Shown: in pieces, positions 1 through 64,000 of the stretch
Numbering within the stretch: the first letter of the stretch is position 1
Layout: each line of letters opens with the position of its first letter
NCBI GenBank assembly: GCA_965655095.1
Contig: OZ296652.1
Span: 39,680,001 to 39,744,000 of the forward strand
Reading direction: 5' to 3'
Source: Haplodiscus bocki
Taxonomy: Eukaryota
Length of the DNA stretch: 64,000 bases
Position numbers and translations under genes: made by a program
The notes under the pieces: model-generated
Databases searched by the model: none
What the model saw: the letters and a program-made list of their open reading frames with translations, nothing else
Told to the model about the DNA's origin: nothing

Positions 1-1379
1 TAATCAAAATTTACAAAAGTTAATATGTTCTCTTCATCAACGATGTGCCCAATGTCATCAAAAGAAATAAGTATTTTGACTTTCTGTCCACAGTGTGATA
101 TGAGATCAACTTCCGGACGCGAAATTGAAAAAACTGCAAGCTTTGTAGGACCATATTGGGAGTCTTGTGTTTTGTTGCAGTTGTGCCTCGCTGCAACCAA
201 ATGGAAAAGATAGTCAATTTTGACAAAGGTTGAACGCTGAGCTCGGCTCGTAGGCAGGCATTGGTGAGAACTTTCACCAATGGTTAAGTACGTTGGATCC
301 TGGAAGAAACGAGTTGCTGTTGCTGAGAACGATTTCTAAAGAATGATTTTTCAGAGAGGAAAAGTCATGCTTATTTGTGATATTAACGAATCCATACCTA
401 CCTTATATGGACAAATTTTCTATTTTGGGTCAAAGACATAACGAATTGCATATATGGAAGGTGATTCCTATTTTAAAGACTTGGTACAAATTTTAGTACT
501 TTTTTGTTTCTCGGAGTCATCTGTTCAGAAATCCCATTAAGCTATCAGACATTAACTGTTATGGAACATTCGATTCCCAACGTGACGCAAAAATCCGGAG
601 AAACGTCTCTTTAATTCTGTTCTGTGCAACAAGTTGTTTTGAATAATGGGAACCAAAATTGTCTCTCAGTGAGAATTCGAAAAAGAGAATAAGAATCAGT
701 TTTCGTTTCAAAAACTTCAGAACTTGTCAGAATTTTTTTACCAACTTACAGCGCGTCAGAGTTGGAATTAGTAATACTCTTTGATGATCAGATTTTGAAT
801 TAGGAAGTTTCTTGATTTGTATAGTTATATGCGTTACAACACAGTGATTGAGTTGTTAAAAAAATGTTGGGTTCAGTAGGTTCGTTATGTTGGTGTATGC
901 CAACAGATCGCATGGATATTCCAATGAATCTCTGATCGTAAGCATTCAGCTTGTACACTAAATATTCTTTGTTATACACAAATTTTTTATGGAGCTCTTT
1001 TTGATTGACAGTTGAAACGAGAATAAATTTGATGAACAAACATTTTTTTGCAGACAAGCTGCCTCTTTATCAGGTGGATATGTTGTAATTGGGTGTTTTT
1101 CCAGAACAACGTGTCTAATGACTAAGGGAATCTGATCCATTTGATTGGTTTTCGCAGACAGACTGTCGCTTATACGGAGGATCAATGCTCCACTTGGCTA
1201 ATTTTGTAAGATAGACTATCATCATTCCAGGACCTTTAGTTTGACTTAATTAGGTTTCTACTGTTGTTTTTTTGTCGGTATCACACACGATAGATTGATT
1301 GATGTCAATCTTTTCTCTTGGTATTATGAGAACCAGTCCGTCGTTTCAAGGTAACTTTGCGTATTGTTCCTTTTTATGA
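1..1379 (+). pseudogene. Decayed Cys/Trp-rich ORF relic(s), probably from a Polinton-like/viral element
   Basis: Plus-strand frames read as protein-like through scattered stops: KNCKLCRTILGVLCFVAVVPRCNQMEKIVNFDKG*TLSSARRQALVRTF (~130-280) and IRWICCNWVFFQNN...DLIRFLLLFFCRYHTR*ID*CQSFLLGIMRTSPSFQGNFAYCSFL* ending at TGA 1377-1379. The family assignment is from recall only. Confidence 0.3.
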
Positions 1380-1450
1380 ATATTTCCAATTTTTCCTTCT
1401 TTTTGTTTGATTCCGTATGTTTTAAAAAAAGAAAAATGGTCCTTAGTCAC

Positions 1451-1458
1451 TATATAAG
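1451..1458 (+). promoter_or_regulatory. TATA-like box (TATATAAG) upstream of the zinc-finger relic
   Basis: TATATAAG lies between the stop at 1379 and the degenerate start of the ZnF relic at 1554. It is weak evidence in AT-rich DNA. Confidence 0.2.
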
Positions 1459-1550
1459 CGTCAGTATTACCGTTGCATTGTAACATTCCAGTTGGATTTT
1501 TTAAAAATCATATCATTTATCTAAGATTATTTTCTCAGACAATCATTACT

Positions 1551-1700
1551 GAAAAGCCACGTCTCAATCGCAACAAAAAAATTTCTTGTGACAAGTGTGA
1601 AACACAAACTAGAAGAAGCAATTTTGGACGGCATAGGAAGCGAAGTTCAACTGGGCACTTCATTATACTCAGTGTCGCAATTTCCCAACAACTTCCCAGA
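1551..1700 (+). pseudogene. Zinc-finger gene fragment (CxxC...H, second finger decayed); standalone paralog of the satellite ZnF segment
   Basis: Reads EKPRLNRNKKISCDKCETQTRRSNFGRHRKRSSTG..TQCRNFPT, with AAG at 1554 in place of ATG. It aligns at the DNA level with the satellite segment ctgaaatgccctctctcggtcgc...ttgtgacaattgtgg...acaagaagccattttgg...caatttctcaaca. Confidence 0.6.
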
Positions 1701-2019
1701 CTCAGTTCTCATTGCTTATTTAGTTTTTTCAGAAGACCATTGATTTTTGACTGCATTTTTTGTTGACAACAGTCAGGCGCCTTTGAACAATTGAGCCCTC
1801 CTGAAAACTGTAATTTGTCTTCTTGCAAACGACGAATTGCAAAACACGCTTCAAGCACTTTTTACTCTAGTAATTTACCCAGTTATCTCTGTAGTTTCTG
1901 TTGAGTGTCAGGATTCTGCTACTTTGACCGGTAAGAGCACATTTTGTACTGCTTTCAATTTATGTGGTGCATTTCGTTCGGTGTAAGTTCTATGTTTGAA
2001 AGTGGTTTCCTTTCACAGG

Positions 2020-2135
2020 TTAGGTCCAATTTATTCAAATAACAATCAACGACGTGGTCACTCCACGCTTTTCTCACTGTATATTGATCACTTTTTGCCT
2101 CCAAACACCTACAGAACTGTTTTAAACATTTGATA
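2020..2135. repeat. Distant standalone paralog of the satellite internal-repeat segment
   Basis: The 16-mer CGACGTGGTCACTCCA at 2050-2065 is identical to 15250-15265. ACATTTGA follows 61 bp later here versus 62 bp later in the monomer at 29330-29392. Confidence 0.45.
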
Positions 2136-3749
2136 TTTGTGCATCAGTATGCCTGAACGTTTGCACGACGTTTCGTCCACAGAGTTTTCTGGTATGGTTT
2201 TGGTCTGAAATCTGTGCCCATATACGTACATGTAATTATTATGTTAACCTTCTGTAGTTCAATCAAGTCAATTATTGACTGAGAATCAATATAGGATGTT
2301 TTTGTTTCATTGATAATCAAGAAGTCAATTTAGCGTGATTTTCAAGCTAAACTCAAACAACTGAGTACCAACAGTTAATAGGTGGGCCTTGATCTGATAT
2401 CAAAGCTTTTAGTTTTTTAACCAATTTTTATTCACAAGACGGATGGTTCTCAGTATAACTCTCTGTCTTTGCCAATTATTTTATAACTTTTTCCCACATT
2501 GTCCTGAATCTGTTGCAGGTAGGAAGAACAATTTTTCAAAACACCCATCAGTACGGAAAAAATTGATTGATCTGCTCGTTTTTTTGTCTTTCTGTTTCAA
2601 TTTTCCCCTTGAACCTGCATGTGCTGTAGGCAAAACTTGAGGTTCAAGTCAAGAACAGGAGCCAGACACAAGACCTTGTCTTCTAGCTATGAATAGAAAT
2701 CAATTAAACTAGCGATATGAAGCTTAGGCTTTCATGCATTTTGAATATTGAGCTAAGTTTTTTGCAACGAAAAATTTTGCATGCATGCTTGGCTTCATTT
2801 TCGATTATTTTACTAGACAACCCCAAAAGAGTCCTGAAAGCACACTCTCATTGTCAATTTCCAAAATACTGCTGTGGTATCTTACAGTGTTGCGGATTCC
2901 GTTGTTGAAGGTTGTGCATGGAAACCAGTTTTCTGTCACATTGGTGAGCTGTTGCCGCAGAATTCCTGCTTAATCGTAGCCATGAAAGATAATAGAATAT
3001 GAAAAACCTCTGAACAATGTGGCTTACGAGTCTGACTGTATGGTTGAGGACTGCAACAAGCAGTGAATATTTTTTGGTTATCGAAGTTTTTTTTTGAAAA
3101 GTTGAACCGTTGAATTACATTTAGCAATTCATGTTTTTGAACGTTTTATGCGAGTATGATGATTAGGAAAGAGAAAATTGATTACTGGAACATAGGTTCA
3201 GACAGTGAACAACTCATTTTTAAATTTTTTAAATTCTGAAAACCAACTTTCGAAAAAAACTGTTGCAGTGCACAAATTTAGCCCCAAAACTCCATCCATA
3301 TATAAAGAATGAACTAAAAGTCCATGCTTTTACATTATCAAAAACCTTGTTCTTCATAATTATTTTATAATACATTGTACAAAGAGCGATCCAAAAACAA
3401 CACTCAAAGCTTTTTTTAAACCAAATGCTGGTAAAAATACATTAGAGACATGAATTATCATAGCAATTGAGTGTCAGCGGGCGTGAAAGAAAGCGATTAA
3501 GAGCTCCTTCATTGATCGTTTTCTGCTTTTATAGCTCGTATTTCCTTTTATAGTCTTTCCATTTATGGTCTATTGAAATAATTAACACTTGCTACGTAGT
3601 TTTTGACATTATTCGTTTTGTATTGCTACATTCAAGTTGCTTCAATCATTACGTTTATATTAGACTTTCGTCATAAACTTTTGTTCTGCAGGCGTCATCG
3701 AGGTACATCTTTTCTTAATGCATATCCTAATTCTTCTTTATAATACTAA

Positions 3750-4917
3750 AATGCCCAACCATAACCTATTTCAAAACATTGCTGAAAATTAGGCTATTTG
3801 AATGATTTATCGAGCATTTCCCTATGTCAAAACACTACCAATTTTTACCAAATCTTCATACATTGCCGATCTACAAACCTTATTCAATACGTTACCGAAC
3901 TGTAACTTAACTTAATACATTGCCAAACGATCTTTCCGCATACAGTTTAGTCACAATTGTACCCGAGGCGAAATAAACTATCTGCAGGCGTAATACGTTA
4001 TCCTCCGGGGCGCTTGTCAAGGACAGGTAGAACTTTTTTGGAAAAAGCCCGTTTCTTGGAAAAAAATATTCTCAGAGTGCCGAAAATGAGCCATTAGACC
4101 CCAATCCGTATCTTGATACGTTGCAAAACTGTATAGTTCATACTATTACATTCTCCAATGTCAATTCTTATCCTAACACTTTTCCATATTTGATTCCTTA
4201 TGTCGATACATTGTTCTTCATTTCGAAAGAACTAGTCTCACAGAGCCGAAAATGAGACCGACTCCCAATCTTTATACGTTGCAAAAGACGTATAGCCTCT
4301 CTCAATAGATTACGGAACTCGGGCAACTCTAGTGTATTGCTCAGTTTAATCTTTGACTCGGACCACCTATCTTACTACATTGCTACCTTTCTTAAAATGT
4401 TGTACTAAAACCATACCCTATCTTCATACATTGGCGAAGTACCTCTTTGCTTGGCAAAAATTCAAAACAGTGTCCACAGGCGTCATAATTAGTCCACGCC
4501 GTAAAAGTTATACACGGGGCACGGGAAAAAATTTCGAAAAATTCTCGATTCAATTTCGAAGTACCCAGAATGAAGCATTCAGAGCACTTCCTATCTTTAT
4601 ACATGGATTTGTATATTAGTGCATTGCCGAACTAAACACTATCTTAACACATTGCCGAACTGTACGCTATAATAATACATTACCGTCAACCAAAAACTCT
4701 TGGCAGCCAATGAAATCCAAGCACCAAATTTTTCGTCAGCCAATCAGAATTAAGTATTACAAAACCCGAGTACTCAGCCAATCAGAATCGTTTAATACGA
4801 CAAGGAACAAATTTTGGCTAGGGTGGAGGTCCTTTCTCGGCTCCTGGCTCCAGTCAGCTTGCTATAACTTGTCCTTTTACATAGGGACCTCTAGCCCCCC
4901 GACTGATCTGCTCACAC
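3750..4917 (+). repeat. Non-coding interspersed repeat with ~28-bp subrepeats and clustered CCAAT motifs
   Basis: ATACATTGCCGAACT-like units at 3861/3890/3918 and 4622/4650/4678 (28-29 bp period), with more at ~4115, 4273 and 4425. CAGCCAAT(C/G)A(G/A)AT occurs at 4704, 4737 and 4775. A related inverted copy lies at ~9180-9540. Boundaries are approximate. Confidence 0.6.
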
Positions 4918-6762
4918 AAGGACCACATCTAACACATCAAACTTGTTGAAGAAACTGACAACACAAAAGAAGCTTCCTCTCATGATACTCACAACCTAAC
5001 AAAAAAAAGCAGCTAGCAGAACTGCAAAACAATGTAATGGCAGCCAACGGGATTGACAAGACAAATTACCAGGACAAAACTATGTCAACCAGAGACACAA
5101 AAGTTATAATCAAAGGTATCAAAAGCTAAGTAAATCGATGAGCATTCCCGAGGTGATGTCTATAGACGGTCAGCCGCCTCCGCTATCAATGAAAAAGCCG
5201 AATTACTGAACGATTCTTTCCAATCTGAGTACTCTCTGAAAAGAAACTTCAACGTAAAAATAATTCATACTGAGAACATAACCATAACAAACTTCAGTGC
5301 AACCCAAGAAAAAGAAATCCATCAAGTTTCGATAGGACTTGACGTCATGAAATCGAGACACCCAAGTGGGTATCCACCCTCAATATAAGAAAAATCATTT
5401 AAGAGAAAGAGCAAATCTGCAAATTATCATGAGGAACATAAAATATCTCCGGAAGTTACCGAAAAACTGGAACATTGCCACTAGAACGCCAATTGTCAAG
5501 AAAACCGACAAAAAATGGTGGGGAAATGTCGGCCCCTATCGGTGCTTAACAAAGACAGCGAAGTTTCTGAGAAATGTATTTCTAGAGTCTTGTTTGACCA
5601 CTTCGTGGAGCTCCTGACCAAACACCAGCATGGTTTCATTCGGAAAAGATCAGTGACAACAATTATGCGATGCTTTCTCCAAAGAATCTACACGGCTTTG
5701 AACAGACTCAAATAATGACATAACTGTTTTCTACCCTGACTTCTGAAAAGCATTCGATGAATTGCTGCACAATTTTTTTCTCAAAACGTGAACCAAATGG
5801 GAGTAAGAAGGTGCCTATTTGACGTGCTTTATGATTATCTGGAAGATAGCAAGCAGTTCGTGCAAGCAGCCAACGTCAGTTCCAACTTTCAATCAACAAC
5901 CAGTTGAGTTCTGCAAAGGCCTTTGCTAGAACCGTTTTTGTTTTGAATTTTTATCAACGACTTATCAGATGTCCTTCGCATCAGTGAACCAAATATGTTT
6001 ACGGTTGATTTGAAAATACTAGAAAGCTGCAGCAGTCGAAGTGACGTTCAAAAGATCATCGATGCAAATGACTCTTGGGTTTGAACAAACCACATGGAAT
6101 TGGCAATTGATACGTATTCGACGCTGGAAATTCGCGGAACAAAAAAAATATTTCACCTCCTTGAAAGACCTTTAAAGAATGACAGTGCACTTACGAAGCT
6201 TCAGAAAAACTGTTAGTAAAACTTTTCATGGCCAACTCACACGAACGACAGATTAAGAAAACCAGAAAAAAGCTGTTAACTGGATAACGGGGCACTATGA
6301 AGACTACACGAGCCAGCTGCGGCTCTGGAACTTTCTTCCACTACCAATGTACCTCCACTTGAACAATCCTCTAACGCTTTCAAAAATGGTCACGGAAAAT
6401 TTTGAACTGATTGGCCTACGTGAATTTACTGAGTTGAGACCAAGAAAACCAGAGGTCTTCAATCCACAGAAACGAAGAATCGAAATAACCAGAATTGATT
6501 TTGTTTATAGAAACTGCAGAAAAACTAACAGAACCGACAATGAAGTGAACTTCTCGAAAACTCAAGGGCTGAAAAAACGACCGGTGGAACTGATGAGGAA
6601 AGAAGTTAACGGCAAATTCTCTGAACAAAAGAGCTGCACTTGGCAGCTCTGCTGTGACAGTCAAAGATGCAAAAGTAAATGGATGCGACGGAGAGTGATC
6701 CCGTCAACGAAAAGTCGTAAATCCACATCAACAACAACAACCACAACAACGACGTCAACAAA
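4918..6762 (+). mobile_element. 5'-truncated, decayed CR1/L2-clade non-LTR retrotransposon (ORF2 RT and C-terminal domain)
   Basis: Degenerate ORF2 motifs appear in the expected order: EKAELLNDSFQS (5191), WNIATRTPIVKK, CRPLSVLNKDSEVSEKCI, LTKHQHGFIRKRSVTT, FYPDF*KAFD (~5730), S*VLQRPLLEPFLF*IFINDL (the GVPQGS.LGP.LF.IFINDL motif, ~5902), MFTVDLKI (the FADD site, ~5995), then YTSQLRLWNFLPLPMYL and CTWQLCCD..RC, followed by a (CAA)n tail. Confidence 0.9.
6729..6760 (+). repeat. Imperfect (CAA)n microsatellite, likely the LINE 3' tail
   Basis: caacaacaacaaccacaacaacgacgtcaaca lies just after the LINE C-terminal domain. CR1/L2 elements end in short tandem repeats. Confidence 0.7.
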
Positions 6763-9179
6763 TTACTTCTCAGTTCTTGACAAAAAAAATGGAAATGTAA
6801 AAGCACACATAGTACTGTCTTCAACAATTGATTAGTGATTGGCAATGAAAAATATGTATAATCGAGCACCACGTGTATGTACTTAGTGACATTGTTCCAC
6901 AGCATGGATCAATGTGGGTACCACAAAGCTTTGTGAGGCAACAAACGCAATTTCAAGTTACTGGTTATATCAAAAGAGATGTAGAAAAATCAGAACCTTG
7001 CTCACCTCGGATAGACGTCAATTTAGACATACAGAGGTCGAATGCATAAACCTTCTAAACCTTGAAGTTTCCTACCATCTGAAGTAAACTAGTGCTCAAA
7101 AACTTTTCAACCTCAAATCATAACCAGCATAGACTTTTTTTCTGGAAAATGGCAGAAGTGCAACCGTAAATCAATATCCGAGTTAAAAAATCTGGCTTTC
7201 ATGAAATAGGTGTAAAAATTTAGCAGGACATCTTCTGATGCAAAACGTTGAAGCAAGGCTACAAGAGATTAGATCACGATAGGAAAAACTTGATTGATAA
7301 TTCGCAAGGTGTTGTCAAAATGAATGTCGAAAGTTTACTGTTTTCCAATGTCAAAATACTTTGCAACTGATGAAGAAGAACGGATTCCATAATAATTCAA
7401 AAGAAACAAAGTGTTGTTTCCCAAAAATCAACGTCAGCATGTTAACAGTCAAACTTTCAAAAAAAAATATGTAACTCAGGAGGTGCCAAAATGGACTCCC
7501 CCTCGCTCGGTTTTTGCAACAACATATTTATCATCAGGGCAGAGAAAGGTTTGTAAAATACCGCACAGATTGGGCGTGGGAGGGGAATTGTTACTATATA
7601 TTATAAGCAGGTGCGGTCAACCAAAATTGCACTGGGGAAATCTAAGTCCAATTTGGTGGAGAGTGGACTCAAAACTACGGTTCTTAACACACTGACGGAT
7701 TTTTCGTTGAAAAACTTAAACCATGTCGGAAAAATTCCTCTGAAAACATAGAGTTCCCTTTTCATGAACAAACGTCAAAAGTTTTTGTCCTCAAATGCGT
7801 TATTCAAACCCTAAAAAGACAAAACAATCCTCCTTAGTGTGACCTGAAAGCCGAACGATCTCTGTGATTTCAGGCCATTCCACTATAGTTATTTGGTTGG
7901 GCTGACCCCAATCGGTTCCTGGTAACCAATTTGATTTTTTGCACAAAATTCCAGAAAGCTTCCAAAAAAGCCTTTCCAAAAGTTCACTGAAAAACGGGCA
8001 AACTGAGACAAATTGTCAAGTTCCAGCAAAAGGTTTACTTCGGGCACAAGAAAACATTTGATACACGATCCAACTTACTGAAAAAAGGAATAGTGCTGAT
8101 TGAGCAGAAAATTACTTTTTTAAACTTTGTGATAAATTTGCAGGGAGCAGGCAGCTTTTGAGTTGCTTCAGCTCTAGACACCCATTTGTTTGTTGAATGA
8201 GTTCGAAAGCAGTGACGTGTCTTCGAAACAGAGCTAGCAATTTTTCTCAAACAGTTTTCCTTTTTTTAACCACGATAAGATTTTATTGCTATGTTTGTAC
8301 GGATGGTTACGGGGCATTGATTGAATTTTCCGATTTTTTCAATCAATGACAACAAAAAATTTTCATCATGTTATTATAGTTGATCGATTGGTGAAGGCAT
8401 CGGAGTTACATCATTTAGCTTTTCTACGAGGTTCTTTTGGTTCATCAACTTTTTGTCATTTTTCTGAGAAGCATCATTGTTTCTTAAGCCGGTTTTAACT
8501 TCCTTCTGAAAATTTTCTAGTGCACTCTTTTTAAGAATCCTTCGAAGCTCTCTTAGATTATCAAAAACTTTTTTTTCAAAAAAAGTATAATCACCAATTC
8601 GCCTAGTTTAATAAACCTTTTCTACGAGTCCCCACCGTTGCAGCTAATGCAACTGATGTCCCAACAAATTAATTCAACGCTGAGACAGCTTCGTGAAAAA
8701 CATGTTTTAGAATTTTTGCTTTCTCTGAATTAGGTAGCCCGCTTGCCAGGATATAATCAGCTGCTTTTGTTTTTCATTCAGAGTGTTTTTGTCTAGTGGG
8801 ACAATCCCAAGGGTAGCAGAAACTTAATGTTCTTTAAAGAAACGGTCAGTTTCAGTCAATTCAAGGACACCACGATCAGTTTTTTGATTGATATTGTTGG
8901 GTATCACATGATCAAATGTAGTCAATTAGTTCAAGACTTCTAGAAAGAAACATGGTTTTCCAGCATTGTCCAGTTATTGCAAGGAAGCTTCATCAGTCGC
9001 TCCCATGAAACAAATTACTCATTGGAAGTTGAGTTTTGAACACAGAACTATCTCAAGTTTCTATTGTATTCTTGTTGGTTCCTATTCAAATGGTGTCTTA
9101 GTCCAAGGCTACTGTATTCGTTTTTAGCAACGAAGTGAGTCAATCACGTGGGGAGTGGTTGAGTCTCCAAGTAACAAGG

Positions 9180-9540
9180 TAGGCTTTTGACCCTGAGTCC
9201 CGAGTCTGGTTATCTACCAAGGTATCAAGGTAGGATAATGTTTGGCCATGTATCGAGGTAGGGTATGTGTTTGGTTCCTGGCAAAAACTGATTCAATGTG
9301 GTAATATGGGAGGTCAGAGTCAATGCTTTAAGGGTGGCATTGTATGAAAATAGGTACCCAAAGGGTGTGCGAATTAGGTAAGGTAATAAGATAGTGACCC
9401 AGGTTATGTCCGAATTAAGTAGAAAGGTAGTTTTTGAAAAAGGAGCAATTTATAAAAAGTAGGCGTCTTTTCGGCATTTTGAGACCTTTTTCAAAAATTT
9501 TTTCGTGAAGTTTTTTGACAAACCCCGGATATTTAACAAC
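9180..9540 (-). repeat. Inverted, diverged copy of the 3750-4917 repeat family
   Basis: The reverse complement of ~9460-9537 (gttaaatatccggggtttgtcaa...ctcaaaatgccgaaaa) matches ~3997-4090 (gttatcctccggggcgcttgtcaa...ctcagagtgccgaaaa). The reverse complement of 9241-9270 (acataccctacctcgatacatggccaaa) matches 4411-4438. Confidence 0.55.
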
Positions 9541-9829
9541 ATAGTTGGATATTCTACGATGTGGGTGGATTTTTCGATACGCCAGTGGTTAGTTTTACGG
9601 CTCCGTATAGTTCTGTGATTTGGATATATGTAAAGTTTTTGCTGAATGATAATTTTTGAAGAGCGAATTAGAGAGTAGAAATAGCAACAAACGAATTGTA
9701 GCGCCTGCACAATGGCGTTAAAAACAATGAAAATTTCTAGGTCGTAACTTTTGATTGAGAGTCTACTAACATCGTGAACTCCAAATCCTCTGGTCTAAGC
9801 TTGAAGAGAAACAAACCTGAAAAGATTAT

Positions 9830-10316
9830 TTAGAAACCGCAAACTCTGAGAAGGGACGGTAAAAGCCCTGGCATCATCTGCCTCCGATGTTGCTTGGGGA
9901 AACTTTTGAATTCATCTCCCCTCCTAGAGTATCTATAAAAGTTGTTCTCTGACGAGATTTTGCGAGCGTTGTCCAATGCCACACCACATATTGCTGAATC
10001 TCGTAAATATAGTGGCAAAACTCTAAAATTAACCAGTCGAAAAACAATTTGAAAGGCTTCAACCAAAGTGCCGGGACTTGGATCAAGGCATTGGATAAGC
10101 ATTTTGCCGGTGACCAACCTTAGTGTTTCAAATAACATTTCCAACTTTACTAAACCTTTTAACTGCAGCCGGAGACTTCCGTTCTCCGAAATGAATAAAA
10201 CCCAACACGAGCTCCATGGGATAAGTAGAGTTTAGATTAAATCTTAATGGTGCTTCAAGAGGATCTGTGTTGGGACAATTTAAGACAGCATCTTGAAGTG
10301 AGACTAAATATAACAC
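9830..10316 (-). pseudogene. Frameshifted ORF relic of unknown function
   Basis: ORFs 10128-10316 and 9830-10144 overlap in tandem and read as one protein-like sequence (LYLVSLQDAVLNCPN...VFRLVNFRVLPLYLRDSAICGVALDNAR...). Confidence 0.3.
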
Positions 10317-11069
10317 CAGTTATTATTGGTTTTGAGGAGAAATCTCTTTGAAAGTTCCTTGCATCTGTTGTTGTAACATCAAAGCAACAATTATCCGCAG
10401 TGTCAAACTACAAATAATACATTTGGCACACCACTTCTGAAACTTTTATTCTGTCTGAGATCAAATTTAAGTTGAAACTCTTCACTTTTATCGTAGGGGC
10501 CAGTAAATGCAAAATTGGTGTTCTTTCCAGAAAGAATCAGTGGAGCCAGAGCATTTTTATAAAGGTTTTCTAGGAAAAACTGATTTTATCTGTCAGAATG
10601 ATAAAGTTTTTGCTAAAAACTCTAAAGAGTTAGAATCCAGGGCAGTATATGCAAACATAGCCACTCTTTTTCACTGAGGGTTTTGAAAAGTGTTGGTGAG
10701 ACTAAAATTTATCCTGCTGTACTACACAAAAATCGCATCCAAACTGTTTAATCACAATATATTTGGAGAGAAGATTTTTCCAAAAGCAACTGAAGCTATT
10801 CAACAAAGTGACAATGATTTGACACGAAAAGATTATGAGTGATGTCGAATAGGTTTGTCCGAAACAAACCCATATTTTTTTCTCCTGATTTTTGTCGTCA
10901 GAGGCACTTTTTGCCGGGAACTTCTTCTGATGATTTATCTCGCTCGTATGCTCAATTTGTCAAAGTTCCTTGACAATATTCACTACAGTTAAAAAGTCAA
11001 TTACGTAGAAACAGATTATTTACCTCACAAAACAAAACTCACATCCTTAAGTGATGCAATTTCTAGATA

Positions 11070-11488
11070 CCAGAAGCTTCTGCAATGCGCTGTGGGCATT
11101 GAAGGGTTTTCCTGTGGTGCAAAGAGTAAATTGAGTAAATTGAACTTGGATTTTTTTAAGGGCTTCGGGGTCTACAAAACTTCGGAATTTGTCGCAAGAA
11201 AATCATCCAAGTTTTCTACATCTTTATCCAATTTAGTGCTCAGACTCTTGAATTTTTTTGCTTCTTCTGGAAAACGTTTGCCATTTCTATGTCTACCCAA
11301 GAAGTGTAGAAACTCAATGTGCGAAAAAAATCTATACACTTTCCTTGTCTACCAAAAGGCCTGTGTTGTGTTTTCGTACTCGTACGGAGGACGAAATGCA
11401 GAACCCGTGACATTCCCATCGAAAAAACTCCCAATTCTCCATGATGATTTTTATCTGCGAGCCCAAAACCAAATACAATGGTAGGCAT
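11070..11488 (-). pseudogene. Small DEDD-type (DnaQ-like) 3'-5' exonuclease-like relic
   Basis: Joining across frameshifts gives MPTIVFGFGLADKN..ELGVFFDGNVTGSAFRPPYEYENTTQAFW*TR...KKFKSLSTKLDKDVENLDDF...YSLHHRKTLQC. This fits an N-terminal beta-strand hhDhE (ExoI, decayed to GFG), the xKELGh strand and a late H-x-x-x-x-x-C region. The catalytic acids are lost, and the call is pattern-based. Confidence 0.4.
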
Positions 11489-14400
11489 ACCGCTTCATAA
11501 GTGGAGAGACGTGAACATGCAGAGTGTAATGAGTCTTAGGGCAAGACAAAAAACTAGTCTATTCAACTGACCAAGCAAGCTTGAAAGTGTTCCTCAACCA
11601 ATTTTGTAATTTTAACAGAGTCCGTTGGAATATGTGGACCCACTTCTCTAGCAGCGTCATGTGGTTCTGCAAATACCGGAAAAATTTTGGAGTAACAACA
11701 ATAAAAAAGTTCATGTCCAATTCTCCGTATGCAAAGCTTCCACCAAATCCTAGTTTTAGGTCCGTCTCTCGTAAAAAAATTCTATCATCCCAACAGTGAC
11801 ATCAACCTAGAAATAGGTTTTTGCGAATACTATTGTGTTCAATTGATAATTTTCTCTCCGGGTAGTATTGGAAAAACCTGCATTGAAAGCAAATAACCAG
11901 TCTGGAGGATAATTGTTTCAGTTACGAATAGTTGCTTTATCCAGTACAAAACAACTCTTGAAAAACACGTCCTTTTAACTCAAAAAACTCTTTCGTTGTG
12001 TCTAAAGCCTTTGATGTTTTGACAACTTCAGGTCAATACCAATATCTTTGAGGAACAAGTCAGCTCGGTAACGGTATACGCGATTTTTTAGTTTGTCTGT
12101 ATCTGTCTTGAACTTTACACACACTTTTCGCCTTCCAAAATAAATTGTTCATCTTAAACAAGAAAATTTCAGCCTGTGATCAGTGGTGTCAATCCCTGGT
12201 AAATATTGTTTTCCAGCTATGATTAGTGTAAGTTTATCGGGTCCAAATAATTTGTTTGTTTGTAAAGCATGATACTAAACCAGTTTTGGTTTTAGCTAGA
12301 GAAAGTTGTTCGTTTCTCCTCTGATGCTCCAACTCTTCCTAAATCGAAAAGGAAGGAAAACGATCAAGAAAAAAGGGACGCCAGTAATTTTTCAAAGACA
12401 ATACAAACGTTTTTGTTGTCATTAACTTCATCTTATACAGAAACCATTATAACGAGTAATTACAAGTACGTCAAGCTTATTGCTCACATGGACAATTTGT
12501 TGCTATGTCTATTCTTCCTTCTTTCTTGCGGATAACTGAACCTGACCTTTTGAACTATTTGAGTTGACCAAATTGCACCGCGCCATAGTCACTCATATCT
12601 TTCTTTGTGACCTTTCTTTGTGACTCATAACCTAACCTTGTGACAGAGTTTTACGTCCATGTTATTAGGCTTTTCTGGAGTCTGTATATGGAACAAAACT
12701 CGCTCTCTACCAAAATTTTTTGCTGAATTTACCAGTTAATTCTTCAATTGCACGAATTGGCTGAAATCTGATTCTCTTTCTAAAAAGGTTTTTATCGAGT
12801 TGGAAATTTTTCCTGTCATCTTTCTGAAAATTTTGAGTTTCACCTCCAGAAAGTTGGAGTCTTTTTCCGACCATCAAAATTCCTCAATTCTGCATTGACT
12901 TTTTTCAAAGTCCATGTAGTCCCTGATATCGGCAATTTCCAGCAAGCAGTATTGTTATAAACCATGGGTTCTAGTTGACGAGACAGCATGCTGGTAACTG
13001 AAACACGTGATATTATTTTGAGAACGGAAGACAAAGAAGGGTTGTGGAGCTGCAAAATTTTTTCTGCGTGCGCTTCAGTTTTGGTCGTTGTCGCGTTGTT
13101 TTTCCACCAAAAAAATAGGTTACTTCCTTTGTTGGTCTTTTCATGAGATACCTTCCTTATCTCGTAGGCTTGTACAAAAAAGACTACTTTGTTCTTCCAG
13201 ATTTTTTTTTGTGCAGAGAAGGTCTCAGCAATCCTTTAGCAACTCTAATATTGCAAAGGATGCCCTGTTTTCATTCAATTCTTTCAAAAACTATTCTATA
13301 TGTTTCCTAAAACTCATATGAAAATTAAATTGTGTGCGGAGACTACTGTTCTGACCACCGCGATGGCAATTTGTGCTTTCTCTCCAATTCGACATATCAC
13401 AATATACTGCTGGGTCATGTTGAAAAAAGGCTTCAGAAACGGAGAAACTGGATACAACATACTTCACATTTCAAAATGTAGACTGTCTTTGTACATAGTC
13501 AAATTACCGACTAAGTGGCATGTTTGTTGCCATGCGTGTAGACATTTGTGATCTGCAGGTCGCCGATCCAACAAAACAAGGAATTCGACAAAACCACCGG
13601 CCTTGCAAAGAAGACACTCTTTAGGAAAAAAAAGTACAAAAGTTTTCTCATTGGTTATGGTAGTCACAGTAGTATTTTAATAAATATTAAAAAAAAACGT
13701 TTTTTGACCGAAATTTTTCTGAATAAAATGAAGATCTGTAGATATGATGAGGTAGTGCAGATGAAGTAGCTTACACCCTATGATTGGTCCCACGACAAAA
13801 AGGAAAACAACAAGTGAACAGTTACTACCGTTCTTCGAGGAAATAAAAGTTGCAACCTTTTTCGCATTTTGTTTTAGATTAGACAATTTAATCCAAAAAC
13901 CATAGGAACAAGTTCAAATCATATTGTGTAGTCAAAGTTAAAAAGTGTCAGTTTTTGAACTAAAAAAGTCAATGATTCGCAGCTTTCAGATTTTTGTAAC
14001 GAAAGTATCATGTTCTGAAGAGAAATTTGCATTCGAAAAATCAACTTTTTACTTCGTAAACACTTCAATTTTTGTTATTTACTGTGGTTTTTCAGAAAAC
14101 GTGGTTCTGAAACGAAGCAAAAATAGAATTTGATTCAAAAAAACCTACAACCTGTTAGACTTTGAATTAAATTTTTGGATCGCGTCAGCATTTTATTCAA
14201 ATTTTCCTGATGTGCAATATTAAATTCTAAAGTAAAGCCACCAAAAAAACTTTTCACAAAGTTCTCCTCCATAACACCTTTAGCAATTGCTACCTAAAAT
14301 GTCTTTGTCAACTTCATATTTGCATTCGCTGATCAAACAAATTTTCTTGTGTTCAACTGCACATGAGTTTTCTTTTTTTGTTTTCGCCATGTTTCCCTAA

Positions 14401-14633
14401 CTTTTTCTCTTCATGAGCTTGATGTATGCAAACACCAACTGCTACTGGTGAAGTGAGTAAAAATTAAACTGAAATTGTTCTTGAGTCAAACACTTTCGAC
14501 TGGTTTTTGAAGATGACGATGATCAAATGAAACGCTTTAGTAGAATAAGTTGGCTGTTGTTTCATTGACAAGATCTTGCACGATCAGAGTCACAGAATCG
14601 GCTCCGAAATCAGGCGTCAGGCGTTAACTAGAT

Positions 14634-14654
14634 ACCTCTGTTGAAAACAGAGGT
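14634..14654. other. Perfect 9-bp inverted repeat with GAA loop
   Basis: ACCTCTGTT-GAA-AACAGAGGT, 35 bp upstream of the ATG at 14689. Confidence 0.8.
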
Positions 14655-14688
14655 CATGCTGCGTGAAAGGAAGTTAAAATAGTATAAA

Positions 14689-15190
14689 ATGGAGAAAAAT
14701 GAAACTCTGGCTCTTTTTATCAAAGAATGGAAACCCGCTACGACTTTGGCTTAATTGGGTTGAAATTTAGATTTAGGTTGTTATTGGCACAGGTTCCGAA
14801 GTGCCTGATTGTGTTTGGTGGCGAAAATACTTCCAAAAAGAAGATGCTTTTTCTTTCACGTAGTTTTGCTTCGTCTCCTTTGGAAAACACTCTGTACGAG
14901 TCTATCAAACAAGACCATCGTCGGCTTTCTTTCAGTAAAAAATGTACAAAACTTTAAATCACGCTTTGCATTGCAGACATTCAAGACAGCTTTTTGATCG
15001 TTTTCTTCCCGTATTTAAACAAGGAGACATCAATATCTGCGACAATACTACCCAGGACATTTGGAATTTCCAACAAAGTCTGTATTCGATTTTTGTGCTT
15101 GTATAAAAATGTAAGTAACCTGGTTAAATTTCAGCAGATACTGGCTTGTTTGATTCTGGAAGCGGCCAATACGCACCCGGCACCATGTGA
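14689..15190 (+). pseudogene. Decayed ORF directly abutting the satellite array
   Basis: Reads MEKNETLALFIKEWKPATTLA*LG*NLDLGCYWHRFRSA*LCLVAKILPKRRCFFF..., in frame with ORF 14809-14997. It continues after a frameshift as ...RRHQYLRQYYPGHLEFPTK. Confidence 0.35.
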
Positions 15191-18100
15191 ACGCACATTT
15201 TTTAGGTAGTGTGTGTTAATCTTTTGGTCGCATATTTTGACTGGGTCTCCGACGTGGTCACTCCATTTTCTGACTAGCAGCTCTTTTTATGGGTATGTGA
15301 CTAGTCTTTTTCCAAGGTTTTTCCATATTTGAGATAATATAAAGTGTAACACCTGCTACATCTTCTTGAGCCATATTATGTTTTTTAAAAAGACAGTAAA
15401 GTTGTTTCAATCTTTAGGTTCAATTCGGATTAACCTGATACACAATTGATTCTAAAATGCCCTCCTTCAATCCCACCGAAAAAATAACTTGTGACAGTTG
15501 TGATACCCAAACCACAAGGAGCCATAGTGGCTCAGGAAAAAGGTCTTCCTGGATCCCTTACATGTCTTTCTTGTACCACGTTCTCAACAAAGTGTCGAGT
15601 TGAAACGATTTATTACATTACCAGGAAAATTTCTCCAGCAATTGCTAGAGCCGTGGTAATTACCGCAAAAAGTAATGTTGACATTTTCTGTAGGTTTCAA
15701 ATGGTTAGAGTCTCGTTCAAACCTTTCAACAATAAAACATTTTTCAGTTTTTTTGGAAATGGATTGATAGAGAAAAAATCATGGGAAAAAATGCATTTTT
15801 GAATATATTAAAAACGGAACGACAAATGCAATTGTCTGTTTGATAGTTCAATGATTTGTTTACATCAATGAGAAAAGACCTTGCTTTGTGATTCGGTAGA
15901 CCTCATTTTTGGGTATCGGCAGTCGAGTCTGTGACATTTTGCCAGCTTGAGGAAGCGTTTTGAGAAATTCAAGCAAATTGCAGAATGAGGTACCAAGTTC
16001 TTGTTCGGAGATATTTACTTCTCTTCCAAGAGATAACGCTGCTTTGTTTTCAAACCTCAAAAAAAAAATTTGTTTCTAGAAGATGTTCTATTGCGGCCTT
16101 TGCTAACTCGTGCTGTTCGAAGCTGGGACTTGGAAATTTCAACTATAATGTTGTTAAAAAAGTATACACATCCAAGTGACGCAAAACTTTGTTGTAACTG
16201 TTGGTAAAAAGATAAAGTTTGCACTAAGTGGGAATTGTTTTTTCGACAGCCAACATATGTTTTCAGTCAGTAATATCTGCAACTCTGTTTTTTGGAGGTA
16301 TAATTGTGAAAACAATGCGTCTAGACTCTGGCTTCCAGCCTTCCAGCGATAACAACGCTTTTCTTTTGACCAATCGCTTTCTAACGTCTGACTTTCAACA
16401 GCATACTGTGACATTATGGCATAATGATTGAGAAAAAGGATAGTTAACTAAACCACTAGAAGAACATACGTCAACAATTCCACGAATCGGAAGTTTTTAA
16501 ACAATTAACCACGCAATGTGTGTTATTCTCGTTTTTTTGTGGAACTCTTCGGATTGGCAGTTGAACCTAATTTAAACATGATAACCAAAATCTAACTCTC
16601 ACATAAACTGTCTCCCTATCATTGAAACTTGTTCCATTAGTGCGTGTTTCTCCGACAACTTGTCGCTCTACCGCAAGATCTTTTTTCAACTTGAACAAAA
16701 TCGCAGACTTTCTGTTTTCTTAGCAAGAAAAAAGGTTTCATTTGAGTGGTCTTCTCAGCCACTCTGTCGCCATATGGCAGCATCAATTTCCACCTGATTA
16801 ATTTCATCAAACAGACTGTCACTTTATGCAAGTTCTACTTGCTTAATTTTCCCTCAGAAAAACAAAGAACAGAAATGTGGCTCAAAAATTTGATAGAGAA
16901 TAACCTCACAAAATTTGTGCTAGAACTTCACTTGTGTATGAACTTTGGGGAAGCAACGTGGTCAATTCAATTTGCGAGTAGAATTAATGATTGAAATCGT
17001 AATCGTGAATACGGGACCAAACATTTTGTATCTGCTCATGTGAGCCTGGCTTTTATTTAAAGTCTCCAAAACATAGTGAATGTGAATTGAACATAACTTT
17101 TCGTCGATGGTAGTGTGTTCCGTATAACTCGAGAGCAATAAAAAAAACTAGCCCTAACAATCTCTACAGAACAACTTTAAACAGTTTGTGATAAAGTTTC
17201 GGTCGCGTATCATTTTGGGGCGCCAAGATGGTCACTCCAACTTCAGACTAACAGCCCTTTTTTTATCGGTATGTGATCAGTAATTCTTTTTATGGTATTT
17301 CCACATCTGAGATAAAATAAATTATGACAGTTGTAACATATATTTGCCCATTATTCCTCTTTTTAAGCTATAGTCAAGGTGCTCCGACCTTTTGATTAAC
17401 TTCAGATTGTTTCGTTACGCTATTGATTCTGAAATTCCCACTCTCGGTCGCACCAAAAAAATTGCTCGTGTTAGTTGTGGTACTCAAACCACAAGAAGCC
17501 ATTTTGGCTCACAAAAGACATTCTGCTGGATCACTTACTTGTCTTCCTGGTACCAATTTCTCAACAGAGTTTCAATTTGAATTGAAATATCACATTACCA
17601 ACAAAATTTCACTAGCCAAAGCCAGAGCGGTGGTAAAAATCGCGATAGAAAATGTTGAATTTATCTGTAAAGTAGAAGTGATTAACCTGTAGTTCAAACT
17701 TTTCAAGGAAAAAGGTGCAATTTTCAAAATTCTGAAAAAGAAATGATGAACGCATTTGTCTGTTTGATAGTTAAATGATTTGTTTATAGCAATGATAAAA
17801 GACCTTGTTTTGTGATTCAGTAGATCGAATCTCATTTCTGGGTTTCGGCAGTCGAACCTTTGACATTTTGCCGGCTTGAGGAAACGTTTTTAGAAATTCA
17901 AGCAAACTATGGAGTGAGGAACCAAATTCTTGTTCGGCGATGAACACTTCTGTTTCAAGAGATAAGGCTACTTTGTCTTCAAAACTCAAAAATAGAAAAA
18001 ATGTTTCTAGAAAGCGTTCTGTGGCGGCCTTCGCTAAATCATGCTATTCGATGCCGGGACTTGGAAATGTCAAAAACAAGGTTGTATAATCATCTTTATA

Positions 18101-21100
18101 CGTCCAACTGTCCCAAAGTTTTCCTTGTAACTGTTCGTAAAATGATACAGTTTGCACTAACTGGGAAGTGTTTGTTCGACAGCCAACAATAGTTTCCAAT
18201 CAATAATTTCCGCAAAAATTGTTTTTTGGGTGCATAATAGTGAAAGCAATGCGTTTGAATAAACAATGCGACTTCCAGCCTTCCAGTGACGGCAACGCTT
18301 TTCTTTTGACCAATCGTTTTTACACGTCTGACTTTTAACAGTAAATTGCGAAACTGTGGCACGATGATTGAGAGGAAAATGTTAATTAAGTCACTAGTAG
18401 AAAATACATCGAAAAATCCATGAAACAGAACTCTTCAACAAACAACTTCACAATCTGTGCTAGTTTCGATATTTTTTCTATTTGTAGAAGTCCTTCTGAT
18501 TGGCAGTTGAATCTAAATTAAAAGTGATAACCAAAATCTAAATCTCCCACAAGCTGTCTCCCTATCAGGGAAACTTGTTCCAATTGTGCGTCTTTGTCCA
18601 ACAAATTGTCACCCTACAGCAGGATCCTTTTTCTACTTGAAAATTTTTCGAGACTACCTGTATTCTGTCTTCCTAGCAAAGGAAAATGTTTCATGTGAGT
18701 GGTATTCTCAGCCACTCTGTCGCCATATGGCAACATCATATATCTACTTGATTATTTTCATCAAACCAACTGTCTCTTTATGCAAGTTCTACTTGCTTAA
18801 TTTTCCCCCAGAAAAACAAAAAACAAAATTGTGGCTCAAACATTCATAGAGAACAACCTCACAAACTTTGTGCTAGAATCTCACTTGTTTCTGATTTTTG
18901 GGGAAGCAACATGGTCAATTTAACTTGCGAGTAGAACTACTGATTGAAAACCTCAATGTGGTTATGTGACCAAATTTTGTGCATCTGCTCATGTGAACCT
19001 GGCTTTTAACTGTTCGTAAAAGATTACAATTTTTCTTTGAGCCAATATCTCTCTTGTAAATCTACAGTCAATGTGCTCCGATCTTTAGATTAGTTTTCAA
19101 ATGTTTCGTTACACCATTCTTTCTGAAATGCCCTCTGTCGGTCGCTACGAAGAAATTAATTGTGACAGTTGTGGTTACCAAACCACAAGAAGCCATGTTG
19201 GCTCGCTAAAGACATTCTGCTGGATCCCTTACTTGTCCCTCTTATACCAACTTCTCAACAGAGTTTCAAGTTGAATTGGAATATCACCTTGCCAACAAAC
19301 TTTCACCAGCAAATGCTAGAGCTGTAATAATTTTGGCAATAGAAATTGTAAAAAATTTCTGTAAGTGTGAACTGATTAACCTGTAGTTCAAAATTTGCAA
19401 GGGAAAAAATGCATTTTGGAATATTTTGAAAAAAGAATGATGAGCGCATTTGTCTGTTTCATAGTTAAATGATTTGTCTATAGCAATGTAAAAAGACATT
19501 GTTTTGTGATTGGGTAGATCCAATCTCATTTTTGGGTTCCGGCAGTCGAACCTCTGATATTTTGCCGGCTTGAGGAAACGTCTTGAAAAATTCAAGCGAA
19601 TTGTGGAGTGAGGAACCAATTTCTTGATCGGCGATTTTCACTTCTGTTTCAAGGGATAACGCTGCTTTGTCTTCAAACTTCAAGAAAGGAAATTTTTGTT
19701 TCTAGAAAATGATGTTCTATTGCGGCCTTTGCTAACTCGTGCTGTTCTAAGCCGGGACTTGGAAATGTCGAAAATAATGTTGTTAGAATAACTATCTACG
19801 TCCAACTATCCCAAAATTTTTTGGTAACTGTTGGTAAAATGGTAGACTTTGAGCTAACTGGGAAATGTTTTTCCGACAGCCGACAATTTCTTTCAGTCAG
19901 TAATTTCTGCATTTTTTTTGGAGGTATAATCGTGAAAACTATGCGTCTGGATGAAAACTCTGACTTCCAGCCTTCCAGTTTTAACAACACTTTTCTTTGG
20001 GCCAATCGCTTTTAAGCGTCTCACTTTTAAAAGTATACTGTGAAACTATGGTAATATTGATACCATAATGATTGAGATGAAGAATAGATGACTAAACCAA
20101 TAGAAGAACATACGTAAACAATTCCACGAATCAGAAGTTTTTAAACAATTAACTGCGCAATGTGCGTTATTCTCGTTTTTTTGTGGAACTCTTCTGATTG
20201 GCAGTTAAATCTAATTTAAACATGATAACCAAAATCTAACTCTCACACAAACTGTCTCCCTATCAAGGGAACTTGTTCCATTGGTGCGTTCTTCTCCGAC
20301 AACTTGTCGCCCTACCGCAGGATCCATTTCTACTTGAAGAAAATTGGAGACTACCTGTTTTGTTACCAAAGGAAAGTGTTTCATGTGAGTGGTCTTCTCG
20401 GCCACTCTGTCGCCATATGGCAGTATCTAATTTCTACTTGAATAAATTCATCAAACAGACTGTCTCTTAATGCAAGTTCTACTTGCTTATTTTTCCCTCA
20501 GAAAAACAAAGAACAAAAGTGTGGCTCAAAAGTCTGATAGAGAACAACCTCACAAAGTTTGTGTCAGAATTTCACTTGTGTATGAACTTTGGGGAAGCAA
20601 CGCGGTCAATTCAACTTGCGAGTGGAAATATTGATGGAAAACCTCACCGCGCTTATGGGACCAAATCTTGTGTATCTGCTCATGTGAACCTGGCTTTTAT
20701 TTAAAGTCTCCAAAATATAGTGAATGTGAAATGAACATAACTTTTGTCGCTGGTAGTGTTTTCCGTATAAAGCGAGAGCAATAGAAAAAACTAGCTCTAA
20801 CAACCAATACAGAACAATTTTAAATAGTTTTTGATAAATTTTCGGTCGCGTATCATTTTGGAGCACCAACGTGGTCCCTCCAACTTCAGACCAACAGAGA
20901 TTTTTGTGGGTATGTGACCAGTATTTTGTTCCGTGGTATTTCCACATTTGAGATAATGCAAAGTGTAGCAGTTGCTACATATCTTTGAGCCAATATCTCT
21001 CTTCTAAAGCTACAGTCAAGGTGCTCCGATCTTTAGATTATTTTCAGGTTGTTTCGTTACACTTTTGATTCTGAAATGCCCTCTCTCGGTCGGACCGAAA

Positions 21101-22007
21101 AAAAATACTTGTGACAGTTGTGGTACCCAAACAACAAGAAGCCATTTTGGCTCACAATAGAATTTCTGATGGATCCCTTATTTGTCCGTCTGGTACCAAT
21201 TTCTCAACAGAGTTTCAAGTTCATTTAGAATATCACATTGCCAACAAACTTTCACCAGCAAATGCTAGAGCTGTAGTATTTTTCGCGATCGAAAATTTTA
21301 AAATTTTCTGTAAGTTTGAATTGATCAACCTGTAGTACAAACTTTTCAAGAGAAAAAATGCAATTTTGATTAAATTGAAAAAGGAATGATAAACGCCTTT
21401 GTGTGTTTGATAGTTCAATGATTTCTTTAAAGCAATGAGAAAGAACTTTGTTTTGTGGTTCGGTAGATCCAATGTCGTTTTCGTATTTCGGCGGTCGAAG
21501 CTTAGATGTTTTGTCAGCTTGATAAAACGTATTGAAAAAATCAAGCAAATCGCGGAGTGAGGAACCAAGTTCTTGTTTGGAGAAACTTACATCTGTTACA
21601 GGACATAAGCTGCTTTACCTTCAAATCTGAAAAATTTAAAAACTTTTCTATAGAAGGCGTTCTGTTGCGGCCTTCGCTAAGTCATGCTGTCCGATGCCGG
21701 GACTACAAAATGTCAAAAACGATGTTGTAAAAATAACTTTGTACGTCAAAATGTCCCAAAGTTTATTGTAACTGTTGGTAAAAAGATGCAACTTGCACTC
21801 AGTGGGAAGTGTTTGTTCTACTGCGAAAAATAGCTTCCAATCAGTAATTTCTGCAAAAATTGTTTTTTGGATTCATATTCGTGAAAGCAATGCGTTTGAA
21901 TAAACAAGGCGACTTCCAGCGTTCCAGTCGAATCAATCGGATTAACTTCAGATTGTTTCGTTACACTATTGATTCTGAAATGCCCTCTCTCGGTCGGACC
22001 GAAAAAA

Positions 22008-22625
22008 TCAAATGTCACAGTTGTGGCATTCAGACCACAAGGAGCCATTCTGGCTCAGAAAAGACATTCTGCTTGATCCCTTACTTCTCCTTCTGGTACC
22101 AGTTTCCCAAGAGAGTTTCATTTTGAATTGAAAGATAAAAAGGCCCACAAATTTTTGCCAGCAAATGCTAGAGCTGTGGTACTTTTTGCGATGGAAAATG
22201 TAAGAATTTTCTGTGAGTTTGAATTGATCAATCTGCAGTACAAACTTTTCAAGGGGAAAAATGCAAGTTTGAATATTTTGAAATTGGTGTGATAAACGCA
22301 TTTGTGTGTTTAATAGTTCAGTGATTTGTTTAATGCAATGAGGACGGACCTTGTTTTGTGATTTGGTATATCCAATGTCGTTTTCGGGTTTCGGCAGTCG
22401 AAGCTTAGTTGTTTTGTCAGCTTGATAAAACGTTTTGAGAACGTCAAGCAAATCGTGGAGTGAGGAACCGGGTTTTTGTTTGGAGGTATTTACTTCTGTT
22501 ACAAGAGATAATGCTGCCTTACTTTCAAAATTCAAAAACGGAAACACTTGTTTCTGGAAGGCGTTCGTTGCGGCCTTCGCTAAATCATGCGATTCGATGC
22601 CGGGACTTGGAAAGGTCAAAAACAA
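22008..22625 (-). pseudogene. Longest open stretch (205 aa) of the monomer's minus-strand gene relic; possibly a PC4/Whirly-like ssDNA-binding fold
   Basis: The same frame (TEVNISEQELxSSLxxLLxxLKTF...PKPENDIGxTxSQ...QMRLS...CIFSxEKFxLQxxQFKLTE) recurs in almost every full monomer but is broken at different positions. The fold guess comes only from the strand-strand-helix ISxxELxxL pattern. Confidence 0.4.
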
Positions 22626-23360
22626 TGTTGTAAAAATAACTTTATACGTCCAACTGTCCCAAAGTCTTTTTGTAACTGTTCATGAACTGATACCATTTGC
22701 ACTAACTGGGAAGTGTTTGTTCGATAGCCAACAATAGTTTCCAATCGCTAATTTCGGCAAAAAATGTTTTTTGGATGCATAATCGTGAAAGCAATGCGTT
22801 TGGATAAACAACGCGACTTCCAGCCTTCCAGTAACGGCAACGCTTTTCTTCGGACCAATGGTTTTTACACGTCTCACTTTTAACAGTAAACTGCGAAACC
22901 GTGGCATGATGATTGAGAGGAAAAGGGTTAACTAGGTCACTAGAAGAAGACACATCAACAATTCCATGAATCAGAATTTTTCAACAATCAACTTCACCAT
23001 CCATGCTGTATTCGATATTTGTTCTCTTTGTAGAAATACTGCTAATTGGCAGTTGAATTTAAATTAGACAAGATAACCAAAATCTAAATCTCCCACAAGC
23101 TGTCACCCTATCAGGAGAACTTGTTCCAATTAGGCGTTTTTCTCCAACAAATTGTCACCCTACCGCATGATATTTTTCTACTAGAAAATATTTCGAGACT
23201 ACCTGTATTCTGACTTCTTAGCAAGGGTAATTGTTTCATGTGAGTGGTCATCTCAGCCACTCTGTCGCCTCATGGCTACATCAATTTTCTACCTGATAAT
23301 CTTCATGAAACAGACGGTCTCTTTATGCAAGTTCTATTTGCTTAATTTCCCCTCAGAAAA

Positions 23361-23783
23361 AGAACAAAAATGTGGCTCAAACTTTTGGTAGAGAACAACC
23401 TCACAAAGTTTGTGCTAAAATTTCACTTGTGTATGAACTTTGGGGAAGCAACATGGTCAATTTAACTTGCGAGTAGAAAGAATGATTGAAAACCTCAATG
23501 TGGTTATGTGACTAATTTTTGTGTATCTGCTCATGTGAACCTGGCTTTTAATTAAAGTATCCAAAACATAGTGAATGTGAAATGAACATAAAATTTTATC
23601 GATGGTAGTGTTTTTTGTATAAAACCGGAGCAATACGAAAACTAGCTCCAACAGTCGATAGAGAACAACTTAAAGTAGTTTGTGATAAAGTTTCGATCGC
23701 TTATCAACTATGGGGCGCCAACGTGGTCATTCCAAATTCAGACTAACAGCGCTTTTTTATGGGTATGTGACCAGTATTTTGTT
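23361..23783. repeat. Representative internal diverged direct repeat (~160 bp x2, 270-bp offset) present in each full monomer
   Basis: 23361-23523 versus 23631-23783: tagagaacaac at 23389/23659, tatgaactttggggaagcaacatggtca versus tatcaactatggggcgccaacgtggtca, and ggttatgtgac versus gggtatgtgac. Confidence 0.85.
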
Positions 23784-26700
23784 CTGTGGTATTTCCACAT
23801 TTGGGATAAAAAAAAGTGTAGCCCTTGCTACATATCTTTGAGCTGTTCTCTTTCTTGTAAAAATACAGTCAAGGTGCTCCGATCTTTAGAAAAATTTTCA
23901 ATTGTTTCTTTACACCCTTGATTCTGAAATGCCCTCTCTCGATCGCCCCAAAAAATTTTCTGCGACATTTGTGGTAACTAAACCACAAGAAGCCATTTTG
24001 GCTGACAAAAGACATTCTATTGGATCCCTTACTTGTCCTTCGGTACCAATTTCTCAACAGAGTTTCAATTAGAATTGAAATATCACATTGCCAACAAGTT
24101 TTCACCAGCAAATGCTAGAGCTATGGTAATTTTCGCGATGAAAAATGTAAAAATTTTCTGTAAGTTTGAATTGATCAACCTGTAGTACAAACTTTTCACG
24201 GGAAAAAATGCAAGTTTGAAAATTTTGAAATTGGTCAGATAAACGCATTTCTGTGTTTAATAGTTCAATTCTTTGTTTAATGCAATGAAAAAGGACCTTT
24301 GTTTGTGATTCGGTGTATCCAATGTCGTTTTCGGGTTTCGGCAGTCGAAGCTTAGTTGTTTTGTCAGCTTGATGAAACCTTTTGAGAATGTCAAGCAAAT
24401 CGCGGAGTGAGGAGCAAAGTTCTTGTTCGGAGATATTTACTTCTGTTACAAGAGATAATGCTGCTTTACTTTCAAAATTCAAAAACGGAAACACTTGTTT
24501 CTAGAAGGCCTTTTGTTGCGACCTTCGCTAAATCATCCTATTCGATGCCGGGACTTGGAAATGTCAAAAACAAGGTTGTAAAAACATCTTTATACGTCCA
24601 ACTGTCCCAAAGTTTTCCTTGTAACTGTTCGTAAAATGATACAGTTTGCACTAACTGGGAAGTGTTTGTTCGACAGCCAACAATAGTTTCCAATCAATAA
24701 TTTCCGCAAAAATTGTTTTTTGGGTGCATAATAGTGAAAGCAATGCGTTTGAATAAACAATGCGACTTCCAGCCTTCCAGTGACGGCAACGCTTTTCTTT
24801 TGACCAATCGTTTTTACACGTCTAACTTTTAACAGTAAATTGCGAAAGTGTGGCACGATGATTGAGAGGAAAATATTAATTAAGTCACTAGTAGAAAATA
24901 CATCAAAAAATCCATGAAACAGAACTCTTCAACAATCAACTTCACAATGTGTGCTAGTTTCGATATTTTTTCTATTTGTAGAAGTCCATCTGATTGGCAG
25001 TTGAATCTAAATTAAAAGTGATAACCAAAATCTAAATCTCCCACAAGCTGTCTCCCTATCAGGGAAACTTGTTCCAATTGTGCGTCTTTGTCCAACAAAT
25101 TGTCAACCTACAGCAGGATCCTTTTTCTACTTGAAAATTTTTCGAGACTACCTGTATTCTGTCTTCCTAGCAAAGGAAAATGTTTCATGTGAGTGGTATT
25201 CTCAGCCACTCTGTCGCCATATGGCAACATCATATATCTACTTGATTATTTTCATCAAACCAACTGTCTCTTTATGCAAGTTCTACTTGCTTAATTTTCC
25301 CCCAGAAAAACAAAAAACAAAATTGTGGCTCAAACATTCATAGAGAACAACCTCACAAACTTTGTGCTAGAATCTCACTTGTCTCTGATTTTTGGGGAAG
25401 CAACATGGTCAATTTAACTTGCGAGTAGAACTACTGATTGAAAACCTCAATGTGGTTATGTGACCAAATTTTGTGCATCTGCTCATGTGAACCTGGCTTT
25501 TAACTGTTCGTAAAAGATTACAATTTTTCTTTGAGCCAATATCTCTCTTGTAAATCTACAGTCAATGTGCTCCGATCTTTAGATTAGTTTTCAAATGTTT
25601 CGTTACACCATTCTTTCTGAAATGCCCTCTGTCGGTCGCTACGAAGAAATTAATTGTGACAGTTGTGGTTACCAAACCACAAGAAGCCATGTTGGCTCGC
25701 TAAAGACATTCTGCTGGATCCCTTACTTGTCCCTCTTATACCAACTTCTCAACAGAGTTTCAAGTTGAATTGGAATATCACCTTGCCAACAAACTTTCAC
25801 CAGCAAATGCTAGAGCTGTAATAATTTTGGCAATAGAAATTGTAAAAAATTTCTGTAAGTGTGAACTGATTAACCTGTAGTTCAAAATTTGCAAGGGAAA
25901 AAATGCATTTTGGAATATTTTGAAAAAAGAATGATGAGCGCATTTGTCTGTTTCATAGTTAAATGGTTTGTCTATAGCAATGTAAAAAGACATTGTTTTG
26001 TGATTGGGTAGATCCAATCTCATTTTTGGGTTCCGGCAGTCGAACCTCTGATATTTTGCCGGCTTGAGGAAACGTCTTGAAAAATTCAAGCGAATTGTGG
26101 AGTGAGGAACCAATTTCTTGATCGGCGATTTTCACTTCTGTTTCAAGGGATAACGCTGCGTTGTCTTCAAACTTCAAGAAAGGAAATTTTTGTTTCTAGA
26201 AGATGATGTTCTATTGCGGCCTTTGCGAACTCGTGCTGTTCTAAGCCGGGACTTGGAAATGTCGAAAATAATGTTGTTAGAATAAATATCTACGTCCAAC
26301 TATCCCAAAATTTTTTGGTAACTGTTGGTTAAATGGTAGACTTTGAGCTAATTGGGAAATATTTTCCCGACAGCCGACAATTTCTTTCAGTCAGTAATTT
26401 CTGCATTTTTTTTGGAGGTATAATCGTGAAAACTATGCGTCTGGATGAAAACTCTGACTTCCAGCCTTCCAGTTTTAACAACACTTTTCTTTGGGCCAAT
26501 CGCTTTTAAGCGTCTCACTTTTAAAAGTATACTGTGAAACTATGGTAATATTGATACCATAATGATTGAGATGAAGAATAGATGACTAAACCAATAGAAG
26601 AACATACGTAAACAATTCCACGAATCAGAAGTTTTTAAACAATTAACTGCGCAATGTGCGTTATTCTCGTTTTTTTGTGGAACTCTTCTGATTGGCAGTT

Positions 26701-29551
26701 AAATCTAATTTAAACATGATAACCAAAATCTAACTCTCACACAAACTGTCTCCCTATCAAGGGAACTTGTTCCATTGGTGCGTTCTTCTCCGACAACTTG
26801 TCGCCCTACCGCAGGATCCATTTCTACTTGAAGAAAATTGGAGACTACCTGTTTTGTTACCAAAGGAAAGTGTTTCATGTGAGTGGTCTTCTCGGCCACT
26901 CTGTCGCCATATGGCAGTATCTAATTTCTACTTGAATAAATTCATCAAACAGACTGTCTCTTAATGCAAGTTCTACTTGCTTATTTTTCCCTCAGAAAAA
27001 CAAAGAACAAAAGTGTGGCTCAAAAGTCTGATAGAGAACAACCTCACAAAGTTTGTGTCAGAATTTCACTTGTGTATGAACTTTGGGGAAGCAACGCGGT
27101 CAATTCAACTTGCGAGTGGAAATATTGATGGAAAACCTCACCGCGCTTATGGGACCAAATCTTGTGTATCTGCTCATGTGAACCTGGCTTTTATTTAAAG
27201 TCTCCAAAATATAGTGAATGTGAAATGAACATAACTTTTGTCGCTGGGTAGTGTTTTCCGTATAAAGCGAGAGCAATAGAAAAAACTAGCTCTAACAACC
27301 AATACAGAACAATTTTAAATAGTTTTTGATAAATTTTCGGTCGCGTATCATTTTGGAGCACCAACGTGGTCCCTCCAACTTCAGACCAACAGAGATTTTT
27401 GTGGGTATGTGACCAGTATTTTGTTCCGTGGTATTTCCACATTTGAGATAATGCAAAGTGTAGCAGTTGCTACATATCTTTGAGCCAATATCTCTCTTCT
27501 AAAGCTACAGTCAAGGTGCTCCGATCTTTAGATTATTTTCAGGTTGTTTCGTTACACTTTTGATTCTGAAAAGCCCTCTCTCGGTCGGACCGAAAAAAAA
27601 TAATTGTGACAGTTCTGGTACCCAAACAACAAGAAGCCACTTTGGCTCACAATAGAATTTCTGATGGATCCCTTATTTGTCCGTCTGGTACCAATTTCTC
27701 AACAGAGTTTCAAGTTCATTTGGAATATCACATTGCCAACAAACTTTCACCAGCAAATGCTAGAGCTGTAGTATTTTTCGCGATCGAAAATTTTAAAATT
27801 TTCTGTAAGTTTGAATTGATCAACCTGTAGTACAAACTTATCAAGAGAAAAAATGCAATTTTGATTAAATTGAAAAAGGAATGATAAACGCCTTTGTGTG
27901 TTTGATAGTTCAATGTTTTCTTTAAAGCAATGAGAAAGAACTTTGTTTTGTGGTTCGGTAGATCCAATGTCGTTTTCGTATTTCGGCGGTCGAAGCTTAG
28001 ATGTTTTGTCAGCTTGATAAAACGTATTGAAAAAATCAAGCAAATCGCGGAGTGAGGAACCAAGTTCTTGTTTGGAGAAACTTACATCTGTTACAGGACA
28101 TAAGCTGCTTTACCTTCAAATCTGAAAAATTTAAAAACTTTTTTATAGAAGGCGTTCTGTTGCGGCCTTCGCTAAGTCATGCTGTCCGATGCCGGGACTA
28201 CAAAATGTCAAAAACGATGTTATAAAAATAACTTTGTACGTCAAAATGTCCCAAAAATTATTGTAACTGTTGGTAAAAAGATGCAACTTGCACTCAGTGG
28301 GAAGTGTTTGTTCTACTGCGAAAAATAGCTTCCAATCAGTAATTTCTGCAAAAATCGTTTTTTGGATTCATATTCGTGAAAGCAATGCGTTTGAATAAAC
28401 AAGGCGACTTCCAGCCTTCCAGTGACGGCAACAGTTTTCTTTTGAACAATCGTTTTTACACGTGTCACCTTCAACAAAAAATTGCAAATCTGTGACATAA
28501 TAATTGAGAGGAAATGGGTTAACTAGGTCACTAGAAGAAAACGCATCGACAAATCCACGAATCAGAATTTTTCAACAATCATCTTCACAATCTGTGCTGT
28601 TTTTGATATTTGTTCTCTTTGTAGAATCCTTCTGATTGGCAGTTGAATCTAAATTAGACATCGAAACCAAAATCTAAATCTCACACAACCTGTATCCCTA
28701 TCAAGGGAACTTGTTCCAATTGTGCATTTTTGTCAAACAAATTGTCAACCTACCGTAGGATCCTTTTTCTACTTGAAAAAATTTCGAGACCACCTGTCTT
28801 CTGTCTTCTTGGCAAGGGAAAATATTTCATGTGAGTGGTCTTCTCAGCCACTCTGTCGCCATATGGCAGCACCAATTTTCTACTTGATTGTTTTCATCAA
28901 ACAGGCTGCCTCCCTATGCAGTTTGTACTTGCTTTGTTTTCCCTCAGAAAAAAAAGTGCATAAAAGTGGCTCACAGTTTTTCTAGAGAACAACCGCACAA
29001 AGCATGAGCTAGAATTTCAGTTGTGTATGACTTTTGGGGGAAAGAACGTGGTCAATTTAACTTGCGAATGGAAATATTGATTGAAAACTTCAATGTGGTT
29101 ATGTGACCAAATTTTGTGTATCTGCTCATGTTATTCTGGCTTTTATTTAAAGTCTCCAAAACATAGTGAATGTGAAATGAACTTACCTTTTTATGGATGG
29201 TAGTGTTTTTTTTAAAAAACCACAGCAATACGAAAAACTAGCTCTAACAATCGGTAGAGAACAACTTTAATTAGTTTGTGATAAAGTTTTGGTCGCTTAT
29301 CATTCATGGGACGCCAACGTGGTCACTCCAGCTTCCGACTAACAGCGATTTTTATGGGTATGTGACCAGTATTTTATTCTGGGGTATCTCCACATTTGAG
29401 ATAATACAAAGTGCAGCAGTTGCTACATATCTTTGAGCCATTATCTCTCTTGTAAAGCTATAGTTAAGGTGTTCCGCTCTTTAGATTAACTTCAGATTGT
29501 TTCGTTACACTATTGATTCTGAAATGCCCTCTCTCGGTCGGACCGAAAAAA

Positions 29552-30169
29552 TCAATTGTCACAGTTGTGGCATTCAGACCACAAGGAGCCATTCTGGCTC
29601 AGAAAAGACATTCTGCTTGATCCCTTACTTCTCCTTCTGGTACCAGTTTCCCAAGAGAGTTTCATTTTGAATTGAAAGATAAAAAGGCCCACAAATTTTT
29701 GCCAGCAAATGCTAGAGCTGTGGTACTTTTTGCGATGGAAAATGTAAGAATTTTCTGTGAGTTTGAATTGATCAATCTGCAGTACAAACTTTTCAAGGGG
29801 AAAAATGCAAGTTTGAATATTTTGAAATTGGTGTGATAAACGCATTTGTGTGTTTAATAGTTCAGTGATTTGTTTAATGCAATGAGGACGGACCTTGTTT
29901 TGTGATTTGGTATATTCAATGTCGTTTTCGGGTTCCGGCAGTCGAAGCTTAGTTGTTTTGTCAGCTTGATAAAACGTTTTGAGAACGTCAAGCAAATCGT
30001 GGAGTGAGGAACCAGGTTTTTGTTTGGAGATATTTACTTCTGTTACAAGAGATAATGCTGCTTTACTTTCAAAATTCAAAAACGGAAACACTTGTTTCTG
30101 GAAGGCGTTCGTTGCGGCCTTCGCTAAATCATGCGATTCGATGCCGGGACTTGGAAAGGTCAAAAACAA
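29552..30169 (-). pseudogene. Second near-identical copy of the 205-aa open relic frame
   Basis: It differs from 22008-22625 by only a few residues and arises from the higher-order duplication. Confidence 0.4.
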
Positions 30170-30274
30170 TGTTGTAAAAATAACTTTATACGTCCAACTG
30201 TCCCAAAGTCTTTTTGTAACTGTTCATGAACTGATACCATTTGCACTAACTGGGAAGTGTTTGTTCGATAGCCA

Positions 30275-33200
30275 ACAATAGTTTCCAATCGCTAATTTCG
30301 GCAAAAATTGTTTTTTGGATGCATAATCGTGAAAGCAATGCGTTTGGATAAACAACGCGACTTCCAGCCTTCCAGTGACGGCAACGCTTTTCTTCGGACC
30401 AATGGTTTTTACACGTCTCACTTTAAACAGTAAACTGCGAAACCGTGGCATGATGATTGAGAGGAAAAGGGTTAACTAGGTCACTAGAAGAAAACGCATC
30501 GACAAATCCACGAATCAGAATTTTTCAACAATCATCTTCGCAATCTGTGCTGTTTTTGATATTTGTTCTCTTTGTAGAATCCTTCTGATTGGCAGTTGAA
30601 TCTAAATTAGACATCGAAACCAAAATCTAAATCTCACACAACCTGTATCCCTATCAAGGGAACTTGTTCCAATTGTGCATTTTTGTCAAACAAATTGTCA
30701 ACCTACCGTAGGATCCTTTTTCTACTTGAAAAAATTTCGAGACCACCTGTCTTCTGTCTTCTTGGCAAGGGAAAATATTTCATGTGAGTGGTCTTCTCAG
30801 CCACTCTGTCGCCATATGGCAGCACCAATTTTCTACTTGATTGTTTTCATCAAACAGGCTGCCTCCCTATGCAGTTTGTACTTGCTTTGTTTTCCCTCAG
30901 AAAAAAAAGTGCATAAAAGTGGCTCACAGTTTTTCTAGAGAACAACCGCACAAAGCATGAGCTAGAATTTCAGTTGTGTATGACTTTTGGGGGAAAGAAC
31001 GTGGTCAATTTAACTTGCGAATGGAAATATTGATTGAAAACTTCAATGTGGTTATGTGACCAAATTTTGTGTATCTGCTCATGTTATTCTGGCTTTTATT
31101 TAAAGTCTCCAAAACATAGTGAATGTGAAATGAACTTACCTTTTTATGGATGGTAGTGTTTTTTTTAAAAAACCACAGCAATACGAAAAACTAGCTCTAA
31201 CAATCGGTAGAGAACAACTTTAATTAGTTTGTGATAAAGTTTTGGTCGCTTATCATTCATGGGACGCCAACGTGGTCACTCCAGCTTCCGACTAACAGCG
31301 ATTTTTATGGGTATGTGACCAGTATTTTATTCTGGGGTATCTCCACATTTGAGATAATACAAAGTGCAGCAGTTGCTACATATCTTTGAGCCATTATCTC
31401 TCTTGTAAAGCTATAGTTAAGGTGTTCCGCTCTTTAGATTAACTTCAGATTGTTTCGTTACACTATTGATTCTGAAATGCCCTCTCTCGGTCGGACCGCA
31501 AAAATCAATTGTCAGAGTTGTGGCATTCAGACCACAAGGAGCCATTCTGGCTCACAAAAGACATTCTGCTTGATCCCTTACTTCTCCTTCTGGTACCAGT
31601 TTCCCAAGAGAGTTTCATTTTGAATTGAAAGATAAAAAGGCCCACAAATTTTTGCCAGCAAATGCTAGAGCTATGGTAATTTTCGCGATGAAAAATGTAA
31701 AAATTTTCTGTAAGTTTGAATTGATCAACCTGTAGTACAAACTTTTCACGGGAAAAAATGCAAGTTTGAAAATTTTGAAATTGGTGAGATAAACGCATTT
31801 CTGTGTTTAATAGTTCAATTCTTTGTTTAATGCAATGAAAAAGGACCTTTGTTTCTGATTCGGTGTATCCAATGTCGTTTTCGGGTTTCGGCAGTCGAAG
31901 CTTAGTTGTTTTGTCAGCTTGATGAAACCTTTTGAGAATGTCAAGCAAATCGCGGAGTGAGGAGCAAAGTTCTTGTTCGGAGATATTTACTTCTGTTACA
32001 AGAGATAATGCTGCTTTACTTTCAAAATTCAAAAACGGAAACACTTGTTTCTAGAAGGCCTTTTGTTGCGACCTTCGCTAAATCATCCTATTCGATGCCG
32101 GGACTTGGAAATGTCAAAAACAAGGTTGTAAAAACATCTTTATACGTCCAACTGTCCCAAAGTTTTCCTTGTAACTGTTCGTAAAATGATACAGTTTGCA
32201 CTAACTGGGAAGTGTTTGTTCGACAGCCAACAATAGTTTCCAATCAATAATTTCCGCAAAAATTGTTTTTTGGGTGCATAATAGTGAAAGCAATGCGTTT
32301 GAATAAACAATGCGACTTCCAGCCTTCCAGTGACGGCAACGCTTTTCTTTTGACCAATCGTTTTTACACGTCTGACTTTTAACAGTAAATTGCGAAACTG
32401 TGGCACGATGATTGAGAGGAAAATGTTATTTAAGTCACTAGTAGAAAATACATCGAAAAATCCATGAAACAGAACTCTTCAACAAACAACTTCACAATCT
32501 GTGCTAGTTTCGATATTTTTTCTATTTGTAGAAGTCCTTCTGATTGGCAGTTGAATCTAAATTAAAAGTGATAACCAAAATCTAAATCTCCCACAAGCTG
32601 TCTCCCTATCAGGGAAACTTGTTCCAATTGTGCGTCTTTGTCCAACAAATTGTCACCCTACCGCAGGATCCTTTTTCTACTTGAAAATTTTTCGAGACTA
32701 CCTGTATTCTGTCTTCCTAGCAAAGGAAAATGTTTCATATGAGTGGTATTCTCAGCCACTCTATCGCCATACGGCAACATCATATGTCTACTTGATTATT
32801 TTCATCAAACCAACTGTCTCTTTATGCAAGTTCTACTTGCTTATTTTTCCCTCAGAAAAACAAAGAACAAAATCGTGGCTCAAACATTCATAGAGAACAA
32901 CCTCACAAAGTTTATGCTAGAATTTCACTTTTCTTTGATTTTTTGGAAGCAACATGGTCAATTTAACTTGCGACTAGAAATAATGATTGAAAACCTCAAT
33001 GTGGTTATGTGACCAAATTTTGTGCTTCTGCTCATGCGAACCTGGCTTTTAATTAAAGTATCCAAAACATAGTGAATGTGAAATGAACATAACTTTTTAT
33101 CGATGGAAGTGTTTTTTGTATAAAACCAGAGCAATACAAAAACTAGCTCTAGCAATTGATAGAGAACAACTTTCGATAGTTTGTGATAAAAGTTCAGTCA

Positions 33201-36200
33201 GTTATCGTTTATGGGCCCCCAACGTGGTCACTCTAACGTCAGACTAACAGAGTTTTTTATGTTTATGTGACCAATATTTTGTTCTGTGGTTTTTCCACAT
33301 TTGGGATAATTTAAAGTGTAGCCGTTGCTACATATCTTTGAGCTGTTCTCTTTCTTGTAAACTTACAGTCAATGTGCTCCGATCTTTAGATTAATTTTCA
33401 AATGTTTCGTTACACCATTCAATCTGAAATGCCCTCTCTCGGTCGCTACGAAGAAATTACTTGTGACAATTGTGGTAACTAAACCACAAGAAGCCATTTT
33501 GGCTCCCAAAAGACATTCTATTGGATCCCTTACTTGTCCTTCGGTACCAATTTCTCAACAGAGTTTCAATTTGAATTGAAATATCACATTGCCAACAAAT
33601 TTTCACCAGCAAATGCTAGAGCTATGGTAATTTTCGCGATGAAAAATGTAAAAATTTTCTGTAAGTTTGAATTGATCAACCTGTAGTACAAACTTTTCAC
33701 GGGAAAAAATGCAAGTTTGAAAATTTTGAAATTGGTCAGATAAACGCATTTCTGTGTTTAATAGTTCAATTCTTTGTTTAATGCAATGAAAAAGGACCTT
33801 TGTTTGTGATTCGGTGTATCCAATGTCGTTTTCGGGTTTCGGCAGTCGAAGCTTAGTTGTTTTGTCAGCTTGATGAAACCTTTTGAGAATGTCAAGCAAA
33901 TCGCGGAGTGAGGAGCAAAGTTCTTGTTCGGAGATATTTACTTCTGTTACAAGAGATAATGCTGCTTTACTTTCAAAATTCAAAAACGGAAACACTTGTT
34001 TCTAGAAGGCCTTTTGTTGCGACCTTCGCTAAATCATCCTATTCGATGCCGGGACTTGGAAATGTCAAAAACAAGGTTGTAAAAACATCTTTATACGTCC
34101 AACTGTCCCAAAGTTTTCCTTGTAACTGTTCGTAAAATGATACAGTTTGCACTAACTGGGAAGTGTTTGTTCGACAGCCAACAATAGTTTCCAATCGCTA
34201 ATTTCGGCAAAAAATGTTTTTTGGATGCATAATCGTGAAAGCAATCCGTTTGGATAAACAACGCGACTTCCAGCCTTCCAGTAACGGCAACGCTTTTCTT
34301 CGGACCAATGGTTTTTACACGTCTCACTTTAAACAGTAAACTGCGAAACCGTGGCATGATGATTGAGAGGAAAAGGGTTAACTAGGTCACTAGAAGAAAA
34401 CGCATCGACAAATCCACGAATCAGAATTTTTCAACAATCATCTTCACAATCTGTGCTGTTTTTGATATTTGTTCTCTTTGTAGAATCCTTCTGATTGGCA
34501 GTTGAATCTAAATTAGACATCGAAACCAAAATCTAAATCTCACACAACCTGTATCCCTATCAAGGGAACTTGTTCCAATTGTGCATTTTTGTCAAACAAA
34601 TTGTCAACCTACCGTAGGATCCTTTTTCTACTTGAAAAAATTTCGAGACCACCTGTCTTCTGTCTTCTTGGCAAGGGAAAATATTTCATGTGAGTGGTCT
34701 TCTCAGCCACTCTGTCGCCATATGGCAGCACCAATTTTCTACTTGATTGTTTTCATCAAACAGGCTGCCTCCCTATGCAGTTTGTACTTGCTTTGTTTTC
34801 CCTCAGAAAAAAAAGTGCATAAAAGTGGCTCACAGTTTTTCTAGAGAACAACCGCACAAAGCATGAGCTAGAATTTCAGTTGTGTATGACTTTTGGGGGA
34901 AAGAACGTGGTCAATTTAACTTGCGAATGGAAATATTGATTGAAAACTTCAATGTGGTTATGTGACCAAATTTTGTGTATCTGCTCATGTTATTCTGGCT
35001 TTTATTTAAAGTCTCCAAAACATAGTGAATGTGAAATGAACTTACCTTTTTATGGATGGTAGTGTTTTTTTTAAAAAACCACAGCAATACGAAAAACTAG
35101 CTCTAACAATCGGTAGAGAACAACTTTAATTAGTTTGTGATAAAGTTTTGGTCGCTTATCATTCATGGGACGCCAACGTGGTCACTCCAGCTTCCGACTA
35201 ACAGCGATTTTTATGGGTATGTGACCAGTATTTTATTCTGGGGTATCTCCACATTTGAGATAATACAAAGTGCAGCAGTTGCTACATATCTTTGAGCCAT
35301 TATCTCTCTTGTAAAGCTATAGTTAAGGTGTTCCGCTCTTTAGATTAACTTCAGATTGTTTCGTTACACTATTGATTCTGAAATGCCCTCTCTCGGTCGG
35401 ACCGCAAAAATCAATTGTCAGAGTTGTGGCATTCAGACCACAAGGAGCCATTCTGGCTCACAAAAGACATTCTGCTTGATCCCTTACTTCTCCTTCTGGT
35501 ACCAGTTTCCCAAGAGAGTTTCATTTTGAATTGAAAGATAAAAAGGCCCACAAATTTTTGCCAGCAAATGCTAGAGCTATGGTAATTTTCGCGATGAAAA
35601 ATGTAAAAATTTTCTGTAAGTTTGAATTGATCAACCTGTAGTACAAACTTTTCACGGGAAAAAATGCAAGTTTGAAAATTTTGAAATTGGTGAGATAAAC
35701 GCATTTCTGTGTTTAATAGTTCAATTCTTTGTTTAATGCAATGAAAAAGGACCTTTGTTTCTGATTCGGTGTATCCAATGTCGTTTTCGGGTTTCGGCAG
35801 TCGAAGCTTAGTTGTTTTGTCAGCTTGATGAAACCTTTTGAGAATGTCAAGCAAATCGCGGAGTGAGGAGCAAAGTTCTTGTTCGGAGATATTTACTTCT
35901 GTTACAAGAGATAATGCTGCTTTACTTTCAAAATTCAAAAACGGAAACACTTGTTTCTAGAAGGCCTTTTGTTGCGACCTTCGCTAAATCATCCTATTCG
36001 ATGCCGGGACTTGGAAATGTCAAAAACAAGGTTGTAAAAACATCTTTATACGTCCAACTGTCCCAAAGTTTTCCTTGTAACTGTTCGTAAAATGATACAG
36101 TTTGCACTAACTGGGAAGTGTTTGTTCGACAGCCAACAATAGTTTCCAATCAATAATTTCCGCAAAAATTGTTTTTTGGGTGCATAATAGTGAAAGCAAT

Positions 36201-38100
36201 GCGTTTGAATAAACAATGCGACTTCCAGCCTTCCAGTGACGGCAACGCTTTTCTTTTGACCAATCGTTTTTACACGTCTGACTTTTAACAGTAAATTGCG
36301 AAACTGTGGCACGATGATTGAGAGGAAAATGTTAATTAAGTCACTAGTAGAAAATACATCGAAAAATCCATGAAACAGAACTCTTCAACAAACAACTTCA
36401 CAATCTGTGCTAGTTTCGATATTTTTTCTATTTGTAGAAGTCCTTCTGATTGGCAGTTGAATCTAAATTAAAAGTGATAACCAAAATCTAAATCTCCCAC
36501 AAGCTGTCTCCCTATCAGGGAAACTTGTTCCAATTGTGCGTCTTTGTCCAACAAATTGTCACCCTACCGCAGGATCCTTTTTCTACTTGAAAATTTTTCG
36601 AGACTACCTGTATTCTGTCTTCCTAGCAAAGGAAAATGTTTCATATGAGTGGTATTCTCAGCCACTCTATCGCCATACGGCAACATCATATGTCTACTTG
36701 ATTATTTTCATCAAACCAACTGTCTCTTTATGCAAGTTCTACTTGCTTATTTTTCCCTCAGAAAAACAAAGAACAAAATCGTGGCTCAAACATTCATAGA
36801 GAACAACCTCACAAAGTTTATGCTAGAATTTCACTTTTCTTTGATTTTTGGGAAGCAACATGGTCAATTTAACTTGCGACTAGAAATAATGATTGAAAAC
36901 CTCAATGTGGTTATGTGACCAAATTTTGTGCTTCTGCTCATGCGAACCTGGCTTTTAATTAAAGTATCCAAAACATAGTGAATGTGAAATGAACATAACT
37001 TTTTATCGATGGAAGTGTTTTTTGTATAAAACCAGAGCAATACAAAAACTAGCTCTAGCAATTGATAGAGAACAACTTTCGATAGTTTGTGATAAAAGTT
37101 CAGTCAGTTATCGTTTATGGGCCCCCAACGTGGTCACTCTAACGTCAGACTAACAGAGTTTTTTATGTTTATGTGACCAATATTTTGTTCTGTGGTTTTT
37201 CCACATTTGGGATAATTTAAAGTGTAGCCGTTGCTACATATCTTTGAGCTGTTCTCTTTCTTGTAAACTTACAGTCAATGTGCTCCGATCTTTAGATTAA
37301 TTTTCAAATGTTTCGTTACACCATTCAATCTGAAATGCCCTCTCTCGGTCGCTACGAAGAAATTACTTGTGACAATTGTGGTAACTAAACCACAAGAAGC
37401 CATTTTGGCTCCCAAAAGACATTCTATTGGATCCCTTACTTGTCCTTCGGTACCAATTTCTCAACAGAGTTTCAATTTGAATTGAAATATCACATTGCCA
37501 ACAAATTTTCACCAGCAAATGCTAGAGCTATGGTAATTTTCGCGATGAAAAATGTAAAAATTTTCTGTAAGTTTGAATTGATCAACCTGTAGTACAAACT
37601 TTTCACGGGAAAAAATGCAAGTTTGAAAATTTTGAAATTGGTCAGATAAACGCATTTCTGTGTTTAATAGTTCAATTCTTTGTTTAATGCAATGAAAAAG
37701 GACCTTTGTTTGTGATTCGGTGTATCCAATGTCGTTTTCGGGTTTCGGCAGTCGAAGCTTAGTTGTTTTGTCAGCTTGATGAAACCTTTTGAGAATGTCA
37801 AGCAAATCGCGGAGTGAGGAGCAAAGTTCTTGTTCGGAGATATTTACTTCTGTTACAAGAGATAATGCTGCTTTACTTTCAAAATTCAAAAACGGAAACA
37901 CTTGTTTCTAGAAGGCCTTTTGTTGCGACCTTCGCTAAATCATCCTATTCGATGCCGGGACTTGGAAATGTCAAAAACAAGGTTGTAAAAACATCTTTAT
38001 ACGTCCAACTGTCCCAAAGTTTTCCTTGTAACTGTTCGTAAAATGATACAGTTTGCACTAACTGGGAAGTGTTTGTTCGACAGCCAACAATAGTTTCCAA
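30275..38100. repeat. Near-identical tandem dimer duplication, period 3,906 bp
   Basis: ORF pairs 30675/34581, 31505/35411, 32140/36046, 32630/36536 and 33603/37509 are identical in translation. Only isolated substitutions are visible (e.g. near 30540, 32428, 32944). Confidence 0.9.
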
Positions 38101-39286
38101 TCAATAATTTCCGCAAAAATTGTTTTTTGGGTGCATAATAGTGAAAGCAATGCGTTTGAATAAACAATGCGACTTCCAGCCTTCCAGTGACGGCAACGCT
38201 TTTCTTTTGACCAATCGTTTTTACACGTCTGACTTTTAACAGTAAATTGCGAAACTGTGGCACGATGATTGAGAGGAAAATGTTAATTAAGTCACTAGTA
38301 GAAAATACATCGAAAAATCCATGAAACAGAACTCTTCAACAAACAACTTCACAATCTGTGCTAGTTTCGATATTTTTTCTATTTGTAGAAGTCCTTCTGA
38401 TTGGCAGTTGAATCTAAATTAAAAGTGATAACCAAAATCTAAATCTCCCACAAGCTGTCTCCCTATCAGGGAAACTTGTTCCAATTGTGCGTCTTTGTCC
38501 AACAAATTGTCACCCTACCGCAGGATCCTTTTTCTACTTGAAAATTTTTCGAGACTACCTGTATTCTGTCTTCTTAGCAAAGGAAAATGTTTCATGTGAG
38601 TGGTCTTCTCAGCCCCTCTGTCGCCATATTGCAACATCAAATATCTACTTGATTACTTTCATCAAACCAACTGTCTCTTTATGCAAGTTCTACTCGCTTT
38701 ATTTTCCCTCAGAAAAACAGAGAAAAAAATTGTGGCTCAAACATTCATGGAGAACAACCTCACAAAGTTTGTGCTAGAATTTTACTTGTCTATGATTTTT
38801 GGGGAAGCAACATGGTCAATTTAACTTGCGACTAGAACTAATGATTGAAAACCTCAATGTGGTTATGTGACCAAAATTTGTGCTTCTGCTCATGCGAACC
38901 TGGCTTTTAATTAAAGTATCCAAAACATAGTGAATGTGAAATGAACATAACTTTTTATCGATGGAAGTGTTTTTTGTATAAAACCCGAGCAATACAAAAA
39001 CTAGCTCTAGCAATTGATAGAGAACAACTTTCGATAGTTTGTGATAAAAGTTCAGTCAGTTATCGTTTATGGGCCGCCAACGTGGTCACTCTAACGTCAG
39101 ACTAACAGAGTTTTTTATGTTTATGTGACCAATATTTTGTTCTGTGGTTTTTCCACATTTGAGATAATAAAAGATGTAGCACTTGCTACATATCTTTGAG
39201 CCAAAATCTCTCCTGTAAATCTACAGTCAAGGTGCTCCGATATTTAGATTAATTTCAGATTGTTTCGTTACACTATTGATTCTGAA

Positions 39287-42200
39287 ATGTCCTCTCTCGG
39301 TCGGACTGAAAAAAATACTTCTGACAGTTAAGGTACCCCAACCACAAGAAGCTATTTTGGCTCAAAAAACACATTCTGCTGGATCTCTTAGTTGTCCTTT
39401 TGGTACCATTTTCTCAACAGGGTTTCAAGTTCAATTGAAATATCACATTACCTACAATTTTTCACTAGCAAATGCTTGAGCTGTGGTAAAGATCGCGATG
39501 GAAAATGTTGAAAATTTCTGTAAGTTTGAATTGATTAACCTGTAGCTCAAACTTTTCAACAAGGAAAAAGATGCAATTTTCAAAAATTTGAAAAAGAATG
39601 ATGTACGCGTTTGTCTGTTTGTTAGTTAAATGATTTGTTTATAACGTACTGATTGAAAACTTCAATGTTGTAATGTGACCAAATTTTACGTACCTGCTCA
39701 TGTAAACCTGGCTTTTATTTAAAGTCTCCAAAGCATAGTGATTATGAAATAAACCTAACTTTTTTGCCGATGGTAGTGTTTTTTGTATAAAACCAGAGCA
39801 ATACAGAAAAATAGCTCTAACAGTCGATAGAGAACAACTTTCGATAGTTTGTGATAAAAGTTCAGTCAGTTATCGTTTATGGGCCCCCAACGTGGTCACT
39901 CTAACGTCAGACTAACAGAGTTTTTTATGTTTATGTGACCAATATTTTGTTCTGTGGTTTTTCCACATTTGGGATAATAAAAAGTGTAGCCCTTGCTACA
40001 TATCTTTGAGCTGTTCTCTTTCTTGTAAAAATACAGTCAAGGTGCTCCGATCTTTAGAAAAATTTTCAATTGTTTCTTTACACCCTTGATTCTGAAATGC
40101 CCTCTCTCGGTCGGACTGAAAAAAATACTTCTGACAGTTAAGGTACCCCAACCACAAGAAGCTATTTTGGCTCAAAAAACACATTCTGCTGGATCTCTTA
40201 GTTGTCCTTTTGGTACCATTTTCTCAACAGGGTTTCAAGTTGAATTGAAATATCACATTACCTACAATTTTTCACTAGCAAATGCTTGAGCTGTGGTAAA
40301 GATCGCGATGGAAAATGTTGAAAAATTCTGTAAGTTTGAATTGATTAACCTGTAGCTCAAACTTTTCAACAAGGAAAAAGATGCAATTTTCAAAAATTTG
40401 AAAAAGAATGATGTACGCGTTTGTCTGTTTGTTAGTTAAATGATTTGTTTATAACGTACTGATTGAAAACTTCAATGTGGTAATGTGACCAAATTTTACG
40501 TACCTGCTCATGTAAACCTGGCTTTTATTTAAAGTCTCCAAAGCATAGTGATTATGAAATAAACCTAACTTTTTTGCCGATGGTAGTGTTTTTTGTATAA
40601 AACCAGAGCAATACAGAAAAATAGCTCTAACAGTCGATAGAGAACAACTTGAAGTAGTTTGTGATGAAGTTTCGATCGCTTATCAACTATGGGGCGCCAA
40701 CGTGGTCATTCCAAATTCAGACTAACAGCGCTTTTTTATGGGTATGTGACCAGTGTTTTGTTCTGTGGTATTTCCACATTTGGGATAATAAAAATGTAGC
40801 CCTTGCTACATATCTTTGAGCTGTTCTCTTTCTTGCAAAAATACAGTAAAGGTGCTCCGATCTTTAGAAAAATTTTCAATTGTTTCTTTACACCCTTGAT
40901 TCTGAAATGCCCTCTCTCGATCGCCCCAAAAAATTGTCTGTGACAATTGTGGTAACCAAACCACAAGAAGCCATTTTGGCTCACAAAAGACATTCTATTG
41001 GATCCCCTTCTTGTCCTTCGGTACCAATTTCTCAACAGAGTTTCAATTTGACTTGAAATATCACATTGCCAACAAATTTTCACCAGCAAATGCTAGAGCT
41101 ATGGTAATTTTCGCCATGAAAAATGTAAAGATTTTCTGTAAGTTTGAATTGATCAACCTGTAGTACAAATTTTTCACGGGAAAAATGCAAGTTTGAAAAA
41201 TTTGAAATTGGTGAGATAAACGCATTTGTGTGTTTAATAGTTCAATGATTTGTTTAATGCAATGAGAAAGGACCTTGGTTTGTGATTCGGTATATCCAAT
41301 GTCGTTTTCGGGTTTCGGCAGTCGAAGCTTAGTTGTTTTGTCAGCTTGATAAAACTTTTTGAGAATGTCAAGCAATTCTCGGAGTGAGGAGCAATGTTCT
41401 TGTTCGGAGATATTTACTTCTGTTACAAGAGATAATGCTGCTTTACTTTCAAAATTCAAAAACGGAAACACTTGTTTCTAGAAGGCCTTTTGTTGCGACC
41501 TTCGCTAAATCATCCTATTCGATGCCGGGACTTGGAAATGTCAAAAACAAGGTTGTAAAAACATCTTTATACGTCCAACTGTCCCAAAGTTTTCCTTGTA
41601 ACTGTTCGTAAAATGATACAGTTTTCACTAACTGGGAAGTGTTTGTTCGACAGCCAACAATAGTTTCCAATCAATAATTTCCGCAAAAATTGTTTTTTGG
41701 GTCATAATAGTGAAAGCAATGCGTTTGAATAAACAATGCGACTTCCAGCCTTCCAGTGACGGCAACGCTTTTCTTTTGACCAATCGTTTTTACACGTCTG
41801 ACTTTTAACAGTAAATTGCGAAACTGTGGCACGATGATTGAGAGGAAAATGTTAATTAAGTCACTAGTAGAAAATACATCGAAAAATCCATGAAACAGAA
41901 CTCTTCAGCAATCAACTTCACAATCTGTGCTAGTTTCAATATTTGTTCTATTTGTAGAAGTCCTTCTGATTGGCAGTTGAATCTAAATTAAAAATGATAA
42001 CCAAAATCTAAATCTCCCACAAGCTGTCTCCCTAACACGGAAACTTGTTCCAATTGTGCGTTTTTGTCCAACAAATTGTCACCCTACCGCAGGATCCTTT
42101 TTCTACTTGAAAATTTTTCGAGACTACCTGTATTCTGTCTTCTTAGCAAAGGAAAATGTTTCATGTGAGTGGTCTTCTCAGCCACTCTGTCGCCATATTG

Positions 42201-45200
42201 CAACATCAAATATCTACTTGATTATTTCCATCAAACCAACTGTCTCTTTATGCAAGTTCTACTCGCTTTGTTTTCCCTCAGAAAAACAAAGAAAAAAATT
42301 GTGGCTCAAACATTCATGGAGAACAACCTCACAAAATTTGTGCTAGAATTTTACTTGTCTATGATTTTTGGGGAAGCAACATGGTCAATTTAACTTGCGA
42401 CTAAAACTAATGATTGAAAACCTCAATGTGGTTATGTGACCAAAAATTGTGCTTCTGCTCATGCGAACCTGGCTTTTAATTAAAGTATCCAAAACATAGT
42501 GAATGTGAAATGAACATAACTTTTTATCGATGGTAGTGTTTTTTGTATAAAACCAGAGCAATACAAAAACTAGCTCTAACAATTGATAGAGAACAACGTT
42601 AGATAGTTTGTGATAAAAGTTAAGTCACTTATCGTTTATGGGCCGCCAACGTGGTCACTCTAACGTCAAACTAACAGAGTTTTTTATGTTTATGTGACCA
42701 ATATTTTGTTCTGTGGTTTTTCCACATTTGAGATAATAAAAGATGTAGCAGTTGCTACATATCTTTGAGCCAAAATCTCTCCTATAAATCTACAGTCAAG
42801 GTGCTCCGATATTTAGATTAATTTCAAATTGTTTCGTTACACTATTGATTCTGAAATGTCCTCTCTCGGTCGGACTGAAAAAAATACTTCTGACAGTTAA
42901 GGTACCCCAACCACAAGAAGCTATTTTGGCTCACAAAACACATTCTGCTGGATCTCTTAGTTGTCCTTTTGGTACCATTTTCTCAAGAGAGTTTCAAGTT
43001 GAATTGAAATATCACATTACCTACAATTTTTCACTAGCAAATGCTTGAGCTGTGTTGAATATCGCGATGGAAAATGTTGAAAATTTCTGTAAGTTTGAAT
43101 TGATTAACCTGTAGCTCAAACTTTTCAAGGAAAAATATGCAACTTTCAAAATGTTGAAAAAGAATGATGTACGCGTTTGTCTGTTTGATAGTTAAATGAT
43201 TTGTTTATAACGTATTGATTGAAAACTTCAATGTGGTAATGTGACCAACTTTCACGTACCTGCTCATGTAAACCTGGCTTTTTTTTAACGTCTCCAAAGC
43301 ATAGTGAATATGAAATAAACCTAACTTTTTTGCCGATGGTAGTGTTTTTTGTATAAAACCAGAGCAATACAAAAAACTAGCTCCAACAGTCGATAGAGAA
43401 CAACTTAAAGTAGTTTGTGATAAAGTTTCGATCGCTTATCAACTATGGGGCGCCAACGTGGTCATTCCAAATTCAGACTAACAGCGCTTTTTTATGGGTA
43501 TGTGACCAGTATTTTGTTCTGTGGTATTTCCACATTTGGGATAATAAAAATGTAGCCCTTGCTACATATCTTTGAGCTGTTCTCTTTCTTGCAAAAATAC
43601 AGTCAAGGTGCTCCGATCTTTGGAAAAAATTTCAAATGTTTCTTTACACCCTTGATTCTGAAATGCCCTCTCTCGATCGCCCCAAAATATTGTCTGTGAC
43701 AATTGTGGTAACCAAACCACAAGAAGCCATTTTGGCTCACAAAAGACATTCTATTCGATTCCTTACTTGTCCTTCGGTACCAATTTCTCAACAGAGTTTC
43801 AAGTTGAATTGAAATATCACATTGCCAACAAATTTTCACCAGCTAATGCTTGAGCTGTGGTAAATATCGCGATGGAAAATGTTGAAAATTTCTGTAAGTT
43901 TGAATTGATCAACCTGTAGTACAAACTTTTCACGGGAAAAAATGCAAGTTTGAAAATTTTGAAATTGGTGAGATAAACGCATTTGTGTGTTTAATAGTTC
44001 AATGATTTGTTTAATGCAATGAGAAAGGACCTTGGTTTGTGATTCGGTATATCCAATGTCGTTTTCGGGTTTCGGCAGTCGAAGCTTAGTTGTTTTGTCA
44101 GCTTGATAAAACCTTTTGAGAATGTCAAGCAATTCGCGGAGTGAGGAGCAAAGTTCTTTTTCGGAGATATTTATTTCTGATACAGGAGAAAACGCTGCTT
44201 TACCTTCAAATCTCAAAAATCGAAAAACTTGTTTCAAGAAGGCCTTCTGTTGCGACCTTCGCTAAGTCATGCTATTCGATGCCGGGACTTGGAAATGTCA
44301 AAAACAAGGTTGTAAAAACAACTTTATACGTCCAACTGTCCCAAAGTTTTCTTTGTAACTGTTCGTAAAATGATACAATTTGCACTAACTGGGAAGTGTT
44401 TGTTCGACAGCCAACAATAGTTTCCAATCAATAATTTCCGCAAAAATTGTTTTTTGGGTGCATAATAGTGAAAGCAATGCGTTTGAATAAACAATGCGAC
44501 TTCCAGCCTTCCAGTGACGGCAACGATTTTCTTTTGACCAATCGTTTTTACACGTCAGACTTTTAACAGTAAATTGCGAAACTGTGGCATGATGATTGAG
44601 AGGAAAATGATAACTAAGTCACTAGGAGAAGATACATCGAAAAATCCATGAAACAGTACTTTTCAGCAATCAACTTCACAATCTGTGCTAGTTTCAATAT
44701 TTTTTCTATTTGTAGAAGTCCTTCTGATTGGCAGTTGAATCTAAATTAAAAATGATAACCAAAATCTAAATCTCCCACAAGCTGTCTCCCTATCACGGAA
44801 ACTTGTTCCAATTGTGCGTTTTTGTCCAACAAATTGTCACCCTACCGCAGGATCATTTTTTCTACTTGAAAATTTTTCGAGACTACCTGTATTCTGTCTT
44901 CTTAGCAAAGGAAAATGTTTCATGTGAGTGGTCTTCTCAGCCACTCTGTCGCCATATTGCAACATCAAATATCTACTTGATTACTTTCATCAAACCAACT
45001 GTCTCTTTATGCAAGTTCTACTCGCTTTATTTTCCCTCAGAAAAACAAAGAAAAAAATTGTGGCTCAAACATTCATGGAGAACAACCTCACAAAGTTTGT
45101 GCTAGAATTTTACTTGTCTATGATTTTTGGGGAAGCAACATGGTCAATTTAACTTGCGACTAGAACTAATGATTGAAAACCTCAATGTGGTTATGTGACC

Positions 45201-48200
45201 AAAATTTGTACTTCTGCTCATGCGAACCTGGCTTTTAATTAAAGTATCCAAAACATAGTGAATGTGAAATGAACATAACTTTTTATCGATGGTAGTGTTT
45301 TTTGTATAAAACCAGAGCAATACAAAAACTAGCTCTAACAATTGACAGAGAACAACTTTAGATAGTTTGTGATAAAAGTTCAGTCACTTATCGTTTATGG
45401 GCCGCCAACGTGGTCACTCTAACGTCAAACTAACACAGTTTTTTATGTTTATGTGACCAATATTTTGTTCTGTGGTTTTTCCACATTTGAGATAATAAAA
45501 GATGTAGCAGATGCTACATATCTTTGAGCCAAAACCTCTCCTATAAATCTACAGTCAAGATGCTCCGATATTTAGATTAATTTCAAATTGTTCCGTTACA
45601 CTATTGATTCTGAAATGTCCTCTCTCGGTCGGACTGAAAAAAATACTTCTGACAGTTAAGGTACCCCAACCACAAGAAGCTATTTTGGCTCACAAAACAC
45701 ATTCTGCTGGATCTTTTAGTTGTCCTTTTGGTACCATTTTCTCAACAGAGTTTCAAGTTGAATTGAAATATCACATTACCTACAATTTTTCACTAGAATA
45801 AGCTTGAGCTGTGGTAAATATCGCGATGGAAAATGTTGAAAATTTCTGTAAGTTTGAATTGATTAACCTGTAGTTCAAACTTTTCCAGGAAAAAGATGCA
45901 ATTTTCAAAATTTTGAAAAAGAATGATGTACGCGTTTGTCTGTTTGATAGTTAAATGATTTGTTTATAACGTATTGATTGAAAACTTCAATGTGGTAATG
46001 TGACCAACTTTCACGTACCTGCTCATGTAAACCTGGCTTTTATTTAACGTCTCCAAAGCATAGTGAATATGAAATAAACCTAACTTTTTTGCCGATGGTA
46101 GTGTTTTTTGTATAAAACCAGAGCAATACAAAAAACTAGCTCCAACAGTCGATAGAGAACAACTTAAAGTAGTTTGTGATAAAGTTTCGATCGCTTATCA
46201 ACTATGGGGCGCCAACGTGGTCATTCCAAATTCAGACTAACAGCGCTTTTTTATGGGTATGTGACCAGTGTTTTGTTCTGTGGTATTTCCACATTTGGGA
46301 TAATAAAAATGTAGCCCTTGCTACATATCTTTGAGCTGTTCTCTTTCTTGCAAAAATACAGTCAAGGTGCTCCGATCTTTGGAAAAAATTTCAAATGTTT
46401 CTTTACACCCTTGATTCTGAAATGCCCTCTCTCGATCGCCCCAAAATATTGTCTGTGACAATTGTGGTAACCAAACCACAAGAAGCCATTTTGGCTCACA
46501 AAAGACATTCTATTCGATTCCTTACTTGTCCTTCGGTACCAATTTCTCAACAGAGTTTCAAGTTGAATTGAAATATCACATTGCCAACAAATTTTCACCA
46601 GCTAATGCTTGAGCTGTGGTAAATATCGCGATGGAAAATGTTGAAAATTTCTGTAAGTTTGAATTGATCAACCTGTAGTACAAACTTTTCACGGGAAAAA
46701 ATTCAAGTTTGAAAATTTTGAAATTGGTGAGATAAACGCATTTGTGTGTTTAATAGTTCAATGATTTGTTTAATGCAATGAGAAAGGACCTTGGTTTGTG
46801 ATTCGGTATATCCAATGTCGTTTTCGGGTTTCGGCAGTCGAAGCTTAGTTGTTTTGTCAGCTTGATAAAACCTTTTGAGAATGTCAAGCAAATCGCGGAG
46901 TGAGGAGCAAAGTTCTTTTTCGGATATATTTATTTCTGATACAGGAGAAAACGCTGCTTTACCTTCAAATCTCAAAAATCGAAAAACTTGTTTCAAGAAG
47001 GCCTTCTGTTGCGACCTTCGCTAAGTCATGCTATTCGATGCCGGGACTTGGAAATGTCAAAAACAAGGTTGTAAAAACAACTTTATACGTCCAACTGTCC
47101 CAAAGTTTTCTTTGTAACTGTTCGTAAAATGATACAATTTGCACTAACTGGGAAGTGTTTGTTCGACAGCCAACAATAGTTTCCAATCAATAATTTCCGC
47201 AAAAATTGTTTTTTTTGGGTGCATAATCGTGAAAACAATGCGTTTGAATAAACAATGCGACTTCCAGCCTTCCAGTGACGGCAACGCTTTTCTTTTGACC
47301 AATCGTTTTTACACGTCAGACTTTTAACAGTAAATTGCGAAACTGTGGCATGATGATTGAGAGGAAAATGTTAACTAAGTCACTAGGAGAAAATACATCG
47401 AAAAATCCATGAAACAGTACTTTTCAGCAATCAACTTCACAATCTGTGCTAGTTTCAATAATTGTTCTATTTGTAGAAGTCCTTCTGATTGGCAGTTGAA
47501 TCTAAATTAAAAATGATAACCAGAATCTAAATCTCCCACAAGCTGTCTCCCTATCACGGAAACTTGTTCCAATTGTGGGTCTTTGTCCAACAAATTGTCA
47601 CCCTACCGCAGGATACTTTTTCTACTTGAAAATTTTTCGAGACTACCTGTATTCTGTCTTCTTAGCAAAGGAAAATGTTTCATGTGAGTGGTCTTCTCAG
47701 CCCCTCTGTCGCCATATTGCAACATCAAATATCTACTTGATTACTTTCATCAAACCAACTGTCTCTTTATGCAAGTTCTACTCGCTTTATTTTCCCTCAG
47801 AAAAACAGAGAAAAAAATTGTGGCTCAAACATTCATGGAGAACAACCTCACAAAGTTTGTGCTAGAATTTTACTTGTCTATGATTTTTGGGGAAGCAACA
47901 TGGTCAATTTAACTTGCGACTAGAACTAATGATTGAAAACCTCAATGTGGTTATGTGACCAAAATTTGTGCTTCTGCTCATGCGAACCTGGCTTTTAATT
48001 AAAGTATCCAAAACATAGTGAATGTGAAATGAACATAACTTTTTATCGATGGTAGTGTTTTTTGTATAAAACCAGAGCAATACAAAAAACTAGCTACAAC
48101 AGTCGATAGAGAACAACTTAAAGTAGTTTGTGATAAAGTTTCGATCGCTTATCAACTATGGGGCGCCAACGTGGTCATTCCAAATTCAGACTAACAGCGC

Positions 48201-51200
48201 TTTTTTATGGGTATGTGACCAGTATTTTGTTCTGTGGTATTTCCACATTTGGGATAATAAAAAGTGTAGCCCTTGCTACATATCTTTGAGCTGTTCTCTT
48301 TCTTGCAAAAATACAGTCAAGGTGCTCCGATCTTTAGAAAAATTTTCAATTGTTTCTTTACACCCTTGATTCTGAAATGCCCTCTCTCGATCGCCCCAAA
48401 AAATTGTCTGTGACAATTGTGGTAACCAAACCACAAGAAGCCATTTTGGCTCACAAAAGACATTCTATTGGATCCCTTACTTGTCCTTCGGTACCAATTT
48501 CTCAACAGAGTTTCAATTTGAATTGAAATATCACATTGCCAACAAATTTTCACCAGCTAATGCTTGAGCTGTGGTAAATATCGCGATGGAAAATGTTGAA
48601 AATTTCTGTAAGTTTGAATTGATCAACCTGTAGTACAAACTTTTCACGGGAAAAAATGCAAGTTTGAAAATTTTGAAATTGGTGAGATAAACGCATTTGT
48701 GTGTTTAATAGTTCAATGATTTGTTTAATGCAATGGGAAAGGACCTTGGTTTGTGATTCGGTATATCCAATGTCGTTTTCGGGTTTCGGCCGTCGAAGCT
48801 TAGTTGTTTTGTCAGCTTGATAAAACCTTTTGAGAATGTCAAGCAAATCGCGGAGTGAGGAGCAAAGTTCTTTTTCGGAGATATTTATTTCTGATACAGG
48901 AGAAAACGCTGCTTTACCTTCAAATCTCAAAAATCGAAAAACTTTTTTCAAGAAGGCCTTCTGTTGCGACCTTCGCTAAGTCATGCTATTCGATGCCGGG
49001 ACTTGGAAATGTCAAAAACAAGGTTGTAAAAACAACTTTATACGTCCAACTGTCCCAAAGTTTTCTTTGTAACTGTTCGTAAAATGATACAATTTGCACT
49101 AACTGGGAAGTGTTTGTTCGACAGCCAACAATAGTTTCCAATCAATAATTTCCGCAAAAATTGTTTTTTGGGTGCATAATCGTGAAAACAATGCGTTTGA
49201 ATAAACAATGCGACTTCCAGCCTTCCAGTGACGGCAACGCTTTTCTTTTGACCAATTGTTTTCACACGTCAGACTTTTAACAGTAAATTGCGAAACTGTG
49301 GCATGATGATTGAGAGGAAAATGTTAACTAAGTCACTAGGAGAAAATACATCGAAAAATCCAAGAAACAGTACTTTTCAGCAATCAACTTCACAATCTGT
49401 GCTAGTTTCAATATTTGTTCTATTTGTAGAAGTCCTTCTGATTGGCAGTTGAATCTAAATTAAAAATGATAACCAGAATCTAAATCTCCCACAAGCTGTC
49501 TCCCTATCACGGAAACTTGTTCCAATTGTGGGTCTTTGTCCAACAAATTGTCACCCTACCGCAGGATACTTTTTCTACTTGAAAATTTTTCGAGACTACC
49601 TGTATTCTATCTTCTTAGCAAAGGAAAATGTTTCATGTGAGTGGTCTTCTCAGCCCCTCTGTCGCCATATTGCAACATCAAATATCTACTTGATTACTTT
49701 CATCAAACCAACTGTCTCTTTATGCAAGTTCTACTCGCTTTATTTTCCCTCAGAAAAACAAAGAAAAAAATTGTGGCTCAAACATTCATGGAGAACAACC
49801 TCACAAAGTTTGTGCTAGAATTTTACTTGTCTATGATTTTTGGGGAAGCAACATGGTCAATTTAACTTGCGACTAGAACTAATGATTGAAAACCTCAATG
49901 TGGTTATGTGACCAAAATTTGTACTTCTGCTCATGCGAACCTGGCTTTTAATTAAAGTATCCAAAACATAGTGAATGTGAAATGAACATAACTTTTTATC
50001 GATGGTAGTGTTTTTTGTATAAAACCAGAGCAATACAAAAACTAGCTCTAACAATTGACAGAGAACAACTTTAGATAGTTTGTGATAAAAGTTCAGTCAC
50101 TTATCGTTTATGGGCCGCCAACGTGGTCACTCTAACGTCAAACTAACAGAGTTTTTTATGTTTATGTGACCAATATTTTGTTCTGTGGTTTTTCCACATT
50201 TGAGATAAGAAAAGATATAGCAGTTGTTACATATCTTTGAGCCAACATCTCTCCTGTAAATTTACAGTCAAGGTGCTCCGATATTTAGATTAATTTCAAA
50301 TTGTTTCGTTACACTATTGATTCTGAAATGCCTCTCTAGGTCGGACCGAGAAAGTTAATTGTGACAATTGTGGTACCCAAACCACAACAAGCCATGTTGG
50401 CTCGCAAAAGACATTCTGCTGGATCCCTTACTTGTCCATCTGATACCAATGTCTCAACAGGGTTTCAAGTTGAATTGAAATATCACATTATCTACAAACT
50501 TTCACTAGCAAATGCTAGAGCTGTGGTAATTGTCGCGATGGAGAATGTTGAAAATTTCTGTAAGTTTGAATTGATTAAACTGTAGTTCAAACTTTTCGAG
50601 AAAAAAGATGCAATTTTCAAAATTTTGAAAGAAGAATGATGTACGCATTTGTCTGTTTGATAGTTAAATGATTTGTTTATAGCGTAGTGATTGAAAACTT
50701 CAATGTGGTAATGTGACCAAATTTTACGTACCTGCTTATGTAAACCTGGCTTTTATTTAAAGTCTCCAAAGCATAGTGATTATGAAATAAACCTAACTTT
50801 TTTTATCGATGGTATTGTTTTTTGTATGAAACCAGAGGAATACAAAAAACTAGCTCTAACAATTGATAGAGAACAACTTTAGATAGTTTGTGATAAAAGT
50901 TCAGTCACTTATCGTTTATGGGCCGCCAACGTGGTCACTCTAACGTCAAACTAACAGAGTTTTTTATGTTTATGTGACCAATATTTTGTTCTGTGGTTTT
51001 TCCACATTTGAGATAATAAAAGATGTAGCAGATGCTACATATCTTTGAGCCAAAACCTCTCCTATAAATCTACAGTCAAGATGCTCCGATATTTAGATTA
51101 ATTTCAAATTGTTCCGTTACACTATTAATTCTGAAATGTCCTCTCTCGGTCGGACTGAAAAAAATACTTCTGACAGTTAAGGTACCCCAACCACAAGAAG

Positions 51201-54200
51201 CTATTTTGGCTCACAAAACACATTCTGCTGGATCTCTTAGTTGTCCTTTTGGTACCATTTTCTCAACAGAGTTTCAAGTTGAATTGAAATATCACATTAC
51301 CTACAATTTTTCACTAGAATAAGCTTGAGCTGTGGTAAATATCGCGATGGAAAATGTTGAAAATTTCTGTAAGTTTGAATTGATTAACCTGTAGTTCAAA
51401 CTTTTCAAGGAAAAAGATGCATTTTTCAAAATTTTGAAAAAAAATGATGTACGCGTTTGTCTGTTTGATAGTTAAATGATTTGTTTATAACGTATTGATT
51501 GAAAACTTCAATGTGGTAATGTGACCAACTTTCACGTACCTGCTCATGTAAACCTGGCTTTTATTTAACGTCTCCAAAGCATAGTGAATATGAAATAAAC
51601 CTAACTTTTTTGCCGATGGTAGTGTTTTTTGTATAAAACCAGAGCAATACAAAAAACTAGCTACAACAGTCGATAGAGAACAACTTAAAGTAGTTTGTGA
51701 TAAAGTTTCGATCGCTTATCAACTATGGGGCGCCAACGTGGTCATTCCAAATTCAGACTAACAGCGCTTTTTTATGGGTATGTGACCAGTATTTTGTTCT
51801 GTGGTATTTCCACATTTGGGATAATAAAAAGTGTAGCCCTTGCTACATATCTTTGAGCTGTTCTCTTTCTTGTAAAAATACAGTCAAGGTGCTCCGATCT
51901 TTAGAAAAATTTTCAATTGTTTCTTTACACCCTTGATTCTGAAATGCCCTCTCTCGATCGCCCCAAAAAATTGTCTGTGACAATTGTGGTAACCAAACCA
52001 CAAGATGCCATTTTGGCTCACAAAAGACATTCTATTGGATCTCTTACTTGTCCTTCGGTACCAATTTCTCAACAGAGTTTCAATTTGAATTGAAATATCA
52101 CATTGCCAACAAATTTTCACAAGCAAATGCTAGAGCTATGGTAATTTTCGCGATGAAAAATGTAAAAAATTTCTGTAAGTTTGAATTGATCAACCTGTAG
52201 TACAAATTTTTCACGGGAAAAAATGCAAGTTTGAAAATTTTGAAATTGGTGAGATAAACGCCTATGTGTGTTTAATAGTTCAATGATTTGTTTAATGCAA
52301 TGAGAAAGGACCTTGGTTTGTGATTCGGTATATCCAATGTCGTTTTCGGGTTTCGGCAGTCGAAGCTTAGTTGTTTTGTCAGCTTGATAAAACCTTTTGA
52401 GAATGTCAAGCAAATCGCGGAGTGAGGAGCAAAGTACTTTTTCGGAGATATTTACTTCTATACAGGAGAAAACGCTGCTTTACCTTCAAATCTCAAAAAT
52501 CGAAAAACTTGTTTCTAGAAGACGTTCTGTTGCGACCTTCGCTAAATCATGCTATTCGATGCCGGGACTTGGAAATGTCGAAAACAAGGTTGTAAAAACA
52601 ACTTTATACGTCCAACTGTCCCAAAGTTTTCCTTGTAACTGTTCGTAAAATGATACACTTTGCACTAACTGGGAAGTGTTTGTTCGACAGCCAACAATAG
52701 TTTCCAATCAAAAATTTCCGCAAAAATTGTTTTTTGGGTAAATAACCGTGAAAGCAATGCGTTTGAATAAACAATGCGACTTCCAGCCTTCCAGTGACGG
52801 CAACGCTTTTCTTTTGACCAATCGTTTTTACACGTCTGACTTTTAACAGTAAATTGCGAAACTGTGGCATGATGATTGAGAGGAAAATGTTAACTAGGTC
52901 ACTAGAAGAAACTACATCAAAAACTCCATGAAAATGAACTTTTCATTAATCAACTTCACAATCTGTGCTAGTTTCGATATTTGTTCTATTTGTAGAATTC
53001 CTGTTGATTGGCAGTTGAATCTAAATTAAAAGTGATAACCAAAATCTTAATCTCCCACAAGCTGTTTCCCTATCAGGGAAACTTGTTCCAATTGTGCGTC
53101 TTTGTCCAACAAATTGTCCCCTACCGCAGGATCCTTTTTCTACTTGAAAATTTTTCGGGACTACCTGTATTCTGTCTTCATAGCAAAGGAAAATGTTTCA
53201 TGTGAGTGGTCTTCTCAGCCACTCTGTCGCCATATTGCAACATCAAATATCTACTTGATTATTTTCATCAAACCAACTGTCTCTTTATGCAAGTTCTACT
53301 CGCTTTATTTACCCTCAGAAAAACAAAGAAAAAAATTGTGGCTCAAACACTCATGGAGAACAACCTCACAAAGTTTGTGCTAGAATTTTACTTGTCTATG
53401 ATTTTTGGGGAAGCAACATGGTCAATTTAACTTGCGACTAGAACTAATGATTGAAAACCTCAATGTGGTTATGTGACCAAAATTTGTGCTTCTGCTCATG
53501 CGAACTTGGCTTTTAATTAAAGTATCCAAAACATAGTGAATGTGAAATGAACATAACTTTTTATCGATGGTAGTGTTTTTTGTATAAAACCAGAGCAATA
53601 CAAAAACTAGCTCTAACAATTGATAGAGAACAACTTTAGATAGTTTGTGATAAAAGTTCAGTCACTTATCGTTTATGGGCCGCCAACGTGGTCACTCTAA
53701 CGTCAAACTAACAGAGTTTTTTATGTTTATGTGACCAATATTTTGTTCTGTGGTTTTTCCACATTTGAGATAATAAAAGATGTAGCAGATGCTACATATC
53801 TTTGAGCCAAAACCTCTCCTATAAATCTACAGTCAAGATGCTCCGATATTTAGATTAATTTCAAATTGTTCCGTTACACTATTAATTCTGAAATGTCCTC
53901 TCTCGGTCGGACTGAAAAAAATACTTCTGACAGTTAAGGTACCCCAACCACAAGAAGCTATTTTGGCTCACAAAACACATTCTGCTGGATCTCTTAGTTG
54001 TCCTTTTGGTACCATTTTCTCAACAGAGTTTCAAGTTGAATTGAAATATCACATTACCTACAATTTTTCACTAGAATAAGCTTGAGCTGTGGTAAATATC
54101 GCGATGGAAAATGTTGAAAATTTCTGTAAGTTTGAATTGATTAACCTGTAGTTCAAACTTTTCAAGGAAAAAGATGCAATTTTCAAAATTTTGAAAAAGA

Positions 54201-54701
54201 ATGATGTACGCGTTTGTCTGTTTGATAGTTAAATGATTTGTTTATAACGTATTGATTGAAAACTTCAATGTGGTAATGTGACCAACTTTTACGTACCTGC
54301 TCATGTAAACCTGGCTTTTATTTAACGTCTCCAAAGCATAGTGAATATGAAATAAACCTAACTTTTTTGCCGATGGTAGTGTTTTTTGTATAAAACCAGA
54401 GCAATACAAAAAACTAGCTCCAACAGTCGATAGAGAACAACTTAAAGTAGTTTGTGATAAAGTTTCGATCGCTTATCAACTATGGGGCGCCAACGTGGTC
54501 ATTCCAAATTCAGACTAACAGCGCTTTTTTATGGGTATGTGACCAGTATTTTGTTCTGTGGTATTTCCACATTTGGGATAATAAAAAGTGTAGCCCTTGC
54601 TACATATCTTTGAGCTGTTCTCTTTCTTGTAAAAATACAGTCAAGGTGCTCCGATCTTTAGAAAAATTTTCAACTGTTTCTTTACACCCTTGATTCTGAA
54701 A
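39287..54701. repeat. Domain containing seven ~808-bp deletion monomers mixed with full monomers (~2,758-bp long+short higher-order unit)
   Basis: Short spacings of 810, 810, 807, 807, 808, 808 and 808 bp start at 39287, 40097, 42856, 45615, 50328, 51136 and 53893. ORF offsets 42845/45604 and 43603/46362 are 2,759; 51697/54454 is 2,757. Confidence 0.92.
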
Positions 54702-57700
54702 TGCCCTCTCTCGATCGCCCCAAAAAATTGTCTGTGACAATTGTGGTAACCAAACCACAAGAAGCCATTTTGGCTCGCAAAACACATTCTGCTGGATCCC
54801 TTACTTGTCCATCTTATACCAATTTCTCAACAGAGTTTCAAGTTGAATTGGAATATCACCTTGCCAACAAACTTTCACCAGCAAATGCTAGAGCTGTAAT
54901 AATTTTGGCAATAGAAATTGTAAAAAATTTCTGTAAGTGTGAACTGATTAACCTGTAGTTCAAAATTTGCAAGGGAAAAAATGCATTTTGGAATATTTTG
55001 AAAAAAGAATGATGAGCGCATTTGTCTGTTTGATAGTTCAATGATTTGTTTATAGCAATGATGAAAGACCTTGGTTTGTAATTCACTAGATCCAACCTCA
55101 TTTTGGGTTTCGGCAGTCGAATCTTTGACCTTTTGCCGGATTGAGGAAACGCTTTGAGAACTTCAAGCAAGTTGTGGAGTGAGGAACCAAAATCTTGTTC
55201 GGCTAATTACTTGTTTTTCAAGAGAAAACGCTGCTTTGTCTCCAAACCTCAAATATGGAAAAATTTCTTTCCAGAAGATGTTCTATTGCGGCCTTTGCTA
55301 ACCCGTGCTGTTCGAAGCTCGGACTTGGAAATGTCAAAAAAATGTTGGTAAAATAGGTATATACCTTCAACTGACCCAAAATTTTGTTGTAATTGTTCGT
55401 AGATTGATACAAATTGTTCTAATTGGGATGTGTTTGTTCGACAGCCAACAATAGTTTCCAATCAGTAATTTCTGCAAAAATTATTTTAGGATGCATAATC
55501 GTGAAAGCAATGCGTTTGGATAAACAATGCGACTTCCAGCCATCCAGTGACGGCAACGCTTTTCTTTTGACCAATCGTTTTCACACGTCTCACTTTTAAC
55601 AGTAAATTGCAAAACTGTGGCATATTGATTGAAATGAAAACGGTTAAACAGGTCACTAGTAGAAAACACATCAACAAATCCGAATTTTTCAACAATCATC
55701 TTCACAATCTGTGCTGTTTTTGATATTTTCTTTCATTTTAGATATCCTTCTGATTGGCAGTTGAATCTACTTTAGACATGATAACCAAAATCTAAATCTC
55801 ACACAATCACACAAGCTGTCTCTCTATCAGGGGAACTTGTTCCAATTGTGCGTTTTTCTCCAACAAACTGTCACCCTACCGCATTATCCTTTTTATAGTT
55901 GAAAAACTTTCGAGACTACCTGTCTTCTTAGCAAGGGAAAAAGTTTCATGTGAGTGGTCTTCTCAGCCACTCTGTCGCCATATGGCAGCATCAATTTTTT
56001 AATTGATTTTTTTCATCAAACAGACTGTCTCCTTATGCAATTTCTACTTGCTGAATCTCCCTCAGAAAAAAAGAACAAAAATGAGGCTCACAAAGTTGAT
56101 AGAAAACGAACTCTTAGAAATTGTTCTAGAGTTTCTGTTTTGCATCAATTTTGGGTGAAGCATTGTGGTCAATTTATCTTGCGAGTGGAAATATTGATCG
56201 AAAACTTCAATGTGGTGGTATGACCAACTTTTGAGTATCTGCTCATGTGAAACTGGCTTTTATTTAAAGTCTCCAAAGCATAGAGAATATGAAATAAACC
56301 CAACGTTTCATCGATGGTAGTGTTTTTTGTAAAAAACCAAAGCAATACGAAAAACTAGCTCTAGCAATTGATAGAGTACAACTTTAGGTAGTTTGTGATA
56401 AAGTTTTGGTCGCTTATCAATTATGTGGCGCCAAGGTCGTCACTCCAACTTCAAACCAACAGCGTTTTTTATGGGTATGTGACCAACATTTTGTTCTGTG
56501 GTTTTTCCACATTTGAGATAACATAAATTGTAGCCGTTGCTACATATCTTTGAGCTATTCTCTTTCTTGTAAAGTTACAGTCAAGGTGCTGCGGTCTTTA
56601 GATTAGTTTTCAATTGTTTTGTTACGCCATTGATCCTGAAATTCCCTCCCTCGTTCGCTCCGAAAAATTTACTTGTGACAGTTGTGGTACCCAAACCACA
56701 ACAAGCCATGTTGGCTCACAAAGGACATTCTGCTGGATCCCTTACTTGTCCTTCTGGTGCCAATTTCCGAACAGAGTTTCAAGTTCATTCGGAATATCAC
56801 ATTGCCAACAAACTTTCACCAGCAAATGCTAGAGCTGTAGTATTTTTCGCCATCGAAAATTTGAAAATTTTCTATAAGTTTGAAATGGTTAACCTGTATT
56901 TCAAAATTTTCATGGGAAAAGATGCAGTTTTGAAAATATTGAAAATGGAATGATAAACGCATTTGTGTTTTTGATGGTTGAATGATTTTCTTGAAGCTAT
57001 GAGAAAGGATCTTGCTCTGTGATTCGGTCGATCCGATGTCGCTTTTGGGTTTCGGCACTCGAAGCTTAGATGTTTTTTCAGCTTGATAGAACGTTTTGAA
57101 AAAGTCAAGCAAATCGCGGAGTGAGGAATCAAGTTCTTGTTTGGAGATATCTACTTCTGTTACAGGAGAAAACGCTGCTTTACCTTCAAATCTCAAAAAT
57201 CGAAAAACTTGTTTCTAGAAGGCGTTCTCTTGCGACCTTCGCTAAGTCATGCTATTCGATGCCGGGACTTGGAACTGTCAAAAACAAGGTTGTAAAAACA
57301 ACTTTATACGTCCAACTGTCCCAAAGTTTTCTTTGTAACTGTTCGTAAAATGATACAATGTGAACTAAATGGGAAGTGCTTGTTCGACAGCCAACAATAA
57401 GTTCCAATCAGTAATTTCTGGAAAAACTGTTTTTTGAAAGAATAATCGTGAAAGCAATGCGTTTGGATGAACAATGCGACTTCCAGCGTTCCAGTCACGG
57501 CAACGCTTTTCTTTTGCCCAATCGTTTTTGCACGTCTCACTTCAAATTGTAAATTGCAAAACTCTGGCAAAATGATTGAGAGGAAAAGGGTTAACTAGGT
57601 CACTAGAAGAAAACACATCAAAAAATCCATGAATCAGAAGATTTTCAACCATCTAGTTCACGATCGGTGCTGTTTTCGATATTTATTCTCTTTGTGGAAG

Positions 57701-60700
57701 TCCTTCTGATTGGCAGTTGAATCTAAAGTAGATATGATAAGCAAAATATAAATCTCAGACAAGCTGTCTCCCTATCAGGGGAACTTGTTCCAATTAGGCG
57801 TTTATATCCAACAAATTGTCACCCTACCGCAATATCCTTGTTCTACTTGAAAAATTTTCGAAAAAACCTGTCCTCTGTCTTCTTAGCGAAGGGAAAATGT
57901 TTCATGTGGGTGATCTTCGCAGCTACTCTGTCGCCATATGGCAGCATCATTTTTCTATTTGATTATTTTCATCAAACAGGCTGTCGCCTTATGCAAGTTC
58001 TACTTGCTTCATTTTCCCTCAGAAAAAAAGGACAAAAATGTGGCTCGCAAAATTGATAGAGAACAACCTCACAAAGTTTGAGCTAGAGTTTCATTTGTGT
58101 ATGAATTTTGGGGAAGCAACGTTGTCAATTTAAATTGCGAGTGGAAAAATTGATTGAAATCTTCAATGTGATAATGTGACCAATTTTTATGTATCTGCTC
58201 ATGTAACCCTGGCTTTTGTTTAAAGTCTCCAAAACAAAGTGAATATGAAATGAACCTAACTTTTTATCGATGGTAGTGTTTTTTGTAGAAAACCAAAGCA
58301 ATTTGAAAAACTAGCTCTAACAATCCATAGGGAACAAATTTAGGTAGCTGGTGAGAAAGTTGCGGTCGCTTATCAATTATGGGGTGCCAACGTGGTCACT
58401 CCAACTTCAGACTAACACCGCTTTTTTTGGGTATCTGACCAGTATTTTGATCTGTGGTTTTTCCACATTTGAGATAATAAAAAGTGTAGCCGTTGATAGA
58501 TATCTTTGAGCCATTATCTCTCTTGTAAAGCTATAGTTAAGGTGTTCCGCTCTTTAAATTAACTTCAGATTGTTTCGTTACACTATTGATTCGGAAATGC
58601 CTTATGTCGGTGGCGCCGAAAAAATTACATGTGACAGTTGTGGTAACCAAACCACAAGAAGCCATGTTGGCGCACATAGGACATTCTGCTGGATCCCTTA
58701 CTTGTCCTTCTGGTACCAATTTCTGAACAGAGTTTCAAGTTGAATTGAAATGTCACATTGCCAACAAACCTTCACCAGCAAAAGCTAGAACCGTGATGAA
58801 AATCGTGATGGAAACTGTTGAAATCTTCTGTAAGTTTGAATTGATTCACCTGTAGTTCAAAGTTGTCACGGAAAAAAAATGCTATTTTGTTTATATTAAA
58901 AATGGATTGATAAACGCATTTGTCTGTTTGAGAGTTCGATGTTCTGTTTCAAAGCAATGAGAAAGGACCTTGTTTTGTGATTCGTTAGATCCAATCTCGG
59001 GTTTGGGTTTCGGCTGTCCAATCTGTAATATAATGCCAGCTTCAGGAAATGCTTTTCAAAAAGTCACGCAAATCGCGGAGTGGGGAACCAAAGTCCTGTT
59101 CGGATATACTTATTCTTTTAGAGGAGGTAACACTTCTTTGTCTCCAAATCTCAAAAAAGGAAATTTTTTTCCAGGAGACATTCCGTTGCGGCCTTAGCTA
59201 TCTCGTGCTAATCAATTCCGGGGCTAGCAAATGTCGATAACAATGTTGTAAAAATAATTTTATACGTCCAACTGTGCCAAAAAACTTTTTGAAACTGTTC
59301 GTAAAATGACACAATTTGCAGTAACTGGGAAACATTTTTTCGACAACCAACAATAGTTTACAGTCGCTAAGTTCTGCATAAAGTGTTTTTTGCATGCATA
59401 ATCGTGAAAGCAATGCGTTTGCATAAACAATGCGACTTCCAGCCTTCCAGTGACGGCAACGCTTTTCTTTTGACCAATCGTTTTCACACGTCTCACTTTT
59501 AACGGTAAATTGCAAAACTGTGGCAAAATGATTGAGAGGAAAAGGGTTAACTAGGTCACTAGAAGAAAACACATCAAAAAATCCATGAATCGGAAGATTT
59601 TCAACCATCTAGTTCACAATCTGTGCTGTTTTCGATATTTGTTCTTTTTGTAGAAGTCCATCTGAATGGCAGTTGAATCTAAATTAGACATGATAACCAA
59701 AATCTAAATCTCACACAAGCTGTCTCCCTATCAGGGGAACTTGTTCCAATTGTTCGTTTTTCTCCAACATTTTGTCGCCCGACCGCAGGATCCTTTTTGT
59801 ACTTGAATTTTCCGGGACTACTTGTCATCTTGGCTAAGGGAAAATGTTTCATGTGAGTGGTCTTCTCAACCATTCTGTCATAATATGGCAGCATCATATT
59901 TCTACTTGATTGCTTTCATCCAACAGACTGTCCTTTCATGAAAATTCTAGTTGCTTTCGTTTCCCTAAGAAAAAAAAGAACAAAAATGTGGCTCACAAAA
60001 TTGATAGAGAACAACCTCACAAAATTTGTGCTAGAACTTCACTTGTCTATGATTTTTGGGGAAGCAACATGTTCAATTTATCTTGCGAGTAGAAAGAAAG
60101 ATTGAAAACCTCAATATGGTTCTGTGACCAAATTTTGTGTATCTGCTCATGTGAACCTGGCCTTTAATTAAAGTATCCCAAACATAGTGAATGTGAAATG
60201 AACATAACTCTTTATCGATGGTATTGTTTTTCGTATAAAACCAGAGATATACGAAAAACAAGCTCTAACAAATGATAGAGAACCACTTTAGGTAGTCTGT
60301 GATAAATTTTCGGTCACCTATCTTTTTTGGGGCGTCAACGTGGTTACCCCAACTTCAAACTAACAGCGCTTTTTTATCGGTATGTGACCAGTATTTTGTT
60401 CTGTGTTGTTTCCACGTTTGAGATAGTATAAAGTGTAGCAGTTGCTACATATCTTTAAGCCATTCTCTTCCATGTGAAGCTACATTCAAGGTGCTCCGAT
60501 CTTTAGATTATTTTCTATTTGTTTCGTTACACCATTGATTCTGAAATGCCCTCTCTCGGTGGCGAGGAAAAAATTACTTGTGACAATTGTGTTAACCAGA
60601 CCACAAGATGCCATGTTGGCTCACAAAAGACATTCTGCTGGATCCCTTACATGTCCCTCTGGTACCAAATTCACAACAGAATTTCAAGTTGAATAGAAAT

Positions 60701-63700
60701 ATCACATTGCCAACAAATTTTCACCAGCAAGTCTTAGAACTCTGGTAAAAATCGGGATGGAAAATGTTGAAATCGTCTGTAAGTTTGAATTGATTCACCT
60801 GTAGTTCAAACTTGTCAATGAAAAAATGCAATTTTGAATATATTGAAAATGGGTTGATAAACGCATTTGTCTGTTTGAGGGTTCGATGTTCTGTTTAAAA
60901 CAATGAAAAGGGACCTTGTTTTGTGATTTGATAGATCTAATCTCATCTTCGGGTTTCGGCTGTCGAATCTGTAATAAAATGTCAGCTTCAGTAATTGCTT
61001 TTCAAAAAATCACGCAAATCTCGGTGTGGGGAACCAAAGTCCTCTTCGGAGATACTTATTCTTTTAGAGGAGGTAACATTTCTTTGTCTTCAAATCTCAA
61101 AAAACGAAATTTATTTTCTAGAAGACGTTCCGTTGCGGCCTTTGCTATCTCGTGCTATTCAATGCCGGTAGTAGGAAATGTCAAGAACATTAATATAGAA
61201 AAAATTTTGTACGTCCAACTGTCCCAAAAGTTTTTTTGAAACTCTTCGTAAAATGATACATTTTGCACTAACTGGGAAGTGTTTTTTCGACAGCCAACAG
61301 AAGGGTACAATCAATAAGTTCTGCAAAAAATGTTTTTTGCATGAATAAACGTGAAGGCAATGCGTTTGAATAAACAATGCAACTTTCGGGCTTTCATTGA
61401 TGGAAACACTTTTCTTTTGACCAATCGCTTTTCAACGTCTCACATTCAACAGTAAATCGTGAATCTGTGGCATAATGATTGAGAAGAAAAAGTTTAACTA
61501 GGTCTCTAGAAGAAAATACATCAACAAATCCAAGAATCAGAAATTTTTCAGCAATCAACTTCACAGTCTGTGCTATTTTCGATATTTGTTCTTTTTGTAG
61601 AAGTCCATCTGATTGGCAGTTGAATCTAAATTAGACATGATAACCAAAATCTAAATCTCACACAAGCTGTCCCCCTATCAGGGGAACTTGTTCCAATTGT
61701 GCGTTTTTATCCAACAGTTTATCGCGCGACCGCAGCATCTTCTTTGGACTTGAATTTTCTGAGACTACATGTCATCTTGGCTAAGGGAAAATGTTTCATG
61801 TGAGTGGTCTTCTCAACCACTCTGTCATAATATGGCAGCATCATATTTCTACTTGATTGCTTTCATCCAACAGACTGTCCCTTCTTGCAAATTCTAGTTG
61901 CTTTCGTTTCACTCGGAAAAAAAGAACAAAAATGTGGCTCACAAATTTGATAGAGAACAACCTCACAAAATTTGTGCTAGAACTTCACTTGTCTATGATT
62001 TTTGGGGAAGCAACATGGTCAATTTATCTTGCGAGTAGAAGGAAAGGTTGAAAACCTCAATATGGTTCTGTGACCAAAATTTGTGTATCTGCTCATCTGA
62101 ACCTGGCCTTTAATTAAAGTATCCCAAACATAGTGAATGTGAAATGAACATAACTCTTTATCGATGGTATTGTTTTTCGTATAAAACCAGAGATATACGA
62201 AAAACAAGCTCTAACAAATGATAGAGAACCACTTTAGGTATTCTGTGATAACGTTTCGGTCACCTATCTTTTTTGGGGCGTCAACGTGGTTACCCCAACT
62301 TCAAACTAACAGCGCTTTTTTATCGGTATGTGACCAGTATTTTGTTCTGTGGTATTTCTACGTTTGAGATAGTATAAAGTGTAGCAGTTGCTACATATCT
62401 TTAAGCCATTCTCTTCCATGTGAAGCTACATTCAAGGTGCTCCGATCTTTAGATTAGTTTCTATTTGTTTCGTTACACCATTCATTCTGAAATGCCCTCT
62501 CTCGGTGGCGAGGAAAAAATTACTTGTGACAATTGTGTTAACCAGACCACAAGATGCCATGTTGGCTCACAAAGGACATTCTGCTGGATCCCTTACTTGT
62601 CCCTCTGGTACCAATTTCTCAACACAATTTCAAGTTGAATTGAAATATCACATTGCCAACAAATTTTCACCAGCAAATCCTAGAACTGTGGTAAGAATCG
62701 GGATGGAAAATGTTGAAATCTTCTGTAAGTTTGAATTGATCCACCTGTAGTTCAAACTTGTCAATGAAAAAAAGCAATTTTGAATATATTGAAAATGGGT
62801 TGATAAACGCATTTGTCTGTTTGAGAGTTCGATGTTCTGTTTAAAGCAAAGAAAAGGGACCTTGTTTTGTGATTTGCTAGATCTAATCTCATCTTCGGGT
62901 TTCGGCTGTCGAATCTGTAATAAAATGTCAGCTTCAGTAATTGTTTTTCTAAAAATCACGCAAATCGCGGAGTGGGGAACCAAAGTCCTGTCTGGAGATA
63001 CTTATTCTTTTAGAGGATGTAACACTTCTTTGTCTTCAAAACTCAAAAAAGGAATTTTTTTTTCAAGAAGACGTTCCGTTGCGGCCTTTGCTATCTCGTG
63101 CTATTCAATGCCGGGAGTAGGAAACGTCGAGAACAATGTTGTAGAAAAAATTTTGTACGTCCAACTGTCCCTAAAGTTTTTTTGAAACTCTTCGTGAAAA
63201 GATTCATTTTGCACTAACTGGGAAGTGTTTTTTCGACAGCCAACAATAGTTTTACAGTCAATAAGTTCTGGAAAAAATGTTTTTGCATGGATTTTAGTGA
63301 ACGCAATGCGTTTGGATAAACAATGCGACTTCCAGCCTTCCAGTGACGGCAACGATTTTCTTTTGACCAATCGTTTTTACACGTCTCACTTTTAACGGTA
63401 AATTGCAAAACTGTGGCATATTGATCGAGCAGAAAAAGTTTAACTAGGTCACTAGAAGAAAATACATCAACAAATCTAAGAATCAGAAATTTTTCAGCAA
63501 TCAACTTCACAGTCTACGCTATTTTCGATTTTTGTTCTTTTTGTAGAAGTCCATCTGATTGGCAGTTGAATCTAAATTAGACATGATAACCAAAATCTAA
63601 ATCTCACACAATCTGTCCCCCTATCAGGGGAACTTGCTCCAATTGTGCGTTTTTCTCCAACGATTTATCGCGCGACCGCAGCATCTTCTTTGGACTTGAA

Positions 63701-64000
63701 TTTTCTGAGACTACATGTCATCTTGGCTAAGGGAAAATGTTTCATGTGAGTGGTCTTCTCAACCACTCTGTCATAATATGGCAGCATCATATTTCTACTT
63801 GATTGCTTTCATCCAACAGACTGTCCCTTCTTGCAAATTCTAGTTGCTTTCGTTTCACTCGGAAAAAAAGAACAAAAATGTGGCTCACAAATTTGATAGA
63901 GAACAACCTCACAAAATTTGTGCTAGAACTTCACTTGTCTATGATTTTTGGTGAAGCAACATGGTCAATTTATCTTGCGAGTAGAAAGAAAAATTGAACA

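Follow-up and report, generated by a model that had tools for sequence, protein, structure and literature searches.

The 64,000-nucleotide window of the Haplodiscus bocki genome that we analyzed contains a tandem macrosatellite array on the plus strand (15201–64000). It comprises 30 units arranged head-to-tail, extends for at least 48.8 kb, and is still open at the window end. Sixteen units are full length (1941–1975 bp) and one more is cut by the window end; the shorter classes consist of five units of 1.74–1.83 kb, one of 1.11 kb, and seven of 0.81 kb. The array is AT-rich (GC 34–38%), and pairwise identity between units ranges from 72% to 100%, with a median of 84%. Its head-to-tail arrangement and 1.95-kb monomer place it in the size range given in part of PMC12692304 (monomers above 500 bp). 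An Rfam search returned no family. A first-pass annotation had described a complex ~1.95-kb monomer repeated in tandem from 15201 to 64000 and called it a ~49-kb macrosatellite. We recovered both the monomer and the array in this form, but ~49 kb is a minimum rather than the full length because the array continues past the window edge.

Higher-order structure, which that annotation had also anticipated, takes the form of repeated 3.9-kb blocks and a 2.76-kb repeat. One 3.9-kb block (18044–21921) has a second copy ~6.5 kb on, the pair spanning 18044–28417 on the plus strand with 99.2% identity over 3701 bp. A recent 3.9-kb duplication of two monomers (30270–38103, plus strand) shows 6 mismatches in 3801 bp; the right ends of both spans were calculated from repeat spacing. 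Between 39029 and 54441 (plus strand) lies a domain in which the seven deletion units of 0.81 kb occur together with a higher-order repeat of 2.76 kb (1.95 + 0.81), whose blocks are 97.1% and 98.4% identical in the two pairs compared. Some units are mosaics, in which the nearest neighbor switches along the unit length. Local homogenization, mosaics, and higher-order repeats together reveal concerted turnover. The 3.8-kb pair with only 6 differing sites could also be taken as a sign of faulty assembly, either of the whole array or of its higher-order blocks. Mis-assembly may change the copy number of the youngest blocks; however, the divergence between units (median identity 84%, down to 72%) is beyond its reach, and the array contains distinct deletion variants and mosaics, making an artifact most improbable.

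Relic genes in the monomer and flank

The long minus-strand relics previously noted in the monomer include one with database homology, which we call gene W. In unit 1 it occupies 15649–16317 (minus strand) with its 3' end cut, and in other units it lies at offsets ~455–1100. Of 1056 candidate database proteins, 916 belong to the W family; these 916 are unnamed, and the many different long contigs that carry them suggest that they are dispersed. The best non-self matches share 35–41% protein identity with W (E down to 6e-32). At E≤1e-5 the window matches 163 of 166 fetched database proteins and a shuffled window matches none, a result that indicates homology but is not an independent sample, because the search that gathered these proteins had started from a seed in the window. 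The minus-strand ORF over W that was searched initially is an alternative frame; the P0094 frame appears to be the true one.

Adjoining unit 1 is a relic of a second gene, X, together with sequence beyond it (14697–15203, minus strand, which is putative for 14697–14957), representing parental sequence at the array edge. Gene X is Cys-rich and follows W in database proteins, where the two abut without introns. Database proteins that extend beyond W match the edge relic (P0034 residues 215–368, E 1.3e-10; P0037, E 1.1e-9; P0161, E 1.6e-6; P0050, E 7e-6). A relic ORF fused to unit 1 had earlier been placed at 14689–15190; an adjoining relic is indeed present, with its database homology on the minus strand, and the plus frame is the most open of the six (2 stops in 169 codons versus 6–8 in the other five). 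At this edge the array retains the W-then-X order of the database proteins. On other contigs there are hints of W-X segments that have been multiplied locally.

Neither W nor X acquired a name from our searches. Pfam (17 proteins) returned no family, and there were no matches in PHROGs (10 proteins) or in the PDB, whether by sequence or by profile. One ESM Atlas search was blank and the other gave a best value of 0.89 to an unnamed entry, and cluster look-ups of 20 W/X proteins yielded none with a name. Structural models of the W family are poor (mean pLDDT 46.5 when folded with an alignment, and 37.2). The alignment-based model had no match among viral structures, and no W model had a structural match at E≤0.001; the best Z score was 4.1, to unrelated proteins, with Pur-alpha at 3.7. 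In a low-confidence W-family model, the order of elements (four strands, then a C-terminal helix) is that of the PC4 fold, and PC4/Sub1/Pur-alpha folds fill 10 of the 11 top ranks in a Foldseek search, led by MoSub1 (E 0.14). These models offer a weak lead toward a PC4/Sub1-like fold for gene W.

On the plus strand, the monomer carries a zinc-finger gene stub of ~60 codons (15457–15648), frameshifted after the first CxxC and truncated at the junction with W. The CxxC zinc-finger start recognized in the first-pass annotation is real though broken: all 25 units that were read, out of 30, have the initial CxxC and the latter half of the stub in different frames. Relative to its flank paralog, the stub shows no codon periodicity (0.26/0.27/0.27 over 79 bp). 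No Pfam family scored above the cut-off, and two homolog searches found no relatives among 31 and 8 candidates, blanks that constitute weak evidence because both searches required exact shared words. The stub may represent the beginning of a pPolB gene. Animal Polinton polymerases have similar zinc-finger starts. For pPolB N-termini, the published accounts consulted name terminal-protein and OTU domains, and not a zinc finger.

The remainder of the monomer (16318–17175, minus strand) holds the relic of a third gene, A, of which offsets ~1305–1620 match the left flank. The flank copy, a dispersed gene A paralog at 975–1221 (minus strand), reaches 56 bits by blastn against a shuffle maximum of 36.5 bits, and has a tblastn E of 4e-6 with no matches in 10 shuffles. 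It is the better flank paralog and had been missed previously. A dispersed paralog of the zinc-finger stub lies at 1540–1710 (plus strand); the interval 1540–1638 was identified by blastn and tblastn and belongs to family D3, and the extension to ~1710 was made by eye. This agrees with a paralog proposed earlier at 1551–1700, as the 1540–1638 match scores up to 58 bits versus 36.5 for the best of 20 shuffled flanks. Another, proposed at 2020–2135, did not hold up, being a 29-bp match of 33.7 bits within the shuffle range. With respect to A, the flank zinc-finger paralog is oriented and placed just as the stub is across unit borders in the array. Gene A divergence from the flank copy is codon-periodic (Fisher p=0.03); in a second gene A block, per-site periodicity is not clear. 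In unit 1, the segment 15201–15374 (minus strand) reads as a putative 5' stub of gene A, head-to-head with the zinc-finger gene and ~85 bp from its ATG; the ATG of this stub may be the gene A start. A LINE RT relic is weakly seen in the flank.

In the W frame, dN/dS is 1.15, 1.19, and 0.83 in three reference units and 0.99 pooled over 105 pairs. Judged on these values and on the broken zinc-finger stubs, the array is free of protein-level constraint; it is non-coding and drifting neutrally, with neutral divergence established in W. Because divergence between units is neutral, it was a dead fragment that was amplified in place. Stop-free stretches in the array reach 223 codons and could suggest that working genes, either of the host or domesticated, are clustered here in tandem. 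However, the 223-codon stretch crosses more than one relic frame, dN/dS is near 1 in W, W is interrupted by frameshifts and in-frame stops in the three reference units, and the stub is broken in every unit read, so that a functional cluster is hardly credible.

Identity of the parental element

The monomer is homologous to a high-copy element and keeps its gene order. With good confidence, we interpret the array as a transposon-derived macrosatellite from an old copy of a gene-dense, high-copy element, for which a Polinton/Maverick or adintovirus is the likeliest candidate. That a multi-gene internal fragment was amplified in place beside its parent, as originally suggested, is upheld by the W-X and A/zinc-finger order; for the Polinton or viral part of that suggestion, no hallmark gene was matched.

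A Polinton is the likely parent. Indirect pointers in this direction are the compact gene layout, a possible resemblance of the zinc-finger stub to the starts of animal Polinton polymerases, the weak PC4/MoSub1-like fold of W, and the adintovirus "MOSUB" label, which appears with "SSDBP" among the accessory gene labels on adintovirus maps (PMC8502044, text of Suppl. Fig. S2). Sections of the same paper describe CxxC-rich small genes near PolB in adintoviruses. The parent resembles Polintons/Mavericks and adintoviruses, as portrayed in parts of PMC4028283 and PMC8502044, in being gene-dense and high-copy and in leaving degraded endogenous copies. In contrast to these elements, no pPolB, RVE integrase, FtsK-like ATPase, protease, capsid, or terminal repeats were detected in the window: homolog, Pfam, and PHROGs searches gave no match to these genes, and within 1–15700 no pair of inverted repeats exceeds 40 nt, the window holding an internal fragment only. 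Polintons also feature target-site duplications. Six-frame Pfam scans of the left flank found no families in 24 frames, and these scans are insensitive because they missed the LINE RT relic too. For genomic context, a phage collection gave no match, and two scans of bacterial and archaeal genomes gave 208 and 59 pattern matches, none of them confirmed. Nothing was found in one part of an adintovirus supplement, mostly a network file, or in 4,040 characters of coral-polintovirus supplement text.

The same satellite mechanism could have acted on a different gene-dense parent, such as a non-Polinton endogenous DNA virus, a Helitron, or another large cargo transposon. Neither the zinc-finger stub nor any of the genes W, X, and A has a named relative in Pfam, PHROGs, the PDB, or the ESM Atlas, none of the 20 clusters consulted bears a name, and satellites often originate from Helitrons according to PMC12692304. 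We nonetheless view another parent as unlikely, given that the weak PC4/MoSub1 lead agrees with an adintovirus map label, that W and X adjoin without introns in database proteins, and that the insensitive six-frame scans show no Helitron or transposase domain in the flank.

Formation of the satellite and related systems

From the array itself, the W and X homology, gene order, common junction, mosaicism, and neutral divergence in W, we infer the following course of events for a probable Polinton parent. The parental layout would have been X <- W <- A / zinc-finger gene ->. A founding piece of ~1.95 kb would have run from near the W 3' end through A and the divergent intergenic gap to the first ~60 zinc-finger codons. 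A single head-to-tail duplication of this piece would have created the new zinc-finger/W junction common to all units; the junction region is present in 30 of 30. The array may then have been expanded and shuffled by unequal exchange, by copying of a break-induced or rolling-circle type, and by gene conversion, which would account for the mosaic units, the 0.81-kb deletion unit, and higher-order spacings of 2.76, 3.9, and 6.5 kb. At the left edge, a deletion of ~1.7 kb could have joined the gene A 5' stub to the remainder of X. Position 15201 is probably a break point and not a natural monomer junction, and the natural phase would place that junction near 15648.

A head-to-head gap occurs in every full unit and adjacent units read as convergent, raising the idea that the array is a maintained small-RNA source whose dsRNA or piRNA precursors would be directed at the element family; the 916-member W family would provide a large target. 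In detail, a divergent promoter gap kept in each unit would cause tandem strands to be transcribed into each other, a scheme we find doubtful. The small-RNA reading as a whole is improbable as well: protein identity to the best relatives is 35–41% and DNA identity between array units and the flank relic is 63–78%, too distant for small-RNA pairing with those copies. With equally little confidence, we speculate that the array could be a self-made antiviral locus in which a Polinton divergent-promoter piece would serve as a convergent transcription cassette in each unit and yield double-stranded or piRNA precursors that target an abundant family of endogenous viruses. If so, locally multiplied W-X segments would be a sign that Polinton fragments have turned into macrosatellites repeatedly by this path.

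Transposon-derived satellites are already known, one of them matching Polinton coding sequence, and the H. bocki array is a larger, multi-gene variant. LmiSat34-299 of Locusta migratoria, a transposon-derived satellite homologous to Polinton CDS (PMC4935994, in part), is likewise a tandem repeat that arose from mobile-element coding sequence, and would belong to the same source class if our parent is a Polinton, in which case the present monomer is much larger than this 299-bp Polinton-derived case. Whereas LmiSat34-299 repeats 299 bp, the H. bocki monomer spans 1.95 kb and includes parts of three genes in two orientations, and its array has higher-order blocks and adjoins the next parental gene. 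Searches of an open-access library showed no kilobase example of such a satellite, and one may still exist in print.

The array follows a known satellite-making route, of which it is an example unusual in its size and legibility. The origin of a satellite usually has to be deduced from matches that are short and eroded; here it can be followed gene by gene, through the parental order, the one junction that founded the array, the neighboring parental gene retained at its edge, and the higher-order turnover that came afterward. It is well suited as a test case for how mobile-element debris gives rise to kilobase macrosatellites and to higher-order repeats, and it leaves general principles unchanged. 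The macrosatellite D4Z4 carries the DUX4 gene. D4Z4 (3.3 kb), DXZ4 (3 kb), and NBL2 (1.4 kb), as described in part of PMC8122249, share with the H. bocki array a kilobase monomer, head-to-tail arrangement, and tens of copies, whereas the H. bocki array is distinguished by its AT-richness, its divergent units (median 84%), and a gene W without coding constraint.

Organization of the macrosatellite array

Comparison of the window with itself revealed that a 2-kb slice from 15200 recurs in tandem through to the window end. Cut at matched positions, the array resolves into 30 units, of which 16 are full (1941-1975 bp), seven measure 0.81 kb, five 1.74-1.83 kb and a single one 1.11 kb; the remaining unit is truncated by the window end. 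Because the units reach the window end and the right end lies beyond it, the array is at least 48.8 kb long. Pairwise identity between units is 72-100% (median 84%), and the most diverged include unit 1 (15201-17175) and the last four (56383-64000), hinting that the array's right edge may sit shortly past the window. GC content is flat (34-38%), and an Rfam search found no family.

Larger blocks also recur. A 3.9-kb block (18044-21921) has a second copy ~6.5 kb further along (99.2% identity), a block of two monomers starting at 30270 has a copy with six mismatches over 3801 bp, and a 2.76-kb unit consisting of 1.95 and 0.81 kb recurs at ~39-54 kb (97.1% and 98.4% identity in the two pairs compared). 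All seven short units lack one common ~1.15-kb interval. For 400-bp segments, the nearest neighbor often switches along one unit; the units are therefore mosaics. Both the tandem array of ~1.95-kb monomers at 15200-64000 and the higher-order structure proposed in the first-pass annotation are thus borne out, the former with its length as a lower bound.

Relic genes in the monomer and its flank

A native minus-strand ORF of the array has 42 relatives among 1.84 billion representatives. For one of these, P0025, 916 proteins were found among 1056 candidates; the 120 of these that were listed come from ENA, have neither names nor Pfam domains and lie mostly on long contigs. Proteins of this family change frame at differing places, a pattern that would fit dead copies of one gene, here termed W (minus strand, unit offsets ~455-1100, 3' end cut). 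At E<=1e-5, 163 of 166 fetched proteins matched the window and none matched a shuffled window; these proteins were reached from a window seed, and their matches show homology only. The best non-self matches have 35-41% identity. When units are compared in the W frame, dN/dS comes to 1.15, 1.19 and 0.83 with three different units as reference; the pool of 105 pairs, which mix frames and are not independent, gives 0.99. No constraint on W is visible among array units.

Where database proteins extend past W, they run on, without introns, into the Cys-rich gene X, of which a stand-alone ORF is also known (P0160). Minus-strand sequence at 15203-15042 matches X (E 1e-9 to 3e-4), and for protein P0034 the match reaches 14697. 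Since X matches this relic beside unit 1 and follows W in the database proteins, we infer that the relic is the parent's gene next after W, in keeping with the earlier expectation that the monomer is still attached to parental sequence. With only two stops in 169 codons, the plus frame of 14697-15203 may in part represent a parental gene running convergently. This open frame lies in exact antisense register to X. Separately, the W-X proteins P0053 and P0160-P0162 share a 90%-identity cluster and one longest-contig value (515,145), as do P0158 and P0167 (127,810), hinting at local multiplication of the W-X segment elsewhere too.

In the left flank, a relic at 975-1221 matches unit offsets 1306-1621 (up to 56 bits) and another at 1540-1638 matches the start of the plus-strand zinc-finger gene (up to 58 bits), against 36.5 bits for the best of 20 shuffles. 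Their strand and order are the same as across array unit borders. Of two flank paralogs claimed previously, the zinc-finger one thus stands; the other, at 2020-2135, amounts to a 29-bp match within shuffle range. Within 996-1098, differences affect 6 of 34 sites at the middle codon position, as against 26 of 69 at the first and third (Fisher p=0.03), indicating that this segment was once coding (gene A). Because plus-frame stops are common to both copies, A probably lies on the minus strand. The per-site codon pattern was not seen in two shorter blocks, too small to show it, and codon periodicity is absent between the zinc-finger stub and its flank paralog. None of the 25 units read has an unbroken stub. 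By eye, the flank stub also ends after ~50 codons, adjoining gene-like minus-strand sequence (1710-2250), as though this flank relic had undergone a comparable rearrangement.

Identity of the parental element

We consider the parental element probably a Polinton or adintovirus, given the intronless W-X arrangement, a fold lead for W, gene labels and CxxC genes of adintoviruses, and zinc-finger starts like the stub's, which occur on Polinton polymerases from invertebrates. For a W-family protein, a single-sequence model, poor at pLDDT 37, has four strands and a helix. Foldseek placed PC4, Sub1 or Pur-alpha folds at 10 of the 11 top ranks, with a nonsignificant best match to MoSub1 (E 0.14); in a wide structural search the best Z was 4.1, to unrelated proteins. 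The labels MOSUB, presumably denoting MoSub1-like, and SSDBP stand on adintovirus maps (label text of PMC8502044 Suppl. Fig. S2), and CxxC-rich small genes are placed upstream of PolB in adintoviruses (PMC8502044 section 3.2). Some adintoviruses carry separate zinc-finger genes, according to a passage of 10.1101/2024.03.25.586562. In the relevant passages of PMC11071308 and PMC8502044, pPolB N-termini are described with terminal-protein and OTU domains and no zinc finger is named; a passage of 10.1101/2023.08.22.554363 deals with an HNH domain, and term searches of PMC11131425, PMC7859515, PMC12220804 and 10.64898/2026.10.13.758929 brought up nothing relevant.

The defining Polinton genes encode pPolB, RVE integrase, FtsK-like ATPase, protease and capsid proteins (PMC4028283), none of which was matched in the searches made. 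The zinc-finger stub, as native ORF or read through its break with an unspecified residue there, found no relatives, and flank scans for Pfam families were blank; the same scans also missed a LINE reverse transcriptase (RT) relic. Phage and bacterial/archaeal collections yielded no genomic context for the database relatives. Of the suggestion that a virus/Polinton-like fragment was amplified, the multi-gene part is supported by the W-X order and by the order of A and the zinc-finger gene, and the Polinton part is probable.

Proposed history and comparison

The parental order would have been X <- W <- A / zinc finger ->. In the phase we favor, the natural monomer would comprise W (3' cut), A, a divergent gap and the zinc-finger stub, with a new joint from stub to W near 15648, a region covered by all 30 units. 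In the simplest history, an internal fragment, already dead, would have been duplicated once in tandem; growth and shuffling would have followed, presumably via unequal exchange, conversion or related turnover, which are among the satellite mechanisms listed in PMC8122249. A deletion of roughly 1.7 kb may have shaped the left edge.

It is well established that satellites can arise from parts of transposons (PMC12692304); a 299-bp locust satellite, for instance, matches a Polinton CDS (PMC4935994). The present case differs in scale and legibility: the monomer is 1.95 kb long and spans three genes in two orientations, its array has higher-order repeats, and the parent's next gene still adjoins it. 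The mode of origin itself is a familiar one. We assign no function to the array. The boldest reading, a putative convergent-transcription small-RNA locus directed against the element, appears very unlikely, given how far the units have diverged from the relatives identified.

The left flank holds other features. A decayed LINE-type RT region lies at 5130-6830 (plus strand), with further RT-like motifs by eye; its Pfam RVT_1 match at 5485-5712 (E 0.003) fell below the cut-off. Degenerate 25-39-bp repeats (families D1, D2, D4, D5 and D7) cluster at 3745-4700 and, with an inverted partner at 9241-9275 (inverted pair I2), possibly represent another small repeat or transposon end.
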